From positions 25,635-85,677 of the forward strand of contig DBYV01000044.1 of NCBI GenBank assembly GCA_002310995.1: a stretch of 60,043 bases of DNA. The letters run 5' to 3'. Every line of letters begins with the position of its first letter. Positions within the stretch are counted from its first letter, which is position 1. Shown here one piece after another: positions 1-60,043 of the stretch. The notes under the pieces were generated by a model. That model had not been told where the DNA came from. It saw nothing but the letters and a program-made list of their open reading frames with translations, and did not search any database. Source of the stretch: a bacterium UBP6_UBA1177 (lineage in GTDB: Bacteria; UBP6; UBA1177). The position numbers were made by a program, and so were the translations under genes.

Positions 1-603
1 TTTCTCTTCTTTCGGAGCCGGTGCCGAATTCTGCTTTAGAGCTTCCTTGAAAATTTTCGGTGCAGCTTCGGGTTTTCCGCTTTTTTCTTCCGGGATTCTC
101 AGGCAGCCCTGGCACTTTCCCATCTCGCATGAAATCTGGCAGTATCTGAAAGCATCGCTTCTTTCAACCGAAACTTCATCGTAAATGACAAGTTTAAGGG
201 CGATTCCCTTGACCCACGCCGTTTTTTTCCCGTCTTTGTTCTCCTCTTTAAGCATTGTGATGATCATTCCGTCTGCATTTGAGTTTTGAATCGCGTTGAA
301 TGCGGCAAGTTTTGCAAGCGGGGAGAGCTTTTCGACATCGACTGCGGAATTTTTTGAAAAAAGATTGAGCTTCATTCCGCTAGCTTCTTCCAAACTTACA
401 GCCTCTTTTGTTTTGTTGTCGGCCTTTCCCTCGATAAAACCTTGAACCTGAAACCCGATTTCGATCGGGCGCGACCAGACATGCATCGCCTCGGGAGCGA
501 GTTTTGCTTCCTTTGAAACACTCATGGTCGAAATCTGCGAAGCGCATGAGCAGAGCATTGTGAAAATAACCGCGACAAGTGTGAATCTGAAAAATCTTTT
601 CAT
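1..603 (-). CDS. Putative lipoprotein, partial (runs off the left edge of the window)
   Basis: Not in the ORF track. Manual translation from ATG at 603 gives MKRFFRFTLVAVIFTMLCSCASQ (signal with lipobox-like Cys), with a GGAGG RBS upstream. The frame is still open at position 1. Confidence 0.7.
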   Translation of the reverse strand, partial: MKRFFRFTLVAVIFTMLCSCASQISTMSVSKEAKLAPEAMHVWSRPIEIGFQVQGFIEGKADNKTKEAVSLEEASGMKLNLFSKNSAVDVEKLSPLAKLAAFNAIQNSNADGMIITMLKEENKDGKKTAWVKGIALKLVIYDEVSVERSDAFRYCQISCEMGKCQGCLRIPEEKSGKPEAAPKIFKEALKQNSAPAPKEEK

Positions 604-786
604 CTTTTCCTCCAATAAAAAATAGTAAAAGTTGCGCTCATAACCTTTATTAAGCGCTTTTCGTAGATGTTTAACACAATGGGTTGGGCATATATCGCCC
701 GAATGCGGATTTTTTGGAGGAATATATTGCCAAATAGTGAAAAATAAGCGATAAAGCCGCCGTGTTGACCTGATTCGGAGGCATCC

Positions 787-981
787 ATGACAAAAATCAA
801 CGGAAAAACCGAGGATCTTGCCGGGCTTAACATTGCCGAAATTGTTGAAAAATTCGGCTATAACCCGGCACGTGTGGCGGTCGAGCTCAACGGAAACATC
901 GTTCCGAAAGCGAAATATGCCGAAACTGTCGCAGGAGAGGACGATGTTATTGAAATCGTAAGTTTTGTGGGGGGCGGTTAG
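787..981 (+). CDS. thiS: Sulfur carrier protein ThiS
   Basis: 64 aa, RVAVELNG motif, C-terminal VSFVGGG; first gene of a thi cluster. Confidence 0.95.
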   Translation: MTKINGKTEDLAGLNIAEIVEKFGYNPARVAVELNGNIVPKAKYAETVAGEDDVIEIVSFVGGG

Positions 982-1617
982 ATGATCCCTTCAAAAGAAG
1001 AGTTTTTCAACGGCCTTGCTGCAAAACACGGGGCAGAACTTCAGAAAAAATTCGAGGCAGCTTCTGTTGCTGTCTGCGGTGCGGGCGGGCTCGGTTCGAA
1101 TATCGCGATCGCTCTGGCGAGAGCAGGGGTCGGGCGACTTAAAATTATCGATTTCGATAAAATTGAAATCACAAATCTGAACCGTCAGCAGTATTTTGCA
1201 GACCAGATCGGTTTGTTCAAAGCCGTTGCTTTGAAAGAAAATCTCTCAAAAATCGCCCCTTACTGCGAAGTTACGGCTGAAACTGTAAAAATCACCGAAG
1301 AAAATGTTACAAAACTTCTTAAAGGTTTTCCGATAGTCTGCGAAGCTTTCGACAAGGCCGAGGCTAAGGCGATGCTCGTTAACACGGTTCTTGAAAATAT
1401 GCCTGAGACTTATCTTGTTTCGGGTTCGGGAATGGCAAGTCTCAACTCAGCCAATCTCATAAAAACGAGAAAAATTACTGACAAATTCTATCTCTGCGGC
1501 GATATGGAAAGCGATGTCGATGCAGGAAACGGCCTTTTCGGAGCGAGGGTCCTTGTCTGCGCCGCGCATCAGGCTCATACTATTCTGCGGATCATCGCAG
1601 GCAAATTTGAAGCATAA
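982..1617 (+). CDS. thiF: ThiS adenylyltransferase ThiF
   Basis: VAVCGAGGLGS nucleotide-binding motif, DFDKIEITNLNRQ; adjacent to thiS. Confidence 0.93.
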   Translation: MIPSKEEFFNGLAAKHGAELQKKFEAASVAVCGAGGLGSNIAIALARAGVGRLKIIDFDKIEITNLNRQQYFADQIGLFKAVALKENLSKIAPYCEVTAETVKITEENVTKLLKGFPIVCEAFDKAEAKAMLVNTVLENMPETYLVSGSGMASLNSANLIKTRKITDKFYLCGDMESDVDAGNGLFGARVLVCAAHQAHTILRIIAGKFEA

Positions 1618-1626
1618 GGAGGAAAA

Positions 1627-2376
1627 ATGAACGATTTCGCAAAATTCAAAAAAATCGACGCACACTCTCACATCGGCTTTTTCGGAAGCCCGTTCAATGT
1701 CAATTTCGATGCCGGGATGCTGGAAAAACAGATGTCGGACTACAACATCGAAAAAACTATCCTCTGCCCGGCGGCGCACACGCTGAACGAGGAGCTCAAC
1801 GCCGCTTTCAAAAAGATGCCGGACAAAATAATCCCGCTCTGCTGGGTCAACGCGAATCTCGGTCAGGCGGCTTACGACATGCTTGAGCATTATCTGCGCG
1901 ACGAAAAGTTCGCCGGAGTCAAGATGCAGCCTCTTTTCGACGCTTTTACAGCCGATTCGCCTATGGTCGATCCGATAATGGAGATCGCGAAGAAATACAA
2001 TAAACCTGTCTTTATCCACTGCGGTCATCCGCCGTTCTCGCTTCCGTGGCAGATAGGTCTTTTGGCCGAGCGTCATCCCGAAGTTCCGACAGTTATGATC
2101 CACATGGGACACGGTCACGGCGTTTACATCGACGGAAGCATCACGATGGCGAAAAAGTTCGACAACCTCATGCTTGAATGTTCGGGAATGCCGATGGGCT
2201 GCCAGATCAAAAATGCCTACGAAACTGTCGGCAGCGGGCGCGTGATGTTCGGTATCGATTCGCCGTTCCACCATCCGACAGTCGAGATCCAGCGCGTCAT
2301 GTCATGCGGCCTCGGCGATTCTCAGCTTGAAGATGTTTTCTACAACAATGCCGCGAAATTTATGGGAATTAAGTAG
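1627..2376 (+). CDS. Amidohydrolase family protein (Amidohydro_2-like TIM barrel)
   Basis: IDAHSH metal motif, PVFIHCG, MIHMG, VMFGIDSP; AGGAGG RBS. Confidence 0.85.
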   Translation: MNDFAKFKKIDAHSHIGFFGSPFNVNFDAGMLEKQMSDYNIEKTILCPAAHTLNEELNAAFKKMPDKIIPLCWVNANLGQAAYDMLEHYLRDEKFAGVKMQPLFDAFTADSPMVDPIMEIAKKYNKPVFIHCGHPPFSLPWQIGLLAERHPEVPTVMIHMGHGHGVYIDGSITMAKKFDNLMLECSGMPMGCQIKNAYETVGSGRVMFGIDSPFHHPTVEIQRVMSCGLGDSQLEDVFYNNAAKFMGIK

Positions 2377-2465
2377 ATTTTCCCGATTTGTTGATAAATA
2401 CAAAAAAAAGAGTGATAAAGCACCGCTGCGTGTTATCGCAGGAGATTTGATCGTTAGGAGGAAAG

Positions 2466-3239
2466 ATGAATAAAAGTGACAAACTCGTTATCGCGGGGCA
2501 TGAGTTTTCGTCCCGTTTCATTCTTGGTTCGGGCAAGTATTCGATGAAACTTATCGAAGCTGCGGTGAAGTATGCAGGTGCGGAAATCATCACGCTTGCC
2601 GTCAGACGCGCCAATTCCAAGGAACATGAAAGCATTTTAGACTATATTCCGAAAGGTGTCACGCTGCTTCCCAACACTTCGGGAGCTAGAAATGCAGAAG
2701 AAGCAGTCAGGATCGCGAGACTTGCGAGAGAGCTCGGCTGCGGCGATTTTGTCAAAATCGAGATCATGCGCGACACGAAATACCTCCTTCCCGACAACGC
2801 TGAAACGGTAAAAGCGACTGAGATCCTTGCAAAAGAGGGTTTTGTCGTAATGCCTTACATGTATCCCGACCTCAACACGGCGCGCGATCTCGTGAACGCA
2901 GGTGCCGCTTCAGTCATGCCGCTCGCTTCTCCGATAGGCTCAAACAAAGGGCTCTGCACACGCGATTTCATCCAGATCCTGATTGACGAAATAGACCTTC
3001 CGATAATCGTCGATGCAGGGATCGGCCGCCCGTCGCAGGCATGCGAGGCTATGGAAATGGGTGCCGCGGCGATAATGTCGAACACCGCTCTTGCGACTGC
3101 CGGAGACCTTCCGATGATGGCCGACGCTTTCAGAAAGGCGATAGAAGCCGGCAGACAGGCTTATCTTTCAGGTCTCGGCAGAGTTCTTTCGCGCGGCGGC
3201 GCACCCTCTGACACTCTTATCGGATTTTTGCACGATTAG
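2466..3239 (+). CDS. thiG: Thiazole synthase ThiG
   Basis: [42 protein letters not shown] motifs. Confidence 0.97.
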
Positions 3240-3248
3240 AAGGCTGAA

Positions 3249-4502
3249 ATGGATAACAACTATTTTGTAGATTCAAAAAAACTTTCAAAAGAGGCTCTTG
3301 CGAAAAAGCACGAGCTTGAGACAAATCCGGCGTCACGCGCCGATATAATGGAATATCTTCCGGGAATGGAAAAGATCGATTCCGACATTTCCGCGAAAGT
3401 TCTTGCCGAAGTCGATTCTTACGATCCCGATTCATACACAGCGGCAGATGTTAGACGCGCTCTTGACCACACAAACCGCACAGTCGAAGACTTGAAGGCT
3501 CTTCTTTCACCCGCGGCCGACAGATTTCTTGACGAGGCGGCACATCTTGCCTCAATCGAAACACAGAACCACTTCGGTAACACGGTTTACTTCTTTACGC
3601 CGCTATATATCGCAAATTACTGCGAAAATTACTGCGTTTACTGCGGTTTCAACTGCTACAACGATATCCGCCGCATGAAACTCGACATGGAGCAGATAGA
3701 GCACGAAATGAAGATAATCGCCGAGAGCGGAATGGAGGAAGTGCTCATCCTGACAGGCGAAAGCAGGTCAATGAGCAGCCTCGAATACATCGGTGAAGCG
3801 TGCAGGCTGGCACGGAAATATTTCAGGATGGTCGGCGTCGAAGTTTATCCGCTGAATGTCGATGAATACAAGTATCTCCACGAATGCGGAGTCGATTACG
3901 TCACCGTTTTTCAGGAGACTTACGACAAAGTGCGCTTCGAAAAGCTCCATCTCAGAGGTCACAAAAGGGTCTGGCCGTACCGCTTCGATTCGCAGGAAAG
4001 GGCGCTAATGGGCGGAATGAGGGGAGTCGCGTTCGCAGCTCTGCTAGGGCTTTCCGATTTCAGAAAAGACGCTCTGGCGACGGCACTTCACGCATATTTC
4101 ATCCAGAGAAACTATCCTCAGGCAGAAATTTCACTTTCGTGCCCGCGTCTCAGACCTATCATCAACAACGAAAAGATAAATCCGCTCGACGTTCACGAAA
4201 GACAGCTCTGCCAGATACTCTGCGCATACAGGCTTTTCCTGCCGTTTGCCGGGATCACCGTTTCGTCGCGTGAAAGCAAATCCTTCAGAAACGGCATCGT
4301 GAAGATCGCAGCGACCAAAATCTCGGCCGGAGTTTCGACCGGAATCGGCGACCACGAAAGCAAATACACCGGAAAAAGCGCTGAAACAGCCGAAGGCGAC
4401 GAACAGTTCGAGATCAACGACAGCCGCAGCCTCGAAAAAATGTATGAAGACATGTCGGAAGAGGGGATGCAGCCGGTTCTAAACGATTATATCTACCTGT
4501 AA
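3249..4502 (+). CDS. thiH: 2-iminoacetate synthase ThiH (radical SAM)
   Basis: FFTPLYIANYCENYCVYCGF (CxxxCxxC), VFQETY, KISAGVSTGIG; follows thiG. Confidence 0.95.
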   Translation: MDNNYFVDSKKLSKEALAKKHELETNPASRADIMEYLPGMEKIDSDISAKVLAEVDSYDPDSYTAADVRRALDHTNRTVEDLKALLSPAADRFLDEAAHLASIETQNHFGNTVYFFTPLYIANYCENYCVYCGFNCYNDIRRMKLDMEQIEHEMKIIAESGMEEVLILTGESRSMSSLEYIGEACRLARKYFRMVGVEVYPLNVDEYKYLHECGVDYVTVFQETYDKVRFEKLHLRGHKRVWPYRFDSQERALMGGMRGVAFAALLGLSDFRKDALATALHAYFIQRNYPQAEISLSCPRLRPIINNEKINPLDVHERQLCQILCAYRLFLPFAGITVSSRESKSFRNGIVKIAATKISAGVSTGIGDHESKYTGKSAETAEGDEQFEINDSRSLEKMYEDMSEEGMQPVLNDYIYL

Positions 4503-4516
4503 ATCATGAGACGTTT

Positions 4517-6454
4517 CTACGGAACGGGCTGATTTTCCGAATTTTTCTCAAGTTCGATACTTTTTTCTTCCCATTTTTCCATGAGTTCAAGAAGTTCATC
4601 CTCGATTTTGCCGAGTCTTGAGGCAAGTACAGGATCGAATGACGTGGAAATTTTGTCGCAGATCTCCTGCTTTTCCTTTTCTAATGAATCTATTTTATCC
4701 TGAAGAGTTTCGATTTCTTTTTTCAGTTTATTCATACGGTTACGGATTTCTTTCTGCTGGGCGAAGTCGATTTTTCCTTTGACTTCTTCAGTTTTGGGAG
4801 CGGCTGTTTTCGGTTTTTCCGTCGCAGTTTCTTCTGAAATCGTTTCGTGACCGTACATATCGAGATATTCGCTGTAGCTCCCTTCGAAATTGAAGATGTC
4901 ACCGCGTTTCCGGAAGTAGACTATCGAAGTCGCGAGGGAATTGATGAAGTGGGAATCGTGTGAAACAAAGATGATCGTTGCCGGAATGCTTTTCAAAGTG
5001 CTTAGAAGGATCTCTTTCGAATCGATGTCGAGGTGTGTCGTGGGCTCGTCGAGAAGGAGAAGGTTGCCCGGAATCATTATGAATTTGATGAAGGCGAGGC
5101 GCACTTTCTCTCCGCCGCTGAGAACCGCGATTTTTTTGTCCCAGTCGTCTTCGAAAAAGAGGAAACAGCTCAAAATATTTTTGATTTTTGTCATCATTTC
5201 AAAAGGAGCGATCGATTCGACAAATCCCTGGACTGTCATGTCGGCAGGAAGTTTCGAGATCTCGTGCTGCCTGAAGTAGCAGATATCGATTCCGGCGCCG
5301 ATTTTGCATATTCCTGCAGTCGGCTGAAGTTCCTGGCCGATGATATTGAGAAGTGTCGATTTGCCGAAACCGTTTCTTCCGACGAGGGCGATCCTTTCGC
5401 CGCGGCGCACGATCCTTTTGTAGTTTGAAATGACTTCCAAATCACCGAATTTATGGGTTATGCCGCTTAGTTCCGCAACGATTTCGCCTCCGCGCTTGGG
5501 TTCGGGAAGGCGGAAAGTCATGGTCGGAGCCTTCTGGGGCAGAACGATGAGCTCGCTTTTGAGTTTTTCCAGCATTTTCAGCTTCGACTGCGCAAGGGCT
5601 GCGTGAGCCGCGTTCGTGTGGTTTTTGTCGTAGTAATCCTGCAGGTCCCTGATCTCAACAAGCTGTTTCTCGCGCTGCTTTTCCAAAAGTGCGATCTTCG
5701 CTTCTCTTTCCTTGAGGTAAAAATCGTAGTTTCCCTTGTAGATCGTAATTTCGCCGTTAAAAATTTCCCAGGTCTCTTCCGCGACATCGTTGAGAAAATC
5801 CCTGTCGTGCGAAACGAGAAGGACCTGCCCGTCAAACCTTTTGAGCCAGCCGGCAAGGAAGTCGATCGTGACGATATCGAGATAGTTTGTGGGCTCGTCA
5901 AGCATGATGATGTCGGGTTCTTTGACAAGAACGCGGGCAAGGGCGATCCTCATCTGCCAGCCGCCGCTCATAGTTGAAGCCGGTTTTTCCCATTCGCTTC
6001 TTTCGAAACCAAGGTTGAGAAGAATATTTTCGACAGAGTTTTTCTGCTTTGCCTTAACTTCAAGTCTGTGAATTTCTTCAATAATTTCGTTAAGCCGGAT
6101 GAGCAGTTTCTCGTCAGGTTCTTTCGATGAATCGATCTTTTCGATTATAGCAGCCTGTTCCGAGTGGAGCGATTCAAGTCTGCTTGAATCAAGTCCTGCC
6201 GCTACTTCTTCAAAAACCGTCCCTTTGAAATGGTAGACCGCCTGTTGCGGCAGATATTCGATGACGGCATTCTTTTTGAAAGTTATTTCGCCCGAATCGC
6301 AGTATTCCGCACCCGAAATTATCTTCATCAGAGTCGATTTGCCCGATCCGTTTTTACCGACAAGAGCCGTTATGTGCTTCGAAAGCGGAAGACTTACGTT
6401 GTCGAGGATCGTCTGACCTGAAAACTGTTTTGAAATCCCTTTAAGTAAAAGCAT
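4517..6454 (-). CDS. ABC-F family ATP-binding protein
   Basis: Two ABC domains (GKNGSGKST...MSGGW...LDEPTN; GRNGFGKST...LSGGE...LDEPTT), no transmembrane segments, C-terminal coiled coil. Confidence 0.93.
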   Translation of the reverse strand: MLLLKGISKQFSGQTILDNVSLPLSKHITALVGKNGSGKSTLMKIISGAEYCDSGEITFKKNAVIEYLPQQAVYHFKGTVFEEVAAGLDSSRLESLHSEQAAIIEKIDSSKEPDEKLLIRLNEIIEEIHRLEVKAKQKNSVENILLNLGFERSEWEKPASTMSGGWQMRIALARVLVKEPDIIMLDEPTNYLDIVTIDFLAGWLKRFDGQVLLVSHDRDFLNDVAEETWEIFNGEITIYKGNYDFYLKEREAKIALLEKQREKQLVEIRDLQDYYDKNHTNAAHAALAQSKLKMLEKLKSELIVLPQKAPTMTFRLPEPKRGGEIVAELSGITHKFGDLEVISNYKRIVRRGERIALVGRNGFGKSTLLNIIGQELQPTAGICKIGAGIDICYFRQHEISKLPADMTVQGFVESIAPFEMMTKIKNILSCFLFFEDDWDKKIAVLSGGEKVRLAFIKFIMIPGNLLLLDEPTTHLDIDSKEILLSTLKSIPATIIFVSHDSHFINSLATSIVYFRKRGDIFNFEGSYSEYLDMYGHETISEETATEKPKTAAPKTEEVKGKIDFAQQKEIRNRMNKLKKEIETLQDKIDSLEKEKQEICDKISTSFDPVLASRLGKIEDELLELMEKWEEKSIELEKNSENQPVP

Positions 6455-6475
6455 GAAAACCTCCGAAAGCGAAGC

Positions 6476-6503
6476 ATTTTAAAAAAAAAAGATGCTAAAT
6501 CAA
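6476..6503 (-). promoter_or_regulatory. Sigma70-like promoter for the ABC-F gene
   Basis: TTGATT-N16-TAAAAT on the minus strand. Confidence 0.55.
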
Positions 6504-6534
6504 CTCCGTTTTCTTAATTTTGTGCTATTTTGTA

Positions 6535-6562
6535 TTTACAAATAATATGATTTAGCTAAAAT
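6535..6562 (+). promoter_or_regulatory. Sigma70-like promoter
   Basis: TTTACA-N16-TAAAAT, then aatGCGGTTTTTTT and a GAGGAG RBS. Confidence 0.6.
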
Positions 6563-6588
6563 AATGCGGTTTTTTTGAGGAGAGAAAA

Positions 6589-7923
6589 ATGAAGTTTTCA
6601 GCTTTGATTTCCGTTTTGTTTATTTGTTTCGTTTTTGCGGCATGTGCTTCTGATGAAGAAGAAGCTACTTGCGTTACTGCTTTTGACTGCCCTGACGGCT
6701 ATTCGTGTGTAGATTCTGTCTGCCAGCCTCAGTCTGCAGAATCGGATAGTGATTCCGATGATGTTTCTGACACTTCTGATACATCCGAACCTCCGTCAAC
6801 GGGTGATTCAGATGATGTTTTGCCTGGAGAAGATAGTGATGTGCCGGAAATACCGGACGATATTCAAGGTTGTCCGAATGCTTGCAGTGGTTTCGGCGAG
6901 TGTGATTTCGAAAAAGGAAAATGCGTATGCAATGAAACTCATGGCGGCGAAGATTGTTCTGAATGTGCCGAAGGTTATCATTTGGAAGCTGAAGGCGACG
7001 ATGAAGACGGAAATCCAGATGTCCGCTCATGCGTAGTCAACATGACATGCGAACCAAATCCGTGCAACAACAACGGCTGCAAAGAAGAGGGTGACACGGT
7101 TAAATGTACATGCACTGCTGCAAGCCATGCTGCAGGAAGATGGTGCGAAGAATGCGTTGAAGGTTATGCAAAAAGCAATGTCGATGGCACATGCAAAGAG
7201 GATTGTTCTAAAAAAAACTGCACGGCACCGCAAAAATGCGGAATGGATTACACAACCAATGAAGCAAGCTGTAACCAATGTGAAAACGAGTTTTATTCCG
7301 GCGCTGACTGCAAAAGCTGTGATGCGGCTCACTTCTGTAACGGTCACGGAACGGCGTGTGTTGTTGAAGGCGGTACTGAAAAATGCACTTGTGAAACTGC
7401 TTATCAAGGAGCACAATGTAATACCTGCGCTCCTGGATATGCGTTGAAAAACGGTGAGTGCGTTAAAGCTTGTACTGCAGAGCAATGTTTTACGGATTTT
7501 TCCTGTGTGCTTTCTGATAACACTTACAATGTAAAAGGGCATTGTAATATTTCGACTTGCGAATGCGAACAAGGCTGGTCAACAAAAGGTTCAGGAGAAA
7601 CTGTTAATTGCACAGACTCTACCGGTTTTCTTGTATTGGATAGCCGTAGCAATGTTATGTGTACGGTTTGCAATATAGACAATCCGCCTTTGGAATATAA
7701 CACGACAGGTTGTCCGACAGATTGTCCAAGCGGATTCTGCGACGACAACAATTTATCTTCTTTGGGATTTATTAACGGTCAATGCTACACTGAACCTGTT
7801 ACTCATAAAGTTGCATGTGATTGTTCCGTTATGGGTATGGGTATGTTTGGCACAATGGGCGGAACCGGCAGCAAATACTATGATGACAATCCGACTGGTC
7901 AGTGCGGCGGTGATTCCAACTAA
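6589..7923 (+). CDS. Cys-rich lipoprotein with EGF/laminin-like repeats
   Basis: Signal ending FAAC, acidic linker, repeats such as CSGFGEC...CVCNETHGGEDCSECAEGY. Confidence 0.8.
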   Translation: MKFSALISVLFICFVFAACASDEEEATCVTAFDCPDGYSCVDSVCQPQSAESDSDSDDVSDTSDTSEPPSTGDSDDVLPGEDSDVPEIPDDIQGCPNACSGFGECDFEKGKCVCNETHGGEDCSECAEGYHLEAEGDDEDGNPDVRSCVVNMTCEPNPCNNNGCKEEGDTVKCTCTAASHAAGRWCEECVEGYAKSNVDGTCKEDCSKKNCTAPQKCGMDYTTNEASCNQCENEFYSGADCKSCDAAHFCNGHGTACVVEGGTEKCTCETAYQGAQCNTCAPGYALKNGECVKACTAEQCFTDFSCVLSDNTYNVKGHCNISTCECEQGWSTKGSGETVNCTDSTGFLVLDSRSNVMCTVCNIDNPPLEYNTTGCPTDCPSGFCDDNNLSSLGFINGQCYTEPVTHKVACDCSVMGMGMFGTMGGTGSKYYDDNPTGQCGGDSN

Positions 7924-8008
7924 CAGTTTTATCCTCACTTCTTCTTAAGATCTTAAAAAATCAATGTTGCTTAAAATTTAAGGGTATTATTCTTTTTTAC
8001 TTTTTTTC

Positions 8009-8036
8009 TTGACCTTTTAAATTTAAGGTATATAAT
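8009..8036 (+). promoter_or_regulatory. lexA promoter with overlapping inverted repeat ACCTT-N8-AAGGT (8012-8029)
   Basis: TTGACC-N16-TATAAT; palindrome overlaps the -35 box and spacer. Confidence 0.65.
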
Positions 8037-8068
8037 CGCCTGATTTATGTTTTTTTATGAGGTGAAAA

Positions 8069-8716
8069 ATGAAAACGTCGAATCGGAACGAACTTACAGA
8101 ATCTCAGGCAAAAGTTTTAAAAACAATCAATGATTTTATTGAAGAAAACGGCTATTCTCCGACTGCTAAGGAGATTTCAGAAATTCTGCACATCACGCAG
8201 ACTTCGGTTTTTGAGCAGCTTGAAAGGCTTGAGAAAAAAAGGTATATAACCCGCCAGAAAGGTGCCGCAAGAACTATCGGTCTTCTGAATCAGCCTGAAA
8301 ATGAAAAGCCTGCCAAAAAGAGCGATGCCGTAAAACTGGTCAAGGTTCCTGTCATCGGAACTATTGCTGCCGGTGTTCCGATTTTTGCCGATGAAAACAT
8401 GGACGGCGAGATTCTTGTCGATGAAAGCAATATCGGGAAGGGGAGGTTCTTTGCTCTTCGTGTCAGAGGCGACAGTATGATAAACGCCGGAATCAACAAC
8501 GGCGATTTAGTTATAATAAAACGTCAGCCGCTTGCCGAAAACGGAGATATCATTGCTGCTCTTATAGACAGCGAGGCTACTTTGAAACGTCTTTCGCTTG
8601 ATAACGGCGAAGTATTTCTTCTTCCGGAAAACGAAAAATATTCTCCGATAAACGTGACATGTCGTGAAGATTTCAGAATTCTAGGCAAAATGGTTACGGT
8701 GGTTACTGTTTTGTAG
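8069..8716 (+). CDS. lexA: Transcriptional repressor LexA
   Basis: N-terminal wHTH (GYSPTAKEI), Ala-Gly cleavage site IAAGVP, catalytic Ser (VRGDSM) and Lys (ATLKR). Confidence 0.92.
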   Translation: MKTSNRNELTESQAKVLKTINDFIEENGYSPTAKEISEILHITQTSVFEQLERLEKKRYITRQKGAARTIGLLNQPENEKPAKKSDAVKLVKVPVIGTIAAGVPIFADENMDGEILVDESNIGKGRFFALRVRGDSMINAGINNGDLVIIKRQPLAENGDIIAALIDSEATLKRLSLDNGEVFLLPENEKYSPINVTCREDFRILGKMVTVVTVL

Positions 8717-8734
8717 TTCTCTCTTAACTTCTGT

Positions 8735-8762
8735 TTGACAACCTTATAAATATAGTTAAAAT
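8735..8762 (+). promoter_or_regulatory. Sigma70-like promoter for the porin gene
   Basis: TTGACA-N16-TAAAAT, then tagCGGTTTTTTT. Confidence 0.65.
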
Positions 8763-8791
8763 TAGCGGTTTTTTTGTGAGGTGTGACAACT

Positions 8792-10282
8792 ATGAACAGT
8801 GTTTTTAAGCATTTATTCGTTTTTATGTTGTTTTTTGTTCCCGTCTGTCTTGCAGCTGAGGAAAACGAACCTGCGGCGGAAGAGAGTAAGCCGGAAGTCA
8901 GTGATACTGTTGCGGCTTCTGCGGAAAATCCGGCTCAGGCAGAAAAGGCTGAAGAAAGCAAAGATGAGAAAAAAGATGATGGCAGAGGATTCGTTTTTGG
9001 TTCTTACGGCAGAGTCCAGCCGGCAACTGATCTTCGCGGTGGCTCTCCGAAATGGGTGAATATTGTCGGTCACGGCAGCAGGCTTGAACAGTCGAGCTAT
9101 GTCGAACTTGATTTTGCCTATCTTTTCAAGAAAATCGGTGACAACGGTCCGCTTTTTGATTTCGTTTCGACTCTTGCTTTTTCAGAATCGCTTTTCCACG
9201 ACAACGGTAAATGGATAGCTTTGAACACGGTCAGAAACCTTTTTGTCAGGGCTGAAAATGTTTTCTGGAAGCCGCTCGGTTTCTGGGTAGGAAGCAGAAT
9301 GTACCGCGGTGACGACATTTATCTTCTCGACTTCTGGCCTCTTGACGACGACAATATTTATGGTGGCGGCGTGACTCTTCACTTCGATACCTGGGCACTT
9401 GAATACTATTTCGGCTTCAACCGTCTTGAAGTTGACTGGCAGTATCAGGAACAGCAGGTTGTATCCGATACTTTCGGTTCCGAAAGCATAACATGGATGG
9501 ACAGGCAGCGCATTGTCACCGGTCTTAAATATATGCAGAGATACAATATTTCCGAAAAGCTTGGTTTAAAATGGAAGCTGATAGGAGAATTTCAGAGGAT
9601 CAGTGCCGGTGAAAAGAGTAACGATCCTTTGGATGAGGACAACTCAATCATTTATCCCGAGGATTTCGGCTGGTCTCTCGGTGCCCAGCTCGGGCTTTTC
9701 GGTTATGCAAAGAACAGTTTTACCGATATTTTCTTCAAATATTCCGGCGGTCTCGCGGCTTACGGCCTGATGAGCGTTCCGTGGGGCTTCGATTCCGATT
9801 ACAAAACGAAAGATGCGAGAGAGTTGCTTTTTGCGGTCACTTCAAACCTTGAAATCGGCTGGTTCGGCGCTATTTTCGGCGGTTATGTCCGTTCTTTCAG
9901 AGATTCCGACGGCAACAAATACGACAACGACGATTTTGTCGAATACACTTTTTCACTTCGTCCGCATTTCTTCATCCACGAAAATTTCTACCTCGCTTTC
10001 GAAGTTTCGCATCAGCTCAAGGATATGAACGGTCTGACAACGCTTAGCAACGGCGAAACCAAGAGCGCTCGTCCGCAGGTCACGAAATTTTCGCTTATTC
10101 CGATCGTAACTTACGGCGGCGGAAACTACGGCAGACCGCAGCTGCGTTTAGTTTACACTCTCGCAGTTCAGAACGACGACGCCCGCTATTCCTACAACAA
10201 AGAAGACTACCGCGCAAAACACTCGATTCTTCACTATTTCGGCCTCAGCGCCGAGTGGTGGTTCAACGTTGACCACAGATAA
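8792..10282 (+). CDS. LamB/maltoporin-like carbohydrate porin
   Basis: Signal peptide, FGSYGR near the mature start, FWVGSRMYRGDDIYLLDFW resembling the LamB conserved block, beta-strand pattern, terminal AEWWF. ATG 8792 preferred over GTG 8783 by RBS spacing. Confidence 0.7.
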   Translation: MNSVFKHLFVFMLFFVPVCLAAEENEPAAEESKPEVSDTVAASAENPAQAEKAEESKDEKKDDGRGFVFGSYGRVQPATDLRGGSPKWVNIVGHGSRLEQSSYVELDFAYLFKKIGDNGPLFDFVSTLAFSESLFHDNGKWIALNTVRNLFVRAENVFWKPLGFWVGSRMYRGDDIYLLDFWPLDDDNIYGGGVTLHFDTWALEYYFGFNRLEVDWQYQEQQVVSDTFGSESITWMDRQRIVTGLKYMQRYNISEKLGLKWKLIGEFQRISAGEKSNDPLDEDNSIIYPEDFGWSLGAQLGLFGYAKNSFTDIFFKYSGGLAAYGLMSVPWGFDSDYKTKDARELLFAVTSNLEIGWFGAIFGGYVRSFRDSDGNKYDNDDFVEYTFSLRPHFFIHENFYLAFEVSHQLKDMNGLTTLSNGETKSARPQVTKFSLIPIVTYGGGNYGRPQLRLVYTLAVQNDDARYSYNKEDYRAKHSILHYFGLSAEWWFNVDHR

Positions 10283-10360
10283 TTCTTTAAAAAATTCCTA
10301 AAAATTTAATTATGATTATAATAATGCGTTTTTTGTTGATTTAACTTAAGAAGGTGAATT

Positions 10361-10738
10361 ATGAAACTGGTTAAAAAACTACTTTTTATTTTAATTATAG
10401 CTGTGATTGCAGTTATGATTTCATATTTTGCAAGAATGAATGATACAAATGTCACTCTCAATCTGATTTTTGTCTCCGTAAAGGATATCCAGCTCTGGCT
10501 TCTTTCGCTTTTCTGCTTTCTTGCCGGGGTTATTTTTTCAGTTTTGGCTGTCTTTCTTGATATTATTTTCATGTCTGGCAAGGAAAGAAAGTTGCTTAAG
10601 GAGCTTAAAAAACTCAAATCTGAACTTTCGGCTGTCCGTAATGAAAAACTGGACAATATTGATGAGTCCGATTTGTCGGAAAACAGCGACAGACTGCCTG
10701 TGAAAGAGGAATCAAGCGAAAATAAGGAACAAAATTAG
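10361..10738 (+). CDS. LapA-family (DUF1049-like) membrane protein
   Basis: Two hydrophobic segments, N-x-x-x-V-x-L pattern, C-terminal coiled coil; precedes a LapB-like gene. Confidence 0.75.
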   Translation: MKLVKKLLFILIIAVIAVMISYFARMNDTNVTLNLIFVSVKDIQLWLLSLFCFLAGVIFSVLAVFLDIIFMSGKERKLLKELKKLKSELSAVRNEKLDNIDESDLSENSDRLPVKEESSENKEQN

Positions 10739-10747
10739 GAGTTTGTC

Positions 10748-11791
10748 TTGTGGCTTTTTGATCGCTTCAGGAAAAAAAGCAAAAAATATACTTCGACCTA
10801 CAAATTTTCACCTGAAATACAGGAATTCTTTGACGCTCTGAGGGACTGCCATCTGAATAACCGCTCGGAATATTTTGCCGAATTGAAAAAACTTTCAGGC
10901 AATTATCCTGAGGAACCTGTTTTCTGGCTTTTTGCCGGAGATATTCTGCGTGACAAAAATCCGGAAAAAGCTTTGGAACTTCACCGAGATGTCCTTTTCC
11001 GGCCTGTAACAACTGGTGTTTTCAGAGCTATGGTTCTGGAGCATATAGCACGTGATTATATTGTTCTGAAACAGAATAAAAAGGCTGTTTCTGTGCTGAA
11101 AGACGCTGTGAAATGCGCCGATTATGCTCCCGCGTCTCTTCTTCTTTCGGAAGTTTACGAAGCAGAGTGCGACTACGATGCCGCTTTGGAAGAAATCAAG
11201 AGATATATTTCGCTTACTGATCCTAAAAACGATGTTCTTCTGCACCGTTTCTACGCGAGGGCGGCAAACTGTTTCTTTAGATCAAGAACGGAAAACAAAA
11301 ACGGTGCTTTGAAATGGCTTTCGGCTTTTTCAAAAAAATGTGGTGATGAGCAGCAGTCTCTTATTGCAGATTATATCTCGGCCCTTATCAATGCAAATGC
11401 AAAGAAAAGCTCTGAATACCTTAGAAAAATTGTTGATTCAGGTGAAACTAACGAAATTCTTGCCCGCTCGCTTCTTTTGGTTTTTCAGAACGGAAGCGAG
11501 ATAAATTATGGTGCAGAAGGCGCATATAAAGAGTTGTTTCAGGTACTCTTCAACGAGAATCTCAAATACGAAAGCGGTAAATTGAATGTAGGTGAGGATA
11601 CTCTTGTTTCGCACAAACTTACTCTTAGAAATTATCTTGCCGGCGACTTTAAAATTTTAAATGTAGCGATACCTGATCATTCTTTGTTTGTTTGCAGCGA
11701 ATGCGGCAGAAATTTGACTGAAATTTCACCGGTATGTCCTCATTGTCAGAAAATAACAGGTAGAAAATTTAAAATAAATCAGGAGGCTTAA
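10748..11791 (+). CDS. LapB-like TPR protein with C-terminal rubredoxin-type metal site
   Basis: GDILR...ALELH TPR pattern; C-terminal CSECG...CPHC. Confidence 0.7.
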   Translation: MWLFDRFRKKSKKYTSTYKFSPEIQEFFDALRDCHLNNRSEYFAELKKLSGNYPEEPVFWLFAGDILRDKNPEKALELHRDVLFRPVTTGVFRAMVLEHIARDYIVLKQNKKAVSVLKDAVKCADYAPASLLLSEVYEAECDYDAALEEIKRYISLTDPKNDVLLHRFYARAANCFFRSRTENKNGALKWLSAFSKKCGDEQQSLIADYISALINANAKKSSEYLRKIVDSGETNEILARSLLLVFQNGSEINYGAEGAYKELFQVLFNENLKYESGKLNVGEDTLVSHKLTLRNYLAGDFKILNVAIPDHSLFVCSECGRNLTEISPVCPHCQKITGRKFKINQEA

Positions 11792-12955
11792 ATGAAAAAA
11801 CTGCTTTTTGTCCTTTCTCTTCTTTTGATTCTTTCTTCATGTGGAGGAAATTCAAATTCAAACGAAGATGAAACGAATAAGACTAATGAGATGGCTAATT
11901 TCTTTGCAGCATATCTTGATGCTCTTTGCAATGCATCATCAAAGTGCGCTTCAGGATTTGTAAATGCAGAGAACCTCTCTTATTGTCCGAATACAATACT
12001 TAATTCCACCAAGCCTTTTGAAGCTTTTCACAAAGGCGAGTCTGTTATTTTCAAACATAAGTATGAAATGTTAAAAAATGCCGAAGAAATGGGATGGGTG
12101 ACAGTCGATATGACGCAGGCAAAAGAATGTTTTGCACTTGTTTCAAAAATGGAACCCTGCAATCCGCTTGATGTTCAGCTTCTTGATATTCCTGAATGTG
12201 CCAAAGTTTTTAAAGGAACAAAAATTTTGAGAGATGAGTGCTTCCAGGATGAAGAGTGCAAAAACGGCTGGTGCAATATGCGCGGAAGCTTGTGTCCAGG
12301 CACATGTGTAGATTACAAACAACCGGATCAGGGCTGTAATTCATCGCTTGATAAATGCGTTATCGGATACGAATGCCGTTCTTCTGGCTGTTCGAAATCA
12401 AGCACCGGAGCTGTCAACGATCCGTGTGTGAACAACAGCGACTGCACGACTTTCCTTTTCTGCTATGTAAAAGAGGGGGATTCATTCGGAGTATGCCTCA
12501 AGAGAAAAGGCGAAGGACAGGCCTGCACAGACGCTAACGAGTGTGTCGTCGGTTTAAGCTGCGTGGACAACATCTGCACCCGTTCGAGAATAAGCGATAC
12601 CGTGGGTTCTCCGTGCGGCGTTCAGCCTGAGCAGGACGAAGACGGCAACGATATAGTTCTTGAATGCAACCGCTTCTCGAAACTTGAGTGCGGAGCCGGC
12701 AGTGTCTGCCAGAAAATGCCTTCTGATTCAAATCTCCAGTGTTCTGAATTCTGCGATACCGACAGAGGACTTTACTGTGATTCGTCATCGCATACCTGTC
12801 AGTGGCCGAAAACCGCAGGTCTTACCTGCACGAAAAACGAGCAGTGCGCATCATTTTACTGTGCAGTAGTTTCTGACGCCGCAACTGAAGGTGCCGGAGA
12901 AGTTCGAGTTTGTCAGGAGCCTCAATGTCTGCCGTTTGCTGATGAAGAAGAATAA
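11792..12955 (+). CDS. Cys-rich lipoprotein (Dickkopf-like Cys repeats)
   Basis: Signal ending ILSSCGG; repeated C-x4-5-C-x3-4-C units in the C-terminal two thirds. Confidence 0.75.
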   Translation: MKKLLFVLSLLLILSSCGGNSNSNEDETNKTNEMANFFAAYLDALCNASSKCASGFVNAENLSYCPNTILNSTKPFEAFHKGESVIFKHKYEMLKNAEEMGWVTVDMTQAKECFALVSKMEPCNPLDVQLLDIPECAKVFKGTKILRDECFQDEECKNGWCNMRGSLCPGTCVDYKQPDQGCNSSLDKCVIGYECRSSGCSKSSTGAVNDPCVNNSDCTTFLFCYVKEGDSFGVCLKRKGEGQACTDANECVVGLSCVDNICTRSRISDTVGSPCGVQPEQDEDGNDIVLECNRFSKLECGAGSVCQKMPSDSNLQCSEFCDTDRGLYCDSSSHTCQWPKTAGLTCTKNEQCASFYCAVVSDAATEGAGEVRVCQEPQCLPFADEEE

Positions 12956-13487
12956 CTTTTTTATCATTCTTACAATCCTTGTTTTTTCTTTGATTTCCTG
13001 TGCTTCTGCCGACAAAGTTCAGAATCAGGAACAGAGTGAAACTCAGACAGAGCCTGAGCCTCAACCCGTTGAATTAAAGAAGAAACGCTCTCTTGCCGAA
13101 GATATAATTGTTCGTGATATCTACACGAAAGAAGAGTATCCGTTGAGTAAAATCACAATGCATGGTACTGTTTTTATTGAACTTTCTGCAAGCTGGTGTA
13201 AAGCTTGCCCCGAAATGAAGACAACAACGACGAAACTTCTGAGTTACTTCGAAGGAAAAGTCAGTTTTGTGCGGCTTTACCAGTTGAGCGATATTCAGGA
13301 AGATAAGGAATACCGTGATGTTATACCTGAAATGGCGATTGTTTCCTCTCCAAAGGAACTTGCGCTTGAAAAAACCGATGCGATGCCGAGAGTCGTTGTT
13401 TTAAGTAATTCAGGAAGCGAAGTTGTTGCCGATATCACGGGAGTTTATCCGATTCTCTATTATTACGGATTGCTTTCTGAACTCTGA
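12942..13487 (+). CDS. Thioredoxin-like lipoprotein
   Basis: Start reassigned to MKKNNFF (in frame with track ORF 12891); signal ending LISC; WCKAC motif. Confidence 0.7.
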   Translation: MKKNNFFIILTILVFSLISCASADKVQNQEQSETQTEPEPQPVELKKKRSLAEDIIVRDIYTKEEYPLSKITMHGTVFIELSASWCKACPEMKTTTTKLLSYFEGKVSFVRLYQLSDIQEDKEYRDVIPEMAIVSSPKELALEKTDAMPRVVVLSNSGSEVVADITGVYPILYYYGLLSEL

Positions 13488-14420
13488 TTATCTGTCGAAA
13501 TCTTTTTCGAAGCCCACTTTCTGAAGAAGTCTTTCCTTGTCGAACCACTTTTCCTCGACTCTGACGAAAAGACTTAAGCCCACCTGACAGCCGTAAAGTT
13601 CTTCAATATCGTGTCTTGCTAAAGAGCCTATTTTGCCCAAAGTTGCACCTTTTTTACCTAGGACGATTCCTTTCTGGCTGTCTCTCGCGACGTGTATCGT
13701 GGCGTCGATCATCAGAATATCCTTTGTTCTGTGGTCGTGCATCCTTTCGACTGTGACTACGACGGAGTAGGGAAGTTCCTGCGAAAGTTCGAGGAACAGT
13801 TTTTCCCTGATTATTTCCGAAACGAGGAAGTTATCCTCCTGATCGGTCTCCATATCTTCCGGAAAAAGCTGCGGACCCGGCTTGCAGAACTGCTTCAGCC
13901 CTTCGAGAAGCTCTTCTATTCCTAAACCTGTTTTTGCTGAAATCGCGTAAGATGTGGCGAATTTAAAATGCTTTTTGTAAACCGCAATTGTATCGTCTAC
14001 ACGCATTGGTTTTACGGCATCGGCTTTGTTCGCAACGAGTATTACGGGTGTTTTTACGGTAAGGTTTTTAAGAATGTGAGCTTCTTCCTCTCCGATTCCT
14101 TTTTCGGGGTGCTGAGTTGAAACATCAACGAAAAACATGGTGAAATCTGAATCCTGCGCGGCCGAAAAACTGTATTTGTTCATCCAGTTGTTGAGGAGTT
14201 TGCCGAAATCGGTCGAGGTTATTCCCGGAGTGTCAGTGAAGACAATCTGCGTGTCGGGCGCGTTGTAGATCCCGCGGATTTTGTTGCGAGTCGTCTGCGC
14301 TTTCGGGGTGACAATAGAGATCTTCGACTTGACGACTGTGTTCACGAAAGTCGATTTTCCTGAGTTCGGAACGCCGATTATAGCCGCGAATCCAGAGTAT
14401 TTAAGCTCGTTACCCAACAT
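13488..14420 (-). CDS. era: GTPase Era
   Basis: GVPNSGKST, AQTTR, DTPG, NKAD, C-terminal KH domain (SQKGIVLGKKG). Confidence 0.96.
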   Translation of the reverse strand: MLGNELKYSGFAAIIGVPNSGKSTFVNTVVKSKISIVTPKAQTTRNKIRGIYNAPDTQIVFTDTPGITSTDFGKLLNNWMNKYSFSAAQDSDFTMFFVDVSTQHPEKGIGEEEAHILKNLTVKTPVILVANKADAVKPMRVDDTIAVYKKHFKFATSYAISAKTGLGIEELLEGLKQFCKPGPQLFPEDMETDQEDNFLVSEIIREKLFLELSQELPYSVVVTVERMHDHRTKDILMIDATIHVARDSQKGIVLGKKGATLGKIGSLARHDIEELYGCQVGLSLFVRVEEKWFDKERLLQKVGFEKDFDR

Positions 14421-15429
14421 TTTCGTTTTCCTTTTCGCCGGCGCAGTTTTTCATCATGAAGCGTTTGATTTCGTTGATGTCGGAGTATCTTCCCAAAGCG
14501 ACCATCATCTTGACGAGAGTCGCTTCGCGAGTCATGTCGACTGCGCTGATAAGCCCGTAGAAAGCGGCTTTGGAAGCAACTTCATAAAGTCTGAGATTGA
14601 CTTTTCCGATAGGCGACTGGCTGCAGACCGCGATAGGAACGCAGTTTTCGGCCGCATCCTTGAAAAGCTCTTCCAAACCGGGGTTGTCGCTCGGGATGTT
14701 GCCGCTGCCGTAAGCCTCGATGACGATCCCTTTGACCTTTTTGTTTCTAACCATGACCGAGAATGTCGAAAAGTCGATCCCAGGGAAAAACGGGATTATT
14801 ACGACCTCTTCCATGACTCTTGTGTCGATTTCGAATTTCTCGGCTGGCTTAGGCAGAAAGCGGTGTTTCTTGCTCTCCATGCCGATTCCGAGTTTTATGA
14901 GGGTGTTGTAGTTCGGGCTGTAGAAGGCATCAAAATCCCAAGCGTCTTTCTTTTTCGCCCTGTTTCCTCTGAAAACCGTGTGGTTGAAGAGGATTACGAC
15001 TTCGTTGAGACCGCTGTTTATCGCGACTTCCATTGCATCGACAAGGTTCATGAAAGCATCGCTGCGCCTGTCAATGAGCGGAAGCTGGGCTCCAGTCATG
15101 ACGACAGGTTTGCCTAGATTTTTCAGCATGAAAGACAGGGCTGAAGCAGTGTAGGCCATCGTGTCGGTGCCGTGGATTACGACAAAACCGTCGTATAAAT
15201 CGTAGTTTTTCGCGATATGTTCAGCTATCTGAACCCAGTGTACAGGCCTGAAAAGCGATGAATCGAGGTTGAAAAGCTGCTCCTGAACTATCTCGGCGTC
15301 AAAAAGCGGTTTGATTTTATCCGAGATGTAATCAAGTGCGTAATTTCCGGGTGTCAGAAACCCATGTTCGTTAGATTCCATAACAAAAGTTCCGCCCGTG
15401 TGGATGATAAGTATTTTTTTCTGAGTCAT
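14410..15429 (-). CDS. ansA: Type I L-asparaginase
   Basis: HTGGT, HGTDTMAYTAS, TGAQ, EAYGSGN motifs; no signal peptide. Confidence 0.9.
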   Translation of the reverse strand: MTQKKILIIHTGGTFVMESNEHGFLTPGNYALDYISDKIKPLFDAEIVQEQLFNLDSSLFRPVHWVQIAEHIAKNYDLYDGFVVIHGTDTMAYTASALSFMLKNLGKPVVMTGAQLPLIDRRSDAFMNLVDAMEVAINSGLNEVVILFNHTVFRGNRAKKKDAWDFDAFYSPNYNTLIKLGIGMESKKHRFLPKPAEKFEIDTRVMEEVVIIPFFPGIDFSTFSVMVRNKKVKGIVIEAYGSGNIPSDNPGLEELFKDAAENCVPIAVCSQSPIGKVNLRLYEVASKAAFYGLISAVDMTREATLVKMMVALGRYSDINEIKRFMMKNCAGEKENENVG

Positions 15430-15453
15430 AGCTCCCTCCTTTGCTGAAAGAGG

Positions 15454-15481
15454 AATTTATATGATATTTTTTTTATTGCAA
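15454..15481 (-). promoter_or_regulatory. Sigma70-like promoter for the asparaginase-era operon
   Basis: TTGCAA-N16-TAAATT on the minus strand. Confidence 0.5.
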
Positions 15482-15558
15482 TAGTTTGTTTCTTCAAAAA
15501 CCTTTTTTTAAAATGATTTTTCAATATACTTTCGCGTTATTTGTTTTTAGAGGTTTTG

Positions 15559-16158
15559 ATGGAACAGAAAAAAACGCTTGCGCTTTTCGATTTCGATAAA
15601 ACTATAACCGACAGGGATTCCTTCCTTCCGTTCATGCTTTTTGCATTCGGTTATTTGTGGACGATATGGATTTTTATTGTTTTTTTTCCGATGGGACTCA
15701 TCTGTTTTGCCGGCTTCATACCGCGTAAAAAATTTAAGGAGATGATTTTCAGACACACGATAAAAGGGTGGACAAAAGAGAAATTTCACGATGTTGCGCT
15801 CGATTTTTATCAGAAAAAGATGCGTTCATGGGTTAGAAAATCTGCTGCGGACGAGATAAAAAAACATCTTGAAAACGGTGCCGATGTATCGCTTGTTTCG
15901 GCTTCTCCCGAAGATTGGTTGTGGCCTTTTACCGATGAATACGGTATCAACCTGATAGGAACGAGACTGGAAATAAAAGACGGCGTCTACACTGGCAACA
16001 TTGTTGGTGGCAACTGTCGCAAAGCAGAGAAGGTGAAGAGAGTCAAAGAAGTTTACGATGTCGAAAGTTATTCAGATATCTATGCTTACGGCGATTCAAG
16101 AGGTGATAAGGAAATGCTCGAGATGTCAAACCATCCCCATTTCAGATTTTTCAATTAA
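15559..16158 (+). CDS. HAD-IB family phosphatase
   Basis: FDFDKT motif I, VSAS motif II, AYGDSRGD motif IV; ATG 15559 preferred. Confidence 0.88.
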   Translation: MEQKKTLALFDFDKTITDRDSFLPFMLFAFGYLWTIWIFIVFFPMGLICFAGFIPRKKFKEMIFRHTIKGWTKEKFHDVALDFYQKKMRSWVRKSAADEIKKHLENGADVSLVSASPEDWLWPFTDEYGINLIGTRLEIKDGVYTGNIVGGNCRKAEKVKRVKEVYDVESYSDIYAYGDSRGDKEMLEMSNHPHFRFFN

Positions 16159-17816
16159 TTTTTCTTTCTGATTTCGTCTGCGATTTTTCTTGTCATATCG
16201 ACAGGGTGGTAATTTGCGAAAATACCGGAAACTTTGAGTGCGTTTGCTGCGATAGTCGTATTTTTATCAACTGAATACTGTGAGAAAAAGTAAAAAGGAA
16301 TCTCTGAAATCTCTTTTTTGTGCTTGATTGCGGCGAGGAGACGCAGAGGAGTGATTGCTGTATTGGTCATGTCGATATCACAGAGAATAAAGCCGAGATG
16401 ATCCTTTTCTTCTTTTATTATCTGAGCGGCTTTTTCTATAGTTTTTGCTTTTATAACCTCAATATTTAATCTGCTGAACTTGTCGGCTATATCGTCAAGG
16501 TCGAATTTTTTCTGGGAGATAACAATTGATGTGATTTTTTTCAAGGAAGAATTTGCTTCAGAAATCTGTTGGGTCTGTTCAAGTGCATTTATGATTCTGT
16601 CGCTGAAGAACATCGTTTCTTTCAGCTGTTTCAGCGCATCTTTTGGCGGAATGTTTGAAATTCTAGTCATAAAGTCGTAAGTGTTGGCAAGAAGCAGAAT
16701 CTGTGAGCCGACAGGAATTTCATTCAGTTTGAGATTGCGCGGAAAACCTTGCCCGTTGTAGGTTTCGTACATATTTTCAAGGCAGTTTAGCGCAAGTTTT
16801 GAAAGCTGGACATCCGCAAAAAGTTTTGTAGCTATCTGCGAATAAGTCTTCATTTTATCTGTGTTTGTCTGATTTTTTATGTCGATAGCGGTAAGATGGA
16901 GTTTTTTGCCGACATCGTGAAGGTAAGCTGCGATCGTGAGGTCGTAAATCTCGACTTCCGAAAGGTGTATTGCTTCGCCGATTTCCTTGCAGAGGATAGC
17001 GACTCTCTGCGAGTGAGCGAAGTATGCGTCACCGTGGGTTGCTACATCGAGAAGATTGGAGAATATGCGTAGAAGTTCGATAAGCTGGTTTCCCTGTTCT
17101 CTGACCCAGCTCGGCATATTGCTCATCATCGAAGTCGTTACAGCGGTAACATCCACTTTTGTGCCAGAAAGCTCCGCCTTATTGACAATCATCGAAAATG
17201 TTTCTCTTCCTTCCTGGCGAAGTTTATCCTCATCCATCGTCGCGATATCCTGAATCCTGTTCGCCACATCGACATCGTTAGGATTATCGAGACTTATAAT
17301 CGTTTCATTAGCGAACATATTGTGATTTACCGAAACAGAATTTCTGACAAGTCTGTCGAAAGCGGTAATATCGTTGTTATACTGCTTCATAATCAAAGCT
17401 TTGATGACGTTCGAAGTAGCAACGACCGGAACGACGGTATGAACTCCGTTTAGAAGTATTTTAAGTTCATCAAAAAGCACAATGTTCTGCGGTTCGTAGG
17501 TGAGAAGTGTTAGACGGTAGTTGTTGATGCTGTATTTCAAGGGGAAAATGGTTTTGTCCATTGCCATTTTCACAGGGATAATATCGGAAGGGTTCATAAC
17601 CGCCATTTTTTCAAGCTTTTCGCTAGAGATATACTGTACATTGAACTGCTTCGAAAGATATTGCAATAGTTCTGCTTCCGGTATTTTGCCGAGTTTGAGG
17701 AGAATTTCTCCAAGGTATGTGGGGTGTGATTTCTGAAAATTCAAAGCTAACGAAATATCAGTTTCAGAAATAAGTCCTTTATCTAAAAAATATTCTCCGA
17801 CTTTCATGCCCGCCAT
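16155..17816 (-). CDS. MshEN (T2SSE_N) + degenerate HD-GYP + receiver-like signalling protein
   Basis: Tandem MshEN motifs at the N-terminus; HSQRVA...HDVGK...YETYNGQGFP; C-terminal FILCDIDM. Start MAGMKVG at 17816 with a GGAG RBS. Confidence 0.75.
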   Translation of the reverse strand: MAGMKVGEYFLDKGLISETDISLALNFQKSHPTYLGEILLKLGKIPEAELLQYLSKQFNVQYISSEKLEKMAVMNPSDIIPVKMAMDKTIFPLKYSINNYRLTLLTYEPQNIVLFDELKILLNGVHTVVPVVATSNVIKALIMKQYNNDITAFDRLVRNSVSVNHNMFANETIISLDNPNDVDVANRIQDIATMDEDKLRQEGRETFSMIVNKAELSGTKVDVTAVTTSMMSNMPSWVREQGNQLIELLRIFSNLLDVATHGDAYFAHSQRVAILCKEIGEAIHLSEVEIYDLTIAAYLHDVGKKLHLTAIDIKNQTNTDKMKTYSQIATKLFADVQLSKLALNCLENMYETYNGQGFPRNLKLNEIPVGSQILLLANTYDFMTRISNIPPKDALKQLKETMFFSDRIINALEQTQQISEANSSLKKITSIVISQKKFDLDDIADKFSRLNIEVIKAKTIEKAAQIIKEEKDHLGFILCDIDMTNTAITPLRLLAAIKHKKEISEIPFYFFSQYSVDKNTTIAANALKVSGIFANYHPVDMTRKIADEIRKKN

Positions 17817-17860
17817 AATGCAACTCCATATCAAGAATCACTTTCAAAAAATAACACAGT

Positions 17861-17888
17861 ATTATAGATATAAAAAATTTTAAATCAA
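17861..17888 (-). promoter_or_regulatory. Sigma70-like promoter for the MshEN/HD gene
   Basis: TTGATT-N16-TATAAT on the minus strand, followed by a T-tract. Confidence 0.6.
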
Positions 17889-17898
17889 GTAACCTGTT

Positions 17899-18816
17899 TT
17901 AATTATTCTCCAGGAATTTAACTGCTGCTTCATGCATTTCCATAATCAAATCCTCTTTCCCGGAACAAATAAGCATTTTGTCCGTGCCGCTTTTGAAGAA
18001 AAGTTCCGTTTTCTCTTTTGCCGAAAAGACATCAAGTGCATGCATTTCAATGTCGTCGGTCATCGAAACGCCGATGAACCCTGTATCTTTGCGGAGAATC
18101 TTGTCCCATTCCGGGGAAAGTGAAGCCGGAAGGTTGCTGATTTCCGGCAGAAGAAGATGGGCTTTCATTACAAATCCGGCAGCGTTCGCAAGTTTTCTGT
18201 AAGGGAACATATCTTCGTTGAAAAGTTCTTTGAAAGGTTTGTTTATGAGCGGAAGTTCGGAGTGGGAGTCGATTACCGTCGTTCCGTGTCCCGGAAAGTG
18301 CTTTATCACCGGAAAAACGCCGTGTTCCTGCATTTTTTTGATGTAGATTCCGGCAAAATCAACGACTGTTTCGGGATTTTCACTGAAAGACCTGTCTCCG
18401 ACTATAGAATTGTCTTCGCCGCTTCTAAGATCGACATTAGGTGCCATGTTCATATTTATACCAATTTCATTTAGTTTTTGAGCCAGAACGGCTATTTTTT
18501 CTGCGGCAATCTCTTTGCCGTAAGTTACAAGTTCTTTCATCGAAGGAAGGGAATAATCACCTTTCGGAAGTCTGCGTACTCTTCCTCCTTCTTCATCTAT
18601 CGAGTGAAATTCGATTGACTCACAGAATTTTGTTGATTTTATTAAACTTTCAAGCGATTCACAGGTTTCGACATTTCTTTTGAAATAGATTATTCCGCAC
18701 GGTGACACTTCACGCAGCATCGACATTTCGCTTTTTGTGAGCGAACTTCCGGAAAGTGAGACGAACATACGGTTCCCAGCTTCTTTTTTCAGTCTTTCAA
18801 GTTTCGGTGATATCAT
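17899..18816 (-). CDS. nagZ: Beta-N-acetylhexosaminidase (GH3)
   Basis: IDEEGGRVRR, NMAPNVD, KHFPGHG...DSH, TDDIEM; ATG 18816 with a GGAGG RBS. Confidence 0.9.
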   Translation of the reverse strand: MISPKLERLKKEAGNRMFVSLSGSSLTKSEMSMLREVSPCGIIYFKRNVETCESLESLIKSTKFCESIEFHSIDEEGGRVRRLPKGDYSLPSMKELVTYGKEIAAEKIAVLAQKLNEIGINMNMAPNVDLRSGEDNSIVGDRSFSENPETVVDFAGIYIKKMQEHGVFPVIKHFPGHGTTVIDSHSELPLINKPFKELFNEDMFPYRKLANAAGFVMKAHLLLPEISNLPASLSPEWDKILRKDTGFIGVSMTDDIEMHALDVFSAKEKTELFFKSGTDKMLICSGKEDLIMEMHEAAVKFLENN

Positions 18817-18840
18817 TTTACCCTCCAAAAAAATCTGGAA

Positions 18841-18868
18841 AATATAGCCGAAAGGATTTTCTCTGCAA
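18841..18868 (-). promoter_or_regulatory. Sigma70-like promoter for nagZ
   Basis: TTGCAG-N16-TATATT on the minus strand. Confidence 0.5.
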
Positions 18869-18980
18869 ATTTTGCGGATATATTTTGTTCTGTGATTGAA
18901 AAATTTTATCTTAGATTTGACAAATATAAATAGTTTGATAATATCTAAATTGTTTGTTGATTGCTTGTGAGGTTAAAATA

Positions 18981-20507
18981 ATGTTTACAATATTAAAAAG
19001 CGGTTCGGTTTTCGGCATAGACGGAAACGTTATAGATGTTGAAGTTGATATTTCAAAGGGAATGCCTGCGTTTTCTATCGTAGGTTTGCCTGACAATGCC
19101 GTGAAAGAGTCAAAGGAGCGCGTAAGAACGGCGGTAATCAACAGCGGGCATCTTTTTCCGCAGAACAGGATAACGATAAATCTGGCACCGGCAGGAATCA
19201 GAAAAGAAGGGGCGGGCTTCGATCTGCCGATAGCTATGGCGATAATTGCTTCGATATACAGCATTGAAACTGATAAAGTTGACGGCTACATGATAGTCGG
19301 TGAACTGGCTTTGAACGGTGAAATAAAGCCTGTGACGGGTGTTTTGAGTCTGGCTATAACCGCTAAGGAGTGCGGCCTGAAAGGGATAATTGTTCCGGAA
19401 GAGAACGGGGCGGAGGCTGCTGCTATAACCGAAATAAATGTTGTTACAGTAAAAAATCTGGATGATGTTTTTTATATTCTTAAAGAGGGACCGAAAGAAT
19501 TCTATCACTCTGAATCGAAGGCAGAAGAGAAAAAATATATCGTTGATTTTGCCGAAGTCAGGGGACACGAGCAGGCAAAAAGGGCAATAGAAATCGCTGC
19601 GGCTGGAGGTCACAATATTCTTATGGTCGGCTCTCCCGGAAGCGGAAAAACGATGCTTGCAAGGCGTATCCCGACTATTCTGCCTGAACTTGAGCGAGAG
19701 GAAAGTATAGAGACAACAAAGATTTTCAGTGTTGCCAACCTTATGCAAGGGAACGGTCTTATCAACGAGCGTCCTTTCCGTTCACCGCATTCTTCATGTT
19801 CCCATATCGCCCTTGTCGGAGGCGGCAATCCGCCGAAACCTGGCGAAGTCAGCCTTGCGCACAACGGAGTTCTTTTTCTTGACGAGCTTCCTGAATTTAG
19901 CAGAAACGCTCTTGAAGTTCTGCGTCAGCCGATGGAGGACGGTGATGTTTCGATATCGAGAGCGACTCATACCATCCGTTATCCTGCAAATTTCATGCTT
20001 GTCGCCTCGATGAATCCGTGTCCGTGCGGTTATCTGTTCGACAAAAAGAAACCGTGTGTATGTTCAACGCAGGCTGTGCAGAGGTATCAGCAGAAAATTT
20101 CCGGTCCGCTGCTCGACAGAATAGACATTTCAATCGTTGTAAATTCAGTCTCTTTCGATGATTTGAGAAGCCGTGGCACTGGTGAAACAAGTGCGCAGAT
20201 CAGGGCAAGAGTCGAGCAGGCTAGGGGCGTGCAGCGCGAACGCTTCAAAGATTCTCCGTTTTTCACAAATTCAAAGATGCAGGCTTCTGATATCGACAAA
20301 TTCTGCCGTCTTGACAATGCCGCGGAACTTCTTCTGAAAAATGCAATGGAAAAACTTAGTATTTCGACACGCGGATATTCAAGGATACTCAAAGTAGCGA
20401 GAACTGTAGCCGATATTGACGGAAAGGAGCAGATCGAATGCGCTCATATTGCTGAAGCGATACAGTACTATAACCGCTCGATGTTCAACGATATTCAGAG
20501 TGTTTAG
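18981..20507 (+). CDS. comM: YifB/ComM Mg-chelatase-like AAA+ ATPase
   Basis: VGLPDNAVKESKERV, NLAPAGIRKEGAGFDLPIA, GSPGSGKT, SLAHNGVLFLDE, SGPLLDRID. Confidence 0.93.
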   Translation: MFTILKSGSVFGIDGNVIDVEVDISKGMPAFSIVGLPDNAVKESKERVRTAVINSGHLFPQNRITINLAPAGIRKEGAGFDLPIAMAIIASIYSIETDKVDGYMIVGELALNGEIKPVTGVLSLAITAKECGLKGIIVPEENGAEAAAITEINVVTVKNLDDVFYILKEGPKEFYHSESKAEEKKYIVDFAEVRGHEQAKRAIEIAAAGGHNILMVGSPGSGKTMLARRIPTILPELEREESIETTKIFSVANLMQGNGLINERPFRSPHSSCSHIALVGGGNPPKPGEVSLAHNGVLFLDELPEFSRNALEVLRQPMEDGDVSISRATHTIRYPANFMLVASMNPCPCGYLFDKKKPCVCSTQAVQRYQQKISGPLLDRIDISIVVNSVSFDDLRSRGTGETSAQIRARVEQARGVQRERFKDSPFFTNSKMQASDIDKFCRLDNAAELLLKNAMEKLSISTRGYSRILKVARTVADIDGKEQIECAHIAEAIQYYNRSMFNDIQSV

Positions 20508-20620
20508 ATCTTTTCACCTAATTTCAGTATTAAATTTCTAACAAAAAATCTTGCCGGCGGTTGACTTATTGAAATCTGCGCTTATTTACTCTGCTGTTTT
20601 GTTAAACCGATGAGGTGAAA

Positions 20621-22996
20621 ATGAGTTCTGAAAATTTTATGATGACAGAGATTCCGGCGACTTTACCTGTTTTTGTGCTTAGAGAAGGGGTTCTTTTCCC
20701 CTTCATGCTGATGGGAATTGCGGCTCCTAACGAAAAAATTTTTGCAAATCTTCTGCGTGCCGCCGAATCGACCGGAAATTATATCGTAGTTGTTGCCGAA
20801 AAGAGGCCGACTGATGACAAAAGTATGCTTCCTAGAATTGTAAGCATGGAAAATATTTACTCAATCGGAACGGTGGCTGCGGTTGTAAGAGAAAATGGCG
20901 GAGAAACCGGACGCGGCAATATTCTCCTTAAAGGTTTGAAGAAAGTCGCTGTAAAAGGGGTCCTTTTCAATCCTGTTTTTGACATGAGTTTCGCGAGAGT
21001 CGAAGTCGTCGAAGAGAACAATTTCCTCGATGCGAAAGATGAACAGCTTCTCCGTAGCGCCGTTATTGATACGCGGGAGCTTTTCAACGCGATAGGTTCG
21101 CTTAACGCCTTTCCTCCTGCGGTTGTCAAAGAATTCAAAAATATCAATGATCCCACAAGGTTAGCCGAGTTTGTTGCTTCCAATTTCCTGCGTAATACCG
21201 GAGAGCTTCAGAAAGTTCTGGAAGAAAATTCACCGCTTAAAAAGCTGAATATGGTTCATAAAGCGCTTGAAGACGCGCTTGCTTTCATGCAGGTGAAAAA
21301 CGATATTAAACGCAAAACGATGGCGCGGCTCGACAAAGGGCAGAAAGATATGATTCTGCGCGAGCAGATGAAGCAGATCCAGAGCGAACTCGGGGAAAGT
21401 GACCCGTTTTCTGCAAGTATTCAGGATTACGAGAAAAAATTGGCTCAGAACATTCTGCCGGAATACGCCGCGACCGAAGTAAAAAAGCAGGTTGAGAGGC
21501 TTAAGAGCATGAGTCCTTTTTCGCAGGATTCATCGATGCTTTCATCGTGGATCGACTCTGTTTTCGACCTGCCGTGGAAAGATTCGACAGAGGACAACAA
21601 GGATATAAACGAGGCCGAAAAGGTTCTTCAGGCTGATCATTACGGGCTTGAAGACGTCAAAGAAAGGATTTTGGAGTTTCTGGCGGTGCGTCAGATAAAA
21701 GGCGACCAGAATTCGAAATCTCCGATTCTATGCTTCGTGGGGCCTCCCGGAGTCGGCAAGACTTCGCTCGGAAAGTCGATCGCGCGCGCTTTGAAACGCA
21801 AATTCTACCGTCTGAGTCTCGGAGGCTTGCATGACGAAGCCGAGATCCGTGGTCACAGGCGGACTTATGTAGGCGCGATGCAGGGAAAGATCCTGAAAGG
21901 GCTCACTACATGCAAGTCGAATAACCCTGTTTTCATGCTCGACGAAATCGACAAACTGGGAAAGGATTTCCGCGGAGATCCTTCGTCGGCGCTCCTTGAA
22001 GTGCTTGATCCCGAGCAGAATTTCTCGTTCCTTGACAATTATATCGGTCTTCCGTTCGACCTCAGCAAAGTCTTTTTCATCGCGACGGCGAACTGGGAAG
22101 ATACGATTCCGGAACCTTTAAAAGACAGAATGGAAATCATCCGTCTTTCCGGCTATACTGACATGGAACGTATTGAAATCGCTAAGAAATATCTGATTCC
22201 GCGTCAGCTTGAAAACAACGGTCTCGCACCTAAAGAGATCCAGTTCACAAAAGAGGCGCTTCTTTTCATTTCGAGAAGATACACCCGTGAAGCGGGAGTC
22301 AGAAACTTTGAAAGGTGCATCGGCTCGATCTGCCGCAAAACTGTCACTCTCAAAGTGCAGAAAAAGGATTTCGCGAAGAAGATCACACCGAAAGTTGTCG
22401 AGCAGTATCTCAAGCTTCCTCCTTTTTCGGAACACGATTTCGACGAGGAAAAGAGGGTAGGAGTCATTACCGGACTTGCATGGACGCAGTATGGCGGCGC
22501 GACACTCAAAATCGAAGCGAATTCGATGAAAGGAAGCGGAAACCTGCTTCTCACCGGAAAACTTGGCGAAGTCATGCAGGAATCGGCTCGCATCGCGCTT
22601 TCATTCATCCGCAGCAACGCGGCTAAATTCGGTCTTGGCGGCGATTTCACGATAAGCGACAAGGATATCCACATCCACTTCCCGGCAGGAGCTACACCGA
22701 AAGACGGACCGAGTGCCGGCATCGCGATAACTTCGGCACTTCTCAGCCTGTTTTTAGGCAAGGCGATCGATTCAAAAATCGCGATGACAGGAGAGATCAG
22801 CCTCACCGGCGAAGTCCTTCCGATCGGCGGCCTCAAAGAAAAACTTCTCGCCGCGAAACGCAACGAAGTTACCAAAGTCCTTATTCCGGAGCAGAACAGA
22901 GCCCTTTACGGCAGCATCGAAGACGAGATAAAATCGGGCATCGAAGTCGTTTTCGTCAAGGAATACAGCGACGTTTTCAAAGTTTTGTTCGGGTAG
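20621..22996 (+). CDS. lon: Lon protease (endopeptidase La)
   Basis: N-terminal LON domain, GPPGVGKTS, catalytic PKDGPSAG Ser and downstream Lys (KLLAAKR). Confidence 0.96.
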   Translation: MSSENFMMTEIPATLPVFVLREGVLFPFMLMGIAAPNEKIFANLLRAAESTGNYIVVVAEKRPTDDKSMLPRIVSMENIYSIGTVAAVVRENGGETGRGNILLKGLKKVAVKGVLFNPVFDMSFARVEVVEENNFLDAKDEQLLRSAVIDTRELFNAIGSLNAFPPAVVKEFKNINDPTRLAEFVASNFLRNTGELQKVLEENSPLKKLNMVHKALEDALAFMQVKNDIKRKTMARLDKGQKDMILREQMKQIQSELGESDPFSASIQDYEKKLAQNILPEYAATEVKKQVERLKSMSPFSQDSSMLSSWIDSVFDLPWKDSTEDNKDINEAEKVLQADHYGLEDVKERILEFLAVRQIKGDQNSKSPILCFVGPPGVGKTSLGKSIARALKRKFYRLSLGGLHDEAEIRGHRRTYVGAMQGKILKGLTTCKSNNPVFMLDEIDKLGKDFRGDPSSALLEVLDPEQNFSFLDNYIGLPFDLSKVFFIATANWEDTIPEPLKDRMEIIRLSGYTDMERIEIAKKYLIPRQLENNGLAPKEIQFTKEALLFISRRYTREAGVRNFERCIGSICRKTVTLKVQKKDFAKKITPKVVEQYLKLPPFSEHDFDEEKRVGVITGLAWTQYGGATLKIEANSMKGSGNLLLTGKLGEVMQESARIALSFIRSNAAKFGLGGDFTISDKDIHIHFPAGATPKDGPSAGIAITSALLSLFLGKAIDSKIAMTGEISLTGEVLPIGGLKEKLLAAKRNEVTKVLIPEQNRALYGSIEDEIKSGIEVVFVKEYSDVFKVLFG

Positions 22997-22999
22997 AGC

Positions 23000-24334
23000 T
23001 TACTCATGTGAAACGCATTTTTCTCCGTTCCACAGTTCACCTTCAGGACAGGGGTCGGAAGCTACGCAAGTTACGATAGCTGTATCCGTTTTGTTTATAA
23101 TCATTACAAAGTCTGAGCTTATGTTGCTACTTGAGTTGTAAACACTTGTATAAACAATGGCTTGTGTCGGGTCGCTCGTATATGAAGTCGACGACCAGCA
23201 CGGAGAGGATTTATATTGATTAAATATGAAGTAAGCTTCATTTCTGTTGGGTAGTCTCCAATTGGAAATGCCTGCATAAGTCAGATCTTCGCAATATTTT
23301 AGAGCCTTTTCCCAGTTAGTTTCTTTTTCAGAACTTTTCATAAGAAGTTTTTGAGGAAGAAGTGTGTCAATTTTGGACAATGTAATTATGGAAGATTCCT
23401 GTTTTTCCGGCAAGTCTCTTACATAACGGAAATATTCTTTTTTATGAGATTGGGTTACCGAATATGTATTGCTTTCGGTAAGAGCGGTTTCGAAATTTAT
23501 TCCTTTTACAAACCAGTATTGCTCTGGAATGTAGCGTTTTACATTATTTGTAATAAGAGGTCCGTCGTAAAGGTACATATCAGTGTAAAACAAATCGGAA
23601 GGAGTCCCTGGAAAATAAGCCTCGTTTATGGCCGGTGAAAATGTTCCGCTGTCAATTATCGAGTTGTAATCATGGAAATTTGCCATTCTCCAGTCTGAAT
23701 ATTCTCCCCAAGTTGTATTATATACGCCGTCTTGTCTTGAGAAAACTTCCTGAATCAATTCAAGACCGGAATTGTTGTCTATAACAGTGTTGCCGAATTC
23801 GTGATTTTTGATGGTGAAATTCTGCGGAAGGCACAGTCTTTTTTCAGCATAGTTTGCATCCTGTCCGAAAAAAGGTTCTCCGGCTTTAGGGCAAGGGATC
23901 TCTTTTTCGTTGTCATAGCATTTTGTCTGACCTGTGCACGACAAACCTTTGAAAGAGTTTAGGGGTTCGCAGGTTCTTTTGTTCGGGAACCAGACATAAT
24001 TTTCATCACAAACGCAGATGTAGTCTCCTGTTTTTCCTTTTGCGATACACATGCCTGTTGAATTTTCAACATTTTTGCACGGTTCTTCAAGACACGGGTC
24101 GATGAAAGGTTTTATATCATCATCTTCGTCAATGGTTTCTGTGTCATAATCAGATTTAATTCCTTCGTTATCCGTGTCGAAGTCCTCGTCTGTCAAATCA
24201 GCATCGGTATTGGAAACAGGGTCCGGTTTTGTGTTGCTGCCGCAGCCCGAAAAAAGAAAAATCGCCGCTAAAAAGATAAGAAAAAATAAAAATTTAATGC
24301 TGAACACGGTGGAAAACGGCACGATTTTTGTCAT
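23000..24334 (-). CDS. DUF1566 (Lcl-type, C-type lectin fold) lipoprotein with EGF-like repeat
   Basis: Signal ending LFSGC, DPCLEEPC EGF-like unit, FFGQDANY, WRLPNRNE, WSSTS. Confidence 0.8.
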   Translation of the reverse strand: MTKIVPFSTVFSIKFLFFLIFLAAIFLFSGCGSNTKPDPVSNTDADLTDEDFDTDNEGIKSDYDTETIDEDDDIKPFIDPCLEEPCKNVENSTGMCIAKGKTGDYICVCDENYVWFPNKRTCEPLNSFKGLSCTGQTKCYDNEKEIPCPKAGEPFFGQDANYAEKRLCLPQNFTIKNHEFGNTVIDNNSGLELIQEVFSRQDGVYNTTWGEYSDWRMANFHDYNSIIDSGTFSPAINEAYFPGTPSDLFYTDMYLYDGPLITNNVKRYIPEQYWFVKGINFETALTESNTYSVTQSHKKEYFRYVRDLPEKQESSIITLSKIDTLLPQKLLMKSSEKETNWEKALKYCEDLTYAGISNWRLPNRNEAYFIFNQYKSSPCWSSTSYTSDPTQAIVYTSVYNSSSNISSDFVMIINKTDTAIVTCVASDPCPEGELWNGEKCVSHE

Positions 24335-24466
24335 TTTGAACCTCAATTCGCAAAAAACAGAATATTATATTTAAAATTAAAATAAAAAACAGAAAAACCG
24401 GATTGACAATAAGAGTAATATTACTATATATACAGCCGTTTTTTGCTGTGTATGTTTGAGGATGCA

Positions 24467-24814
24467 ATGTTCGGCAAGTTTTTGAAATCGAAAATTCATC
24501 GCGCGGTCGTTACCGGAGCCGATATAAATTATCAGGGAAGTATTACGATCGATAAGGAGCTTATGCGTCATGCGGACTTGCAGCCGTTTGAATTTGTCGA
24601 CATCTGGGATGTCACGAACGGAGCAAGGCTTGAGACTTACGTCATCGAAGGCGAGGCTGGCTCAGGATGTATCTGTATCAACGGCGCGGCGGCTCATCTT
24701 GTAAAAAAGAACGATCTGGTGATCATCGCTTCGCACAGGTATGTTACGGAAGGCGAAAGTGTTCCCGAACCGAAAGTAATTTTTGTCGATTCACACAATA
24801 AGCCCGTTCATTAG
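24467..24814 (+). CDS. panD: Aspartate 1-decarboxylase
   Basis: [15 protein letters not shown] self-cleavage site, [16 protein letters not shown]. Confidence 0.96.
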
Positions 24815-24822
24815 AGGTTTTC

Positions 24823-25182
24823 ATGGAAAAGAAGCAAAGAGTTTTCGGCAGAGCGCCGATTTCGCTCAAAATATCTCTTTCTGAAGATACAGACGACATC
24901 AGCATCAAATTTGACACTACGAACCTGAGCATTGGGGGCATTTTTGTAAAGTCTTCGCTGCTCTGGGAGCCGGGTCAGGTTTTCAATCTTGCTTTCACTC
25001 TGCCGGGATTTGACAAGGAAATCAAAGTAAAAGGTGTTGTCGCGAGAAGTGATGACAAATACTCGATTTTTACTGAAAACGATTCTTCAATTCCAGGAAT
25101 GGGGATAAAATTCATAGATTTGAGCGAAGAAGACAGGAAAATTATAAAAGAGTTTATTTCGCAGCAAGATTCCGCAAAATAG
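24823..25182 (+). CDS. PilZ domain protein
   Basis: RxxxR (RVFGR) and NxSxGG (NLSIGG) c-di-GMP motifs, GMGIKF. Confidence 0.88.
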   Translation: MEKKQRVFGRAPISLKISLSEDTDDISIKFDTTNLSIGGIFVKSSLLWEPGQVFNLAFTLPGFDKEIKVKGVVARSDDKYSIFTENDSSIPGMGIKFIDLSEEDRKIIKEFISQQDSAK

Positions 25183-25194
25183 TTTTCTTACAAG

Positions 25195-25701
25195 GTGAAA
25201 ATGCAGGAAAATAGCAATAATAACAATTATTTGTCTGTAAGACGCAAACACTTTCTGTGGGGAACTTTTGCTCTTGTACTGTTCGGGGTGATTCTTTATT
25301 TTGCAAGTATAGCGGGCGATTACGCTGAAAAAAATGATATTGAAACATTGGAAGATGTTAAAGAAAATGTTGCCGGTATTTTGAAGCATGATTTCGCACT
25401 TTTCCCGGAAAACGATACGGCAGAAGAGGAAAAAAAGGAGATAGAAAAAGAGGAAAAATCCAAAAATATTCTCAAAGTTCCGATTCTGCTCAACTGTTCG
25501 GTGGAAGAGGGGAAAGCGGTTGTCAAAGAACCTTTCGAAGTTGCGAAAAATAAGGTAACGAACGCTGTCTTTGAACTTGCCAGTCACGGCAACACAATGT
25601 ATTCATTGAATTTTTCTTCAAAAGAAAATGCTGTTTACTGCAAAGGGACTTTGAAAGAAGGACAGCAGAAAATTTTTGTTTATTACTGCGAGAAAATATG
25701 A
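25195..25701 (+). CDS. Hypothetical membrane-anchored protein
   Basis: One N-terminal hydrophobic helix; operonic between the PilZ and CDF genes. Confidence 0.6.
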   Translation: MKMQENSNNNNYLSVRRKHFLWGTFALVLFGVILYFASIAGDYAEKNDIETLEDVKENVAGILKHDFALFPENDTAEEEKKEIEKEEKSKNILKVPILLNCSVEEGKAVVKEPFEVAKNKVTNAVFELASHGNTMYSLNFSSKENAVYCKGTLKEGQQKIFVYYCEKI

Positions 25702-26594
25702 CGGCAAACGACTGTTCAACCGAAAAAAAGATAAAAATCGTTACCGCAGTGGGACTTTTAGCCAACTTTTTTCTGACGGTTTTCAAGATCATCGCCGGAT
25801 ATTTCGGAAACAGCCAGACAGTCATCGCAGACGGTATCCACAGTCTTAGCGATTCTGTGACTGATATCGCCGTGATCGTAGGTTCCTCATTCTGGAGCGC
25901 GCCGCCTGACGAAAGCCATCCGCACGGCCACAAGAGGATCGAGACTTTTATTACGGTTATCATCGGACTCGCGCTTTTCTTCGTCGCTTACGGGATCGGG
26001 CATAACGCCGTTGTTACTTTCAATGACCCTGATGAAGCTCCGTCATGGATCGCATTCGCCGCCGCAATAGTTTCAATTCTCGTAAAAGAAATTCTTTATC
26101 AATACACTTACCGCTCGGGAAAAAAGCTGAAATCGTTGGCGGTAGTTGCAAACGCATGGCATCACAGAAGCGACGCTATAAGCTCGGTTCCTGCTGCTCT
26201 TGCGGTAATAATCTCAATGAAATTCCCTACTTATCCTTATATCGACAACATCGGTGCAATAGTGGTTTCGCTCTTTATCGTCTGGACTGCGTTCAAAATT
26301 TCATGGTCTTCTGTTCTTGAACTCACCGATGCCGGCGCGGACAAGGCCGCCTGCGAATCGATCGAAAGCGCGGCGAAGAGCGTCGAAGGGGTAAAAAGCA
26401 TTCACAAATGCAGAACGAGAAAATACGGAAGCGGAATACAGGTCGATCTTCACATTCAGGTCGACCCGAATATAACGGTCCGCGAAGGGCATGCGATAGG
26501 GCACAAAGTCGAAGACGAACTTTTCAAAAACCACGATGTCATCGATGTAATAGTCCATGTCGAGCCGGACGATGAATGTGAAAGTAATCATTAA
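25698..26594 (+). CDS. Cation diffusion facilitator family transporter
   Basis: [30 protein letters not shown]. Confidence 0.92.
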
Positions 26595-26611
26595 CAAATT
26601 CGGAGGTTTAT

Positions 26612-27160
26612 ATGTTTGAAGGAACAACGATAATCTGTGTCAGGGATAAATCGTCGGTGATAATCGCCGGAGACGGGCAGGTAACTTTCGGAAACACCGT
26701 TCTCAAAGGTAACGCCCGCAAAGTGAGGAGACTTGCAGAAGGGCGTATCGTTGCCGGTTTCGCGGGTTCCACTGCCGACGCGGTGACACTTTTCGAGATT
26801 TTTGAGGAAAAACTTAAAAAATACAACTACCAGCTGAAAAAATCGGCGGTCGAGCTCAGCAAAGCGTGGAGAAAAGACAGGGTCCTGGGCAAACTCGAAG
26901 CGCTTCTTCTTGTCGCCGACAGCGAGGAAACTTTGCTGATTTCGGGAAGCGGAGACGTTCTTGAACCTGAAAAGAATATCATCGCGATCGGTTCGGGCGG
27001 AAATTACGCCTATGCAGCGGCCGTCGCACTCAGTGAAAACACGAAACTTACGGCTCACGAAGTCGCTCTGCGTTCGCTAAAAATAGCGTCCGACATCTGC
27101 ATCTACACCAATTCCAACTTCACTTTTGAAGAAATCAAGCTTAACGGAGAAAAGAAATGA
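26612..27160 (+). CDS. hslV: ATP-dependent protease subunit HslV
   Basis: GTTII catalytic Thr, [22 protein letters not shown]. Confidence 0.96.
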
Positions 27161-28548
27161 GCAAATATTCAGTCGAAGAATTGACTCCAAAGCGCGTCGT
27201 CGAAGAGCTCAACCGCTTCATAATCGGGCAGGACGAGGCAAAAAAGGCGGTCGCGGTGGCACTTAGAAACCGCTGGAGACGCTCGAAAATAGAAGACGAT
27301 TTTCTGCGTAAAGAGATAACTCCGAGAAACATTCTCATGTCGGGACCTACCGGAGTCGGCAAGACCGAGATCGCAAGAAGGCTTGCCGAGATCTCAAACG
27401 CGCCGTTTTTAAAGGTCGAGGCGACTAAATTCACCGAAGTCGGATATGTCGGCAGGGATGTCGAATCGATGATCAAAGACCTCGTCAAACACGCAGTCAA
27501 CGAGAAAAAAAGAATCGAAACCGAAATAGTCTACAAAAAGGCGGAAAGCATTGCAGTTGATAAAATTCTCGATCTGCTCAATGTTCCGAACCCCGAAAAA
27601 CTTCCCAAAGACGATGCCGATTACGAAGAAAAATACAAAAGGCAGAGCGACTACCGTAAAAAAATGGCGGACAAGCTTGAAAACGGCAAGCTCGACGACA
27701 AAAAGGTGAGCGTTCCGATAAAGCCGAGCGCTCCTATTCCGGTTTTTGAAGTCATCAGCGGCTCCGGCGGAATAGAGGAAATCGACTCGATGATAAAGGA
27801 TATGATGAGCAACATCTTCCCGCCTAATGCGCCTCAGCAGAAAGGGAAAAAAGAGAAGACAATGCCAGTGTCAGAAGCTTTTGAATACATTCTCCAGACC
27901 GAGGCCGAAAAGTTGCTCGACCACGAAAAAATCGTCCGCGAGGCACTTGAATGGGTCGAGGAAGACGGAATTATTTTCATCGACGAAATCGACAAAATCA
28001 TCGCAAGCGGCTCAGCAAACGGCCCCGATGTTTCCCGCGAAGGCGTCCAGCGCGACATTCTGCCGATAGTTGAAGGGTGCATCGTCAATACGAAATACGG
28101 ACCTGTAAAGACAGATCACATACTTTTCATTGCGGCAGGCGCTTTCCACATGAATTCTCCCGAAGATCTGATCCCCGAACTTCAGGGGCGTTTCCCGATC
28201 AAGGCGCGCCTTCTTTCGCTCACGAAAAAGGATTTTGTGAGAATTCTGACCGATACTGAAAACTCGCTTCCGGTTCAGTATGCTGAGCTTATGAAATCTG
28301 AAAACGTCACTCTCAATTTCACTCCGTCTGGAATAGAAGAGATCGCAGCGATCGCATTCGAAGAGAACAGCACGACGCAGGATATCGGCGCAAGAAGGTT
28401 GCAGTCGGTAATGGAGATCCTGCTTGAGGATATCTCGTTTACGGCTTCCGAAAAAAGCGGCACGAAAATCAAAATCGACAAGGCTTATGTGAATAAATGG
28501 TATAAGTCTGCACGCGAAAACGAAAAACTTTCCAACTATATAATTTAA
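27157..28548 (+). CDS. hslU: ATP-dependent protease ATPase HslU
   Basis: [45 protein letters not shown]. Confidence 0.97.
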
Positions 28549-28558
28549 TTGAGGAAAA

Positions 28559-28816
28559 ATGCAGTATCAGTATGAAACGAGCGGAACCTGCTCCGAAATG
28601 ATCCTTTTCGACATCAACGAAAACAAAGTCGTCACGAATATCAAATTCATCGGCGGCTGCAACGGAAACCTGAAAGCCGTTTCCAAACTCGTTGACGGCT
28701 GGACATCAGACCAGATAGCGGCGAAACTTCTCGGCAACGAATGCGGATTCAAAGGAACTTCATGCGCCGACCAGCTTGCGAAAGCGGTTCTCGAAGCGGC
28801 GGAAAAGGTGAAATAA
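28559..28816 (+). CDS. TIGR03905-family TSCPD domain protein
   Basis: GTCS, FIGGCNGNL, CGFKGTSCADQLA. Confidence 0.85.
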   Translation: MQYQYETSGTCSEMILFDINENKVVTNIKFIGGCNGNLKAVSKLVDGWTSDQIAAKLLGNECGFKGTSCADQLAKAVLEAAEKVK

Positions 28817-28831
28817 TATCTGCGTTGAAAG

Positions 28832-28865
28832 CAAATCCGACGGCTGCTCGATGCTGTTTATCTAA
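28832..28865. repeat. 34-bp direct repeat, left copy (TA cassette)
   Basis: caaatccgacggctgctcgatgctgtttatctaa; 33/34 identical to 29469-29502. Confidence 0.95.
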
Positions 28866-28893
28866 ATTCCCGAATTTCTAAATTCACAACCCC

Positions 28894-28921
28894 TTGTTTT
28901 TAGTCTGTTTTTAACTATAAT
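28894..28921 (+). promoter_or_regulatory. Promoter of the TA operon
   Basis: TTGTTT-N16-TATAAT then ttGCCG. Confidence 0.5.
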
Positions 28922-28951
28922 TTGCCGTTGTAACTTTAATTGGAGGCAAAC

Positions 28952-29188
28952 ATGAGTTACGAAGCGTTGTTGGAACAGATAAAAGCCGCGCCGGAAGAGT
29001 GCCTTGATGAAATTTCCGATTTCATCGATTTTGTAGTGTCCAGGTATGAAAAACAAAATGAAAAGGCTGATGAAAAACCGACACCGCAGCTTGCGTCCGC
29101 GATGCTTGAAGCCTTGCAGATAAGCGGTGATTCTTCGGTAAAAGGTTTCAATTCCACAAAAGAGCTTTTTGAAGATCTGAACGCATGA
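28952..29188 (+). CDS. Putative antitoxin (DUF2281-like N-terminus, DinJ/RelB-like acidic C-terminus)
   Basis: Small acidic ORF overlapping yafQ by ATGA; ends KGFNSTKELFEDLNA. Confidence 0.65.
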   Translation: MSYEALLEQIKAAPEECLDEISDFIDFVVSRYEKQNEKADEKPTPQLASAMLEALQISGDSSVKGFNSTKELFEDLNA

Positions 29189-29466
29189 CCTACACGGTAA
29201 AAACAACTTCACAATTCAAAAAGAGCTATAAACTGGCTGTTAAAAGAGGGCTGGATGTTGCTCTTTTGGAAGATGTAATCAACAAATTGAAAGAAGACAT
29301 TCCACTTGAAGAACGCTTTCGTGATCACCAGCTTACCGGAAACATGAAATTGTTCAGAGAATGTCACATTCAACCCGATTGGCTGCTCATCTATTTAAAA
29401 CAAGAAGAAATTCTGACTCTTACACTTGTTGATACGGGGACTCATTCCGATTTATTCAGAAAATAG
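29185..29466 (+). CDS. yafQ: YafQ-family RelE-type mRNA interferase toxin
   Basis: DHQLTG, RECHIQPDWLLIY, TGTHSDLF with catalytic His. Confidence 0.92.
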   Translation: MTYTVKTTSQFKKSYKLAVKRGLDVALLEDVINKLKEDIPLEERFRDHQLTGNMKLFRECHIQPDWLLIYLKQEEILTLTLVDTGTHSDLFRK

Positions 29467-29468
29467 CA

Positions 29469-29502
29469 CAAATCCGACGGCTGCTCGATGCTGTTCATCT
29501 AA
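29469..29502. repeat. 34-bp direct repeat, right copy (TA cassette)
   Basis: caaatccgacggctgctcgatgctgttcatctaa; abuts the comF stop codon. Confidence 0.95.
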
Positions 29503-30171
29503 TCAACCGAAGTAGGGGGTTCGCCTCGCAAGTGTGAGCCCGTTCACGCTTTTCGCTCCGTTTTTTTTCAAAAGTTTCGCTATTTCTTCAATGGTTGAAG
29601 CGGTCGTGCAGACATCGTCTACGATCAGAAAATTTTCTCCTTTGACGCTTCGTGTGAGGGCGAAGGCGTCTTTCAGGTTTTTTGTCCTCTCTTCGTAGTC
29701 AAGTCCTGCCTGATGCGCGGTTTTTCGCATTTTTTTCAGTAACTTGGGGTCAAATTTCAAGTCGTGCGCTTTAGCCACTCTGTCGGCTAAAATCTCGGCT
29801 TGGTTGAAAGAACGCAGAAGTTTGTCGAGAAATCTCATCGGTGGAAAGATGACAGTGCGCTTTTCAATAAGTTTGAGAGGCGCGTTTTCTGCAAGGTATC
29901 GCCCTAAAATTTCGGCGATGCTTTTCACTTTACCGTATTTCATCTCCGAAATCAGTTTTGAAATGCTTCCGCTGTAGATAAAAAGCGAAAATATTTTATC
30001 AAAATGGAGCTTTTTCCCTTTGCAGGAACAGCATCTTTCTTCACTTGGAGTGAGGGTGAAATTCCCGCATTTAGGGCATCTTCTTTCGCAGAAAAGGGCG
30101 AATTTTGCACATTCCTTACATAAAAATTCTTTATTTTCGGTTCTGCTTCCGCAAATTAAACAGGCGTTCAT
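29503..30171 (-). CDS. comF: ComF-family protein (zinc ribbon + phosphoribosyltransferase)
   Basis: CLIC/CKEC/CPKC/CCSC, SFNQAE, LIVDDVCTTAST. Confidence 0.9.
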   Translation of the reverse strand: MNACLICGSRTENKEFLCKECAKFALFCERRCPKCGNFTLTPSEERCCSCKGKKLHFDKIFSLFIYSGSISKLISEMKYGKVKSIAEILGRYLAENAPLKLIEKRTVIFPPMRFLDKLLRSFNQAEILADRVAKAHDLKFDPKLLKKMRKTAHQAGLDYEERTKNLKDAFALTRSVKGENFLIVDDVCTTASTIEEIAKLLKKNGAKSVNGLTLARRTPYFG

Positions 30172-30278
30172 TTTTAAATATCAGATAAATTCATTTGCTT
30201 ATATATGAAAAAATATTTAAATCAATAAATTGGTTCGCAGATTTTTCGCTACGCTCAAAATGACGAAATTGTCTTTTT

Positions 30279-30306
30279 TTGACTTGCATTTTCTATACCT
30301 TATAAT
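30279..30306 (+). promoter_or_regulatory. Sigma70-like promoter
   Basis: TTGACT-N16-TATAAT then ttGCGG and a T-rich leader. Confidence 0.65.
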
Positions 30307-30337
30307 TTGCGGCTTTGTTGTTTTTAAGGAGTTTTTT

Positions 30338-32575
30338 ATGGATAAAATATCGTCAAAATCATCGTTTCATTCTTTGATTCTTGAACATCCGCGCATTTTT
30401 TTAGCTATACTTTCGGCGCTTTTCTTTCTGCCTCTGCTCGGAAGTTACCCTGTTTTAGGGCAGTGGGAGCCGCATTACGGCAGAGTCGCGATGGAAATGA
30501 TGGCGAATGGTTCGTGGGACTGGTTCCTTGATCCGGTATATCTCGGAAAGCACAACTTCTGGTCGAAGCCGATTTTCTGTTTCTGGATGGTTTTTCCGTT
30601 TATGAAGATTTTCGGCCCGACAGAACTCGCTTTAAGGCTTCCTTTCGCGATAAACGGCATATTTTTTGTTTTATTGGTCCATTTTATCGCAGAAAAAATT
30701 CTTAAAGATCCGCTGAAGGCTCTTATTGCAGCTTTTGTAACGATTTTTACACCTTACACCTACATGATTTCGAGACAATTCATGTGGGATATAACTTTTG
30801 TGACATTTTTGACCGGCGCGATAGGTTTTCTCTACATCGGGCAGCGCGATAAAGACAAAAAACTGATCCGTCTTTCGTATCTTTTCATGGGGCTCGGAAT
30901 GCTCACGAAAGGGTTGCTTGCTGTCTGCTTTCCAGTTGCGGCAATGATTCTATGGATGATTGCAACTCTTGATTATTCCAAGGGATTTAAGGCTGTAATA
31001 AAAGATGCACTTGAGTTTGTGATGTCTCTCAGACCGTTTGAAGGTGCAGCGATTTTCCTTATCGTTTCGCTTCCGTGGTATATCTACATGGGGGTAAAGC
31101 ACGGAGCACCTTTCTACAACGAGTTTTTCATGGAGCATCACTTTGGCAGGCTTGAAGGAAAGATTGACAAGCCCGACGGTCCTTTTGAATTTTACATCTG
31201 GCAGCTTTCTTTAGGAGCATTTCCGTGGGTCGCATTCCTGATTCCAGCTCTTTTTTCTGCGGCTGGAAAAGTTAGAAAAAATAAAGACTTGGCTTTTATG
31301 CTGCTCACATTTTTCTTCATTTTTCTTTTTTTCACCCTTTCTGCTACAAAGTTCCCGCACTACGTTTTCCCAGTAGTGCCTTTCATGGTGATGATTCTTG
31401 CTGAAGGTTTCGTTGATCTGCTGAGAAGCGAGCGCACGGCAAAGGTTTATCCGATTATCGGCGTTGTGTCGGCGTTTTTTCTCATTCTGATAGGGAAGGA
31501 TATTGCTACAGGTCTCAACTATGCCGACATGATTTACCTCATAACCACTCATCACGTCCAGACATGGTTCGGGCGCGTTTTTGATCCTGTCCCGGTTCTT
31601 ACTGTCTTTCTTCCGATTATGGCTCTTTTTATAGCACTGCCGGTTGTTAAACCCGACAAAAAGATTCTTTTCAATATTTCCGCAGCTGCTTTTACACTTG
31701 TTGCTGTCGTATGGTCTGGGTACATAAATTTTGTCTGGGTTCCCAATATGCTTGAAGTTTTCACGCCGAAGCACCTCGTTGAAAAATACTTTGAAATGAA
31801 GAAGCCGGGCGACAAAATGGTCGATTTTCACAACTGGAAAAACAGGTCTATGTATTTTTATCTAGGGCTTGACGAAGAACTTCACCGTTATACAAAAGTC
31901 GAGCAGATTCAGGTACTTATTGAAAAAAATCCCAATAATACTGTTTTTATAACAACAAAAAAGGATAAAGTTTCCGGACTTCGAGCGGCACTTTTGAATA
32001 AACCCGGAATTGCAATAACAAAAGTTGCCGACGATGCAGTAGACACTTACATGGAAATTGAAATGTACACAGCTTCGATGAAGGATAAAAACGCCGATAT
32101 GTCGGAAAAGTGGAAGAAAAATCTCCTCGAAGAATCGCAGATTCCGACAAATATCAAAAGAGTAAACGGAACTTTAGGCAATAACACCATTGAAATCATA
32201 GGCTATGAAATTAACAATCAGCGTTTTGACCCGGGTGATGAAATTGAGCTCACACTTTACTACAAAGTCATGAAAGAGATGGACAAGAACTGGAAAGTTT
32301 TCTTCCACTTCGATGTTTACAGCGGCGCTCTGCCACATTCGTTCAAGCTTGACGACTATCCTCAGCAGGGTTATCTGCCGACAACAAAGTGGACGCCGGG
32401 AATGATTCTGAAAGATACTTTCAAAGTTACGGTTCCAAGAGAGCATCCTGGCGGAGGAGTCAAGATATATACCGGATTTTACGAAGAAAATGACAGAATG
32501 GATGTTGATAAGGAATCATTCAATGACGGTCAGAAACGGTTTATTTTGGGAACATTCAGCGTGAATATAAAGTAA
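30338..32575 (+). CDS. ArnT/PMT_2 family glycosyltransferase (GT39-like) with C-terminal extracytoplasmic domain
   Basis: WEPHYGRVAMEM, SKPIFCFW, RLPFA, LTKG, many transmembrane segments; ATG 30338 after an AAGGAG RBS. Confidence 0.85.
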   Translation: MDKISSKSSFHSLILEHPRIFLAILSALFFLPLLGSYPVLGQWEPHYGRVAMEMMANGSWDWFLDPVYLGKHNFWSKPIFCFWMVFPFMKIFGPTELALRLPFAINGIFFVLLVHFIAEKILKDPLKALIAAFVTIFTPYTYMISRQFMWDITFVTFLTGAIGFLYIGQRDKDKKLIRLSYLFMGLGMLTKGLLAVCFPVAAMILWMIATLDYSKGFKAVIKDALEFVMSLRPFEGAAIFLIVSLPWYIYMGVKHGAPFYNEFFMEHHFGRLEGKIDKPDGPFEFYIWQLSLGAFPWVAFLIPALFSAAGKVRKNKDLAFMLLTFFFIFLFFTLSATKFPHYVFPVVPFMVMILAEGFVDLLRSERTAKVYPIIGVVSAFFLILIGKDIATGLNYADMIYLITTHHVQTWFGRVFDPVPVLTVFLPIMALFIALPVVKPDKKILFNISAAAFTLVAVVWSGYINFVWVPNMLEVFTPKHLVEKYFEMKKPGDKMVDFHNWKNRSMYFYLGLDEELHRYTKVEQIQVLIEKNPNNTVFITTKKDKVSGLRAALLNKPGIAITKVADDAVDTYMEIEMYTASMKDKNADMSEKWKKNLLEESQIPTNIKRVNGTLGNNTIEIIGYEINNQRFDPGDEIELTLYYKVMKEMDKNWKVFFHFDVYSGALPHSFKLDDYPQQGYLPTTKWTPGMILKDTFKVTVPREHPGGGVKIYTGFYEENDRMDVDKESFNDGQKRFILGTFSVNIK

Positions 32576-33063
32576 TGGAAGAGAAAAAGAATAACAAAGC
32601 AATTCATATCGCCTTATTTTCTCTTGTTATAATTGTTCTTTTGTTCAACGTATTTTCCTATTTTGGCGCGTCAATAATGCTGCCGGGACGTGAACTCCGC
32701 GAAATTTCAGGCTTAGATCCTCAGACCAACAGAAATGCTCGGATAGATCTTTCAAAAGGGACAGTTATTCTCAACATCTGGGCGACGTGGTGTGGAGCGT
32801 GCATTTCTGAAATGCCGGAACTCAACAAAGTTGCTGCAAAACATAAAGTTTTCGGCGTAATAAAACCCGTTTTCAAATACGAAGTTTACCGTGATGTAGC
32901 ACCTAAATTTAAAAGCGTAATCGCACAGGATGAATTTTTTGAAGATCTCTATATTTCCGTTCTTCCCACGACTCTTCTCATTAAGGACGGCGTGATAAAG
33001 AAAGTTCATGTCGGAACGATAACGCCAGATTTTATCGAAGAGTGGATAAAAAACGCTGAATAA
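32575..33063 (+). CDS. TlpA-like thioredoxin/disulfide reductase
   Basis: N-terminal anchor, LNIWATWCGACISEMP, LPTT. Confidence 0.85.
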   Translation: MEEKKNNKAIHIALFSLVIIVLLFNVFSYFGASIMLPGRELREISGLDPQTNRNARIDLSKGTVILNIWATWCGACISEMPELNKVAAKHKVFGVIKPVFKYEVYRDVAPKFKSVIAQDEFFEDLYISVLPTTLLIKDGVIKKVHVGTITPDFIEEWIKNAE

Positions 33064-33120
33064 GCGAATTTCATTTCAGAAATTTTCAAAATAGGTATAA
33101 TCTTCCGGTTTTATTTTGAG

Positions 33121-35049
33121 GTGTTCTTGAGATTTCCGCCGCTTTTCTTAGGTTTTTCAACGATTTTCTGGGGTTTTTGCGCCGGATGGGAAGTGTTTTC
33201 GATTGCGGCTGCTCTGATTTTTGAAGCTTCATACATTGTGAAAACGAGGTTTGACCTGCAGAAAAAGGATTTTATCCGGATCTCCGATTTAAGTTCTCTC
33301 GTTATGTTTATTCTCCTTTTCTATTCGTATGTTGAGAACGAGCCGAGGGTGATTTTTCTGAAATTCATAACGACTGTTCCGATAATTTTCATGCCGCTGC
33401 TTTTCGCACAGCTTTTCAGCACTTCTGACAAGGTTGTGATAGGAACTAAATTTGGTAAAAACATTCATGCCCATGCGCCGGTCGATATAAGGACTCTCTA
33501 TATTCTCTCTATACTTTTTGCGACTGCAGCGTCAAATATAAAAAGTGTCTGGTTTGTTGTTCTGTTTATGATTATAATATTTGTCTCTCTCTCTGGTGTT
33601 GTCAAAGATTCAAAGTCGTTGAAACGCTATATTTCTTTTTGTCTAACAGTTGTTTTTATTACGGTTTTGATAGGCGGAATAGTTGTTGGCGGTCATTTTC
33701 TCATAAGTCGAAAAATGATGCAGTGGTATAATGACTGGTATACCTCTTTATCTTCAGATCCTTTCAGAACTTCGACATCGATGGGAGAAATCGGAAATTT
33801 GAAACAGTCAGGAGAAATAGTGCTCAGAGCTTATCCTGAAGAACCTTCTTTGCCGTTGTATTTGAAGCAGTCTGATTACAATATTATAGTTGGAAATACA
33901 TGGTATTCGCGCCCGAAAAAAACGAATTCTGTTTTTCCTGCAAGCGATATGGAATGGCAGTTTTTCGGGGAAGGCGAGGGTGAAAAAAAGATGAAAATTT
34001 CGACCTGGATGAGTAAGAAACAGGGCGAAGGTGTTATCCCTCTGCCAGACGGAGCGAAAAGGGCGATTGAACTTGATGTTGCAGGTATAGAAATAAGCGC
34101 TTTGGGTGCGGTTTATGTCGAGGAAGGTCCTGAACTTCTTGAATTTACGATAACTTACGATCCTGAAAACAGTTTTGAACCTTTGCCGCACAGGTCAGAT
34201 CTTTTTATTCCGAAAGAAGAGCGGGATATAATAGACGATGTTATGCAGAAAAACGGCTTGACCGGTGTGACGCCTGAAGAAACCTTACAGAATATCGAGC
34301 GTTTTTTTGCAAGTTTCAACTATACGCTGGAACAGAAAAACAGGGCAGGGGGATCTTATCTGGATGATTTCCTTAACAATACGCACTCAGGTCACTGTGA
34401 ATACTTTGCAACAGCTACGGTTCTTATGCTCAGAAATGCCGGAATAGCAGCTAGATACCGTACTGGATTCATGCTTGACGAGTACGATAGTTTTGAAAAC
34501 GCGCTTCTTGCTAGAAAACGCGATGCTCATGCCTGGGTAACGGCTTACATCGGCGACAGATGGGTAACGATTGACACAACTCCGCCCCAGTGGAAACTTG
34601 CAGATTCTGAGGGGAAATCGTTTTTCGAACCTGTTGAAGATTTTATGGCATGGATAAAAATGAAATATGAGAACTACAGAAGAAAAAAGAGCGATGAATT
34701 TAATAAAATTCTGATTGCCGCTGCTTCGTTCCTTACTGTTTTTCTGATGGTCAGGGTTTATCTCCGTAAAAGGCGCGTTAAAAAAGATAAAGTCGTGGAA
34801 AAACAGCTTTACGAAATTACGGGCAGTGATTCACCGCTTTACGATATTCTCGATTTTTACGAAAAATCAGGCCTTAAAAGAGAGGACAACGAAACATTGC
34901 GCCGTTTCATCGCAAAAAATAAAATCGATATCGGTGAAATCGCAAAACTTCACGAGGAACTCCGCTTCGACACAGCTGCCGACAAAGCTTCTCTTATGTC
35001 AGAACTCATAAAAAAATACGAAGATTGGAAAAAATCCCAAGAAGGGTAA
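33121..35049 (+). CDS. Transglutaminase-like (TgpA-type) membrane protein
   Basis: N-terminal transmembrane bundle; triad motifs GHCEYFA, AHAWV, IDTTP; GTG start. Confidence 0.88.
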   Translation: MFLRFPPLFLGFSTIFWGFCAGWEVFSIAAALIFEASYIVKTRFDLQKKDFIRISDLSSLVMFILLFYSYVENEPRVIFLKFITTVPIIFMPLLFAQLFSTSDKVVIGTKFGKNIHAHAPVDIRTLYILSILFATAASNIKSVWFVVLFMIIIFVSLSGVVKDSKSLKRYISFCLTVVFITVLIGGIVVGGHFLISRKMMQWYNDWYTSLSSDPFRTSTSMGEIGNLKQSGEIVLRAYPEEPSLPLYLKQSDYNIIVGNTWYSRPKKTNSVFPASDMEWQFFGEGEGEKKMKISTWMSKKQGEGVIPLPDGAKRAIELDVAGIEISALGAVYVEEGPELLEFTITYDPENSFEPLPHRSDLFIPKEERDIIDDVMQKNGLTGVTPEETLQNIERFFASFNYTLEQKNRAGGSYLDDFLNNTHSGHCEYFATATVLMLRNAGIAARYRTGFMLDEYDSFENALLARKRDAHAWVTAYIGDRWVTIDTTPPQWKLADSEGKSFFEPVEDFMAWIKMKYENYRRKKSDEFNKILIAAASFLTVFLMVRVYLRKRRVKKDKVVEKQLYEITGSDSPLYDILDFYEKSGLKREDNETLRRFIAKNKIDIGEIAKLHEELRFDTAADKASLMSELIKKYEDWKKSQEG

Positions 35050-35053
35050 AAAT

Positions 35054-35087
35054 ATCTAAATTTCAAAATCGTTCAATAAAATTAGAT
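35054..35087. repeat. 34-bp direct repeat, left copy (ORF6N cassette)
   Basis: atctaaatttcaaaatcgttcaataaaattagat; 32/34 identical to 36128-36161. Confidence 0.92.
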
Positions 35088-35117
35088 AGTTAGATTTTTG
35101 TTCAAGGCGTGTTTTTC

Positions 35118-35963
35118 TCACAAAACAAGTTCAGGATTACTCAACAGATTTTCAATCAGCGGTTTATAAATAGCATTGTCTGCTGTTATTGTAATAGAAC
35201 AGACTTTGTTTCCTGCATCCTTTGACGATGCTCCGCAGTGGTAAATTTTTTCATTTTCAGTGCCGAAATCAAGAATGATGTATCGATCATGCAAAATGCC
35301 GTTTGTTTCTTTTGCTTCAGCATAAATCTGCTGATAAGCAAGATCAGCTTCGACAACTTTTCCATTTAAAAAGAGAAAATCCTTTTTTATTTCGTTGTTG
35401 CTGAAGTCTTCAATAATTTTAATAACATCGGTTTTTGTAACCATACTATCTTCAATTCCTTGAATCTTTTCGGACAGCAAATCCTGTCTGCTTTGCAGAA
35501 GTTTAAGTTCCTGATACGGAATCAGCTGGGCGTTATGCCTGACATAATGCGCGATTTCGACAAAAACATTGATAATCTGAATACTCGCCGCAATAGCTCT
35601 CGGAGTGTGTAAAACGGATGTAAGCATTGTTAATCCATGTTCGCTGTAAACAGTAGGGTTGTTGCTTCGACCACCTTTAATGCCCTTTGTCTGCATCGGT
35701 ATTCCAATTTGGAATAGCGATATTTCCTGATCAGTAGGTGTAAAACAGAAATTTTCTGGAAATCTTTCAATATTTCTGTTTTTTGCTTTATTCAGATTTC
35801 CAGTTGTAACACCGAAATATGCAGCAATATCTCTGTCTAACATAACACGTATTCCGCGAATCTCGTAAATCTGTGATTTCACTTTGTTTTTATCTATTGA
35901 CTCAAATAACTCCAGCTCGTTTTTCGAGCTAAAATTTTCATGTTCCGGCAAATTATTTTCCAT
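35118..35963 (-). CDS. ORF6N (KilA-N-like) domain protein, probably carrying an internal in-frame deletion
   Basis: IYEIRGIRVMLDRDIA...NIERFPENFCF...YSEHG; C-terminal HDRYIILD...CGASSKDAG. Confidence 0.8.
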   Translation of the reverse strand: MENNLPEHENFSSKNELELFESIDKNKVKSQIYEIRGIRVMLDRDIAAYFGVTTGNLNKAKNRNIERFPENFCFTPTDQEISLFQIGIPMQTKGIKGGRSNNPTVYSEHGLTMLTSVLHTPRAIAASIQIINVFVEIAHYVRHNAQLIPYQELKLLQSRQDLLSEKIQGIEDSMVTKTDVIKIIEDFSNNEIKKDFLFLNGKVVEADLAYQQIYAEAKETNGILHDRYIILDFGTENEKIYHCGASSKDAGNKVCSITITADNAIYKPLIENLLSNPELVL

Positions 35964-36127
35964 ATACAGTCATCCCCAAGAAACAATTTTTTAACAACAT
36001 GCTTATACTATAATTTAAGTTTTTATCAATAAATTTTGATTTTAAATTAAAAATTGTCGTCTTTTCGTGGCGACACAACGCAATCACCACTCGCATTTCC
36101 TCATTCTCCGAATCAACATTGTCTAAC

Positions 36128-36161
36128 ATCTAAATTTCGAAATCATTCAATAAAATTAGAT
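36128..36161. repeat. 34-bp direct repeat, right copy (ORF6N cassette)
   Basis: atctaaatttcgaaatcattcaataaaattagat; preceded by GTCTAAC. Confidence 0.92.
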
Positions 36162-36187
36162 GAATTCAAAAAAACTTCATTTTTTAT

Positions 36188-36215
36188 TTGCATTTCAAGA
36201 TTTTTTCTGCATAAT
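36188..36215 (+). promoter_or_regulatory. Sigma70-like promoter of the methyltransferase locus
   Basis: TTGCAT-N16-CATAAT. Confidence 0.5.
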
Positions 36216-36247
36216 TAACGAAGTGTTTTTTAGTCAGGGGATAATCC

Positions 36248-36355
36248 ATGAAAACAGCAAAACCATTTGTAAAGTGGGTCGGTGGCAAGAGCCAATTGTT
36301 GGAAGCAATAAGAACAAAATATCCCGAAAATATTGAGAAATATTAAAAGCCTTTT
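36248..36355 (+). pseudogene. 5' remnant of a Dam/DpnM-type adenine methyltransferase
   Basis: Manual translation MKTAKPFVKWVGGKSQLLEAIRTKYPENIEKY*KPF matches the Dam start (KPFxKWxGGK...YxEPF), then stops. Confidence 0.85.
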
Positions 36356-36445
36356 CGTGCTTGGTAGTTCCCCAAAATAAATTTGATAAAATATTGTTTC
36401 TGAATAGATTGGATCGTTTTTATTCATCTTTTAAGGAGTAGATGT

Positions 36446-37372
36446 ATGAATTGTTTGGCAGATAGCATATTCAGCTGTTTTAAAAATCAGCCTGAATTTA
36501 CATTGAAATCAGCTTATGAACAGTATTCAGACAAACCAAAAGAAACTGTCAGAGCTAGAATTTATGATAATTTAGGTGTTAAATTTGAGCGCGTTGCAAA
36601 AGGCCTTTATCGCACGATACAAGGAGAAGAAACCTGTGTCGTTATTGAGGGCGACGGACGAGATTTGTCTATGTTTAAAGATAAATCTATTGATTGTATT
36701 TTGACAGATCATCCATGGTTGGATTTGAAATCAAATAAAGGCGGAGACAGAGCTTTCGCGGAATACGAATGCTTTGAATATACACTTAAAGATTTTGAAG
36801 AAAAAAGCAGAATCTTAAAAGATGGTTGTTTTCTTGTTGAAATACTTCCTGCTGAAAATGAAAATAATTACAAGTACTTATACAAAATCAAAGAATATGC
36901 TGAAAAAGCAGGATTGTTTTATTATGCTAAAGTAACATGGAAAAAAGGTGACTTTGTCAGCAATACTGGTAGAAAAGCAAAGAACTCGCAGGATGTAATG
37001 TTCTTTTCCAAAGGTAAAGCTAGAAATATGCGGTTGGATGTAAAGAAAACTCAGAAATTAGGATATGATTGCTATATGAGCGGAACTTTGAAGATGTTGC
37101 CTACAATGTTTGATATTCCGCCAGTTTCCAAAAAGGATAAAATACATCAAAGCGAATTGCCTCTGACACTATGTGAAGAAATTTTGCGATATATTACTTA
37201 TCAAGGAGAGATAGTACTTGATTCTTTTGCTGGGAGCGGAGTTGTCGGAGAAGCCGCTTTGAATTTGAAGAGAAATTGCATTTTAATAGAAATTGCTAAG
37301 GAAAATATCAAAAAAATACAAAAAAGATTTTCGGAAAATATAAATTTCAGGGAAGATTTAGCGTTTTTATAA
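36446..37372 (+). CDS. Site-specific DNA methyltransferase (N6/N4, beta class) with N-terminal wHTH-like extension
   Basis: Motif IV variant ILTDHPW precedes motif I VLDSFAGSG; HQSELP. Confidence 0.85.
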   Translation: MNCLADSIFSCFKNQPEFTLKSAYEQYSDKPKETVRARIYDNLGVKFERVAKGLYRTIQGEETCVVIEGDGRDLSMFKDKSIDCILTDHPWLDLKSNKGGDRAFAEYECFEYTLKDFEEKSRILKDGCFLVEILPAENENNYKYLYKIKEYAEKAGLFYYAKVTWKKGDFVSNTGRKAKNSQDVMFFSKGKARNMRLDVKKTQKLGYDCYMSGTLKMLPTMFDIPPVSKKDKIHQSELPLTLCEEILRYITYQGEIVLDSFAGSGVVGEAALNLKRNCILIEIAKENIKKIQKRFSENINFREDLAFL

Positions 37373-37382
37373 AGGTGACAAA

Positions 37383-38138
37383 ATGAAAAAAATGACCCAA
37401 GCCGAAGCAGTAGTGCAAACATTAGAACGCTTAGGTGGAATTGCAACTTTAGGACAACTGAATCAGGAAGTTTTTTGTATTGAAGATTGTGAATGGAAAA
37501 CGAAAACGCCGTTTGCTTCAATAAGAAGAATTGTCCAAACAGATAATCGAATTTATAAAATTAAACCAGGACTTTGGGCATTGAAAACATATCGAAAACA
37601 GCTTGAACAACGCGGAATAATTACAGAAAATGAATTAAATCAAAACTCAACAGAAGTGCAGGAATTCAATCATTCATACTATCAGGGTTTGTTACTTTCA
37701 ATAGGAAATATTAAGGGATTGGGAACTTATGCACCGAATCAAGACAAAAATAAAAGTTTTGCTAACGGAAAAATAGATGATTTGCGTTCCATTCAATCAA
37801 TTCCTGCTTTTTCTTACGAGCAGCTTGTAAAAAGAAGTTCTACAATTGATGTTATCTGGTTTAATGAAAGAACAATGCCAGATTCTTTTTTTGAGGTTGA
37901 ACATTCAACGGATATTACGAATTCACTGCAAAAATATAATGATTTGCAGGATTTTCATACTAAGATGTATATCGTGGCAGATAAAAGAAGAGAGGAGGAA
38001 TTCTGGAACAAATTTGCTTATGCTTCTTTTGAGAAATTGAAAAGTGAAAATCGTGTGAAATTTTTAAGTTATGGAGAGTTGGACGATCAATATCAACAAG
38101 CTGTTAAACTTCAGTCTATAAATACTGTTATATTATGA
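37383..38138 (+). CDS. Putative PD-(D/E)xK-type nuclease with N-terminal wHTH (restriction-like)
   Basis: KTKTPFASIRRIVQ HTH-like region; IDVIW...FFEVEHS acidic active-site-like motif; sits among methyltransferase genes. Confidence 0.55.
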   Translation: MKKMTQAEAVVQTLERLGGIATLGQLNQEVFCIEDCEWKTKTPFASIRRIVQTDNRIYKIKPGLWALKTYRKQLEQRGIITENELNQNSTEVQEFNHSYYQGLLLSIGNIKGLGTYAPNQDKNKSFANGKIDDLRSIQSIPAFSYEQLVKRSSTIDVIWFNERTMPDSFFEVEHSTDITNSLQKYNDLQDFHTKMYIVADKRREEEFWNKFAYASFEKLKSENRVKFLSYGELDDQYQQAVKLQSINTVIL

Positions 38139-38590
38139 TTTCCTGCAAATTTTTTACTCATTCAACGGAATTTCTTTTGTGGGCGAGAAAAAGTAAGAAA
38201 GTATCGCATTATTATAATTATGAGTTGATGAAAGAAATCAACGGCGGAACGCAGATGCGGGATTTATGGACTCTTCCTGCTATTGCAAGATGGGAAAAAT
38301 TGTGCGGAAAGCATCCGACACAAAAGCCGTTGCCGTTGCTTGCTCGTATAATTCTTGCTTCAACGCATGAAAACGAATGGATTTTAGACCCGTTTACAGG
38401 CTCAAGCACAACAGGAATCGCGGCAAGCCTGCTTGGTCGTAAATTTGTAGGAATCGACAAGGAAAAAGAATATGTCGAACTCTCAAAAAGGCGCAGAATC
38501 GAGATCGAAGATCCTGCTAAAAGAGAGGAGTATCGCAACAGAATCGCACGATATAACAATCAACCTTTGTTAGAAATCCAAGAAATATAA
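38135..38590 (+). pseudogene. 3' half of a DpnA-type (beta class) methyltransferase
   Basis: ISCKFFTHSTE, GKHPTQKP, ILDPFTGSSTTG present; the N-terminal DPPY half is missing. Confidence 0.8.
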
Positions 38591-38670
38591 TAAAACTGCC
38601 GAAGATTTAGTTCTAAATTCTGAGCAAAAGACGACATATTGCGTTTGTATCAAATTTTTTCCACAACATC

Positions 38671-38698
38671 TTGACTTTTTCTTAAGATTATGTAAACT
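38671..38698 (+). promoter_or_regulatory. Sigma70-like promoter of the AbiTii operon
   Basis: TTGACT-N16-TAAACT. Confidence 0.55.
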
Positions 38699-38778
38699 AA
38701 CCGTAATTTAATCCATTGGAGGTGGGCATTGGAATTGAAGGTTAGTAGAGGTGTAGGATTGATTGATGGAGGCGAAAA

Positions 38779-39669
38779 ATGAGTAGCATAGTTTTGGAAC
38801 TCCAAAGAGAGGTGATAAGGGAAGGCTGCGATGTTTTAAATCTTCTAAGAAAAGCACATGTTATTGCTGCAAAACTCAACTTGGAAAAATTCGATAAGTG
38901 GGTTTTGTCAGAGTTAAATGGCTATAAAAACAAAGATTCCATACCAGAATATCGTTCTATAAACGGATCTTTAAAGGGATGGAATCCTTATCATGGTTGG
39001 CTTACGGTTACGTTGTTAGATAAAAGTTTGGAAAAAGTGCTTTGTACAAAAAAAGAAGGAGAATCTCTTGGGGCTTTAATTGAACTTGAAAAAAAATCTG
39101 ACGGCTTTTTTTTGATTTATTTCAATGCCGAATTGAACTCGATAGTAAATTCTTTACGTGAATTCCCTCTACCAACGCGATACTCGTTGCATTGTAGTTC
39201 ACATCAAATAAAATCAATAGTCGAACATGTGAAGAATACTATATTGGAATGGACAATTAGACTTGAAACGGAAGGAATATTGGGGGAAGAAATGCAATTT
39301 AATTCTGAAGAAAAAGAGTCAGCAAAACGGATTACTCAGACGATAAATATTTATGGTAGTGCAAATGTTATCAATGGTGATGCCCCAAACTCTGCAATTG
39401 TTGCTGGAAACGAAAATACAGTCACATATACTTCAAAAGTGCTGAATGCTGTTTCCGAAATTGAATCGTCCTTGAATAACGAAGATATTTCATCCGAAGA
39501 TAAAGAAACAGCAATTGAAATGATCGCAGACATCAAGGAAAAAGTATCGCAGGAGAAAAAGTCGAGTATTTTGAGATCTGCATTTATAGGTTTGTTAGAT
39601 TTCGTAAGTGGAGTAGGCGCCAGTCTTACTGCCGCGCTAATTCAATCGAAAATACAGGGATTGTTCTGA
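38779..39669 (+). CDS. AbiTii-domain protein
   Basis: IVLELQ...LLRKAHVIAAKL...WVLSELNGY...PEYRSI...NPYHGW resembles the AbiTii domain; hydrophobic C-terminal helix. Confidence 0.75.
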   Translation: MSSIVLELQREVIREGCDVLNLLRKAHVIAAKLNLEKFDKWVLSELNGYKNKDSIPEYRSINGSLKGWNPYHGWLTVTLLDKSLEKVLCTKKEGESLGALIELEKKSDGFFLIYFNAELNSIVNSLREFPLPTRYSLHCSSHQIKSIVEHVKNTILEWTIRLETEGILGEEMQFNSEEKESAKRITQTINIYGSANVINGDAPNSAIVAGNENTVTYTSKVLNAVSEIESSLNNEDISSEDKETAIEMIADIKEKVSQEKKSSILRSAFIGLLDFVSGVGASLTAALIQSKIQGLF

Positions 39670-39691
39670 GATATTACAGAGGTGTACTGCT

Positions 39692-40624
39692 ATGGCACGA
39701 AAGAAAGTTGAAACAATAGTCAAAGATAAAATAAAACCTTTTTTACTTAAAGACAAGGACAGTGACTTTTTGGATCAGTTATCTCGGCAATATTCTTATA
39801 GATTGCTTGTAAACAGCATTGATGAGGCTACAAAATATCTTGAATATGATGAGAATGGGCAAGTAATCGAAGCGTCAATACAACGATTCTTAAAAAAAAT
39901 CGATAGCATCGCTCATAATAAATCTCTTCCGCTAATTGAGCAAAAGATTGTTCATATAGATAATAAGGGAAAAAAATATATTATGGAGTGGGACTCGCAA
40001 GAAGCTTGTGTTTTGTTACAGGCTTGTGTCAAGGGATTGAAGTCATTAAGATGGTCAAACGAAAGAATAGTAAAAGAATTTCTAGAGGAAACTTTGACCG
40101 AGACGAGAAATGTAGAGTGGTCTACATGGTTCAAAAAAATTAAAAAATTTAATAATAAGATTAAGAAGTCGATAAAAAACGATAATAGAACTATCAAGCA
40201 ATCCGGAACGATTTTACCAGAAGGACTTTTTGTGGAACTGCCACATAATTTTGGTTCTATTTGTAAACAAATCAATGCAAGTTACGAAAATCATCTTTAC
40301 GATTGCACGGCAGTAATGATGCGCCATTTACTAGAAATTTTGCTAGTTTTATCTTATCAAAAAGCTAACATTGAGAATGAAATAATGGCCAGTGATGGAA
40401 AACATCATGTTCCGCTTGACTCTATGATAAAAAATGCAGTTAATAATTCAAAATTAGCTCTCTCGTTAAGCACAAAAAACGACATGAGACATTTTAAAGA
40501 TTTGGGTAATTATTCTGCACATAAAATTTGGTATAGCTGCACTAAAGGAGATTTAGAACCTCATATACTTAAATATCGAGCTATTATTGAAGAACTCTTT
40601 TATAAATCTGGGATTAAAAAATAA
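39692..40624 (+). CDS. Unknown N-terminal domain + DUF4145/HEPN-like C-terminal domain
   Basis: QINASYENHLYDCTAVMMRHLLE...LGNYSAH is typical of DUF4145. Confidence 0.65.
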   Translation: MARKKVETIVKDKIKPFLLKDKDSDFLDQLSRQYSYRLLVNSIDEATKYLEYDENGQVIEASIQRFLKKIDSIAHNKSLPLIEQKIVHIDNKGKKYIMEWDSQEACVLLQACVKGLKSLRWSNERIVKEFLEETLTETRNVEWSTWFKKIKKFNNKIKKSIKNDNRTIKQSGTILPEGLFVELPHNFGSICKQINASYENHLYDCTAVMMRHLLEILLVLSYQKANIENEIMASDGKHHVPLDSMIKNAVNNSKLALSLSTKNDMRHFKDLGNYSAHKIWYSCTKGDLEPHILKYRAIIEELFYKSGIKK

Positions 40625-40650
40625 GTTCTGGAACAAACCCAACAATCCCA

Positions 40651-40750
40651 CTCATTGAAATCAAATTCTGCGAAAGTCGAGTCCTTGAAGTTGAGCAATA
40701 AACACTTGAATTTATTTGGATATCCGTTTAAGGTCGAAATTTTTGACCTT
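40651..40750. repeat. About 100-bp degenerate direct repeat, left copy (decayed AlbA_2 mini-ORF plus palindrome)
   Basis: Ungapped alignment to 42731-42830 gives 73/100 identities by manual count. Confidence 0.85.
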
Positions 40751-40780
40751 AGACGAAGACCTATTTTTTTCTGATTTCGC

Positions 40781-40860
40781 GAGACGTTTCAGGAAACGCC
40801 TCTACCGATTTTAGGCGCCCCTGATTTCAGGGGAGCTGCCGCAAGCGGCTGAGGGGTCTG
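40781..40860. repeat. REP-like composite element (GTAG-type hairpin plus double hairpin)
   Basis: GAGACGTTTC-AG-GAAACGCCTC-TAC; CCCCTGA-TT-TCAGGGG; GCCGC-AA-GCGGC. Confidence 0.75.
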
Positions 40861-40985
40861 TAAGGATTGCAAATCCGCAGACAAAAATTCCAAAATAATC
40901 TTAAAATAAAAAACAAAAAATAATTTGACTTTCTTGATAAATACATAAATTTTGCTGAGATTGTTTGGAAACGGAGCCCAACCCG

Positions 40986-41099
40986 ATGACCCCACTCAAT
41001 AAACTCAAATCCGGCGAGAGCCGAACCCTTGAATTTAAGCGGGAACTGCCGCAGAATGCGGGAAAGAGGGGGAACGGCGATAATTTGGAGGAAATATAA
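40986..41099 (+). pseudogene. 37-aa mini-ORF encoding an AlbA_2 N-terminal fragment
   Basis: MTPLNKLKSGESRTLEFKRELPQNA...; the stop abuts the ATG at 41100. Confidence 0.7.
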
Positions 41100-42725
41100 A
41101 TGAATCTCGATATCAATCAAAAGTTGGACGAACTTCTTTCGATGAAATATGAAACTGAGACCGTTGAATTTAAAGAAGCTAAAGAGACTTTTGCTTTTGA
41201 TGATCTCGGAAAATATTTTTCAGCTTTGAGCAATGAAGCGAACCTTCACAATGAAAAATATGCATGGCTCGTTTTTGGTGTTGAAGACAAAAAACACAAT
41301 ATTGTCGGGACAAATTACAAAAATGATGACAAGTCTTTGCTGGCTCTGAAAGAGGAAATGGGAAAGCAGACTACAGGAAATTTAACTTTTGTCGAAATAT
41401 ATACTTGCCTTAGAAAAGCCAAAAATAACGAGGAAAAACGAGTTCTTGTTTTCCAAATTCCGGCTGCTCCGTGCGGAATGCCGGTTGCATTCAAAAGAAT
41501 GTATTACGGGCGTGACGGCGAGGCTCTTGTCGGGCTGAGTATCGAAAAAATCGAGAGGATCCGCGCCCAGAATGTTACGAATGACTGGAGTGCGCAGATC
41601 ATTCCAAACGCTACGTTCGAGCATCTTTCAAAAGAGGCGATTTCGCTTGCGCGGAAAATGTATGCCGAAAAGAATCCTCATCTTGCTTCTGATATTGAGC
41701 GTTGGAGCGATTCGACTTTTTTGAATAATGCACGGCTTACACGCGAAGGCAAGATCACCAATACGACGATCCTGCTTTTGGGAAAGCCAGAATCGGCAGA
41801 TTTGATTATTCCGGCTATCAGTCAAATTACCTGGATTCTGAAAGACCGTGACGGCATGGTAAGGGATTATGAACATTTTTACTGCCCGCTCATTGTTTCG
41901 GCAGAGAAAGTTCAGGCAAAAATACGAAATCTAACATCCCGTTACATGACCGGCGATTCGATTTTTCCGAAAGAAACTTTGCAGTACGATCCTTACATTA
42001 TCCGCGAGGCGTTGAACAACGCTATCGCTCATCAGGATTATTCAAAAGCGGGAAGAATCACCGTTCAGGAGCACGAAGACGACTATCTGATTTTCTGCAA
42101 CTGCGGCGATTTTATTCCGGGAAGCATAAAAAATGTTTTGAAAGCTGAATATTCTGCGAGCAATTACCGCAATCCGTTTCTTGCGACTGCAATGGTCAAT
42201 CTGAACATGATCGACACTGTCGGAAGCGGTATCCTGAAAATGTTCCTTGCTCAGAAAAAGAGATGTTTTCCTTTGCCCGATTACGATTTTTCAAATCACG
42301 AAGTACGCATGAAACTTTATGGCAAAATCCTGGATATAAACTATACCAGGCGGCTCCTGAATGAAGATTTGCCGCTTTCTGAAGTCTTCGAATTGGATAG
42401 AAAACAGAAAGAAGAATTCATTTCGCATAGAAACGATCCTGTAAAAGAACAAGTAAAGGAACAAGTAAATGTCCAAGAAAATGTCCAAGAAAATGTCCAA
42501 GAAAAAGGAGTAAATGTCCAAGAAAATGTCCAAGAAAAAACTCGAGAAGAAATGATACTAAATCTTTTGCAGAACAATAATACAATCTCGATACGAGAAC
42601 TTGCAGAGCAATTAAATATGACTGCAAAAACGATTCAGCGAGATTTAGATAAATTAAAGTCACAAAACCTTATCCGCCGCATAGGTCCGAACAAAGGCGG
42701 TCACTGGGAGGTGATTAAAAAATGA
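41100..42725 (+). CDS. Schlafen/AlbA_2 domain + HATPase_c_4 (RecG C-terminal-like) + HTH protein
   Basis: ETVEFKEA...SALSNEA...LVFGVED; IREALNNAIAHQDY; RNPFLA; GSG; C-terminal DeoR-like HTH ending GGHWEV. Confidence 0.88.
   Translation: MNLDINQKLDELLSMKYETETVEFKEAKETFAFDDLGKYFSALSNEANLHNEKYAWLVFGVEDKKHNIVGTNYKNDDKSLLALKEEMGKQTTGNLTFVEIYTCLRKAKNNEEKRVLVFQIPAAPCGMPVAFKRMYYGRDGEALVGLSIEKIERIRAQNVTNDWSAQIIPNATFEHLSKEAISLARKMYAEKNPHLASDIERWSDSTFLNNARLTREGKITNTTILLLGKPESADLIIPAISQITWILKDRDGMVRDYEHFYCPLIVSAEKVQAKIRNLTSRYMTGDSIFPKETLQYDPYIIREALNNAIAHQDYSKAGRITVQEHEDDYLIFCNCGDFIPGSIKNVLKAEYSASNYRNPFLATAMVNLNMIDTVGSGILKMFLAQKKRCFPLPDYDFSNHEVRMKLYGKILDINYTRRLLNEDLPLSEVFELDRKQKEEFISHRNDPVKEQVKEQVNVQENVQENVQEKGVNVQENVQEKTREEMILNLLQNNNTISIRELAEQLNMTAKTIQRDLDKLKSQNLIRRIGPNKGGHWEVIKK
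42441..42540 (+). repeat. Intragenic 12-nt tandem repeat (VQEN/VKEQ)
   Basis: gtccaagaaaat units encoding VKEQVKEQVNVQENVQENVQEKGVNVQENVQEK. Confidence 0.95.
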
Positions 42726-42781
42726 CCTTACTCGATGAAATCAAATCCGGCGAAAGCCAAACTCTCGAATTTAAACAGTAA
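42722..42781 (+). pseudogene. 19-aa mini-ORF encoding an AlbA_2 N-terminal fragment
   Basis: MTLLDEIKSGESQTLEFKQ*; ATGA overlap with the upstream stop. Confidence 0.75.
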
Positions 42782-42830
42782 CCATCTGAATTTATTTGAA
42801 AATCCGTTCGAGGTGCAATTTTTGCACCTC
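42731..42830. repeat. About 100-bp degenerate direct repeat, right copy
   Basis: Colinear with 40651-40750; contains the palindrome CGAGGTGCAA-T-TTTGCACCTCG. Confidence 0.85.
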
Positions 42831-42903
42831 GATGCAATCAATCTGACCAGCGCAAGATAACTCACCAAAATAATTCCCATTTACGTTCAAAAGCATAGAT
42901 GTT

Positions 42904-43060
42904 TCTACCGCTTCTTGCCTCCCATGAAGTAGGAGAGGTGTCACGCAGTGACGGAGAGGTCTGAGATGTTTCTACCGCTTCTTGCCTCCACTGAGTTTAG
43001 GTGTTTTTACCGATTCTCGGCTCCCCTGAAGTAGGGGAGCTGCCGAAGGCTGAGGGGTCT
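42904..43060. repeat. Cluster of three REP-like double-hairpin units (one partial)
   Basis: Units start t(c/t)taccg at about 42904, 42970 and 43006; CTCCCC-N7-GGGGAG, GTCAC-GCA-GTGAC, GCC-GAA-GGC. Confidence 0.8.
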
Positions 43061-43090
43061 ATTCGGTGTCATATTAACTGATAAAATTTC

Positions 43091-43118
43091 TTCACAAACA
43101 AAAGCAAGAGACTATACT
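43091..43118 (+). promoter_or_regulatory. Sigma70-like promoter
   Basis: TTCACA-N16-TATACT then ctCGCG and a T-tract. Confidence 0.55.
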
Positions 43119-43161
43119 CTCGCGTCATTTTTTTGTTTTTTATAAATTTTTGGAGGCTATT

Positions 43162-44376
43162 ATGACTACAAGACTTGAAAACGCTCTTAACAATCATGTC
43201 AACGAGCTCAAAGCAAAAGGAACGGCTAAAGGCGACGAAATGGTCATCACCAAAATTCTCCCGCCCGAAGGCGCAAACGGCCCGCGTTATGTCGTTGAAG
43301 GTTATGAACAGAAGTTTATCAAAATGAATTCAAACAGTTACCTCGGTCTTTCAATGAGAAAGGAAGTCATCGAAGCAGAGGAAGAGGGAACGAAAAACTT
43401 TGGTGTCGGTCCCGGTGCTGTCCGCTTCATTTCCGGAACCCACAAGGCTCACATCGACCTTGAAAAAAGACTCGCGAAGTTCCACGGCAGAGAATCGGCA
43501 ATGCTTTTCTCAAGCGCTTACGTCACTTCGATGGGCGTTATTTTCCCGCTTATCACCAATGAAACAGTCATCATCAGCGACGAGCTCAACCACAACTGCA
43601 TCATCAACGCGATGAAACTTTCCCGTCCGGCACTCAAACTTATATACAAACACAACAGCATGGAAGACCTTGAAGCAAAACTTCAGGAAGCTGTAGGCAA
43701 AGGCAAAAGATGCATCGTCGTAACAGACGGCGTTTTCTCGATGAGAGGCGACTTCTGCCCGTTCGACAAATTCACGGCGATCTGCAGGAAATACAACGAC
43801 AAATTCGAAGAAGGCGTAACGACTGTTGCTGACGATTCCCACGGTGTAGGCGCTTACGGCAAGACCGGAAGAGGAACAGAGGAAGTTACCGGCGCGAAAG
43901 TCGACATCCTTATCGGCACGCTCGGAAAATCATACGGCGTAAACGGCGGATACGTTGTCGCATCCAAAGCAGTAACCGAATTCTTGAGACAGACCGCTCC
44001 GATGTATATCTACTCGAACCCGATCACGGTCGGCGAAGCTTACGCAGTTCTCAAAGTTCTCGACATCCTTGAAAGCGAAGAAGGCATCAAACGCCTTGCA
44101 CACCTTGCAGAAATCACAGCAAGATTCGAAAAAGGACTCGTTGACAACGGCTTCGAGACGATCGCAGGTCCGCACCCCGTAACTCCGCTCATGGTCAGAG
44201 ACACCAAAAAGACGGCAGACATCGTTGCATGGCTCACGAAGAACGGCGTCCTCGCAACGGCTATGAACTACCCGGTAGTTCCGAAAGGCGACGAAGAGAT
44301 CCGTTTCCAGATCAACGCGGACCACACCGCAGCCGATATCGACTACGTAATCAACGTTCTGAAATCATTTAAATAA
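43162..44376 (+). CDS. PLP-dependent alpha-oxoamine synthase (Kbl/BioF family)
   Basis: NSYLGL, SDELNHNCII, DGVFSMRGD, DDSHG, GTLGK (PLP Lys); GGAGG RBS before ATG 43162. Confidence 0.9.
   Translation: MTTRLENALNNHVNELKAKGTAKGDEMVITKILPPEGANGPRYVVEGYEQKFIKMNSNSYLGLSMRKEVIEAEEEGTKNFGVGPGAVRFISGTHKAHIDLEKRLAKFHGRESAMLFSSAYVTSMGVIFPLITNETVIISDELNHNCIINAMKLSRPALKLIYKHNSMEDLEAKLQEAVGKGKRCIVVTDGVFSMRGDFCPFDKFTAICRKYNDKFEEGVTTVADDSHGVGAYGKTGRGTEEVTGAKVDILIGTLGKSYGVNGGYVVASKAVTEFLRQTAPMYIYSNPITVGEAYAVLKVLDILESEEGIKRLAHLAEITARFEKGLVDNGFETIAGPHPVTPLMVRDTKKTADIVAWLTKNGVLATAMNYPVVPKGDEEIRFQINADHTAADIDYVINVLKSFK
44335..44376. repeat. 42-bp direct repeat, left copy (3' end of the Kbl/BioF gene)
   Basis: gatatcgactacgtaatcaacgttctgaaatcatttaaataa; 39/42 identical to 45581-45622. 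Confidence 0.97.
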
Positions 44377-44393
44377 TCCCGTTTTTATCATCG

Positions 44394-44419
44394 GTAGAGA
44401 CGTCATAATACGGTGTCTC
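44394..44419 (+). repeat. Degenerate GTAG-type REP-like hairpin
   Basis: GTAGAGACG-tcataatacggt-GTCTC. Confidence 0.45.
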
Positions 44420-44462
44420 AGACCACAAAACCAGCAACAATCAAAATAGAAACTATTGTTAA

Positions 44463-44498
44463 TTATTATTGACAAAATAATTTCTTTGTTAATAATAA
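44463..44498 (+). promoter_or_regulatory. Palindromic operator overlapping the promoter of the hipBA-like operon
   Basis: TTATTATTGACAAA-N8-TTTGTTAATAATAA (13/14 inverted match); contains TTGACA-N16-AATAAT. Confidence 0.7.
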
Positions 44499-44552
44499 TA
44501 AAAGTTGTTCTTGTTTTTGGGGGTCGTTTTGAAAGGACACAGCATTATCGTT

Positions 44553-44852
44553 ATGCCTTCGACGCAGAAAATTCTTGAGCAAATGGGAGAGCAGATAAAA
44601 CTTGCCCGCCTCAGAAGAAAACTCAGCGCGGAACTTGTGGCGGAACGTGCCGGAGTAAGCCGTGTCACGCTTTGGAACATCGAAAAAGGCTCGCCGTCAG
44701 TTGCGATGGGAGCTTATGCGGCAGTCCTTCATGCAATCGGCGGAATGGACAGAGACCTGCTTTTGATTGCGAAAGACGACGAACTCGGGCGGAAACTTCA
44801 GGATCTCGGGCTTCTGCCGAAAAAACGGGCTCCGAAAAAGGAGGCTGAATAA
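44553..44852 (+). CDS. XRE-family HTH protein (HipB-like antitoxin)
   Basis: GEQIKLARLRRKLSAELVAERAGVSRVTLWNIEKG; start uncertain (TTG 44529 also possible). Confidence 0.85.
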   Translation: MPSTQKILEQMGEQIKLARLRRKLSAELVAERAGVSRVTLWNIEKGSPSVAMGAYAAVLHAIGGMDRDLLLIAKDDELGRKLQDLGLLPKKRAPKKEAE

Positions 44853-45596
44853 TGGCAGCGGGAGAGAAAAAAATATATGTTTACGAAAACTGGTCATCGG
44901 AAATTCCGCGCGAACTCGGTATTTTGTATGTCAGCAATGTCCGAGGAACGGAGACTTTTTCCTTCGAATACAACGAAGAATATCTGAAAAATCCTGTTTC
45001 GTGCAGTATAGATCCGGATCTGGAGCTTTTTCAGGGCAGACAGTTCACGTATCAAAAACCTAATTTCGGTATTTTTTCCGATTCCGTTCCGGACAGATGG
45101 GGTCGCACTCTCATGGATCGTCGTGAAAGATTCCGTGCAAAGGAAGAAGGGCGTAAACCTCGGACTCTGCTTACAAGCGATTATAAAAAACGGTGCAAAA
45201 CCAAAAGAGGATCTTACCGAACTCTGGAAAAGAATCGTTTTCAATATGGCGGTTTCCAACACAGACGATCACCTCAGAAACCACGGTTTTATCCTTTCCA
45301 AAAACGGCTGGAGGCTTTCTCCTGCTTACGATATAAACCCGAATCCTGCAGGAGAGGGACTTGCGCTGAATGTCAGCGAAAACGATAATTCAATCGATAT
45401 AAATCTCGCGCTGAGCACTCACAGATTCTATCAGCTTGAAAAAGATAAAGCTGCAAAAATCGCTTCGGAAATATGTCTTGCCGTCAGCAGAAACTGGGAG
45501 AAAATTGCTTCAAAACACGGAATCAGCCGCAGCATGATTGAACTTATGCGACCTGCGTTCAACGCAGCGGTTAAGAATAAGATATCGACTACGTAA
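44852..45596 (+). pseudogene. hipA: HipA-family kinase toxin, internally deleted and frameshifted
   Basis: N-terminal FSFEY...FGIFSDSVPDRWGR in one frame; C-terminal NTDDHLRNHG...LSPAYD in another; they meet near gattat at 45179-45184 with the central part absent. Confidence 0.85.
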
Positions 45597-45622
45597 TCAA
45601 CGTTCTGAAATCGTTCAAATAG
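45581..45622. repeat. 42-bp direct repeat, right copy
   Basis: gatatcgactacgtaatcaacgttctgaaatcgttcaaatag. Confidence 0.97.
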
Positions 45623-45758
45623 TCTTTTAAATCTCTGACTTAATCTCGCATTTTCCTTAAAATCGAGTATAATCCTCTGTTTTTTGTTACGTTTGAAATG
45701 TCTTTAAAATTGAAAATTTCGGTACAAATGAAAAGTCGGGATGTTTTTTGAGGGTAAA

Positions 45759-48700
45759 ATGAAGAAATTATTTGTTGTTTTCGCGCTTTTATGCACATTT
45801 TTTATGATTTCCTGCGGAAGCTCAAAAGATAAGGCAAAGCGCGGCGAACTTTACGGCGAATGTTATCCGGACGGAACCTGTAACGAAGGGCTTGTCTGCG
45901 ATACTGAGTATAATGTCTGCATAGAAGATCCCGATTTTGAAGATGACGAAGATAAAATTGACTCAGATGAAATAGATTCTGATTCGATTGATGACATTGA
46001 TAAATTCGATGATACTGAAAACGATGCTGAGCCGGCAGATCCGTGTGATCCTGATCCGTGCAAAGAACTTGAACATTCAAACGGAAAGTGCAAAACGGTT
46101 TCTGAATCACGTTATTCCTGCGGATGTGTTGAAGGATATTATTGGTTGGAAGAGGAAAATATATGTACTGACAGACCGACTCTCGGCAATATATGCTCGG
46201 GGCAGAAATACTGCTACGACGACGGTTTGTTGATCAGCTGTCCTTTATCTGATGAGGATTTTTACGGTCAGGATGCGCAATATGCGGAAGCCGGCACATG
46301 CATACAGCAGAATTTTACAATAAAAAAAGCTCCGGGACAGAATATCGTTGTGGACGACAATACTAGTCTTGAGTGGCAGCAGGCTGCTTCGGATAAAGAA
46401 TATACGTTCGAAGAGGCTAAAAACTATTGCGACGAGTTAGTTTACGGGGGATATTCTGACTGGCGTCTGCCTGAACCGCACGAAATTTTATCGATTGTCA
46501 ATATCGGACAGAACAATTCATTTATAAACAATAACTTCACAAATATATCGGCTGACTATGATGCAGAGTTGTGGACTTCTCACGAATCCAAGTGCTTAAG
46601 AGTTAGTGAAGGGTCATATTCTTATTGCAGTTCACGATCAAAAAATGTGCTGTGTGTTCGCGGCAGCAAAATGAAAAAAGGTCTTTTTTCATCAAAAACC
46701 ATCAATGGAGATATTGTTGTCATTGATGCGGTTACGGCTCTGATCTGGCAGAAAGATTCAGATTTCAGAAGCACTTGGAAAGAGGCTTTGAAATATTGCG
46801 AAAATCTGGATTATGCCGGCAGGCGCGACTGGCGTCTGCCCAATAAAAACGAAGTTATTTCACTGATGGATTTTGACAAATCTGAAGAGCCTTATTCTGA
46901 TTTTCCTGATATACCTGGTTGGTTATGGTCTTCCTCTAATTCTTTTTACGTGGAAGATGCATGGTGCGCGGATTTTTCCAGAGGTTATTTGTCACCGTTA
47001 TGCTATAAAAGGAGTGAGAGTTCAGTTCGTTGCGTTACCGGTGGACGCGGTGTAGATCCTGATGATCCCTGTAATCCGAATCCGTGCGTAAATATCGCCA
47101 ATTCGACAGGGGAATGCAAAAAACTCTCTCCGAAACGTTATTCCTGCGAATGTGCCGAAGGTTATTATTTGTGGGAATCGGAAAACGCCTGTCTTGAAAA
47201 AAAGCCGCTTACCGTCGGTGAGATCTGCACGGGGCAGACACAGTGTTATGACAATGCTTCGGCAGGGGACTGCCGCGAGTTGACCTGCTCCGATTTTTAC
47301 GGTCAGGATGCACAGTATGCGGCTTGGGGAGTCTGTACACCGCAGAACTTCACTGTAAAAACAGTTGACGGGCAAAATATCGTTATAGACAACAACACCG
47401 GTTTTGTCTGGCAACAGTCTCCTTCCTCCGAAGAATACTCTTGGGAAGAAGCAAAAAAACACTGTATTGATTTGAATAAATCCGGTTTTGCCGGTTTCAG
47501 TGGCTGGCGCGCTCCAACAGTGCATGAACTGCTTTCAATTGCGGACAACAGTTCATCTAGTTCCGGAATAAATCCGAATTTTACAAATATAAGTTCCTGC
47601 CTGTGGAGTTCCGAAATATACAGCGATGTAAAATGCAATGTGCTTTGTGTTCACGGAAGTGAAATGCCCAAAGCAGTTTTTATGTCAGAAATGGTAGGTG
47701 AAGATGTTATCGTTACCGATTCAACGACAGGTTTGATATGGCAGAAAAATTATGACTCAAAAAAATGGACAAAGGCTTTGAAATATTGTGAAGATCTGGA
47801 TTATGCCGGCCGCACGGACTGGCGTCTGCCAAATAAAAACGAGCTGGCTTCACTACTGAACCTCACAAAATCTGATCAGTGTTATTCCGATTTTCCAGAT
47901 ATGGACTGCCAGCCATGTGTATTCTGGTCTTCATCCGCGCCTGTCAGAGTGGACGACAATGACTATGCATGGTTTGTCGATTTCAAAAGCGGAGTAGCTA
48001 ACACCAATCGAAAGATAGAAAACTACGCAGTCCGCTGTGTTGCAGGAGGAGGCGTTATCAAACTTGAAGATCCGTGTGAGCCCAACCCGTGCGGAAATTT
48101 TTCAAATTCAACCGGAGTATGTCAGGCAAGTTCGGAAATACTTTATTCATGCGGATGTGCTGATGGATATTACTGGTGGGGAGTTGAAGCGGGATGTGTT
48201 GCTGCAAAACCTATGTCGATAGGCAAAATCTGCACGGGACAGACAAAGTGCTACGGTGAAAATCAAGTGTTTGAAACTTGTCCGGCAGAGGGAGAAGACT
48301 TTTACGGTCAGGATGCTCACTATGCGGCCTTGGGAATTTGTCTGCCGCCGAGTTTTAGTTTAGATGAAACGGTTCCTGAACAAAAACTTATTGTGGACAA
48401 CAATACCGGTCTGAAGTGGCAGCAGACACTTGACGAAAACACATACACTTGGGAAGATGCGCAGAATTATTGCAATAACCTGAATTATGCAGGCTACAGC
48501 AGTGGTTGGCGAGTTCCAACACCGATAGAATATACGACAATAAATAAGACTGATTTTACGAATATGACATCTCCGTATCTCTGGACTTCAAAAAGTTTTA
48601 ACAGTAATAATGCACGGACTTTTAACCCGTCAGGCGGAACAACTGGATATACTTCAAAACCATTCACTTATCAGGTGATATGTGTTCACGGCAGCGAAAT

Positions 48701-49079
48701 GCCAAAAGGAGTTTTTACAACAAAAACAGTGAATGACGATGTCGTTGTAAACGATCTGATAACAGGTTTGATGTGGCAGAAAGATTGGAATTCCAGAATC
48801 ACTTGGAAGGAGGCTTTAAAATATTGCGAAGATCTGGATTATGCCGGCTATACTGACTGGCGTCTGCCAAATAAAAACGAGCTTGCATCACTCATAAACT
48901 TTGATAAATCAATGGAAGTCTATTCCGATTTCCCCGATCTTATACCGTCGGATGACCGCTTCTGGTCATCTACCAACATCGGCAGTCAAGCAAATTTTAT
49001 TAGTTTTTCCGGCGGGTATGTAGGGCGCGACGGCAAAAGCTATACTTATTTCGGCAGATGCGTGAGAAACGCAGATTAA
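45759..49079 (+). CDS. Large lipoprotein with 3 x (EGF-like + 2 x DUF1566) modules
   Basis: Signal ending MISC; three DPCxPxPC units; repeated FYGQDAQY, DNNTGLxW, WRLPNKNEL, VRCV. Confidence 0.88.
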   Translation: MKKLFVVFALLCTFFMISCGSSKDKAKRGELYGECYPDGTCNEGLVCDTEYNVCIEDPDFEDDEDKIDSDEIDSDSIDDIDKFDDTENDAEPADPCDPDPCKELEHSNGKCKTVSESRYSCGCVEGYYWLEEENICTDRPTLGNICSGQKYCYDDGLLISCPLSDEDFYGQDAQYAEAGTCIQQNFTIKKAPGQNIVVDDNTSLEWQQAASDKEYTFEEAKNYCDELVYGGYSDWRLPEPHEILSIVNIGQNNSFINNNFTNISADYDAELWTSHESKCLRVSEGSYSYCSSRSKNVLCVRGSKMKKGLFSSKTINGDIVVIDAVTALIWQKDSDFRSTWKEALKYCENLDYAGRRDWRLPNKNEVISLMDFDKSEEPYSDFPDIPGWLWSSSNSFYVEDAWCADFSRGYLSPLCYKRSESSVRCVTGGRGVDPDDPCNPNPCVNIANSTGECKKLSPKRYSCECAEGYYLWESENACLEKKPLTVGEICTGQTQCYDNASAGDCRELTCSDFYGQDAQYAAWGVCTPQNFTVKTVDGQNIVIDNNTGFVWQQSPSSEEYSWEEAKKHCIDLNKSGFAGFSGWRAPTVHELLSIADNSSSSSGINPNFTNISSCLWSSEIYSDVKCNVLCVHGSEMPKAVFMSEMVGEDVIVTDSTTGLIWQKNYDSKKWTKALKYCEDLDYAGRTDWRLPNKNELASLLNLTKSDQCYSDFPDMDCQPCVFWSSSAPVRVDDNDYAWFVDFKSGVANTNRKIENYAVRCVAGGGVIKLEDPCEPNPCGNFSNSTGVCQASSEILYSCGCADGYYWWGVEAGCVAAKPMSIGKICTGQTKCYGENQVFETCPAEGEDFYGQDAHYAALGICLPPSFSLDETVPEQKLIVDNNTGLKWQQTLDENTYTWEDAQNYCNNLNYAGYSSGWRVPTPIEYTTINKTDFTNMTSPYLWTSKSFNSNNARTFNPSGGTTGYTSKPFTYQVICVHGSEMPKGVFTTKTVNDDVVVNDLITGLMWQKDWNSRITWKEALKYCEDLDYAGYTDWRLPNKNELASLINFDKSMEVYSDFPDLIPSDDRFWSSTNIGSQANFISFSGGYVGRDGKSYTYFGRCVRNAD

Positions 49080-49160
49080 CTCAATCCTTTTATTAAATTA
49101 TTTCCAGAAACTCTTCGATTTTAGTCTTAAATTTTTTCTTGAAAAATCCATTTTTTGTAG

Positions 49161-49248
49161 TTATAAGTGCGCATAATCGGAGTTTATTGGTATTTTATAC
49201 CTGCGCATAATCGGTTTTTGTGCCGTTTTTATAAGTGCGCATAATGAA
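49161..49248. repeat. Three ~20-bp direct repeats at exact 34-bp period (core TGCGCATAAT)
   Basis: ttataagtgcgcataatcgg (49161), ttatacctgcgcataatcgg (49195), ttataagtgcgcataatgaa (49229). Confidence 0.9.
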
Positions 49249-49287
49249 CGAACCCGCATGACTTTCTGTTTGTAAAAAATATTTAAT

Positions 49288-49315
49288 TTGCCAGCATCTT
49301 GAAGATGTATAAAAT
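49288..49315 (+). promoter_or_regulatory. Sigma70-like promoter
   Basis: TTGCCA-N16-TAAAAT then aCCGCagTTTTTT. Confidence 0.6.
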
Positions 49316-49351
49316 ACCGCAGTTTTTTCGGGGTCTGTTTTGGAGGAAAAA

Positions 49352-52300
49352 ATGAAGAAAATCCTTTTCTATATGCTGCTTTTTCTTGCGGTGCTTTTTC
49401 TTGCAACTGTCAGCGGATGTTCGAAAAACAACGGAAAAAAACGCGGAGAGATTTACGGCGAATGTTATCCGAACAAAACCTGCAATAAAGGGCTGATCTG
49501 TGATACAGAAGAGAATGTCTGCATACAAGATCCTGATTTTGAAAAAGATGACGAAGATAGAATTTCTTCAGATATGGATTCTGATGAGACGGATATCGAT
49601 TTGACAGACGATAATAATACAACAAATGATTCTGACAATGAGGCTGAACCAGTAGAACCGGATGAAAACAACATTACAGGCAAATTTACTCTCGGTAACA
49701 TCTGCACCGGGCAGACATTCTGCTACGACACGGCTTCATGGATGAGCTGTCCGGTATTCGGTGATGATTTTTATGGTCAGGATGCTCAATATGCTGAAGC
49801 GGGAACCTGCAAACCGCAGAATTTTACGGTGAAAACGGTTTCTGAGCAGAATATGGTTGTTGACAACAACACAGGTCTCGAGTGGCAGGAGAAAATTTCG
49901 ACAGAAACCTATACTTTTAAAGAAGCTGAAAACTATTGCAGCGAATCGGTTTACGGCGGTTATTCCGACTGGCGTGTGCCTTCGCCCCAGGAGTTGCTTA
50001 CTATAGTTGACAGCAGCAGGTTTAATCCTGCGACAAATTCTATATTTACCAATATGCCGGATGATAAAGAGATTTATTTATGGACTTCCAAAGAATCTCG
50101 TTATTTTGTCGTTGCCGAAGGATTATATTCTTATTACGGAAACAATGCAAACAGCTATAATGTGCTTTGTGTCCGCGGCAGAAAAATGCCGGAAGCTCTT
50201 TTTACGTCAGAAACAGTCAAAGGTGATATCGTTGTTACCGATTCAACAACTGATTTGATCTGGCAGAAAGATTCCGGTTATACCGGCAGTTGGAAGGAAG
50301 CCTTGAAATATTGCGAAGATCTGGATTATGCAGGTTATACAACATGGCGTTTGCCGAACAAAAATGAAGCCGCTTCCTTGTTGAACCTCAATAGAGCGGA
50401 AGCGCCTTATTCCGATTTTCCCGATATGCCGGTTGACGGGTTCTGGTCTTCCACTTCTTACGGAGAGGGGGAACTCGCATGGTGGGCTGATTTTTACAGC
50501 GGCCGTGTTTTCCGCAGTTCCAAAGATGAAAATTTCGCAGTTCGCTGCGTCACTGGCGGGAATGGTGTGAAAACAGCCAATCCGTGTGACCCGAATCCGT
50601 GCGAAAGTCTTTCCAATTCGACGGGAGAGTGCAGAACAATTTCGGAAAAACTCTATTCCTGCGGCTGTGCCGACGGATATTACTGGTGGGATTCGGAGTT
50701 GAAGTGTACCGACAAAAAGCCGCTTTCTCTCGGTGAGATCTGCACTGGACAGACGAAATGCTATGATTATCCGGAACAGGTAGAGTGCTCGGAAATGACC
50801 AATGCCAAAGCTTACGGTCAGGATGCGCAGTATGCCGGATGGGGAGTATGCGAACCTCAGAATTTTACGGTGAAAACTGTTGAAGGACAAAAGATCGTTG
50901 TAGACAACAATACAGGATTAAAGTGGATGAAGTCTCCTTCTTCAGAGACACACCATTGGATAGAGGCTCAGGTCTACTGTGATAATCTGAATCTGTCAGG
51001 TTATGCAGGTTATGACCGGGGCTGGCGTGTTCCGACACCGCAGGAGTTGCTGACTATCGTTGACAACAGCAACTATTATCCCGTTTTGGATTCAAGTTTT
51101 TCAAAACTGAACGGTAACGGTTGTTTGTGGACTTCACAGCAATGCAGCGTATATGTTGAAAATTCAGAAGAAGTGTATAGATTCGAAAATTCTTCCGGTA
51201 AAATAGTTCCTACTATAAAACAGGACAACTGTAACGCGCTTTGTGTTAACGGAAAAGAGATGGGAAAAGCTGTTTTGATGTCGCAAACAGTTGACGGAGA
51301 TGTCGTTGTCACCGATTCGACTACAGGTCTGATATGGCAGAAAGAGTATGGTAAGCAGGATTGGACAGGTGCCTTAAGATATTGCGAAGAGCTGGTTTAT
51401 GCCGGTCGTGCCGACTGGCGTCTGCCAAACAAAAACGAGCTGGCCTCGCTGCTCAACTACGACAAGACCGAACCTCCGTATTCAGATTTTCCCGATACGC
51501 CGAGCGGTTCGGACAGTAATTTCCGGACTTCGACCCCTTATCAAGACAGCGGTACAAGATATCCGAACTTTTGGGTCGTTTATTTCGAAGACGGCAGTAT
51601 CTTACCAAATCAGAGCACGACTTTGTCTGTCCGCTGCGTCACAGGAGGACGCGATCTCAAATTCGGAAATCCGTGTGATCCGAATCCGTGCGGGAATCTT
51701 GCGAATTCGACAGGAGAGTGCACTTCATTATCCGAAACACGTTATTTATGCGGATGCTCCGACGGATATTACTGGTGGGATGCTGAAAACGGCTGTGTTG
51801 ACACAAAACCGCCGAGTCTCGCTGAAATATGCACAGGGCTTACAAGCTGTTACAACGACAATCACCAGATAATCACATGCCCGTCATCTGAAGAAGATGA
51901 TTTTTTTGGTCAGGATGCTCAGTATGCGGAAGCCGGAGTCTGCAGACAGCATAGTTTTACGGTAAAAACAATCTCCGGACAGAACATCATCATGGACAAC
52001 AACACCGGATTGGAGTGGCAGCAGGAAATAACAGGAGGATATGTTTTTGAAGATGCCTTGAATTACTGTAATACTCTGAATTATGCCGGTTACAGCAGCG
52101 GCTGGCGTGTTCCTTCGCCTCAGGAACTGCTGACGATCGTTGACTATAGCAATTACCGTCCGACAATAGATACAGCGATTTTTACAAATATGACCGCTAT
52201 GACAACGGAAGATCACCAACTTTGGACTTCAAAAAGCAGGGACGGAAGTGTTGCGAGGGTATTTAATCCGGTCAACGGATCAATAAAATCCCGGGAAAAA

Positions 52301-52711
52301 TCTTCAGGAACAAAAGTAATTTGTGTTCACGGCAGCCGGATGGCTCACTCTGTTTTTGTATCAGAAACAGTGGATGGGGATGTCGTCGTGACCGATCTTA
52401 CTTCAGGTCTGATGTGGCAGAAAAAAGGCGATTTCTCAGGCAATTGGAGTACGGCACTGAAATATTGCAAAGATCTGGATTATGCCGGATATTCCGATTG
52501 GAGGCTGCCGAATAAAAACGAACTCGCTTCACTGCTGAATTACGACAGGCGGATGTCTCCGTATTCTGATTTTCCGGACATGTCGCGATACAGTGAGGGA
52601 AACCGGTTTTTGTCCTCCACCAATAACGACGGTCCGGCATGGAATGTGGATTTTTATTCAGGTATAGTGAGTAACGATAACAACAGATCAAATATCAGGT
52701 GTGTGAGATAG
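49352..52711 (+). CDS. Large lipoprotein with six DUF1566 domains and two EGF-like units (paralog of the 45759 gene)
   Basis: Signal ending VSGC; shared GExYGECYP...C...G..CD N-terminal module; three DUF1566 pairs. Confidence 0.88.
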   Translation: MKKILFYMLLFLAVLFLATVSGCSKNNGKKRGEIYGECYPNKTCNKGLICDTEENVCIQDPDFEKDDEDRISSDMDSDETDIDLTDDNNTTNDSDNEAEPVEPDENNITGKFTLGNICTGQTFCYDTASWMSCPVFGDDFYGQDAQYAEAGTCKPQNFTVKTVSEQNMVVDNNTGLEWQEKISTETYTFKEAENYCSESVYGGYSDWRVPSPQELLTIVDSSRFNPATNSIFTNMPDDKEIYLWTSKESRYFVVAEGLYSYYGNNANSYNVLCVRGRKMPEALFTSETVKGDIVVTDSTTDLIWQKDSGYTGSWKEALKYCEDLDYAGYTTWRLPNKNEAASLLNLNRAEAPYSDFPDMPVDGFWSSTSYGEGELAWWADFYSGRVFRSSKDENFAVRCVTGGNGVKTANPCDPNPCESLSNSTGECRTISEKLYSCGCADGYYWWDSELKCTDKKPLSLGEICTGQTKCYDYPEQVECSEMTNAKAYGQDAQYAGWGVCEPQNFTVKTVEGQKIVVDNNTGLKWMKSPSSETHHWIEAQVYCDNLNLSGYAGYDRGWRVPTPQELLTIVDNSNYYPVLDSSFSKLNGNGCLWTSQQCSVYVENSEEVYRFENSSGKIVPTIKQDNCNALCVNGKEMGKAVLMSQTVDGDVVVTDSTTGLIWQKEYGKQDWTGALRYCEELVYAGRADWRLPNKNELASLLNYDKTEPPYSDFPDTPSGSDSNFRTSTPYQDSGTRYPNFWVVYFEDGSILPNQSTTLSVRCVTGGRDLKFGNPCDPNPCGNLANSTGECTSLSETRYLCGCSDGYYWWDAENGCVDTKPPSLAEICTGLTSCYNDNHQIITCPSSEEDDFFGQDAQYAEAGVCRQHSFTVKTISGQNIIMDNNTGLEWQQEITGGYVFEDALNYCNTLNYAGYSSGWRVPSPQELLTIVDYSNYRPTIDTAIFTNMTAMTTEDHQLWTSKSRDGSVARVFNPVNGSIKSREKSSGTKVICVHGSRMAHSVFVSETVDGDVVVTDLTSGLMWQKKGDFSGNWSTALKYCKDLDYAGYSDWRLPNKNELASLLNYDRRMSPYSDFPDMSRYSEGNRFLSSTNNDGPAWNVDFYSGIVSNDNNRSNIRCVR

Positions 52712-52833
52712 CGTAAACACTTTCTGCAAAATAATTCCCCCAAAATTTAATAAGTAAAAAAATTACTATTTTTTTTCAGATGGCTATAATACGCCGTTTT
52801 GTTTTTTACTAACCGTTTTTTTAGGAGTTTGAA

Positions 52834-54255
52834 ATGGCAGAAAAGAAAGCGGCAAAGAAAGCCGAAAAATTCGATCCGAAGACCCTGACCTATTCCAAAA
52901 AATCAGGCTGGGACGGTATCTCCGAAGCTAAGATGAAAGAGATCATGGACTTCGCTGAAGGTTACAAAAAATTCCTCACTGACGCTAAAACCGAGCGTGA
53001 AGCTGTCAGCACGATCTTCGAACTTGCAAAAGCGAAAGGCTACAAAAACATCGAAAACGCAAAAGCAACCGACAAGAAGATTTTCATCAACTTCGACAAC
53101 GTTGCATGCGTTCTCGCTGAAATCAATCACACCGATTTCGAAAAAGGCTGGCTCATGGTCGGTTCACATATCGACACGCCGAGACTCGACCTCAAAGGCT
53201 ATCCGCTTTACGAGAAAGAGGATATGGCTTACTTCAAAACGCACTACTACGGTGGAATCAAAAAATATCAGTGGGTTACGAGAGCTCTCGCACTTCACGG
53301 CGTTGTAATCACCGAAGCAGGCAAAACGGTTAACGTTGTTGTCGGCGAAGACGAAAACGATCCTGTTTTTACAATCAACGACCTTCTTCCGCACCTCGCT
53401 CAGGAGCAGATGGAAAAAGGAGCAAGAAAGGTAATCGAAGGCGAGAATATGAACATTCTCATCGGCTCGATTCCTTATTCCTTCAAATATGACAAAGACA
53501 GCGTAAAACTCGCTATCCTTGATTTCCTCTACAAAAAATACGGCTTCAAAGAGGAAGATTTCGTTTCTGCCGAGCTTCAGCTTGTTCCGGCTGGAAAGGC
53601 AAGAGATGTCGGCTTCGACAGAAGTTTTGTCGGTGCTCACGGCCAGGACGACAGAATCTGCGCTTACAGTGCGTTGCAGGCAATTTTTGACGCAGGCAAA
53701 ACGAAAGAGAACAAGTTTGCGATGTTCTTCGACAAAGAAGAAATCGGCTCGAAAGGTAACTCCGGCGCAAACTCCAACATTCTTGAAAGAGCTGTCAACA
53801 AACTTATAAACCTTTACGGAAAAGGCGATTACAATACACTCATCAACTCTCTTGCAAACAGTAAGTTCCTCAGCTCCGACGTCAATGCGGGTGTCGAACC
53901 TGAATGGGCAGGCGCTTTTGAACCGATGAACGCAGGAAAGGTCGGCTGGGGCGTATGCCTTACAAAGTTCACCGGCGTAGGCGGCAAAGGCAACTCCAAC
54001 GAAGCACATGCTGAATTTGTTGCAAAATGCAGAGCTGCTTTCAACAAAGACGACGCACGCTGGCAGACAGCAGAACTCGGAAGAGTAGACCTTGGCGGCG
54101 GCGGCACAATCGCTATGTTCATCGCTGAATACGGAATGCAGGTTCTTGATGTCGGCACACCGATCCTTTCGATGCACAGCCCGTTTGAAGTTGCTTCGAA
54201 AGCTGACCTTTACAACACCTATCTTTCCTACAAAGCATTTTACAAATATCTTTAA
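52834..54255 (+). CDS. M18-family aminopeptidase
   Basis: SHIDTPR, QDDR, KEEIGS, SSDV, SMHSPFE zinc-ligand motifs. Confidence 0.92.
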   Translation: MAEKKAAKKAEKFDPKTLTYSKKSGWDGISEAKMKEIMDFAEGYKKFLTDAKTEREAVSTIFELAKAKGYKNIENAKATDKKIFINFDNVACVLAEINHTDFEKGWLMVGSHIDTPRLDLKGYPLYEKEDMAYFKTHYYGGIKKYQWVTRALALHGVVITEAGKTVNVVVGEDENDPVFTINDLLPHLAQEQMEKGARKVIEGENMNILIGSIPYSFKYDKDSVKLAILDFLYKKYGFKEEDFVSAELQLVPAGKARDVGFDRSFVGAHGQDDRICAYSALQAIFDAGKTKENKFAMFFDKEEIGSKGNSGANSNILERAVNKLINLYGKGDYNTLINSLANSKFLSSDVNAGVEPEWAGAFEPMNAGKVGWGVCLTKFTGVGGKGNSNEAHAEFVAKCRAAFNKDDARWQTAELGRVDLGGGGTIAMFIAEYGMQVLDVGTPILSMHSPFEVASKADLYNTYLSYKAFYKYL

Positions 54256-54272
54256 CGGCTAACGGTTTTTTC

Positions 54273-54920
54273 ATGCAAAAAATTCTTATATTTTTCATCG
54301 TTTTTCTACAGTTTTTCTCTGTTTTTGCGGCAGACGATTCTGCCAATAAAACGCAGAATGCAGAGAAGTGGAAATTCGTTGGTGAAGAGGACGGGCTTAA
54401 ACTTTACGAGCGCAACCACGAAGGTTCCGATATCAAAGAGGTCAAGGCGGTTGTCACTTATCAGGGAACAATTCAGGAAGCTGTCGATATTATGTTCGAC
54501 AGGCTTAAACATCCGCAGATATTCAAATATATAACATTTTCGGATGTTCTCAAAAAGAATGATAAATGCGACTGGTCTTATAACCAGATTTCGGTTCCGG
54601 TGGCTTCCAACCGCGATTACTACGTCAAATCTTGCAGAGTTGACAACAAAGACGGTTCTGTTTCGGTAACGTGGGTTCCGTTCGACGATCCGAAATATCC
54701 TGTGACCGACAAATTTGTCCGCGTGGCTGACAACAAGGGCTTCTACAAATTTACGCAGGTTGAGCCTGACAAAATAAAAGTTGATTACTACATTTACAAC
54801 GATCCGGGCGGCTCTCTTCCCGTTTTTGTCAAGAACATTGCGGCAAGACAAGCCGTTAAGGATACGTTGTGGACGCTCCATAAAGAAATAATGAAGCGCC
54901 GTGCGGCATCGAAAAAATAG
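54273..54920 (+). CDS. Secreted START-domain (lipid-binding) protein
   Basis: Signal peptide, WKFVGEEDGLKLY, PVASNRDY, DPGGSLP. Confidence 0.8.
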   Translation: MQKILIFFIVFLQFFSVFAADDSANKTQNAEKWKFVGEEDGLKLYERNHEGSDIKEVKAVVTYQGTIQEAVDIMFDRLKHPQIFKYITFSDVLKKNDKCDWSYNQISVPVASNRDYYVKSCRVDNKDGSVSVTWVPFDDPKYPVTDKFVRVADNKGFYKFTQVEPDKIKVDYYIYNDPGGSLPVFVKNIAARQAVKDTLWTLHKEIMKRRAASKK

Positions 54921-54959
54921 TCATCGCTTATTCAATCGTTTTATTAGTTCGGAGACGAT

Positions 54960-55274
54960 ATGTCTGATTTCTTAACAAAAAAAACGCCCAAGCGTTCGAT
55001 TGAAACAAATCTCAAACTGAAAGAACCCGATATGTACAAAGTCGTGATGCTGAACGACAACTACACAACAATGGAGTTTGTTGTCGAAATCCTGATCGAC
55101 ATTTTCGGAAAAAGTGAGGCTGAAGCCCGCAAAATAATGCTCGCAGTTCACAAACAGGGGCGCGGAGTGGCCGGAATTTACGTCTACGACATCGCTGTTT
55201 CCAAAATCGCGCAGGTTGACGAAGCGGCGAAAAAGAAAGGGTTCCCGCTCAAATGTATCGTTGAAAAGGAGTAA
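54960..55274 (+). CDS. clpS: ClpS adaptor
   Basis: YKVVMLNDNYTTMEFVV, MLAVHKQGRG, FPL. Confidence 0.96.
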   Translation: MSDFLTKKTPKRSIETNLKLKEPDMYKVVMLNDNYTTMEFVVEILIDIFGKSEAEARKIMLAVHKQGRGVAGIYVYDIAVSKIAQVDEAAKKKGFPLKCIVEKE

Positions 55275-55276
55275 CT

Positions 55277-57529
55277 ATGGCGGAAAAAGAGAATATGTCG
55301 TTGCCGTTTTCATTTGAAGTGGCTAAAATTTTCAGCATGGCAATCGAAGATGCGACCGACAACAAAGACGAGTTCGTGACTCCCGAACATCTTCTGTTTC
55401 AACTGCTTTTCAACAGGAAAGTAGTCGGACTTCTCGAACATTTTGATGTCGATGTCTCGGAAATGAGGCAGAATGTCAGGGAATATCTCGAAAAATATGT
55501 TCCCAAAAGCTCAAAAAACGGGAGAGTCGTTCCGTCCGAATACCTGAATATGTGCCTTCTCGATGCGGCGAACAACGTTTTCGGCTCGCAGAGGACTCGT
55601 GTCGAAGTGACAGATCTGATCGTAGCGATCTATGACCTCGGTGACAAATCGTATTCCTCAAGTCTGCTCAAGGCTAACAACATCAAAAGATACGACCTTC
55701 TGAGCGCGATCGCACACGGCGGATTTTCCGAAACTGAAAAACCGGAAGAGACTGAAAATGTTGAAACAACTCCTGAAGAGGCAGAAAAATTACCTTCCAC
55801 GCTTGAACTTTTTACGGTGGATCTTACTGAAAAAGCCCGTTTGGGAGAGCTTGATCCGATAATTGGTCGAGAAGAGATCATCGAGCGGACTATCCAGATC
55901 CTTCTCAGACGCAAAAAGTGCAATCCTGTTCACATCGGTGATCCCGGAGTAGGCAAAACCGCGATAACGGAAGGTCTGGCTCAGAGAATCGCGCGGAATG
56001 AAGTTCCTGCGCAGCTTTCAGGATATCGCATTCTTTCGCTCAACATTTCGCGTCTTATCAGCGAATGCCGCTTTATGGGTGATTTGGAGCGGACGATGAA
56101 CAAACTTGTATCTGCCTTGAAACAGGAAGAAAAAATCATTGTTTTTATTGATGAAATTCACAATCTTGTCGGGGCTGGGAGCGCGGGAAATTCGTCAATT
56201 GATGCGGCCAACATCCTGAAACCGGTTCTTGAAGAAGGAACTATAAAATTTATCGGCGCGACTACTGCTTCAGAATACAGAAAGTTTTTCGAAAAGGATT
56301 CGGCTCTTTCAAGAAGATTTCAGAAGATAAATGTTCCGGAGCCTTCGAAAGATGAAACTTTCATGATTTTAAAGAGCTTGGCTGAAAAATATGAGTCTTT
56401 TCACAAGGTTAAATACAGTGACGAGGCTCTCCGTGCGGCTGTGGAACTTTCCTCGCTTTACATCACCGACCGTTTTCTGCCGGACAAGGCGATAGATCTG
56501 ATCGATGAGGCCGGAGCGGCTTGTAACATGCAGGCTAAGAAAATAAAGGTTGTAAAGCCGGAGCATATTGAAAAAGTCACCGCTTTTCTCACCGGAAAGA
56601 AGGAAAAAACTGTAAATTCTGACGGAATGAAGCAGCTTAAAGGGCTCGAAACGGCTCTTTCAACTGAGATTTTTGGTCAGAACGAGGCGATTTCCGAAAT
56701 TGTGAGAGCGATAAAAAAGAGTTATGCAGGGTTCAAAAATCCCGAAAAACCGGTTGCATCGTTCCTTTTCGTCGGTTCTACCGGAGTAGGCAAAACTGAG
56801 CTCGCCCGTGTTTTAGCCGACAAAATGGAAATGCCGCTGATACGTTTCGACATGAGCGAATATCAGGAAAAACACACAGTTTCAAAGCTTTTCGGCGCGC
56901 CTCCCGGATATGTCGGATATGAAGAAGGCGGACTTTTGACTGAAGCGATAAGAAAGCAGCCGACTTCAGTTCTTCTTCTTGATGAAATCGAAAAAGCACA
57001 TGCAGACATTTACAATTCGCTTCTTCAGATCATGGATTATGCGACTCTGACTGACAATGCAGGACGTAAGGCCAACTTAAAAAACGTAATAATTATAATG
57101 ACTTCTAATGCCGGAAGCAAAGATGCCGCAAAAAAACAGGTAGGCTTTGAATCCCATTCGGAAAATACTTCCGCTTTCAAAGAAGCCGTAAAAAATACGT
57201 TTTCGCCTGAGTTTTTGAACAGGCTTGACCACATTGTTTACTTCTCACACATAACGCCTGAAATCGTTAAGAAAATAGTTAAAAAGAATGTCTCGGTGCT
57301 TGCAGAAAGGCTCGTTTCCAAAAATATTGAACTTTCAATCACCGAATCCGCTGTCGCACACTTGGCTGAACTCGGTTTTTCGACGGTTTTCGGCGCAAGA
57401 GAGACGGCGAGAGTTGTCGATAAAGAGCTTGAAAATCTTCTTCTTGACGAAATTCTTTTCGGAAAATCGAAAAACGGCGGAAAAATAAAAATCGATTTCA
57501 AAAACGGAAAACTTATAACTGTTAAATAG
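55277..57529 (+). CDS. clpA: ATP-dependent Clp protease ATPase ClpA
   Basis: Clp N-domain (TPEHLL), two AAA modules (GDPGVGKT; GSTGVGKTE), FDMSEY, PPGYVG; directly after clpS. Confidence 0.93.
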   Translation: MAEKENMSLPFSFEVAKIFSMAIEDATDNKDEFVTPEHLLFQLLFNRKVVGLLEHFDVDVSEMRQNVREYLEKYVPKSSKNGRVVPSEYLNMCLLDAANNVFGSQRTRVEVTDLIVAIYDLGDKSYSSSLLKANNIKRYDLLSAIAHGGFSETEKPEETENVETTPEEAEKLPSTLELFTVDLTEKARLGELDPIIGREEIIERTIQILLRRKKCNPVHIGDPGVGKTAITEGLAQRIARNEVPAQLSGYRILSLNISRLISECRFMGDLERTMNKLVSALKQEEKIIVFIDEIHNLVGAGSAGNSSIDAANILKPVLEEGTIKFIGATTASEYRKFFEKDSALSRRFQKINVPEPSKDETFMILKSLAEKYESFHKVKYSDEALRAAVELSSLYITDRFLPDKAIDLIDEAGAACNMQAKKIKVVKPEHIEKVTAFLTGKKEKTVNSDGMKQLKGLETALSTEIFGQNEAISEIVRAIKKSYAGFKNPEKPVASFLFVGSTGVGKTELARVLADKMEMPLIRFDMSEYQEKHTVSKLFGAPPGYVGYEEGGLLTEAIRKQPTSVLLLDEIEKAHADIYNSLLQIMDYATLTDNAGRKANLKNVIIIMTSNAGSKDAAKKQVGFESHSENTSAFKEAVKNTFSPEFLNRLDHIVYFSHITPEIVKKIVKKNVSVLAERLVSKNIELSITESAVAHLAELGFSTVFGARETARVVDKELENLLLDEILFGKSKNGGKIKIDFKNGKLITVK

Positions 57530-57539
57530 AGGTAACATT

Positions 57540-58244
57540 ATGAAATTATTGAAAAATTCTTTCGTATTCGCAATTTGTGCGCTTATGCTTCTTTCATGTG
57601 CTACGGCTTCTGTAAAAGAGGAAAAGGCTGCCGCGCAGGGAAGCGATGACGGTTCGATGACCGCAGAAGAGATTGCCTACATCAATAATCCTGAGGAAAG
57701 GCATCTTCTCCAGAATGATGTCGAAAAGGATAACGAGATTTTGAGAAAGGTTTCGATTCCTGCAAAACTCGGCGGCGAGGGCTACGATGTTCTTGAAAAT
57801 TATATGAAAGAAGCTATCGGAACCGGAGTAGGGATCGCGGCTCCGCAAGTCGGAATAAACAGGCGTCTCATCATGGTTCAGAGATTCGACAAAGAAGGAA
57901 AACCTTTTGAATTTTATTACAACGCTGTGATTAAAGAAAAAAGAGGTGAAAAGGTCGTCGGATGGGAAGGCTGCCTCTCGATTCCGGCAGGTTACGGACA
58001 GGTCGAAAGGTGGCAGGATATCGATGTCGAATACGATGTCATGAACGGCAACAAACTGGAGCGCAAAGTCGAACGCATCCAAGGTTTTACTGCTGTTATT
58101 TTTCAACACGAAACGGATCATTTAAATGGTGTTCTCTTCATCGACATAAAGACTGATGATCCTCTGATGACGGCCGAAGAATACAAAGAAATGAGAATGA
58201 AAGAAAAGGCTGAAAAAGAAGCACAGGAAAAGAAAGACGAATAA
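57540..58244 (+). CDS. def: Peptide deformylase with N-terminal lipoprotein-like signal
   Basis: GVGIAAPQVG, EGCLS, QHETDH all intact; N-terminus MKLLKNSFVFAICALMLLSC. Confidence 0.88.
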   Translation: MKLLKNSFVFAICALMLLSCATASVKEEKAAAQGSDDGSMTAEEIAYINNPEERHLLQNDVEKDNEILRKVSIPAKLGGEGYDVLENYMKEAIGTGVGIAAPQVGINRRLIMVQRFDKEGKPFEFYYNAVIKEKRGEKVVGWEGCLSIPAGYGQVERWQDIDVEYDVMNGNKLERKVERIQGFTAVIFQHETDHLNGVLFIDIKTDDPLMTAEEYKEMRMKEKAEKEAQEKKDE

Positions 58245-58264
58245 TTTGCGGTTTTAAAAGTTCT

Positions 58265-58975
58265 ATGAATCTGCTTTTACTCAATCGAAGCGATCTGATT
58301 GCTGAAAATAAAGCCGAGATTTTCGGTGAAAAAGTCAGGCACCTTAACGAAATTCTGAAGCTGAATCCCGGAAATGAAGTGAGAGTCGGAATTTTGAACG
58401 GAAAAAAAGGAAAAGCTGTGATTGAAAAAATTGAAACAGAAAAAGCAGTTCTTTCTTTTGAATTAAATGAGGATCCGTTCCCAAAAATCCCTCTTTCCGT
58501 CATCGTTGCACTTGCCAGACCGAAGGTTCTTTCTCGCCTCATTTCAGACCTCGTTTCCTACGGAGTCGAAGGAATAGAAATTATCCAGACCTATTTTGGA
58601 GACAAAGGATATTGGGAAAACGAATTGTTTACAGAATTTGGACTTGCCGAAGCTGTAGGAAAAGGGCTTGAACAGAGCATGGACACAATTCCGCCGAAAA
58701 TAAATTTAGTTAAGCGTTTTGGCCCGTATTCGAACGATATTCTGCCTGAATATCCAGCAAGATCAAACTGTTACATTGCTTTACCCGGAGATTTCAAAAA
58801 AATCGGCGAAATAGAGAAGGGCAAATCCAATATTATCGCGATCGGTCCCGAAAGAGGCTTCACCAAATACGAAGCAAACCAATTCATAAAAGCTGGTTTC
58901 CAACCCGTTTCCCTCGGAAACAGGATCATCAGGACCGAAGCCGCGGCCCATGCCTGCGCTGCACATTTTATTTAA
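58265..58975 (+). CDS. rsmE: 16S rRNA m3U1498 methyltransferase RsmE
   Basis: RHLNEILK, IGPERGF, LGNRIIRTEAA SPOUT motifs. Confidence 0.88.
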   Translation: MNLLLLNRSDLIAENKAEIFGEKVRHLNEILKLNPGNEVRVGILNGKKGKAVIEKIETEKAVLSFELNEDPFPKIPLSVIVALARPKVLSRLISDLVSYGVEGIEIIQTYFGDKGYWENELFTEFGLAEAVGKGLEQSMDTIPPKINLVKRFGPYSNDILPEYPARSNCYIALPGDFKKIGEIEKGKSNIIAIGPERGFTKYEANQFIKAGFQPVSLGNRIIRTEAAAHACAAHFI

Positions 58976-58982
58976 AGGTAGA

Positions 58983-59816
58983 TTATTTCTTATTCACCGG
59001 ACAGACTCTGACGCAGTCGCCGCATTTGATGCATTCGATCGAATTGACTTCTTTTACGGGGTCGATCCCCATGGGGCAGTGTTTTTTGCACGCTGAACAA
59101 GAGACGCATTTATTTTGATTCAATTTGATTTGTAAAAGTGAGACACGGTTAAAAAACCCCAAAATGAGTCCGAGAGGGCAGATGTAGCGGCAGAAAGCTC
59201 TTTGTTCTCTCATAACATAAATGACGAAGAAAATCGTGAGAGCGGTTTTCCACCAGAAAGTGAGTCCGATCGAAGCCCGCAAACCGGAATTTGCGGCGAT
59301 TATAGGGATGCCTGCGACGATAAGTCCGGAGGGACAAACGTATGCGCAGAAGCCCTGAGCGAGCCCGAAAGCGGGAATAAGCAAAACAAAGAAAAATAAG
59401 TTAAACCATTTTATACAGCGGAATTTCTGCGGCAATTTTGCTTCGATATTTTTCCAAGGTGAAATCGAATAAAGAATTTCCTGGAAAAATCCGAACGGAC
59501 AGACGTAAGCACAGGTTGCTCTTCCGAGTATTGCACCTGCTGCTGAGAGTGTTCCAAGTGCGAAAAACGGAATCATGGAGGCATATTTTATGACATACTG
59601 CAAAGTTCCGAGCGGACATCCGAAAGCCATCGACGGACAGCTGTAACAGTGGAGTCCGGGAGCGCAGAAAGTCTTTGTCGGGCCGTTGTAAGGTTTGCCT
59701 GAAAGGAAGTTGGAGATAAACGGGTTCTGTATTATAAGAAAGAATAATTGTATCAAATTACGTTTTAAACCTATGTTTTTTAATTTGTTTAAAAAAGAAG
59801 ACGTGTTTTTTGTCAT
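58983..59816 (-). CDS. 4Fe-4S binding membrane protein (NapH/RdxA-like)
   Basis: CYSCP, CAYVCPFG, FCRYICPLG, CVSCSACKKHCP, CIKCGDCVRVCP. Confidence 0.9.
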   Translation of the reverse strand: MTKNTSSFLNKLKNIGLKRNLIQLFFLIIQNPFISNFLSGKPYNGPTKTFCAPGLHCYSCPSMAFGCPLGTLQYVIKYASMIPFFALGTLSAAGAILGRATCAYVCPFGFFQEILYSISPWKNIEAKLPQKFRCIKWFNLFFFVLLIPAFGLAQGFCAYVCPSGLIVAGIPIIAANSGLRASIGLTFWWKTALTIFFVIYVMREQRAFCRYICPLGLILGFFNRVSLLQIKLNQNKCVSCSACKKHCPMGIDPVKEVNSIECIKCGDCVRVCPVNKK

Positions 59817-60037
59817 TCTGCCTCCTTTTTCTCTTTAATGCCGAATTTTTCGAGAATCTTTTCAAAGATGTTTTCATCGTATAAACCGATACAGCTCATA
59901 CAGATATTTTTGCCTGCAGCTTTGACTAAATCGGTCTCTTTTGTGCCGTATTCATCGATTTCGGCGGTAAAAGTACGGGCGATGAAAAGTGCCGAAACAA
60001 TGAGAATTATGAGAACGGCGATGATTCTTTTTTTCAT
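59813..60037 (-). CDS. CD1871A-like CxxC small membrane protein
   Basis: N-terminal transmembrane helix, KNICMSCIG; overlaps the start of the 4Fe-4S gene. Confidence 0.7.
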   Translation of the reverse strand: MKKRIIAVLIILIVSALFIARTFTAEIDEYGTKETDLVKAAGKNICMSCIGLYDENIFEKILEKFGIKEKKEAE

Positions 60038-60043
60038 TTTTTC

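What the first reader, a model, noticed from the sequence alone, without database searches (positions are those of the whole stretch)
6476..49315. Housekeeping promoters consistently use a 16-bp spacer
Seen: about 17 intergenic -35/-10 pairs all have 16 nt between the boxes. Plus strand: TTTACA/TAAAAT 6535, TTGACC/TATAAT 8009, TTGACA/TAAAAT 8735, TTGACA/TAATAT 18917, TTGTTT/TATAAT 28894, TTGACT/TATAAT 30279, TTGCAT/CATAAT 36188, TTGACT/TAAACT 38671, TTCACA/TATACT 43091, TTGACA/AATAAT 44469, TCGCAT/TATAAT 45646, TTGCCA/TAAAAT 49288. Minus strand: TTGATT/TAAAAT 6476-6503, TTGCAA/TAAATT 15454-15481, TTGATT/TATAAT 17861-17888, TTGCAG/TATATT 18841-18868, TTGATA/TATAAG 36002-36029. Established: sigma70/sigmaA optimum is 17 bp. 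Inference: the primary sigma factor or RNA polymerase of this lineage has altered spacing geometry. Caveat: sites were picked by eye, so selection bias is possible.
Basis: partly seen in the sequence, partly recalled or inferred. Interest (0 to 1): 0.62.

Follow-up and report, generated by a model that had tools for sequence, protein, structure and literature searches.

The report
Promoters with a fixed 16-bp spacer
In this uncultured rumen bacterium the two boxes of ordinary promoters (TTGACA and TATAAT) are almost always 16 bp apart instead of the usual 17. This habit arose inside its own lineage, which suggests that its transcription machinery measures promoters one base pair shorter.

Summary
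All 17 sites exist at the stated coordinates with 16 nt between the boxes.

- **Unbiased test.** In 915 upstream regions of the 2.3-Mb genome, TTG sits 16 nt upstream of a TATAAT-like box 246 times. It sits at 17 nt 32 times and at 15 nt 21 times, against a background of about 18. A variable-gap EM gives the same peak and shuffles are flat.
- **Promoter behaviour.** The sites are strand- and position-specific, non-redundant, and conserved in length between orthologous promoters. A GCG discriminator and a T-run follow them.
- **Distribution.** The genome belongs to a small uncultured phylum (UBP6-like, 39 genomes). Its own genus is about 94% 16 bp. Other families of the order mix 16 and 17 with no 18. 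A family outside the order peaks at 17 in the same pipeline.
- **Mechanism.** RpoD has no indel from region 2.1 to 4.2, the -35 recognition helix and the beta flap tip match E. coli, and only substitutions plus an unusual sigma C-terminal tail track the trait. Sigma-54 sites keep canonical spacing and gyrase is present, which argues against a general DNA-twist cause.
- **Precedent.** Earlier unchecked notes of this scan report the same trait on other DNA (WOR-3, Caldisericota). I found no published description.

The parts
6535..6562 (+). Promoter TTTACA-N16-TAAAAT followed by AATGCGGTTTTTTT. It ends 26 nt before the gene at 6589 (444 aa, no Pfam match).
6476..6503 (-). Promoter TTGATT-N16-TAAAAT, 21 nt before the ABC-F ATPase gene (4517-6454, minus strand). 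It is divergent to the 6535 promoter.
8009..8036 (+). Promoter TTGACC-N16-TATAAT of lexA (8069-8716). The 16-nt length is kept in 11 of the 12 genus loci scanned (G003 gave no clear match), while the spacer sequence drifts.
8735..8762 (+). Promoter TTGACA-N16-TAAAAT followed by TAGCGGTTTTTTT, for a LamB-type porin gene (8792-10282). The orthologues that retain this promoter (12 of 14 genus loci) keep the same register, reading TAAAAT or TAATAT.
10295..10322 (+). It lies 38 nt before a LapA-domain gene (10361-10738).
15454..15481 (-). Weak pair TTGCAA-N16-TAAATT (8/12), 24 nt before the asparaginase gene (14410-15429, minus strand).
17861..17888 (-). Promoter TTGATT-N16-TATAAT before the HD-domain protein gene (16155-17816, minus strand).
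18841..18868 (-). Pair TTGCAG-N16-TATATT before the GH3 glycosidase gene (17899-18816, minus strand). It can also be read as TTTGCA-N17.
18917..18944 (+). Promoter TTGACA-N16-TAATAT, 36 nt before the ComM/Mg-chelatase-like gene (18981-20507).
28894..28921 (+). Promoter TTGTTT-N16-TATAAT followed by TTGCCGTTG, 30 nt before a 78-aa ORF (28952-29188).
30279..30306 (+). Promoter TTGACT-N16-TATAAT followed by TTGCGGCTTTGTT, 31 nt before the PMT-family glycosyltransferase gene (30338-32575).
36002..36029 (-). Pair TTGATA-N16-TATAAG, 38 nt before the ORF6N-domain gene (35118-35963, minus strand), at the edge of the low-GC island.
36188..36215 (+). Pair TTGCAT-N16-CATAAT, 230 nt from the DNA methylase gene. 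The register is ambiguous (TTTGCA-N17). A nearer 16-spaced pair, TTGATA/TAGATT, lies at 36383-36410.
38671..38698 (+). Promoter TTGACT-N16-TAAACT, 80 nt before the AbiTii gene (38779-39669) in the low-GC island.
43091..43118 (+). Promoter TTCACA-N16-TATACT followed by CTCGCGTCATTTTT, 43 nt before the aminotransferase gene (43162-44376).
44469..44496 (+). Promoter TTGACA-N16-AATAAT before the HTH / HipA_C gene pair (44505-45596).
45646..45673 (+). Pair TCGCAT-N16-TATAAT followed by CCTCTGTTTTTTG, before the first Lcl_C-repeat protein gene (45741-49079). The -35 is weak and could also be read as CTCGCA-N17.
49288..49315 (+). Promoter TTGCCA-N16-TAAAAT followed by ACCGCAGTTTTTT, before the second Lcl_C-repeat protein gene (49340-52711).
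52763..52790 (+).

Best explanation
**What the sites are.** They are the ordinary primary-sigma (sigma70/RpoD-type) promoters of an uncultured rumen bacterium from a small candidate phylum (UBP6-like). The genome-wide consensus is TTGACA-N16-TATAAT-nnyGCG(G/T)-TTTTT, and the mRNA leader is about 30 nt long.

**What is shown.**
- The 16-bp spacing is real.
- It is nearly exclusive in this genus, at about 93-94% of the signal.
- It is specific to promoter positions and orientation.
- Its length is conserved between orthologous promoters while the spacer sequence drifts.
- It is a derived trait of the order. A family outside the order peaks at 17, other families of the order use 16 at least as often as 17 and never 18, and the genus is fixed at 16.

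**What is inferred.** The initiation machinery of this lineage works best when the two boxes are one base pair closer, and in this genus it tolerates little else. That means sigma region 4 sits about 3.4 angstroms nearer and about 34 degrees rotated relative to sigma region 2. Because sigma, the beta flap tip and the beta' zinc-binding region have no indels, the shift would come from substitutions. Candidates are the order-specific changes in sigma regions 2.2, 3.0, 3.2 and 4.1, and the non-canonical, 2-aa-shorter C-terminal tail that packs next to the flap-binding surface of region 4. An accessory factor such as the CarD-like protein could contribute.
For: - **Sites verified.** All 17 sites are at the stated coordinates.
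- **Genome-wide peak at 16.** Three methods agree: hexamer pairs, -10 anchoring and a variable-gap EM. Coding DNA and shuffled sequences serve as controls.
- **Promoter-like placement.** Between tandem genes there are 93 sites at spacer 16 on the sense strand and 8 on the antisense strand. Convergent gaps have 2 and 1. Divergent gaps have 46 and 33.
- **Position relative to genes.** The -10 box ends a median 37 nt before the start codon, with an interquartile range of 29-48.
- **tRNA genes.** 8 of the 15 best pairs upstream of tRNA genes use 16, with the -10 box ending 9-18 nt before the mature 5' end for most of them (one, tRNA-Lys, lies 47 nt away).
- **Not a repeat family.** The spacer sequences are not redundant.
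- **Orthologous promoters.** The lexA promoters and the porin orthologues that retain the promoter keep 16 across the genus while the spacer bases change.
- **Whole-genome counts of TTGAC-N(s+1)-TAWAAT in the 39 genomes of the phylum, net of the control pattern.** Own genus: 593 at 16, 29 at 17, 11 at 15. Other genera of the family: 307 against 70. Family f5: 96 against 31. Family f7, outside the order: 14 against 57.
- **Full pipeline on 400-kb samples.** G027 (f7) peaks at 17. G017, G018, G030 and G038 mix 16 and 17 with 18 at background.
- **Best promoters.** The closest-to-consensus promoters favour 16 in the order and 17 in f7.
- **Sigma substitutions.** Sigma changes shared by all order members and absent from f7 and E. 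coli are seen in the alignment.
- **Twist control.** Sigma-54 sites keep canonical spacing, with 7 at N5 and none at N4 or N6. Gyrase is present and reverse gyrase is absent. Both argue against a general DNA-twist cause.
- **Baseline.** A survey of 49 TSS-mapped species found 17 bp predominant (PMC12641261).
Against:
- No structural change was found that would obviously move sigma region 4. RpoD has no indel in regions 2-4, its recognition helix is identical to E. coli, and the beta flap-tip helix is identical.
- The sigma substitutions are shared by order members that still use 17 in 20-40% of promoters, so they cannot explain the strict 16 of the genus on their own.
- A 16-bp spacer with a GC-rich discriminator is also the signature of a kinetic class of E. 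coli promoters (rrn and tRNA promoters; PMC9303308). Selection for promoter kinetics could therefore give the same pattern without any change in polymerase optimum.
- The E. coli control of my pipeline was weak: 25 pairs at spacer 17 against about 15 at other spacers in 400 kb.
Confidence: 0.5

Rival explanations
1. **Kinetic or regulatory selection.** The polymerase still binds best at 17 bp. This lineage has moved essentially all promoters into the class that E. coli uses for rRNA and tRNA genes, with a 16-bp spacer and a GC-rich discriminator. Such promoters give short-lived open complexes, so transcription is governed globally by ppGpp/DksA, initiating-NTP level, CarD or supercoiling rather than by many specific regulators.
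For: - The discriminator is GC-rich, with G at 67% and GC at 78% at the 6th nt after the -10 box, and a T-run follows.
- The genome encodes a DksA/TraR-type protein, a RelA/SpoT homologue and a CarD-like protein.
- PMC9303308 describes the E. coli class with a 16-nt spacer and a GC-rich discriminator.
Against: - The trait covers all gene classes, including defence-island and toxin-antitoxin genes.
- In mixed genomes of the order, 16- and 17-spaced promoters have equally GC-enriched discriminators (p = 0.21). This differs from E. coli, where the two features go together.
- The 18-bp spacer is at background across the order while 16 is at least as common as 17. The whole distribution has therefore moved, rather than one class being added.
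- The closest-to-consensus promoters prefer 16.
Confidence: 0.22
2. **DNA topology.** The chromosome of this lineage is less negatively supercoiled, or its DNA twist differs for another reason. A 16-bp spacer then presents the two boxes at the angle that 17 bp gives in E. coli, and the polymerase itself is unchanged.
For: Torsional models and drug experiments in E. coli show that shorter spacers are favoured by DNA relaxation (PMC9303308). No indel was found in sigma or at the flap tip.
Against: - GyrA is present above the curated cut-off and there is no reverse gyrase.
- Sigma-54 promoters keep canonical -24/-12 spacing, with 7 at N5 and none at N4 or N6.
- A full 1-bp shift (about 34 degrees) would need nearly complete loss of supercoiling.
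- Close relatives in the same habitat differ in how strict the spacing is.
- In the cited work, 16-nt spacers did not follow the torsional model.
Confidence: 0.1
3. **Artefact.** The pattern results from picking by eye, from chance in AT-rich intergenic DNA, from a dispersed repeat that carries one promoter, or from a mis-registered hexamer.
For:
- At a loose threshold the window's first 20 kb holds only 31 promoter-like pairs, against 25 in shuffles.
- Three of the 17 sites have an alternative 17-nt reading.
Against: - Unbiased genome-wide counts, -10 anchoring and the EM all peak sharply at 16, while coding DNA and shuffles do not.
- The spacers are diverse.
- There is no T enrichment before TTG and no TG before the -10 box that would shift the register.
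- The same pipeline returns 17 for a related genome.
Confidence: 0.02

Closest known systems
Canonical sigma70/SigA housekeeping promoters (TTGACA-N17-TATAAT) of E. coli, B. subtilis and the 49 TSS-mapped species surveyed in PMC12641261
   Same: Both boxes have the same sequence. The sigma residues of regions 2.4 and 4.2 are the same. The position upstream of genes is the same. The T-rich initial transcribed region matches what that survey reports for Gracilicutes.
   Different: The spacer mode is 16, not 17. The distribution is far narrower: about 93% at one length, against roughly 20/60/20 for 16/17/18 in the out-of-order relative G027 and in E. coli-type organisms. There is no 18-bp class anywhere in the order.
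E. coli stable-RNA promoters (rrn P1/P2 and most tRNA promoters): 16-nt spacer plus GC-rich discriminator, under stringent and supercoiling control (discussed in PMC9303308)
   Same: They share a 16-bp spacer, near-consensus hexamers and a GC-rich discriminator just downstream of the -10 box.
   Different: In E. coli this is a small, specially regulated class. Here it is the default for every kind of gene. In relatives with mixed spacers the GC-rich discriminator is not tied to the 16-bp spacer.
Lineage-specific housekeeping promoter variants: Bacteroidota sigmaA promoters (-33/-7 elements) and alphaproteobacterial promoters lacking -7T (PMC7703639; both mentioned in PMC12641261)
   Same: A whole clade departs from the E. 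coli promoter rule together with changes in its primary sigma or polymerase.
   Different: Those clades changed the box sequences. Here the boxes are textbook and only the distance between them changed.
ECF (group 4) sigma promoters with rigid -35/-10 spacing (structural basis in bioRxiv 10.1101/534826)
   Same: The tolerance for spacer length is very narrow.
   Different: ECF rigidity is ascribed to a short sigma2-sigma4 linker. This RpoD has a full-length region 3 and linker with no indel relative to E. coli.

Membership tests
sigma70/RpoD-type housekeeping promoter | -35 element resembling TTGACA | tested here: met
   In 176 aligned promoters the -35 positions read T 99%, T 94%, G 92%, A 87%, C 68%, A 67%. 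The EM consensus is TTGACA.
sigma70/RpoD-type housekeeping promoter | -10 element TAnnnT resembling TATAAT | tested here: met
   The logo reads T A t A A T. The EM consensus is TAAAAT.
sigma70/RpoD-type housekeeping promoter | Spacer of 17 +/- 1 bp with the mode at 17 | tested here: not met
   The length lies within the accepted range, but the mode is 16. About 93% of the signal is at 16, about 6% at 17 and none at 18.
sigma70/RpoD-type housekeeping promoter | Located upstream of genes and co-oriented with them | tested here: met
   Tandem gaps hold 93 sense and 8 antisense sites. Convergent gaps hold 2 and 1. The median distance from the -10 box to the start codon is 37 nt.
sigma70/RpoD-type housekeeping promoter | Transcription starts 6-8 nt downstream of the -10 box | not testable with these tools
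Indirect evidence only: a conserved C-G step 5-6 nt after the -10 box, and most 16-spaced tRNA promoters have the mature 5' end 9-18 nt after it.
sigma70/RpoD-type housekeeping promoter | A primary sigma factor with conserved regions 2.4, 3.0 and 4.2 is encoded in the genome | tested here: met
   RpoD is 667 aa. Pfam finds regions 1.2, 2, 3 and 4. The 4.2 helix VTRERIRQIEAKA is identical to E. coli.
Stringent / stable-RNA promoter class of E. coli (16-nt spacer plus GC-rich discriminator) | 16-bp spacer | tested here: met
Stringent / stable-RNA promoter class of E. coli (16-nt spacer plus GC-rich discriminator) | GC-rich discriminator | tested here: met
   GC is 59-78% at nt 4-6 after the -10 box, against 35% in upstream regions overall.
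Stringent / stable-RNA promoter class of E. coli (16-nt spacer plus GC-rich discriminator) | Restricted to rRNA, tRNA and translation genes | tested here: not met
   The promoters stand before lexA, porin, glycosidase, aminotransferase, defence and toxin-antitoxin genes, and before about 40% of all upstream regions.
Stringent / stable-RNA promoter class of E. coli (16-nt spacer plus GC-rich discriminator) | Short-lived open complex that responds to ppGpp/DksA | not testable with these tools
   Only the genes for a DksA-type protein, RelA/SpoT and a CarD-like protein were found.

The most novel reading that the evidence does not exclude
The RNA polymerase holoenzyme of this order has an intrinsically shorter -35/-10 ruler, with its optimum at 16 bp. 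In the window's genus the ruler is almost rigid. The change is encoded only by substitutions, in sigma regions 2.2, 3.0, 3.2 and 4.1 and in a non-canonical sigma C-terminal tail, not by any indel. One small phylum holds a 17-type family, 16/17-type families and a strict 16-type genus. It would therefore be a natural series for finding the residues that set promoter spacing, a property so far treated as near-universal.
Probability: 0.4. Interest if true: 0.7.

Novelty: new variant of a known kind. Interest (0 to 1): 0.55.

Why it matters
[quoted passage not shown] Promoter predictors, biophysical models and synthetic-biology parts all build it in.

A clade in which textbook boxes sit 16 bp apart almost without exception has three consequences:
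- Default promoter finders would mis-score its promoters.
- Parts designed for 17 bp may work poorly in it.
- The ruler can evolve by 1 bp without visible insertions or deletions in sigma or at the flap tip.

The graded series within one phylum (17, then 16/17, then strict 16) gives a way to find what sets the ruler. Candidate residues can be tested directly by swapping sigma segments in a laboratory E. coli reporter strain.

Earlier unchecked notes of this scan report the same shift in WOR-3 and Caldisericota. If those hold, the shift has happened several times in uncultured phyla.

Tried and rejected
2. **E. coli as calibration.** 400 kb gave only a weak 17 peak at my strict thresholds, because E. 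coli promoters are too degenerate. The out-of-order relative G027 served as the working control and peaks at 17.
3. **Sigma indel hypothesis.** Rejected. There is no indel from region 2.1 to 4.2.
4. **Beta flap and beta' hypothesis.** The flap-tip helix is identical to E. coli. The zinc-binding, zipper and clamp-helix regions have no indel except 1 aa in the beta' lid region, around E. coli residue 259.
5. **Missing sigma region 1.1.** Pfam does not detect region 1.1, but the N-terminus carries a divergent region-1.1-like acidic segment, so I do not count it as missing.
6. **No gyrase or presence of reverse gyrase.** Rejected.
7. **Dispersed repeat carrying one promoter.** Rejected. The spacers are diverse.
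8. **Two kinetic classes in mixed genomes.** Not supported. The discriminator GC content is the same for 16- and 17-spaced promoters.
9. **rpoB/rpoC in the window.** I guessed that the two 1,100-aa genes in the window were rpoB and rpoC. They are Lcl_C-repeat proteins.
10. **Literature search for 'UBP6'.** It returned only the yeast deubiquitinase.


Full report
**Observation.** Each lies in intergenic DNA and points at a downstream gene. The -10 box usually ends 21-45 nt before the start codon. The downstream genes are of every kind:
- an ABC-F ATPase, lexA, a LamB-type porin, asparaginase and a GH3 glycosidase;
- a ComM-like ATPase, a glycosyltransferase and an aminotransferase;
- an HTH/HipA pair, two large Lcl_C-repeat proteins, a DNA methylase and an AbiTii gene.

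Three sites (18841, 36188, 45646) can also be read with a 17-nt spacer, because the -35 region reads TTTGCA or CTCGCA. One site (15454) matches only 8 of 12 positions.

**Is it more than chance or selection?** The window is contig C65:25635-85677 of a 2.31-Mb, 67-contig, 84%-complete genome with 43.8% GC. I called genes with a simple codon-usage and Shine-Dalgarno scheme (1767 genes) and took 915 upstream regions.
- Pairs matching TTGACA/TATAAT in at least 10 of 12 positions occur 177 times at spacer 16, 29 times at 17 and 23 times at 15. The background is about 20. At 11 of 12 the counts are 53 at 16, 4 at 17 and 5 at 15.
- Coding DNA shows only a 3-nt periodicity and no peak at 16.
- Anchored on the -10 box alone, TTG lies at spacer 16 in 246 of 979 cases, at 17 in 32 and at 15 in 21, over a background of about 18. 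About 93% of the excess is therefore at 16.
- An EM search that starts from TTGNNN/TANNNT with a flat prior over spacers 13-21 converges on TTGACA/TAAAAT. It puts 407 of 915 regions at 16, and 164 of the top quarter (230). Shuffled sequences are flat.

**Are they promoters?** Several independent features say yes.
- Between tandem genes there are 93 sites at spacer 16 on the sense strand and 8 on the antisense strand. Convergent gaps have 2 and 1. Divergent gaps have 46 and 33.
- The -10 box ends a median of 37 nt before the start codon, with an interquartile range of 29-48.
- Eight of the 15 best pairs upstream of tRNA genes use 16, and for most of them the -10 box ends 9-18 nt before the mature 5' end.
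- The 176 spacer sequences are not copies of each other.
- The aligned promoters show a further conserved element: TATAAT, three mostly pyrimidine bases, G/C-C-G (G at 67% at the sixth base after the box), G/T, then a T-run of at least five bases at 64-77% T.
- There is no extended -10 TG, and no base preference next to TTG that would shift the register.
- Across the genus, the lexA promoter (11 of 12 loci) and the porin promoter (12 of 14 loci) keep the 16-nt length while the spacer bases change.

**Who is it, and how far does the trait reach?** RpoD relatives are rumen and sediment metagenome-assembled genomes. Their labels are 'bacterium', 'uncultured Spirochaetales', 'UBP6_UBA1196' or 'Candidatus Sumerlaeota'. 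The species collection holds only 39 genomes of this phylum, in 7 families.

Whole-genome counts of TTGAC-N(s+1)-TAWAAT, minus the reversed-pattern control:

| Group | Spacer 16 | Spacer 17 | Spacer 15 |
|---|---|---|---|
| Own genus (15 genomes) | 593 | 29 | 11 |
| Other genera of the family | 307 | 70 | about 0 |
| Family f5 | 96 | 31 | 16 |
| G013 | 48 | 14 | 2 |
| G018 | 53 | 6 | 5 |
| G017 | 40 | 6 | about 0 |
| G015 | 17 | 13 | 1 |
| Family f7, outside the order | 14 | 57 | 6 |

G014 has many 17-spaced hits, but most belong to one repeat family.

The full pipeline on 400-kb samples gives these TTG-offset counts:

| Genome | Spacer 16 | Spacer 17 | Spacer 18 | Background |
|---|---|---|---|---|
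| G027 (f7) | 21 | 51 | 16 | about 9 |
| G017 | 26 | 27 | 10 | about 7 |
| G038 | 29 | 14 | 4 | about 3 |
| G018 | 29 | 17 | 4 | about 3 |
| G030 | 29 | 18 | 0 | about 2 |

The pipeline therefore recovers 17 where 17 is used. The order has a distribution shifted towards 16 with no 18-bp class, and the window's genus is fixed at 16. The closest-to-consensus promoters favour 16 in the order and 17 in f7. A survey of 49 TSS-mapped species across phyla found spacers of 16-18 bp with 17 predominant (PMC12641261).

**Mechanism: what was tested.**
- RpoD (667 aa) aligns to E. coli sigma70 and to solved RpoD structures without any indel from region 2.1 to the end of 4.2.
- The -35 recognition helix (VTRERIRQIEAKA) is identical to E. 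coli, and region 2.4 is nearly so.
- All members of the order share substitutions that f7 and E. coli lack: LQFLDLIQ to LDFKDII(C/A) in region 2.2, RQAITR to RQSITR, IETINKLNR to IEMMNKINK in region 3.0, and DSHLGDFIED to DSQLQDFVED in region 3.2.
- They also share a C-terminal tail reading KKMLKxKKTSWDDF in place of the widespread RHPSRSxVLxxFL. It is two residues shorter.
- The order's sigma core forms a tight group at 78-100% identity. The next-best database proteins reach about 64-67%.
- RpoB and RpoC (C27:5525-13951) are 50% and 53% identical to E. coli. The flap-tip helix is identical, and the zinc-binding, zipper and clamp-helix regions have no indel apart from one residue in the lid region.

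Any altered geometry must come from substitutions or from a partner protein. That is an inference, not a result.

**Rivals.**

*DNA topology.* Shorter spacers are favoured by relaxed DNA in E. coli (PMC9303308). Against this rival, gyrA is present, reverse gyrase is absent, and sigma-54 sites keep canonical spacing. TGGYRY-N5-TTGC occurs 7 times, and never with N4 or N6.

*Kinetic class.* In E. coli, a 16-nt spacer with a GC-rich discriminator marks rRNA and tRNA promoters (PMC9303308). This genome has a DksA-type protein, RelA/SpoT and a CarD-like protein. Three points count against this rival:
- Here the architecture is the default for all genes.
- In mixed genomes of the order, 16- and 17-spaced promoters have equally GC-enriched discriminators (p = 0.21).
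- The 18-bp class is missing altogether.

This rival cannot be excluded without biochemistry.

*Artefact or repeat.* Refuted by the controls above.

**Comparison and novelty.** These are members of the sigma70-type promoter family in every tested respect except the spacer mode and its narrowness. Their architecture resembles the E. coli stable-RNA promoter class, but they are not restricted to those genes.

I found no published description of a lineage with a near-exclusive 16-bp spacer. Earlier unchecked notes of this scan report the same trait in WOR-3 and Caldisericota, and a 15-bp version in a vent bacterium. Within the scan this is therefore a repeat finding on new DNA.

What this report adds:
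- a graded series inside one phylum;
- the negative result for indels in sigma, the flap tip and the beta' zinc-binding region;
- the sigma-54 internal control;
- a list of candidate sigma substitutions.

**Limits.** Gene calls are my own and crude. There are no transcription start data. The relatives are not statistically independent. The sigma substitutions are correlative. The E. coli control was weak at my thresholds.

Noticed in passing
genome-wide; in the window e.g. 6563-6576, 8763-8776, 30307-30320, 49316-49329: A conserved element lies directly downstream of the -10 box: nnyGCG(G/T) followed by a T-run of at least 5 nt, then a T/G-rich, C-poor leader of about 30 nt up to the Shine-Dalgarno site. 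The C-G step 5-6 nt after the box suggests a start one base closer to the -10 than usual. This was not tested.
   Followed up: partly
window 35100-42800: A low-GC (about 34%) island holds an ORF6N-domain gene, a DNA methylase, an AbiTii gene with a partner gene, and a Schlafen/AlbA_2-HTH protein. It looks like a defence island. Its promoters also use 16 bp.
   Followed up: no
window 45741-49079 and 49340-52711 (also 23000-24334, minus strand): Two adjacent paralogous genes of about 1,100 aa each carry six Lcl_C domains and have their own 16-spaced promoters. A third, shorter Lcl_C protein lies elsewhere in the window.
   Followed up: no
window 44505-45596: An HTH gene is followed by two overlapping ORFs. 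The second carries only the C-terminal part of a HipA kinase domain. This may be a split or decayed HipBA-type toxin-antitoxin module.
   Followed up: no
relative G014, many contig ends (e.g. C9:2166-2194, C24:235-263, C46:21424-21452): A repeat family carries TTGACATTC...CTCTGATATAAT, with a 17-nt spacer and an extended -10 TG. It has more than 25 copies, often near contig ends, and is probably a mobile element or tandem cassette. It inflates the 17-bp count of that genome.
   Followed up: no
relative G018:C3:1401076-1402257 (protein P0099): A second RpoD-like gene has order-type regions 2-3 and a detectable region 1.1, but a degenerate region 4.2 (DLTDKRIMQIEANAV). It is possibly an alternative sigma with a different or absent -35 reading.
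   Followed up: no
G000 C23, C37, C53, C55, C63 (upstream regions): Seven canonical sigma-54 sites (TGGCAC-N5-TTGC) lie 35-85 nt before start codons. Three of them cluster on contig C23.
   Followed up: partly
G000 C27:9647-13951 (rpoC): RpoC has a one-residue insertion in the beta' lid region (around E. coli residue 259) and a 36-aa longer C-terminus than E. coli. RpoB has a 19-aa insertion near E. coli residue 987.
   Followed up: no

Follow-up and report, generated by a model that had tools for sequence, protein, structure and literature searches.

In a rumen spirochaete genus whose accessory cassettes occupy hypervariable intergenic hot spots, four small toxin/defence modules (M1 to M4) lie between direct repeats that are copied ends of neighboring or multicopy genes, not four private att sites. 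The arrangement is best fitted by "insertion with long target duplication" together with exchange at hot spots in the manner of minimal mobile elements, with toxin-antitoxin (TA) and defence genes as cargo, a reading to which we give about an even chance. Most likely, the modules represent a known, mechanistically unexplained route of gene gain and not a new kind of mobile element, with host recombination behind the repeats.

The window (the whole 60,043-nt stretch analyzed) belongs to a metagenome-assembled genome (MAG) that is 84% complete. All four modules were recovered between direct repeats where the original prediction had placed them, and Pfam supported the identity of the cargo in each. 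Direct pairs 250 to 5,000 bp apart were then sought genome-wide, with the same detector applied to inverted pairs and to simulated genomes. We detected 295 direct pairs (42 isolated) versus 22 inverted pairs (5 isolated) and none in three order-2 Markov genomes. The excess over controls is real, and the pairs are therefore not due to chance; nor are they assembly artefacts, since independent metagenome assemblies show identical structures. As had been anticipated, cassette content differs among congeners precisely at the M1, M4, and 35.06- to 43.08-kb sites, and the modules lack a recombinase in cis: no tyrosine or serine recombinase is encoded anywhere on the contig. Recombinase genes across the 84%-complete assembly comprised only XerD-like and XerC-like genes (the XerD-like gene on contig C35 in a housekeeping context) and one 413-amino-acid integrase gene, and no serine recombinase was found; because the genome is an incomplete MAG, a recombinase gene could be missing. 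These observations partly support the proposed route of accessory-gene gain and loss, but not its portrayal as four equivalent minimal cassettes with repeats private to each. The M1 and M2 repeats belong to dispersed families, and three of the four repeats are pieces of multicopy sequences: a gene tail (M1), a promoter-side palindrome (M2), and a gene start (M3). Duplication length also varies, from ∼22 to 50 nt for the M1-type tail to 44 nt at M4 and ∼100 nt at M3.

Duplicated gene ends at M1 and M4

The M1 pair (detected at 28832-28874 and 29469-29511; spacing, 637; 34 nt at 97% identity) corresponds to the last 11 to 12 codons (KSDGCSMLFI*) of a multicopy secreted-protein gene, here named geneX. 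Its surroundings are as follows.

28559-28816, + strand: TSCPD-domain gene (Pfam PF12637), left flank of the M1 hot spot, kept in all congeners
28827-28865, + strand: left repeat, remnant of a deleted geneX (its final 39 nt: GAAAGC + AAATCC...ATCTAA)
28952-29466, + strand: type II TA pair (Pfam), with a DUF2281-like antitoxin (28952-29188) and a YafQ/RelE-type toxin (29185-29466)
29467-29502, + strand: right repeat, CAC plus the 33-nt geneX tail in its resident-type variant (C)
29503-30171, − strand: ComF-like phosphoribosyltransferase gene (Pfam PF00156 and DZR_2; synteny), conserved right flank of the hot spot

Homology among congeners ends at the stop codon of the TSCPD gene, beyond which the site is empty, holds geneX alone, or holds other cassettes. 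Intact geneX occupies the place of the left repeat in G007, G006, and G012, relative to which its body is visibly deleted in the window; both geneX and the repeat are missing from G002 and G010. An intermediate allele on metagenome contigs (L089) keeps an intact geneX ahead of the repeat, the TA pair, and a second repeat. The two repeats have a polarity: the left one, coding for ..SKSDGCSMLFI*, is the cassette-type variant with T at the variable site, whereas the right one is of the resident type, matching exactly the ends of geneX that G007 and G006 carry at the same locus. The right repeat begins directly past the toxin stop codon (TAG) and abuts the stop codon of the comF-like gene. The same polarity was seen when contig C63 of the window's own genome (empty) was compared with G007 locus L065, where an ATPase cassette is accompanied by a 48- to 50-nt duplication. 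The TA promoter (TTCACA...TATAAT, 28866-28901) is also found in other cassettes, the segment 28832-28901 is 94% identical to C35:78828-78897 of the same genome, and the TA cassette recurs at other loci in G014, G005, and G003.

Across the genus, a 33- to 36-nt geneX tail parts stacked cassettes encoding TA pairs, lipoproteins, an ATPase, AlbA_2, and an acyltransferase, in arrays of two to four (L064, L073, L066, L076, and G014:C32). One and the same cassette-end/repeat junction faces at least four different right flanks in the case of the ATPase cassette, and likewise for a lipoprotein cassette. Once a tail copy has ceased to be the end of a gene, it decays: the motif was intact in 50 of 52 genuine tails versus 20 of 35 orphan tails. 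The left boundaries of orphan tails fall within a few nucleotides of AAATCC in ∼8 to 10 unrelated contexts, which counts against host recombination because random illegitimate joining does not predict such clustering.

This clustering, seen across many contexts, instead favors a view of the geneX tail, and perhaps the 37-nt palindrome of M2, as a true attachment site at which a trans-acting site-specific enzyme (hijacked XerC/D, the single integrase, an HUH enzyme, or a novel one) moves promoter-bearing cassettes into integron-like arrays without an adjacent integrase. Up to four co-oriented repeats part unrelated cassettes, cassette ORFs stop 0 to 5 nt ahead of the repeat as in integron cassettes, the identical TA cassette has different right flanks, and the genome carries a RAYT-like HUH gene along with its Xer genes. 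However, the repeat is plain coding sequence that varies at synonymous sites and has no dyad symmetry, and a folding test of the repeats found no attC-like fold. Orphan copies are free to decay, duplication length is variable (∼22 to 50 nt), and neither an IntI-like gene, attI, nor a serine recombinase was found in the 84%-complete assembly, the XerD-like gene on C35 standing in a housekeeping context. The M4 repeat, moreover, is unique and wholly different, and hipBA in G012 has no second repeat. We consider a dedicated attachment site unlikely.

At M4 (44335-44378 and 45581-45624; spacing, 1,246; 44 nt at 93% identity), the repeat is a 44-bp duplication of the final 14 codons of an aminotransferase gene.

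43162-44376, + strand: class I/II aminotransferase gene (Pfam PF00155), conserved genus-wide, the intact M4 target
44335-44378, + strand: left repeat, the 14 codons that now end the functional gene, in the incoming variant (TCA TTT AAA TAA)
44529-45596, + strand: hipB (44529-44852; Pfam HTH_31 HipB) and broken hipA (44852-45596; Pfam HipA N-terminal piece)
45581-45624, + strand: right repeat, the resident version of the aminotransferase gene 3′ end, now displaced (TCG TTC AAA TAG)

The two copies differ at three positions; since all are synonymous or in the stop codon, the left repeat is a foreign allele of the aminotransferase end. Empty sites in G001:C177 and G014:C32 have a single copy, of the right-repeat variant, followed by matching downstream sequence. 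In G012, a donor-like arrangement of aminotransferase gene, hipB, and hipA is followed by a different gene, and the second repeat is absent. L098 and L099 have a G012-like left-repeat region and a right repeat that starts straight after the hipA stop codon and has decayed, with nonsynonymous changes. A sliding-window comparison showed no clear G012-type 3′ segment in the window's aminotransferase gene, a point against host recombination. hipA is intact in G012, L098, and L099 (415 to 418 amino acids); the window copy has an internal deletion of ∼520 bp and a 2-nt insertion ahead of its stop codon.

Such decay of hipA could also mark the modules as leftovers of larger integrative elements whose integrase and cargo were deleted, leaving TA/defence genes between old attL and attR sites. 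Integrase-borne islands typically integrate at the 3′ end of a gene and supply a replacement end, which fits the layout described above, and TA genes resist loss. However, no integrase fragment was present in or near any module, minimal hipBA with intact hipA occurs in several independent assemblies, and that of G012 lacks an attR. The TA cassette, for its part, opens with a promoter normally found after geneX, which makes its left side native context, not the end of an element. An origin from larger elements is therefore very unlikely.

M2, M3, and the variable island

Both remaining modules lie in a variable island that also contains an NmeDI-like restriction-modification (RM) remnant, AbiTii with an unknown gene, and REP-like elements.

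35051-43075, strand not applicable: variable 8-kb island between the transglutaminase-like and aminotransferase genes (comparison with G012:C65 and G008:C86)
35051-35087, strand not applicable: M2 left repeat, a solitary 37-nt palindromic element (ATCTAAATTT-14 nt-AAAATTAGAT)
35118-35963, − strand: ORF6N-domain gene (Pfam PF10543), 281 amino acids versus 339 to 340 in orthologues of G012 and G004
35964-36161, − strand: conserved leader/promoter region (about 130 to 210 bp) ending in the M2 right repeat (36125-36161)
40642-40749, + strand: M3 copy 1, a degenerate AlbA_2 start fragment plus hairpin
40986-41099, + strand: M3 copy 2, an AlbA_2 start mini-ORF of 37 codons (MTPLNKLKSGESRTLEFK...)
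41100-42725, + strand: AlbA_2/Schlafen-type gene (Pfam SLFN_AlbA_2, HATPase_c_4, and wHTH)
42722-42829, + strand: M3 copy 3, an AlbA_2 start fragment (MTLLDEIKSGESQTLEFKQ*) plus hairpin
42846-43060, strand not applicable: cluster of REP-like dispersed repeats, with more copies at 40794-40880

G012:C65 and G008:C86 lack the stretch from 35.06 to 43.08 kb; there, the two flanking genes adjoin, and the junctions share a TAAAAT-type microhomology. The M2 pair (35051-35087 and 36125-36161; spacing, 1,074; 37 nt at 92% identity) begins 1 nt past the stop codon of the transglutaminase-like gene, and its left copy forms a weak hairpin (z = −2.1). The leader of a neighboring unit stands ahead of the corresponding copy in G012, G007, and G004. 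Leader copies 84 to 90% identical are found ahead of DUF1016-like, KilA-N-like, and ORF6N genes and beside hsdM, at five places elsewhere in the same genome (C57:7883-8088, C8:28165-28294, C8:29514-29583, C38:58102-58232, and C18:4093-4190). M2 is one unit of a tandem "gene-leader-palindrome" family in which the palindrome closes each unit.

The M3 pair (40650-40749 and 42730-42829; spacing, 2,080; 100 nt at 74% identity) was accompanied by a third partial copy detected at 40986-41046. A simple bracket or target duplication was ruled out for M3: it contains three AlbA_2 start fragments, and copy 1 with its right flank is collinear with a single copy in G007. The stop codon of copy 2 touches the ATG of the main AlbA_2 gene, which has an internal 12-nt tandem repeat (42440-42563) and copies 92 to 93% identical elsewhere in G002 and G013. 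A fragment equivalent to copy 2, plus GGAAATATAA, lies on contig C38 ahead of a RAYT-like gene. The REP-like family, with many copies in the same genome (C8, C22, C38, C46, C39, and others), flanks a RAYT-like HUH gene (C38:49099-50151). At both M2 and M3, a recent homologous crossover is not evident, because the repeats now share just 11 to 16 nt of perfect identity.

The structure of these two modules lends itself to an explanation without insertion, in which the bodies of tandem geneX, ORF6N/KilA-N, or AlbA_2 paralogues were deleted and only gene ends remain. M2 is a unit of a tandem family whose neighboring unit is absent from the window, M3 holds three start fragments of which G007 has the first alone with the same right flank, and the geneX body is visibly deleted at M1; G005 has the order geneX1-TA-geneX2, and tandem geneX pairs occur on C30 and C18 of the same genome. 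However, the M4 aminotransferase gene is single copy and its empty sites are clean, in L089 and L065 the target gene is intact and its tail duplicated but no trace of another gene body is seen, and independent deletions would not stop at a near-identical nucleotide in many contexts. We find an origin as paralogue relics quite unlikely.

Proposed route of module gain

Instead, the host's general recombination machinery probably placed the modules, which have no recombinase of their own, and the M4 and M1 repeats would be long target duplications. Incoming DNA would bring its own copy of the last 33 to 50 bp of the target gene. The join on the repeat side would be homologous, either within the gene or through a Campbell-type single crossover in the short common end, and the second would fall directly past the stop codon of the cassette's final gene. 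Given this layout, the target gene would remain intact, ending with the incoming version of the tail, and the resident tail would be pushed downstream as a dead copy. The short conserved ends (the 33- to 36-nt geneX tail, the 37-nt M2 palindrome, and the AlbA_2 start fragment of M3) could then serve as portable homology for module loss, swapping, and stacking into arrays.

We infer that the pathway combines RecA-type recombination with illegitimate joining, possibly following DNA uptake. Of the routes originally proposed, short-homology recombination agrees with the data more closely than dedicated integrases do, because the 84%-complete assembly has only XerC/D-like genes and one integrase gene and because hipBA in G012 lacks a second repeat. 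The competence genes noted in the window are present (ComM, 18954-20507; ComF-like, 29503-30171), as is comEC in the genome, but comF, comM, and comEC are widespread genes. Repeats of 33 to 44 bp, in addition, are short for efficient RecA recombination.

Comparison with known systems

Like integron arrays, those described here consist of compact cassettes in one orientation, with many TA pairs, no recombinase inside the cassettes, and a short recurring sequence that begins straight after each stop codon. Unlike in integrons, this sequence is conserved host-gene coding sequence and not a structured, imperfectly palindromic site containing RYYYAAC/GTTRRRY cores, an attC-like fold is absent, IntI and attI were not found in the assembly, and the cassettes have their own promoters. 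In CIMEs, Xer-dependent IMEX, and pdif modules, small cargo, often TA, likewise lies between short sites, and the recombinase is encoded elsewhere. Those sites are defined recombinase-binding sites (e.g., 28-bp dif-like, 11-6-11), whereas the M1 and M4 repeats lack dif-like architecture and no cognate recombinase was identified in this genome.

Arrays of orphan toxin/immunity modules located downstream of cdiA and rhs offer another parallel: a main gene is followed by modules, each of which borders on a short piece of that gene's conserved region, and this piece provides homology for recombination and swapping. There, the piece is 5′ to an orphan toxin domain, and the main protein acquires a changed C terminus upon recombination; here, it is the extreme 3′ tail (geneX) or the 5′ start (AlbA_2), and the cassettes are independent genes.

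The TSCPD/comF and transglutaminase/aminotransferase hot spots behave like the minimal mobile elements of Neisseria (Saunders & Snyder 2002; Snyder et al. 2007, as cited in PMC3787668), in which, as summarized there, alternative cassettes without a recombinase lie between the same conserved flanking genes and exchange is ascribed to homologous recombination following DNA uptake. By that definition, minimal mobile elements need no repeats, whereas the present cassettes are flanked by short duplicated gene ends that also recur within arrays.

The basic phenomenon is already in the literature as the insertion of RM units with long target duplication (Nobusato et al. 2000; Furuta, Abe & Kobayashi 2010 [PMC2853133]), found mostly in naturally competent species and including 46-bp repeats that overlap a gene 3′ end in Haemophilus influenzae (PMC2853133). 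In both cases, a small unit without a mobility gene lies between direct repeats of >30 bp that are a duplicated piece of the target, related genomes carry single-copy empty sites, and the repeat varies in length and may overlap the 3′ end of the neighboring gene; the mechanism of RM insertion is itself unexplained. The cargo here, in contrast, consists of TA/defence genes and lipoproteins instead of RM units, which excludes DNA breakage by the cargo as the general cause. Also unlike in RM units, the geneX tail is multicopy and has been used repeatedly as a target, giving rise to arrays, and the left repeat can be recognized as a gene-end allele of foreign origin.

Repeat-bracketed modules in the window and across the genome

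The window comes from a metagenome-assembled genome (MAG; 2.31 Mb, 84% complete), which we compared with 14 other species-level genomes of the genus; the congeners are rumen MAGs, some of them labelled 'uncultured Spirochaetales'. All four direct-repeat pairs of the original prediction were found where it had placed them, with every repeat longer than 30 bp, and Pfam searches recovered the enclosed genes as it had described them (YafQ toxin-antitoxin [TA] pair, ORF6N, AlbA_2, and hipB/hipA).

Repeat pairs of the four modules (window coordinates)
M1, 28832-28874 / 29469-29511: repeats of 34-39 nt, spacing 637, around a YafQ toxin gene and a DUF2281-like antitoxin gene
M2, 35051-35087 / 36125-36161: repeats of 37 nt, spacing 1074, around an ORF6N gene
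M3, 40650-40749 / 42730-42829: repeats of about 100 nt at 74% identity, spacing 2080, third partial copy at 40986, around one gene with AlbA_2/HATPase_c_4/HTH domains
M4, 44335-44378 / 45581-45624: repeats of 44 nt, spacing 1246, around hipB and a hipA lacking about 520 bp

The M1 toxin matched PF15738 (1.4e-33), with the DUF2281-like gene upstream and overlapping, and M4 carried an HTH_31 HipB and a Couple_hipA fragment. By adjacency and family domains both are predicted type II TA modules, the hipA of the window being broken. As anticipated, ComM and a ComF-like gene are both present in the window and no recombinase lies in cis: tyrosine (PF00589) and serine (PF00239) recombinase matches were absent from the contig, the Pfam content of all four modules held no recombinase or transposase domain, and these searches found no integrase within the repeats and no cognate integrase. 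The idea that each module has a repeat of its own was not supported: the M4 repeat is unique, but that of M1 has about 10 copies in the same genome and that of M2 about six.

A detector for pairs of at least 28 nt and at least 85% identity, 250 to 5,000 bp apart, returned 295 direct pairs (42 isolated) and 22 inverted pairs (5 isolated) from the 2.31-Mb genome. The identical detector found no pairs in three order-2 Markov simulated genomes, and the predicted excess over controls was thus borne out (295 direct pairs versus 0). Independent metagenome assemblies show the same structures, which rules out an assembly artefact. Further single accessory genes lie between isolated direct repeats of 30-43 nt at C10:8831-9518, C46:759-2126, C57:3080-4417, and C8:12745-13430 (contigs of the same genome); by sequence inspection they are Bro/KilA-like, DUF1016-like nuclease, RhuM-like (adjoining hsdS), and ORF6N genes, in that order, and hairpins or REP-like elements make up part of the repeats.

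Allelic states of the module sites in related genomes

The M4 repeat consists of the final 14 codons and stop of a single-copy aminotransferase gene. Clean empty sites were found in two congeners (G001 and G014), where one repeat copy, of the same variant as the right M4 repeat of the window, is followed by the same downstream sequence as in the window. The left repeat, which now forms the end of the gene, differs from the right one at three positions, all synonymous or stop positions, and therefore reads as a foreign allele of the same gene end. The same insertion, there with an intact hipA (418 aa, full HipA_C), is found in two metagenome contigs, L098 and L099, in which the right repeat begins immediately after the hipA stop codon and has acquired nonsynonymous changes, as would be expected of a dead copy. 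In a third congener, G012, the order is aminotransferase-hipB-hipA (415 aa), then a different gene, with no right repeat, which is the arrangement expected of a donor. A sliding-window identity analysis of the aminotransferase gene in the window brought out no clear mosaic 3' segment of the G012 type. In every respect that defines the class, M4 is an 'insertion with long target duplication'. Next to M4, at 45741-49079, lie large genes for Lcl_C-domain lipoproteins.

At M1, the repeat is formed by the last 11-12 codons (KSDGCSMLFI*) of geneX, a multicopy gene for a secreted protein. The site lies between a TSCPD gene and the comF-like gene, and its content varies between relatives, as does that of the site between the transglutaminase-like and aminotransferase genes, in keeping with the presence/absence variation that had been proposed. 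Three genomes (G007, G006, and G012) have an intact geneX with one tail, two (G002 and G010) lack both geneX and the repeat, and in others the site is filled by about 3 to 13 kb of inserted DNA. The expected intermediate was found in a metagenome contig, L089: intact geneX, tail, identical TA pair, second tail. The M1 of the window is, by comparison, a derivative that has lost the geneX body, with a right repeat of the resident variant and a left repeat of the cassette variant. Two other contigs (L090 and L093) were considered as donor-like TA alleles without a right repeat; the first 16 nt of that repeat are present, making them truncated derivatives. In one metagenome variant, L087, two Lcl_C lipoprotein genes separate the TA right repeat from the comF-like gene, and no extra repeat accompanies them.

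M2 and M3 lie in an island (35051-43075) that is wholly absent from G012 and G008, whose junctions show microhomology of the TAAAAT type. The M2 repeat is a 37-nt palindrome (10-nt arms, 14-nt spacer, weak hairpin) that closes a conserved leader/promoter region of 130-210 bp. Elsewhere in the genome, copies of this leader stand between type I hsdM and DUF1016-like, KilA-N-like, or ORF6N genes, named by inspection, and gene-leader-palindrome units occur in tandem in G012:C25 (three in a row), G007:C4, and G004:C49. The left M2 copy, which abuts the stop codon of the transglutaminase-like gene, is a palindrome whose own unit, once the neighbour on that side, is missing. An empty site with a single palindrome was not seen for M2, the island-less junction of G012 and G008 having no palindrome. 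Other content of the island includes what remains, over 32 codons, of the start of a Dam-type methyltransferase gene (MKTAKPFVKWVGGKSQLL...; 36249-36347) directly after the right M2 repeat, followed by an NmeDI-like restriction-modification (RM) cluster (36446-38590: N6_N4_Mtase, NmeDI_C, and an N6_N4_Mtase fragment), and an AbiTii gene (PF18864) with a 310-aa gene lacking a Pfam match (38779-40624). The last two are 85% conserved at a different chromosomal place in G007 (contig C1) and so move as a pair.

The M3 repeats are AlbA_2 start fragments (M..L..KSGES.TLEFK) followed by a hairpin. G007 has a single copy after the same upstream gene, collinear with copy 1 of the window including its right flank; the M3 pair is therefore not a target duplication, and a simple bracketed insertion around AlbA_2 was rejected. 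The M3 pattern suggests instead that the starts of AlbA_2 genes were repeatedly replaced or decayed. A similar start fragment with GGAAATATAA precedes a RAYT-like gene on contig C38 of the same genome (49099-50151; 350 aa), which has an HUH-like motif (LMPDHLHAVW), no Pfam match, and a subthreshold match to the REP-associated tyrosine transposase model NF047646 (E = 4e-5, 23 bits, cut-off 80). Perfect 35-bp repeats flank this gene (region 48813-50474) and belong to a dispersed REP-like family also present in the island of the window (40794-40880 and 42846-43060). The AlbA_2 gene itself contains seven copies of a 12-nt tandem repeat in its 3' part (42440-42563), and its segment 42235-42469 is 96% identical to C8:20359-20592 of the same genome.

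geneX tails, cassette arrays, and the probable route of cassette placement

geneX proteins are secreted, Cys-rich, and Asp/Thr/Glu-rich, and all end in KSDGCSMLF(I/V)*; no known family was matched in Pfam or NCBIfam. Seven more copies of the gene are present in the genome of the window.

geneX and tail sites in the genome of the window
Window, 28827-28865: geneX tail
C35, 75926-76891: geneX/tail site
C30, 15097-17639: geneX/tail site
C18, 22142-26745: geneX/tail site
C48, 105637-106497: geneX/tail site
C63, contig end: geneX/tail site

The KSDGC tail also occurs on unrelated proteins (a 534-aa protein on C30 and a 273-codon ORF in locus L067), and in this rumen genus it may act as a C-terminal signal for sorting or lipidation that has not been described before. 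Across the genus we counted 87 distinct tail copies, 52 of which end geneX-type genes; the other 35 are orphans that follow unrelated genes, often 0-5 nt past the stop codon. Of the 52 genuine tails, 50 keep an intact motif, versus 20 of the 35 orphans, indicating that orphans decay. In several places tails alternate with cassettes in the form geneX-tail-cassette-tail-cassette-tail.

Arrays of tails and cassettes
L064: at the TSCPD locus, as in the window
L073, L065, L066, and L076: further array loci
G014, contig C32: four tails, three DUF2281-type TA pairs
Genome of the window, contig C35: array

Array cassettes include YafQ, PIN, and DUF3368 TA pairs, DUF4160, acyltransferase, and serpin lipoprotein genes, an AAA_14/DUF4143 ATPase, an AlbA_2 gene, and a metallo-beta-lactamase-fold protein. 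For the ATPase cassette and a lipoprotein cassette, one and the same cassette-end/tail junction stands before at least four different right flanks; modules are thus reshuffled at the tail. A clean presence/absence pair is provided by C63 (geneX-tail-lipoprotein) and L065 of G007 (geneX-tail-ATPase-tail-lipoprotein), with a duplication of 48-50 nt and the same polarity as at M1. Decay of tandem paralogues accounts for parts of M1, M2, and M3 and fails for this pair, for the L089 intermediate, and for M4.

In one small lipoprotein family, found in relatives and metagenome contigs (L047, L105, L110, L115, L125, and L053), the proteins end in ...TFEF, followed by a stop, one codon, and an in-frame KSDGC tail. 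The stop changes type (TAG, TGA, TAA) at a fixed position before a well-kept tail, which could reflect recent truncation, gene conversion, or read-through. In-frame stops before orphan tails were set aside as a mechanistic clue: they largely trace to tail-bearing lipoprotein genes with a stop just before the tail, together with junctions related by descent. Similar GTTTAG endings may mark the loss of an acyltransferase gene that lay between them.

As to how cassettes are placed, three tyrosine recombinases were found in the 84%-complete assembly (one XerD-like, one XerC-like, and an integrase of 413 aa), whose proteins gave no match to a serine recombinase. Neither the geneX tail nor the M4 repeat has a fold or dyad symmetry, and the M1 repeat folds no better than shuffled sequences (z = +0.6 and +0.3 on the two strands). 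The duplications differ in length: about 22 to 50 nt at geneX, 44 nt at M4, and about 100 nt at M3. Given this recombinase set, the lack of a fold, orphan decay, varying duplication length, and the donor-like G012 allele, we favour general recombination as the probable route. The shared gene end would provide the homology for one join, either in a double event whose second join is illegitimate or in a single crossover of the Campbell type; afterwards, the duplicated gene end would serve again as portable homology. The comF-like, comM, and comEC genes are present but not diagnostic of competence, the natural transformability that the minimal mobile element concept assumes of its host. A phage origin of the repeats was rejected, the M1 repeat and M2 palindrome both being absent from a viral contig collection.

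General recombination leaves two points unexplained: orphan left boundaries cluster near AAATCC in roughly 8-10 unrelated contexts, and the homology is short. Both keep a trans-acting site-specific activity at the geneX tail a live, though unlikely, rival. We consider it rather improbable that a cassette-capture system new to this rumen spirochaete genus and not described before uses the last 33-36 nt of geneX as its attachment site. In such a system, an enzyme encoded at another place, or an unusual host pathway, would insert, excise, and stack TA, defence, and lipoprotein cassettes that bring their own promoters, and integron-like arrays would arise without an integron integrase.

Comparison with known systems

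To our knowledge, insertions with long target duplication have been catalogued for more than 20 years without a mechanism. They have been thought to be tied to DNA cutting by RM genes. Since the same footprint is found here around TA, defence, and lipoprotein genes, the cargo cannot be the cause. The genus offers an unusually informative natural experiment, in which one short multicopy target is used repeatedly and public rumen metagenomes contain empty, intermediate, stacked, and decayed alleles; the pathway is therefore testable (recA dependence, crossover position, role of DNA uptake). This gives small defence and TA genes a way to spread and to form stacks that needs no mobile-element machinery, which bears on how defence islands in uncultured gut bacteria are interpreted.

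Insertion with long target duplication was described for RM units, with 46-bp repeats overlapping a gene 3' end in Haemophilus influenzae among the examples (Furuta et al. 2010; PMC2853133). M4 and M1 share with it single-copy sites in relatives (G001 and G014 for M4; G007, G006, and G012 for M1, with L089 duplicated), and all four modules share the lack of a mobility gene. M3 differs, the G007 copy aligning with copy 1 only. By the definition of the class, the repeat is not a high-copy dispersed one; the M4 repeat is unique, and the M1 and M2 repeats have about 10 and six copies. The 'minimal mobile element' concept (PMC3787668) matches the behaviour seen here: relatives have different content between the same flanking genes without mobility genes (empty, geneX, TA, or about 3 to 13 kb at the TSCPD/comF-like site; 0 or 8 kb at the transglutaminase-like/aminotransferase site).

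In integrons, attC is an imperfect palindrome with R''/R' cores that folds as a single strand, whereas the M1 repeat is conserved coding sequence. Folded attC-like sites were ruled out for M1 and M4, M2 having a weak hairpin only. No IntI-type integrase with attI was found beside the arrays, and no tyrosine recombinase stood in an integron-like layout in the 84%-complete assembly; the recombinase near the C35 array is XerD-like and belongs to a housekeeping operon. The basic behaviour matches what is already known as insertion with long target duplication and minimal mobile elements. It departs from them in the non-RM cargo and the reuse of a multicopy gene tail, giving integron-like arrays.

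What the first reader, a model, noticed from the sequence alone, without database searches (positions are those of the whole stretch)
38671..40624. Candidate undescribed two-gene anti-phage system: AbiTii protein + unknown-domain/HEPN-like protein
Seen: two intact co-oriented AT-rich genes 22 bp apart with their own promoter, between RM remnants and a Schlafen/AlbA_2 gene. Gene 1 has an AbiTii-like N-terminus and a hydrophobic C-terminal helix (FIGLLDFVSGVGASLTAALI). Gene 2 has about 170 aa I cannot assign, fused to a DUF4145-like domain with GNYSAH. Established: AbiTii derives from the lactococcal AbiT abortive-infection system, and DUF4145 belongs to the HEPN superfamily, which includes many defence RNases. 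Inference: a sensor/effector abortive-infection pair. They remain intact while neighbours decay, which suggests selection.
Basis: partly seen in the sequence, partly recalled or inferred. Interest (0 to 1): 0.72.

Follow-up and report, generated by a model that had tools for sequence, protein, structure and literature searches.

The report
Two stacked abortive-infection defence genes
Two neighbouring genes in a rumen spirochaete's defence island are a fused, single-protein version of the lactococcal AbiT phage-defence system and a predicted HEPN-type RNase, and because each usually occurs without the other they look like two separate modules sharing a promoter, not a new two-gene system.

Summary
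Genes at 38779-39669 (296 aa) and 39692-40624 (310 aa) are intact, co-oriented, 22 bp apart and AT-rich. They lie between restriction-modification (RM) genes and an AlbA_2 gene.

- **Gene 1** is an AbiTii domain fused to an AbiTi-like C-terminal domain, so both parts of lactococcal AbiT sit in one chain. This is a widespread architecture.
- **Gene 2** is an unassigned helical N-domain plus a DUF4145/DUF5677-type HEPN-like domain with an invariant K269-x7-H277. Shorter relatives have R-x7-H.

The "obligate pair" reading is not supported.
- Of 23 full-length gene-2 loci in reference genomes, only one near relative carries gene 1.
- Of 80 metagenomic gene-1 loci, only one has a gene-2-like domain nearby.
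- In the window's own genus, two genomes have gene 2 and no gene 1 anywhere, and one has gene 1 without gene 2.
- Both families usually sit at the 3' end of RM operons.

The pair does persist in five diverged versions within one rumen clade and moves as a cassette. Its alleles are reassorted 2x2 across the spacer, and a DUF4062 gene can replace gene 2.

Verdict: two stacked, separable abortive-infection-type modules. Each is a member or variant of a known kind. Interest is modest.

The parts
38635..40676 (+). Extent of the shared gene 1 + gene 2 cassette (promoter, leader, both genes, ~50 bp tail)
   Evidence: DNA homology to the pair-bearing loci starts at 38635-38645 and ends at 40672-40780. 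This holds for L001, L139 and L147, whose flanks are unrelated.
38671..38698 (+). Sigma-70-like promoter TTGACT-16-TAAACT
   Evidence: Found by the consensus scan, though such sites are not enriched over shuffles. TTGAyT and the TGTAAA/TGTGTAA box are conserved in 7 of 8 cassettes.
38700..38778 (+). Conserved ~80-nt leader with GGAGG sites; function unknown
   Evidence: Aligned across 7 cassettes. It forms only a weak hairpin without covariation, and has no Rfam match.
38779..39669 (+). Gene 1, 296 aa: fused AbiTii-AbiTi ('single-chain AbiT')
   Evidence: ORF. At least 453 homologue clusters of about the same length. AlphaFold model has pLDDT 81.
38785..39336 (+). AbiTii alpha+beta domain (residues 3-186), proposed sensor/regulatory part
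   Evidence: Pfam PF18864 E 2.8e-43 and PADLOC AbiTii E 1e-44. The domain has 2742 representative clusters in 1.84 billion proteins.
39337..39657 (+). AbiTi-like C-terminal region (residues 187-293): Asn/Gly-rich linker with low-confidence structure (191-215) plus a four-helix domain, proposed toxic effector
   Evidence: PADLOC AbiTi matches positions 3-111 of 114 at E 0.0023 for this protein. It matches 38 of 40 family members, best 4.8e-11. PDC-M14B C-terminus matches at E 5.4e-8. Helices are at 211-233, 239-257, 262-279 and 282-295.
39586..39642 (+). Gly/Ala-rich hydrophobic helix IGLLDFVSGVGASLTAALI (residues 270-288)
   Evidence: Kyte-Doolittle 19-residue mean is 1.78; the family mean is 1.47. 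The same kind of tail occurs in distant AbiTii proteins.
39670..39691 (+). 22-bp spacer with RBS AGAGGTG; recombination junction between the two modules
   Evidence: Sequence. DNA identity to L001 jumps from ~75% to ~99% here. Homology to L152 ends at 39670. The spacers of the five pairs are conserved.
39692..40624 (+). Gene 2, 310 aa: unassigned helical N-domain + DUF4145/DUF5677-type HEPN-like domain
   Evidence: ORF. At least 357 homologue clusters of 307-321 aa. All-helical AlphaFold model, pLDDT 87.
39692..40186 (+). N-domain (residues 1-165), eight helices, no family match; proposed sensor
   Evidence: No Pfam, NCBIfam, PHROGs or PADLOC hit. Found only in the ~310-aa family.
40187..40621 (+). 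C-domain (residues 166-310), DUF4145/DUF5677-like
   Evidence: 40 of 44 family members hit DUF4145 and 39 of 44 hit DUF5677. The same domain sits on ~245-aa proteins with other N-termini in many phyla.
40496..40522 (+). K269-D-L-G-N-Y-S-A-H277: predicted active-site motif (K-x7-H)
   Evidence: K269, G272, N273, S275, A276 and H277 are invariant in 44 sequences. Shorter relatives have R at the K position. The defence protein RAZR has catalytic R146 and H154, that is R-x7-H (PMC13017515).
36446..38590 (+). Upstream RM genes: full N6_N4 MTase (36446-37372), REase-like ORF (37383-38138), truncated MTase (38135-38590)
   Evidence: Domain matches. The truncated MTase clusters with the MTases of MTase-helicase-gene 2 operons in L012, L013 and L016.
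41100..42725 (+). Downstream AlbA_2 / HATPase_c_4 / wHTH gene (context only)
   Evidence: Domain matches. The syntenic locus L143 has gene 1, gene 2 and an AlbA_2 gene 54% identical to this one.

Best explanation
These are two autonomous single-gene abortive-infection-type modules. They lie one behind the other at the 3' end of an RM cluster and are probably transcribed from one promoter.

**Module 1 (gene 1)** is a single-chain AbiT.
- The N-terminal AbiTii domain would act as the phage-sensing or regulatory part (inferred).
- The AbiTi-like four-helix C-domain, with its Gly/Ala-rich hydrophobic tail, would act as the toxic effector that stops growth of the infected cell (inferred).

**Module 2 (gene 2)** is built like the validated DUF4145 defence proteins RAZR, BxaP and Ishtar.
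- A family-specific helical N-domain would recognise a trigger (inferred).
- A DUF4145-type HEPN-like domain (K269-x7-H277) would then cut RNA and arrest translation (inferred).

**Shown here:** the domain make-up, the family sizes, the separability of the two genes, and the RM and defence-island context.

**Inferred:** defence function, triggers, RNase activity and co-transcription.
For: **Domains.**
- Gene 1 matches AbiTii at E 2.8e-43. The AbiTi model matches 38 of 40 family members.
- Gene 2's family hits DUF4145 in 40 of 44 members, with an invariant K-x7-H motif that is R-x7-H in shorter relatives.

**Separability.**
- Only 1 of 23 full-length gene-2 loci in GTDB (reference) genomes carries gene 1.
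- Only 1 of 80 metagenomic gene-1 loci has a gene-2-type domain nearby.
- In a census of 15 genomes of the window's genus, gene 2 is in 4, gene 1 in 3 and both in 2. G409 and G415 (97-99% complete) have an intact gene 2 and no gene 1 anywhere. G405 has gene 1 without gene 2.
- At an orthologous site (upstream Lcl_C gene 83-87% identical), L001 and L147 carry the pair, while L149 carries gene 1 followed by an Abi_2 gene.
- L152 shares the window's upstream genes and gene 1 at 82% DNA identity. Homology ends at the gene 1 stop codon, and a DUF4062 gene replaces gene 2.

**No sign of partner co-evolution.**
- Gene 1 groups {window, L139} at 84% and {L001, L147} at 91%.
- Gene 2 groups {window, L001} at 98% and {L139, L147} at 99%.
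- This is a complete 2x2 reassortment.

**Context.**
- Both families usually sit just after type I or helicase-type RM genes, often with gaps under 20 bp.
- Their other neighbours are varied defence genes: TIR, HamA, KwaB-like, GmrSD and M78+DUF4411.

**Literature.**
- AbiTi of Coprococcus catus is toxic in E. coli, and AbiTii does not neutralise it (PMC3985639).
- RAZR is a single-gene DUF4145 RNase that acts by abortive infection (PMC13017515).
- BxaP and Ishtar are further single-gene DUF4145 defence proteins.

**Selection.** Both genes appear to be under purifying selection (dN/dS 0.13-0.29 in three of the five comparisons, 0.61-0.71 in the other two).
Against: - The pair is kept in five diverged versions (gene 1 61-91% and gene 2 61-99% identical among them), always gene 1 then gene 2 with a 22-33 bp spacer.
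- It moves between unrelated flanks as one cassette. Pure chance adjacency does not predict this.
- AbiTii domains are known to be fused to HEPN domains of the DUF4145-like clade (c2405 family; PMC3710099). An AbiTii-HEPN partnership therefore has precedent.
- No experiment, transcript data or solved structure supports any functional step.
- Gene 2 has K where characterised DUF4145 and HEPN enzymes have the catalytic R.
- Neither AlphaFold model matched a solved fold.
Confidence: 0.62

Rival explanations
1. A clade-specific cooperative two-gene system. In these rumen spirochaetes the AbiT-type protein and the DUF4145-type protein work together. For example, the AbiTii sensor could activate the HEPN-like RNase in trans, or the two could broaden each other's trigger range. 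Alleles would be interchangeable because the interface is conserved.
For: - Five diverged pair versions have conserved order, spacer and RBS.
- The cassette, with common ends at 38635 and 40676, sits in different flanks: after HsdM-HsdS, after an Lcl_C gene, and after a truncated MTase.
- About 5 of the 11 gene-1 lineages at or above 58% identity carry gene 2, against 1 of 80 further away.
- AbiTii-NTD fusions to DUF4145-like-clade HEPN domains are described in PMC3710099.
Against: - Each gene persists intact without the other in the same genus and at the same site.
- Gene 1 carries its own effector domain.
- The slot after gene 1 also holds a DUF4062 gene, an Abi_2 gene or an unknown 207-aa gene.
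- The 2x2 allele reassortment gives no sign of partner co-evolution.
- None of the 150 best AbiTii-domain representatives, and none of 5 gammaproteobacterial AbiTii proteins, carries a gene-2-type C-domain in cis.
Confidence: 0.2
2. Gene 2 is an accessory of restriction-modification systems, and gene 1 is an unrelated insertion. Gene 2 would be a back-up RNase kept in check by, or guarding, an RM complex, in the manner of the anticodon nuclease PrrC with EcoprrI. In this window it has been left behind as the RM operon was rearranged.
For: - At least 11 of 22 full-length gene-2 loci have gene 2 directly after HsdS, HsdR, type IIG, C5-MTase or MTase+ResIII genes, with gaps of about 0-25 bp or overlaps.
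- The window's truncated MTase is homologous to the MTases of MTase-ResIII-gene 2 operons.
- HEPN-RM coupling is described for DUF4145 in PMC3710099 and PMC3632139.
Against: - Gene 2 also occurs with no RM gene nearby: L002/G415 after an Lcl_C gene, L146 after Sel1, L005 after a deformylase gene and L014 after tyrS.
- The validated DUF4145 proteins RAZR, BxaP and Ishtar act on their own.
- Gene-1 homologues occupy the same post-RM slot, so that position does not single out gene 2.
Confidence: 0.12
3. Neither gene is a defence gene. They are selfish or housekeeping passengers of variable islands whose domain similarities are misleading.
For: - No member of either exact family has been tested.
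- Gene 2's own Pfam score is below threshold.
- Neither model matched a solved fold.
Against: - Gene 1 has strong AbiTii and AbiTi profile matches.
- Both families are consistently embedded in RM operons and defence islands.
- The active-site-like motif of gene 2 is conserved.
Confidence: 0.04

Closest known systems
AbiT of Lactococcus lactis (abiTi + abiTii, two-gene abortive infection system)
   Same: Gene 1 contains both parts. The AbiTii domain matches the Pfam and PADLOC models at E ~1e-43. An AbiTi-like domain matches almost the full PADLOC AbiTi model (positions 3-111 of 114), at family level in 38 of 40 members.
   Different: - The two parts are fused in one 296-aa chain, in the order AbiTii then AbiTi. 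In Lactococcus they are two genes, which I recall lie in the order abiTi-abiTii (recalled; Bouchard 2002 could not be opened).
- The AbiTi match of this particular protein is weak (E 0.0023).
- The host is a rumen spirochaete.
- No phenotype is known.
RAZR / PD-T7-4 (zinc finger + DUF4145 HEPN RNase; PMC13017515)
   Same: A single polypeptide with a variable N-terminal domain plus a C-terminal DUF4145-type helical domain. The basic-x7-His motif has the same spacing as RAZR's R146/H154.
   Different: - Gene 2 has no zinc finger.
- It has no PADLOC PD-T7-4 hit at E <= 0.1.
- It has K instead of R at the catalytic position.
- Its N-domain is an unrelated ~165-aa helical domain.
BxaP (BREX-associated) and Ishtar (anti-plasmid) DUF4145 proteins (PMC10799925; bioRxiv 10.64898/2026.07.06.735840)
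   Same: Single-gene defence proteins that combine a DUF4145 HEPN-like domain with a family-specific second domain. They are often found next to other defence systems.
   Different: In those proteins the DUF4145 domain is N-terminal and the partner domains differ (HEAT-like; beta-rich). No sequence similarity to them was tested or found here.
AbiTii-NTD fused to c2405 or Ymh HEPN domains (Anantharaman et al. 2013, PMC3710099)
   Same: The same AbiTii N-terminal domain is linked with a HEPN domain of the DUF4145-like clade. The c2405 family keeps the His and lacks the Arg, as gene 2 does.
   Different: - Here the HEPN-like domain is on a separate, separable protein with its own N-domain.
- Gene 1 carries an AbiTi-like tail instead.
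- I found no AbiTii protein with a gene-2-type domain in cis.
PADLOC candidate system PDC-M14 (protein B)
   Same: The C-terminal ~100 residues of gene 1 match the C-terminal part of the PDC-M14B models (E 5.4e-8; 39 of 40 family members).
   Different: Only the tail matches, and the N-terminal 150 positions of PDC-M14B do not. Gene 2 shows no match to any PDC-M14 model. No paper on PDC-M14 was found.

Membership tests
AbiT (L. lactis type; PADLOC AbiT) | AbiTii domain present | tested here: met
   Pfam PF18864 scores 148.8 bits against a cut-off of 27.6, over residues 3-186. PADLOC AbiTii gives E 1e-44.
AbiT (L. lactis type; PADLOC AbiT) | AbiTi component present | tested here: met
   PADLOC AbiTi covers positions 3-111 of 114 at E 0.0023 for this protein. 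It hits 38 of 40 family members, best 4.8e-11. The match is weak for the window's own copy and solid for the family.
AbiT (L. lactis type; PADLOC AbiT) | Two separate genes, abiTi and abiTii | tested here: not met
   Both parts lie in one 296-aa ORF, AbiTii first. There is no separate abiTi-like gene beside it.
AbiT (L. lactis type; PADLOC AbiT) | Abortive-infection phenotype against phage | not testable with these tools
   Needs cloning and phage challenge.
DUF4145 / HEPN superfamily | Match to Pfam PF13643 above the gathering score | tested here: inconclusive
   The window's protein has no DUF4145 hit at E <= 0.1; it gives only DUF5677 at E 0.072. Of its 44 aligned relatives, 40 hit DUF4145 (best 1.7e-5) and 39 hit DUF5677 (best 4.7e-6).
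DUF4145 / HEPN superfamily | Catalytic Arg and His (R-x7-H in RAZR; Rx4-6H in classical HEPN) | tested here: inconclusive
   H277 is invariant. The Arg position is an invariant Lys (K269) in the 310-aa family and Arg in most ~245-aa relatives.
DUF4145 / HEPN superfamily | All-alpha helical core | tested here: met
   The AlphaFold model is all-helical, with pLDDT 87. However, Foldseek on the whole two-domain model gave no significant PDB match.
DUF4145 / HEPN superfamily | RNase activity | not testable with these tools
   Needs a biochemical assay.
RAZR / PD-T7-4 | N-terminal Cys4 zinc-ribbon domain and match to PD-T7-4 models | tested here: not met
   No PADLOC PD-T7-4 hit at E <= 0.1. The N-domain is helical, and no Cys is invariant or nearly invariant within it.
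PDC-M14 (PADLOC candidate two-gene system) | Both PDC-M14A and PDC-M14B present | tested here: not met
   Only the C-terminal part of PDC-M14B matches gene 1. Neither gene gives a PDC-M14A hit.
   - 1 of 23 gene-2 loci and 1 of 80 gene-1 loci show the partner.
- In the same genus, gene 2 alone is in G409 and G415, and gene 1 alone is in G405.
- Co-occurrence is limited to five cassette versions in one clade.

The most novel reading that the evidence does not exclude
In this rumen spirochaete clade, the single-chain AbiT and the DUF4145-type protein have become a cooperative two-gene module. Its sensor and RNase alleles are freely reassorted by recombination in the spacer, a 'mix-and-match' abortive-infection cassette. 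This would be the trans equivalent of the known AbiTii-HEPN fusions.
Probability: 0.18. Interest if true: 0.55.

Novelty: new variant of a known kind. Interest (0 to 1): 0.3.

Why it matters
- **AbiT.** AbiT has been known since 2002, and its mechanism is still listed as unknown in the 2026 review (PMC13064643). The fused ~300-aa AbiTii-AbiTi architecture is the commonest one among the nearest AbiTii-domain relatives listed. It offers a simpler one-protein model for structure and mechanism work. It also suggests that annotation rules requiring two AbiT genes could miss these proteins.
- **Gene 2.** It adds another family (at least 357 clusters) to the growing set of 'variable domain + DUF4145' single-gene defence candidates. 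Its Lys-for-Arg change at the predicted active site is worth testing.
- **Method.** The case shows how tight adjacency in one genome can suggest a two-gene system that a wider census does not support.

Tried and rejected
- **Fold search.** Foldseek of both AlphaFold models against the PDB gave nothing at E < 0.3.
- **Sequence search of solved structures.** Profile searches of the PDB sequences with both family alignments gave only chance hits.
- **Other libraries.** NCBIfam and PHROGs gave nothing useful.
- **Fusion ('Rosetta stone') test.** I looked for a gene-2-type C-domain fused to an AbiTii domain. There were none among the 150 best AbiTii representatives or in 5 gammaproteobacterial hits; one of those carried a Ymh-like tail instead.
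- **Flanking repeats.** I looked for direct or inverted repeats around the cassette, like those earlier readers noted for other cassettes in this window. None was convincing. The 61-nt repeat at 40636/40980 belongs to the AlbA_2 fragments.
- **RNA element in the leader.** There was no Rfam hit and no covariation.
- **Literature.** The Bouchard 2002 AbiT paper is not held, and 'PDC-M14' returned no paper.
- **Readings rejected.** A toxin-antitoxin reading of the pair was rejected, because each gene persists alone. A PDC-M14 reading was rejected, because only the tail of protein B matches.
Full report
**1. Observation**

The window holds two + strand ORFs at 38779-39669 (296 aa) and 39692-40624 (310 aa).
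- They are separated by 22 bp carrying an AGAGGTG ribosome-binding site.
- The stretch from 35 to 41 kb has GC 0.32-0.37, against 0.38-0.51 elsewhere in the window.
- A TTGACT-16-TAAACT site lies at 38671-38698. Such sites are not enriched over shuffles. However, this one and the ~80-nt leader behind it are conserved in seven of eight related cassettes.
- Upstream lie a complete N6_N4 methyltransferase (MTase) (36446-37372), a type II restriction endonuclease (REase)-like ORF (37383-38138) and an N-terminally truncated methyltransferase (38135-38590).
- Downstream lies an AlbA_2/HATPase_c_4/HTH gene (41100-42725).
- The genome is a 2.3-Mb, 67-contig assembly. Its nearest named relative is a rumen Spirochaetales metagenome-assembled genome (MAG).

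**2. Gene 1**

- Residues 3-186 are an AbiTii domain (Pfam E 2.8e-43; PADLOC E 1e-44).
- Residues 187-293 match almost the whole PADLOC AbiTi model (positions 3-111 of 114). The match is weak for this copy (E 0.0023), but 38 of 40 family members match, best 4.8e-11.
- The same residues match the C-terminal part of the PDC-M14B models.
- The AlphaFold model (pLDDT 81) shows three parts: an alpha+beta N-domain, a low-confidence Asn/Gly-rich linker (191-215), and a four-helix C-domain.
- The C-domain ends in a Gly/Ala-rich hydrophobic helix with a Kyte-Doolittle mean of 1.78, borderline for a membrane segment.

Gene 1 is therefore both components of lactococcal AbiT in one chain.

This architecture is common.
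- The AbiTii domain has 2742 representative clusters.
- Most of the 150 best are ~295-300 aa with the same kind of tail. A minority are ~210-220 aa like the lactococcal protein.
- Gammaproteobacterial examples have the same build.

The literature adds two points.
- AbiTi from Coprococcus catus is toxic in E. coli, and AbiTii does not neutralise it (PMC3985639).
- A 2026 review predicts an endoribonuclease-like fold for AbiTi and still lists the AbiT mechanism as unknown (PMC13064643).

**3. Gene 2**

- The family has at least 357 clusters of 307-321 aa and is highly conserved.
- The first ~165 residues match no library.
- The window's own C-terminus only grazes DUF5677 (E 0.072). Among 44 relatives, 40 hit DUF4145 and 39 hit DUF5677.
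- NCBI names two homologues DUF4145 proteins.
- The motif F-K269-D-L-G-N-Y-S-A-H277-K is invariant.
- The same C-domain sits on ~245-aa proteins of cyanobacteria, acidobacteria, proteobacteria and Bacteroidota. These have other N-termini, and the Lys position is mostly Arg.
- The resulting basic-x7-His spacing equals that of R146 and H154, the catalytic residues of RAZR. RAZR is a validated single-gene DUF4145 RNase that acts by abortive infection (PMC13017515).
- BxaP and Ishtar are further validated single-gene DUF4145 proteins.
- The AlphaFold model is all-helical (pLDDT 87). It found no solved relative.

**4. Are the two genes a system?**

*Distant relatives.*
- 57 loci were fetched from one-per-species genomes through gene 2, of which 23 are full length. 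Only L001 contains gene-1 domains, by tblastn and by profile HMMs.
- 80 metagenomic loci were fetched through gene 1. Only L068 has a gene-2-type domain, on a 245-aa DUF4145 protein.

*Usual context.*
- Gene-2 homologues usually follow HsdS, HsdR, type IIG, C5-methylase or MTase+ResIII genes, with tiny gaps.
- Gene-1 homologues follow HsdM-HsdS(-HsdR) or helicase-type RM genes (type I restriction-modification subunits).
- Gene-1 homologues are then followed by varied defence genes: TIR, HamA, KwaB-like, GmrSD and M78+DUF4411.

*Whole-genome census of the window's genus (15 genomes).*
- Gene 2 is in four genomes, gene 1 in three, and both (adjacent) in two.
- G409 and G415, which are 97-99% complete, have an intact gene 2 and no gene 1 anywhere.
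- G405 has gene 1 and no gene 2.

**5. The near clade**

Look-ups of the closest homologues give five distinct versions of the pair:
- the window;
- L001 (G410);
- L139-142, arranged HsdM-HsdS-gene 1-gene 2;
- L143-145, arranged Sel1 gene-gene 1-gene 2-AlbA_2, with ORF6N upstream, syntenic with the window;
- L147/148, arranged Lcl_C-gene 1-gene 2.

The order is always gene 1 then gene 2, with 22-33 bp between.

DNA homology between the window and L001, L139 or L147 is confined to about 38635-40676, with unrelated flanks. The two genes therefore travel as a cassette.

The same clade also shows separability:
- L149 (G405): gene 1 followed by an opposite-strand Abi_2 gene, behind an Lcl_C gene 83-87% identical to that of L001 and L147;
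- L151: a type ISP RM gene, gene 1 and an unknown 207-aa gene;
- L152: the window's own upstream genes and gene 1 at 82% DNA identity, with homology stopping exactly at the gene 1 stop codon and a DUF4062 gene in place of gene 2;
- L146 and L002 (G415): gene 2 alone.

The alleles are reassorted.
- Gene 1 groups {window, L139} at 84% and {L001, L147} at 91%.
- Gene 2 groups {window, L001} at 98% and {L139, L147} at 99%.
- The identity jump between window and L001 lies in the spacer.

dN/dS values are 0.13-0.29 in three of the five comparisons and 0.61-0.71 in the other two.

**6. Interpretation**

The simplest account is two autonomous abortive-infection-type modules that occupy the same 'post-RM' slot of defence islands. 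In one rumen lineage they became linked behind one promoter and now spread and recombine as a cassette.
- Gene 1 brings its own effector, so it does not need gene 2.
- Gene 2 resembles stand-alone DUF4145 defence proteins and lives without gene 1.

I give this 0.62.

A cooperative pair restricted to this clade remains possible at 0.20.
- The adjacency has survived about 40% sequence divergence.
- AbiTii domains are known to be fused to HEPN domains of the DUF4145-like clade that, like gene 2, keep the His and lack the Arg (PMC3710099).
- I found no such fusion involving the gene-2-type domain.

A third reading, at 0.12, takes gene 2 as an RM accessory of the PrrC kind, left behind by RM rearrangement.

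**7. Comparison and novelty**

- Gene 1 works like AbiT and contains both of its parts. It fails the 'two genes' feature, so it is a fused variant and a widespread one.
- Gene 2 is a DUF4145-type protein with a new N-domain and a Lys at the Arg position.
- Gene 2 is not RAZR: it has no zinc finger and no PD-T7-4 hit.
- The pair is not PDC-M14.

The pair is not a new system.

An earlier agent's note on another genome, apparently the L001 genome, reached the same 'two stacked modules' reading. I saw it after forming mine, and it is not independent evidence.

**8. Limits**

- No multimer prediction was possible, and no per-domain fold search.
- Context was examined for only a sample of the homologues.

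Noticed in passing
window 38779-40624 versus L001, L139, L147: There is a complete 2x2 reassortment of two gene-1 alleles and two gene-2 alleles among four cassettes. The breakpoint lies in the 22-33 bp spacer: DNA identity to L001 jumps from ~75% to ~99% at about 39700.
   Followed up: yes
L152:1-2887 and L153, versus window 37815-39670: The window's REase-like 3' end, truncated MTase and gene 1 recur at 82% DNA identity. Homology stops exactly at the gene 1 stop codon, and a 325-aa DUF4062 protein gene sits where gene 2 is in the window.
   Followed up: yes
window 38700-38778: An ~80-nt leader upstream of gene 1 is conserved in 7 of 8 cassettes. It contains GGAGG plus a short ATG/TTG mini-ORF, which in the window ends in an ATGA overlap with the gene 1 start. 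There is only a weak hairpin, no covariation and no Rfam match.
   Followed up: partly
window 38135-38590: The 'truncated' methyltransferase (SAM-binding half only) starts with an ATGA overlap on the REase-like ORF. It recurs as a 143-aa ORF in L152 and L153, so it may be a maintained form rather than fresh decay. It is homologous to the MTases of MTase-ResIII-gene 2 operons (L012, L013, L016).
   Followed up: partly
window 40636-40696 and 40980-41040: A 61-nt direct repeat (75% identity) lies upstream of the AlbA_2 gene. The second copy reads as the start of an AlbA_2 protein (…SGESRTLEFK…). Related pieces occur at 42739-42821 and in L001.
   Followed up: no
window 44505-45596: A hipBA-like module: an HTH gene (44505-44852), then hipA split into two overlapping frames, with Couple_hipA in 44852-45388 and HipA_C in 45123-45596. 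hipA is therefore probably frameshifted.
   Followed up: partly
window 35118-35963 (- strand): An ORF6N-domain protein gives a strong match to the PADLOC candidate PDC-S05 (E 7.7e-66). ORF6N genes also lie upstream of the cassette in L139 and L143.
   Followed up: no
L059:2226-5204: Two tandem AbiTii-AbiTi fusion genes (298 aa each) lie behind HsdM-HsdS and are followed by a TIR-domain gene.
   Followed up: no
L158 (gammaproteobacterial genome G150): An AbiTii-domain protein has a tail that looks like the Ymh/TIGR02391 HEPN family (…LHPLLQPVVAKLYADGHYRQAILDAY…). This fits the AbiTii-Ymh fusions described in 2013. It was read by eye only.
   Followed up: no

Follow-up and report, generated by a model that had tools for sequence, protein, structure and literature searches.

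A gene for a 541-aa AlbA_2 protein lies in this DNA between short fragments that resemble the start of another AlbA_2 gene. The locus raises the question of what these fragments are: a module through which defense-type genes are exchanged, leader and trailer peptides that regulate the gene, or remains of decayed paralogs. The window (the whole stretch of 60,043 nucleotides that was analyzed) belongs to a genome labeled G000 here. The hosts are rumen treponeme-like spirochaetes, and the comparison covers 15 genomes of the genus and rumen metagenomes, the material consisting of species-level representatives and a few metagenome contigs.

Gene-start fragments around a 541-residue AlbA_2 gene

All elements described in the sequence-only reading are present where it had placed them. 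Three AlbA_2 N-terminal fragments are found at positions 40648-40701, 40986-41099 and 42722-42781. The first reads PLIEIKFCESRVLEVEQ up to its stop codon, with ATC replacing ATG. The second reads MTPLNKLKSGESRTLEFKRELPQNAGKRGNGDNLEEI and its TAA directly adjoins the main ATG at 41100, while the third reads MTLLDEIKSGESQTLEFKQ and has its start codon in an ATGA overlap with the TGA that ends the 541-aa gene. The 44-aa ORF alone has no Pfam match. A repeat search finds a 61-nt family with three copies in the window. The outer fragments belong to a 100-nt ungapped direct repeat (40650-40749 and 42730-42829, 74% identity, spacing 2080) whose stops share the same offset, the two TAA codons lying 2080 nt apart. 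Units 1 and 3 match with E = 1e-12 within the whole 2.3-Mb genome and the match is therefore not due to chance. In each outer copy the sequence TGAATTTATTTG..ATCCGTT comes next, followed by a palindrome (TAAGGTC/GACCTTA after the first, CGAGGTGC/GCACCTCG after the other) and by REP-like elements (Table 1).

The gene itself shows Pfam matches to SLFN_AlbA_2 (46.2 bits, cut-off 25.3), HATPase_c_4 (38.7 bits, cut-off 26) and HTH_DeoR (39.4 bits). The interdomain linker of the protein is encoded by 12-nt tandem repeats (42440-42563), and homologs with 46-91% identity are found in many phyla.

Sequence comparison identifies the mini-ORFs as 5' stubs of a real gene conserved in the genus, albL, which encodes a 472-aa AlbA_2-HATPase_c_4-wHTH protein and is intact in four sister genomes (G002, G004, G012 and G013). 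These intact genes begin with the sequence of the L-type stub, which matches them at 89-92% DNA identity. Intact albL scores 90.2 bits against Pfam AlbA_2 and also contains HATPase_c_4. No intact P-type AlbA_2 gene, the expected source of P-type stubs, was found among the inspected copies, all of which are stubs or leaders.

The outer 100-bp copies are neither insertion sites nor a duplicated target. They are paralogs, 72% identical, of a single old composite in which an albL stub, cut at codon 19, is joined to a REP-like boundary element. Unit 1, the older paralog of this codon-19 composite, closes an AbiTii-HEPN module; its ortholog follows the same HEPN gene in G010 with 83% identity. Unit 3 closes the module of the 541-aa gene and is recognizable as a truncated downstream gene, natively ATGA-coupled to an upstream AlbA_2 gene. 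The former coupling is read from loci L114 and L119, where the same ...EVIKK-stop/ATGA junction precedes an intact albL; a further locus, L115, holds a copy of unit 3 at 98% identity. Since each outer copy closes its own module, the bracket represents two array ends and not a target-site duplication. A target-site duplication or att sites were also rejected on the 72-74% identity of the repeats and on the G010 ortholog of unit 1, which has no 541-aa gene next to it. No recombinase was found between or beside the outer repeats, and no empty site upstream of kbl could be defined in relatives, the neighborhood being too rearranged across the genus.

The elements at the array ends have relatives elsewhere in the genome. 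The boundary element after unit 1 appears to be kin to the genome-wide B1 element, judged by eye from ~56% identity and matching ends. B2 has 5 genome copies, and the REP hairpin GAGACGTTTCAGGAAACGCCTCTAC, whose reverse complement starts with GTAG, has 31 copies at up to 4 mismatches. As had been proposed, the pairing of the palindromes is kept despite the change in sequence: 96% of positions are paired over ten family members and 5 of 8 pairs are changed on both sides. The covariation score of the hairpin, computed for ten members chosen by eye from 34 variants, was reached by 0 of 500 shuffles. The palindromes were also considered as intrinsic terminators, but a simple scan called none on the + strand, and the T-run lies ~15 nt past the stem. 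The island ends ahead of kbl (43150-44376).

The block upstream of unit 2, with GGAG as its first ribosome site, probably acts as a promoter. The same block stands ahead of intact albL in the array on G012 contig C5 and ahead of other arrays, and this genome contains it 6 times, ahead of different genes. A simple sigma-70 scan made no call within it.

Table 1. Features in and around the bracketed array (window positions).
Feature	Positions	Strand	Description
Unit 1	40637..40701	+	Degenerate albL ribosome-site region and 5' stub cut at codon 19, ATG changed to ATC, TAA at 40699-40701; end of AbiTii-HEPN module
Boundary element	40705..40751	+	Apparent variant of genome-wide B1 (TGAATTTATTTGGATATCCGTTT) with hairpin TAAGGTC-N9-GACCTTA (40729-40751)
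B2 block and two REP elements	40751..40860	+	B2 (AGACGAAGACCTATTTTTTTCTGATTTCGCG); REP hairpin GAGACGTTTCAGGAAACGCCTCTAC at 40781-40805; second REP-like element at 40803-40860
Putative promoter and 5'UTR block of albL-type arrays	40870..40985	+	A-rich upstream part, TTGACT at 40925-40930, GGAG at 40973-40976
Unit 2 (leader unit)	40986..41099	+	P/L-mosaic stub of 27 albL-like codons, then adapter AGGGGGAACGGCGATAATTTGGAGGAAATATAA with second ribosome site
Cargo gene, 541 aa	41100..42725	+	AlbA_2 (Schlafen-type), HATPase_c_4 and wHTH
Unit 3	42722..42781	+	First 19 codons of downstream albL, ATGA-overlapped with cargo stop, then TAA
Boundary element variant	42782..42831	+	CCATCTGAATTTATTTGAAAATCCGTT with hairpin CGAGGTGC-N7-GCACCTCG (42809-42831)
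Canonical B1 and three REP-like copies	42857..43060	+	B1 at 42857-42888; island end before kbl

Recurrence of the units before differing genes

The sequence-only reading had proposed following the unit across this genome and its relatives and listing the genes that go with it. In this search the unit recurs, rather than occurring nowhere else amid simple decay. Of the pattern hits, 26 were judged to be true units, found in 11 of the 15 genomes and comprising 4 intact gene starts, 12 leader units and 10 truncated terminal stubs. The census pattern requires stub codons 4-11 and the clustering of breakpoints inside the unit is partly an ascertainment effect. The rumen metagenome scan yielded 12 further units, and a second locus of the unit in this genome is located on contig C38. 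The linker begins with the ribosome site, the ATG and as many as 27 codons of albL, followed by a ~35-nt adapter whose second ribosome site adjoins the ATG of the next gene. A short linker of 35 nt occurs 12 times in 7 genomes.

Leaders of the unit 2 type precede at least eight other genes elsewhere. The cargo directly behind a leader unit includes the AlbA_2 types AlbA_541, AlbA_495, albL, AlbA_473 and an AlbA gene starting 'MTENEV', the nucleases YhcG_396 and YhcG_343, and a 350-aa HUH-DprA-like protein. Unrelated cargo genes have their first codons in common (ATGAATAAAGA). The array on G001 contig C20 runs from the promoter block through a unit, AlbA_495, a second unit, YhcG_396 and a cut unit to dnaK. 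The array on G012 C5 begins after RM genes with the promoter block and albL, followed by YhcG, HUH and a stub, each set off by a short linker, and ends in B1. On G000 C38 and in G010, promoter block and stub are kept directly before the HUH gene. The units before this same cargo are identical at 25 of 37 positions in their first part and at 70 of 73 in the rest, an unevenness that marks them as mosaic. Composites of stub and boundary element, cut at codon 19 or at ~codon 13, each have identical junctions at several loci. A repeated module tied to the exchange of genes, as the sequence-only reading had suggested, is thus borne out as a pattern by mosaic units before at least eight defense-type genes; the part of the suggestion that made the outer copies landing sites falls away.

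The arrays also contain gene remnants, such as residues 435-456 of AlbA_541, which in four genomes follow YhcG_343, and an AlbA_473 with an internal deletion. Such remnants, the neutral evolution of the stub peptide and the loss of the ATG in unit 1 are consistent with one ancestral tandem AlbA_2 array eroding by random deletions, its stubs having no role even as recombination substrates. We nevertheless consider neutral decay of this kind very unlikely. With the leader unit before at least eight different genes, the gene orders are not derivable from one linear ancestor and some conflict outright: YhcG_343 follows albL, yet AlbA_541 follows YhcG_343 and precedes albL, and AlbA_495 and YhcG_396 also precede albL. 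The arrays are located at unrelated chromosomal sites (downstream of RM genes or of a DUF1566 gene, upstream of kbl or of dnaK), the units are mosaic, contrary to plain decay, and identical composites are found downstream of different genes. Successive deletions of larger ancestral arrays could still be the source of much of the pattern, and internal gene remnants are many.

Recombination joints, translational couplers or recombinase sites

We favor, with moderate confidence, a reading of the stubs as scars of recombination that provide portable homology together with a ready-made expression adaptor. Defense-island genes are organized in short operon-like arrays joined by albL-derived linkers. 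The array in the window consists of the conserved, probable promoter, the leader unit, the 541-aa AlbA_2 gene and an ATGA-coupled albL; a REP-like boundary element, which bears the structure-conserved hairpin, cuts this albL at codon 19. As portable homology, the linkers may be used after DNA uptake by RecA-type crossover or by gene conversion, or they may allow slippage between direct repeats. By either route cassettes would be deleted, duplicated or swapped, and each incoming gene would be left behind a ready-made promoter and ribosome site. Swapping and deletion of genes at the stub joints probably proceed without a dedicated integrase. Support for recombination comes throughout from comparison of genomes and arrays. 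The homology at the common 3' core of the linker amounts to only ~18-27 nt. Homology of this length is marginal for RecA.

The composition of the leader unit also suggests that it might be selected as a bicistronic translational coupler, with recombination being secondary. Translation would begin at the first ribosome site and ATG, run through the stub and terminate at the cargo ATG or immediately ahead of it. Any incoming gene would thereby obtain reliable initiation, and the repeats would persist for that reason. Sequence features expected of such a coupler are present in 13 of 15 leader units and 5 of 12 short linkers. In these leader units an ATG is kept and opens a frame of 30-40 codons, the end of which lies 0-19 nt ahead of the cargo start or has an 8-nt overlap with it; in these short linkers, an 11-codon ORF terminates within an ATGA that it shares with the start of the cargo. 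Even the 35-nt short linker retains the first ribosome site and its ATG, the consensus adapter contains, by reading, a stop in each of three frames, and the architecture is similar to bicistronic designs from engineering (PMC8601185) and to known cases of coupled uORFs (PMC13285730). We nevertheless regard a selected coupler as rather unlikely. In a recent stub of a real gene an open frame is the default expectation. The stub peptide is unconserved, with 14, 9 and 6 substitutions at codon positions 1, 2 and 3 (26 codons, 12 copies), the adapter is read in different frames among copies and the tail in two, and two units, one with a premature stop and one lacking the ATG, have kept the rest of their sequence. 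In several short linkers the end of the ORF lies 13-85 nt inside the cargo. Folding of the leader RNA is no better than that of shuffled sequences (MFE z = +0.40), and pairing in the consensus fold involves neither the second ribosome site nor the ATG, so that nothing needs unmasking.

The same observations give little support to the earlier proposal that the mini-ORFs are regulatory leader or trailer peptides. A functional leader peptide was rejected because the codon-position test is negative, third positions not being favored. An RNA switch or known RNA family was rejected on the fold, which is no better than shuffles, and on the leader consensus, where covariation gives no support (covariation term +0.66). 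The + strand also yielded no site resembling a terminator. A search of Rfam returned no match at gathering score and three weak sub-threshold matches to eukaryotic families.

A different origin of the arrays would be site-specific cut and paste of cassettes by a dedicated trans-acting recombinase, integron-like or HUH/Y1, for which the units, the boundary hairpins or both are the sites. A candidate enzyme would be the 350-aa HUH-DprA-like cargo protein. Its AF2 model (pLDDT 79) matches IS200/IS605 TnpA and the RAYT 4er8 with TM scores on target of 0.46-0.66, pointing to an IS200/IS605-TnpA/RAYT-like N-terminal fold with a predicted DprA/ShosA-like C-terminal domain, and the HUH and Y..NP motifs are invariant in its alignment. 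A sequence search of the PDB gave no meaningful match, the fold search alone being informative, and the C38 protein scores 23.4 bits against NCBIfam REP_Tyr_transpos (cut-off 80). The hairpins after TCCGTT keep their pairing through compensatory changes, like sites read as folded single strands, REP elements with 5' GTAG are abundant, the codon-19 and ~codon-13 composites recur with identical junctions, and integrons are known in Treponema (PMC3607928). Several observations nonetheless make a dedicated recombinase highly improbable. The hairpins are found at array ends only and not at each cassette junction. The junctions are fuzzy, with stubs of varying length and identity reaching into the first cargo codons, and the units are mosaic, as homologous exchange predicts. 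Members of the HUH-DprA family are widespread in the Bacteroidota, but units with albL stubs were not seen there. No integron integrase reaches cut-off in the 15 genomes: the best matches to IntI (TIGR02249), a model that also picks up ordinary tyrosine recombinases, score ~80 bits against a cut-off of 265, and matches in 14 control genomes are likewise sub-threshold. The TIGR02249 matches listed for this genome are on contigs C35, C29 and C47, none of them on the contig of the window. An integron was rejected on this ground and because the inter-cassette units are, by inspection, gene-start stubs, with neither the imperfect palindromes nor the cores of attC sites.

Recombination at the stubs and their use in expression could also be parts of one integrase-free cassette system, in which the linker of ~45-130 nt is selected as both recombination joint and bicistronic adaptor. 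The HUH(Y1)-DprA-like protein and the boundary hairpins might then provide single-strand DNA processing and perhaps move whole arrays between chromosomal sites. We hold such a system to be quite unlikely.

Known systems and the turnover of defense genes

The closest likeness is to the orphan toxin/immunity arrays downstream of cdiA and rhs genes, where a fragment of the conserved gene precedes each module and the fragments have been interpreted both as a fossil record that displacement has left and as homology through which recombination redeploys modules (PMC4927057 and work cited therein). Here, too, tandem modules are variable and each displaced module follows a retained conserved-gene fragment homologous to the expressed copy. 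The fragment is however the 5' end of AlbA_2 rather than an internal or 3' core region, the cargo consists of whole unrelated genes with their own start codons instead of in-frame toxin tips, and recombination between fragments would here be the proposed means of redeployment, to which mosaic units and array variants at common flanks point indirectly.

Integrons, including the chromosomal integrons of Treponema (PMC3607928), similarly possess one head promoter, single-gene cassettes in the same orientation, a repeated separator and cassette content that varies between close relatives. In the present arrays there is no IntI, gene-start stubs take the place of attC hairpins and junctions are variable instead of having a fixed core. 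Minimal mobile elements and recombination hotspots in naturally transformable bacteria, Neisseria among them (PMC3787668, PMC1797815), show the same turnover of genes by homologous recombination with no element-encoded recombinase; conserved flanks are used. The homology there lies in flanking core genes, whereas here a short portable linker travels with the cassettes together with a ribosome site.

As in REP/BIME-RAYT systems, structure-conserved hairpins and GTAG-type REP elements flank the arrays and one cargo has a predicted RAYT-like fold. The hairpins and REP elements are restricted to array ends, however, and the AlbA_2 stubs themselves are not REPs, while the HUH cargo contains an extra DprA/ShosA-like domain and stays far below the RAYT cut-off (23 against 80 bits). 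Bicistronic designs and coupled uORFs (PMC8601185, PMC13285730) have the same order of elements, from a ribosome site and a short ORF to a second ribosome site and a stop near the main ATG; the leader units vary in frame and in the position of the stop, and no RNA structure in them makes coupling necessary.

Direct repeats that bracket a gene can be two array ends and not the signature of an insertion, which bears on other bracketed modules in the window. The linker may also serve as a beacon: in these rumen spirochaetes, an ORF behind a linker is a candidate defense-island gene, and one such ORF belongs to the uncharacterized and very widespread HUH-DprA-like family. The arrays suggest a route for the turnover of defense genes that needs no integrase or transposase in cis, in which short gene-start stubs would supply homology and ribosome site together.

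AlbA_2 start fragments and their source gene

The short reading frames around the AlbA_2 gene AlbA_541 (Table) are identified by their sequence as 5′ stubs of a real gene, since an intact 472-aa gene in four sister genomes of the genus (G002, G004, G012 and G013) starts with the same sequence, ATGACCTTACTCGATGAAAT.AAATCCGGCGAGAGCCGAAC.... The product of this gene, which we named albL, begins MTLLDEIKSGESRTLEFKQELPQDARKWVKTIVAFANGAGGKF... and scores 90 bits against the AlbA_2 profile and 85 bits against HATPase_c_4. Stubs fall into two sequence types, L (MTLLDEIK...), also found as the start of intact genes, and P (M(P/T)PLNKLK...), found as stubs only. A repeat search of the window returned an ungapped 100-nt direct repeat (74% identity, spacing 2080) and a 61-nt repeat family with three copies, and the match between the outer fragments (units 1 and 3) has an E-value of 1e-12 against the entire 2.3-Mb assembly. 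The fragments, stops and outer repeat described in the sequence-only reading are borne out by these coordinates and this search, while its interpretation is supported in part only. The genes upstream of the array are AbiTii and one for a 310-aa protein; kbl follows on the other side. The closest named records for AlbA_541 are rumen Treponema sp. MAGs. In its product, 12-nt tandem repeats encode the (K/N)(E/V)Q(V/E) stretch that links HATPase_c_4 to the winged HTH, and homologues carry other units at this position (VKEQ in G003, IGDKSAIN in albL, SSEK in AlbA_473).

Features of the arrays and their surroundings (window positions unless a contig, C, or locus, L, is named; G000, the window's own genome; G001 to G014, sister genomes)
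Feature	Location	Description
Unit 1 fragment	40648-40701	Degenerate AlbA_2-like start, without ATG
Unit 2 ORF	40986-41099	37 codons; TAA abuts ATG of 541-aa gene
AlbA_541	41100-42725	541 aa; AlbA_2 + HATPase_c_4 + winged HTH
Tandem repeats in AlbA_541	42440-42563	Linker-encoding
Unit 3 ORF	42722-42781	19 codons; ATG overlaps TGA of 541-aa gene
Direct repeat	40650-40749 / 42730-42829	100 nt
Promoter/5′UTR block	40870-40985	Conserved
Promoter-like block	40870-40960	Before unit 2 array
Promoter-like block	G000 C8 ~21367-21419	Before Abi_2-like gene
Promoter-like block	G000 C22 11100-11152	
Promoter-like block	G000 C38 50322-50374	
Promoter-like block	G000 C46 ~2039-2091	Before YhcG nuclease
Promoter-like block	G000 C57 4162-4214	Before RhuM-like gene, after hsdM/hsdS
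REP element	40781-40805	30 other genome sites
Methylase region	36446-38590	308-aa N6_N4 DNA methylase, 251-aa ORF of no assigned family, 151-aa ORF
AbiTii and 310-aa genes	38779-40624	Compared with G010 (L049 reverse complement, 4152-6014)
350-aa cargo	G000 C38, L028 5100-6152	- strand; homologues in G010 (L056 5323-6375) and G012 C5
Cargo directly behind leader unit: AlbA_541	This window	
AlbA_495	G001, L111	
albL itself	G002, G013, L107	
AlbA_473	G005; G012	Broken in G012
AlbA_2 gene starting MTENEV	L113, L117	
YhcG/DUF1016 nucleases	G001, L107, G004, L112, L118	Two subfamilies
350-aa protein	G000 C38, G010, G004	

Linker units ahead of different genes

A pattern census, counting matches that we judged true, yielded 26 units in 11 of the 15 genomes of the genus (4 intact albL starts, 12 leader units and 10 truncated terminal stubs), and tabulation of the adjoining genes shows the unit recurring before different ones. 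Twelve further units came from a metagenome scan, in rumen-type samples. Among 23 genomes of the family the units are restricted to this genus, the sole match outside it covering only the promoter part of the query. A full leader unit consists of a first ribosome site (ACGGAGC..), an ATG, about 27 albL-like codons and an adapter (..GGAACGGCGATAATTTGGAGGTAAGATAGATG) that holds a second ribosome site and leads to the ATG of the next gene, the cargo. The repeat DNA of albL (CGGCGATAA) is also present in some adapters. Seven genomes hold 12 copies in all of a 35-nt short linker, ATGACCACCATGAATGCTTGGAGGAAATATAAATG, which also has this first ribosome site ahead of it; on contig C5 of G012 it joins albL, YhcG_343, the 350-aa gene and a terminal stub, in that order. 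The clean array on G001 C20 reads promoter, unit, AlbA_495, unit, YhcG_396, cut unit, dnaK.

The same unit stands ahead of unrelated genes, and the same cargo can follow different unit variants (between G000 C38 and G010, unit identity is 25/37 over the first part and 70/73 over the remainder). Unit 2 of the window is a P/L mosaic leader. The opening codons, ATGAATAAAGA, are common to unrelated cargo genes, which places the junctions just inside the ORFs. The gene orders of the arrays are not reducible to one linear ancestor, and the arrays occupy unrelated sites, where they follow either of two different RM systems or a DUF1566 gene, or precede kbl or dnaK. All of this speaks for exchange over mere decay, and pure neutral decay of the arrays is very improbable. 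Deletion is plainly active as well: in four genomes YhcG_343 is followed by remnants of AlbA_541 (residues 435-456), and forms of albL and AlbA_473 with internal deletions exist. The kbl neighbourhood is highly variable in the genus, with a 541-type remnant, a stub and the boundary repeat block B1 in G003. The stretch 5′ of kbl (window 43150), compared in 14 sister genomes at loci L143-L154 and L057, is a variable hotspot, holding a type II CRISPR-Cas9 locus in G007, an HUH-like gene in G009, an AlbA_2 gene in G005, a TA pair in G004 and a UvrA-like 1520-aa gene in four genomes.

Array ends, promoter-like blocks and REP-associated elements

Unit 3 represents the beginning of an albL gene located downstream: two metagenome loci (L114, L119) share the ...EVIKK*/ATGA junction and continue into an intact albL, and a third locus (L115) matches the gene end, unit 3 and hairpin of the window at 98% identity. 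In the window, a boundary element (TAACCATCTGAATTTATTTGAAAATCCGTT plus hairpin) interrupts the downstream albL after codon 19. The same codon-19 junction is found in unit 1, after the 310-aa gene, and in G010 an orthologous copy follows the same gene (98% protein identity), with different DNA beyond. Because unit 1 and the G010 copy are 83% identical, unit 3 and that copy 77% and units 1 and 3 72%, the composite of codon-19 stub and boundary is an old one, and its copies are paralogous. Another recurring composite has its stub cut near codon 13, with TGAACCTCAAAAACCTGC and a GC-rich hairpin behind it; it lies 3′ of different genes in G003, G004, G009, G013 and G014, in G009 after a homologue of the 310-aa gene. 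The window's bracket thus consists of two module ends that happen to be neighbours and is no target-site duplication. Of the sequence-only reading, a repeated module tied to gene exchange is supported as a pattern by its recurrence, varied cargo and mosaicism, but the outer copies are not insertion sites.

Compared with G010, the AbiTii product is 62% and the adjacent 310-aa HEPN-like protein 98% identical, which implies a recombination breakpoint between the two genes. Further upstream, the 151-aa ORF matches only the C-terminal half (positions 90-220) of the profile of the nearby methylase and is probably a truncated second methylase.

The putative promoter/5′UTR block before unit 2 also lies 5′ of the intact albL on G012 C5. 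Its promoter-like part (..GCAGACAAAAATTC..TTAAAATAAAAATCTAAAAATAATTTGACTTT) recurs at six loci of G000 before different defence-type genes, the 350-aa gene among them, along with upstream companions, often in the order B1, hairpin, B2 (a second repeat block), REP. The genome holds 12 copies of B1 and 31 of the GTAG-type REP hairpin, GAGACGTTTCAGGAAACG(C/T)CTCTAC (at most 4 mismatches), whose reverse complement reads GTAG and then a 9-bp-stem hairpin, as in classical enterobacterial REPs. In ten family members, picked by eye, TCCGTT(C) is followed by a palindrome with an 8-bp stem and AT-rich loop; in most other B1 copies a REP element takes this position. Stem sequences vary (GGTC/GACC, GGTGC/GCACC, GGTCAC/GTGACC, GATTCC/GGAATC and others) and pairing is kept, as noted in the sequence-only reading: 96% of cells in the alignment of these ten are paired, 5 of 8 pairs have changed at both positions, the covariation score exceeds that of all 500 shuffles and slid controls collapse. 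A simple scan called no terminator-like site at these hairpins. The boundary hairpins behave like REP/BIME parts, and we group the boundary elements with repeats of this type. Between boundary elements in G010 (L049 reverse complement, ~6230-6400) and at L160, 5′ of an AlbA_541 homologue, short promoter-like sequences without an ORF precede a structured segment and a hairpin-plus-T-run terminator; these segments may be small RNAs or relics.

Origin of the linkers and related systems

The stub peptide is under no purifying selection, since substitutions at codon positions 1, 2 and 3 number 14, 9 and 6 (26 codons, 12 P-type copies). The adapter is read in two frames owing to a 1-nt indel, and the leader RNA folds no better than shuffles (z = +0.40). 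These results speak against the leader/trailer peptides once suggested for the fragments. That the leader is instead a selected translational coupler is unlikely: an ATG and an open frame are kept in 13 of 15 leader units (one other has a premature stop, one has lost the ATG), and the frame ends 0-19 nt 5′ of the cargo ATG or shares 8 nt with it, but the second ribosome site and ATG stay unpaired in the consensus leader fold. No covariation was detected in this fold, and no hit from an Rfam search exceeded the gathering score of its family. In sequence layout the leader resembles a bicistronic coupler (PMC8601185, PMC13285730).

It is very unlikely that units or hairpins serve as sites of site-specific recombination, perhaps catalysed by the HUH-DprA-like 350-aa cargo protein: a profile search of the 15 genomes found no integron integrase. 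Among the tyrosine-recombinase-type matches listed for G000, none is on the window's contig. In layout the arrays resemble integrons, which are known from Treponema (PMC3607928), but with no IntI in the profile search and, by inspection, no attC they do not qualify as integrons. The 350-aa protein has no Pfam domain in a Pfam search and belongs to a very large family of over 3,300 homologues, those in Prevotella and Paludibacteraceae MAGs being 60-75% identical; among the 120 matches listed all visible source names are 'hypothetical'. Its AF2 model (pLDDT 79) predicts an N-terminal IS200/IS605-TnpA/RAYT-like domain, in which HUH and a Y..NP motif are invariant across the family alignment, and a C-terminal DprA-like domain. 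The best PDB match of the predicted fold is ShosA of the Shosta defence system.

We favour, with moderate confidence, a reading in which the stubs are recombination scars at the 5′ end of AlbA_2 genes that now act as portable homology. Crossover, gene conversion or slippage inside linkers would then remove, duplicate or exchange cassettes and leave every gene so placed with a promoter and ribosome site. Anatomy, recurrence, mosaicism and the unconstrained peptide are direct observations; we infer this mechanism from them, as we do any expression benefit of the linkers. The most similar systems in their logic are orphan cdiA-CT/cdiI and rhs-CT modules, whose conserved gene fragments permit homologous redeployment (PMC4927057), and minimal mobile elements of transformable bacteria (PMC3787668) are also close. 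What sets the present arrays apart from known recombination-driven cassette arrays is that the joint is a gene-start stub also carrying a ribosome site and that the cargo consists of defence-island genes.
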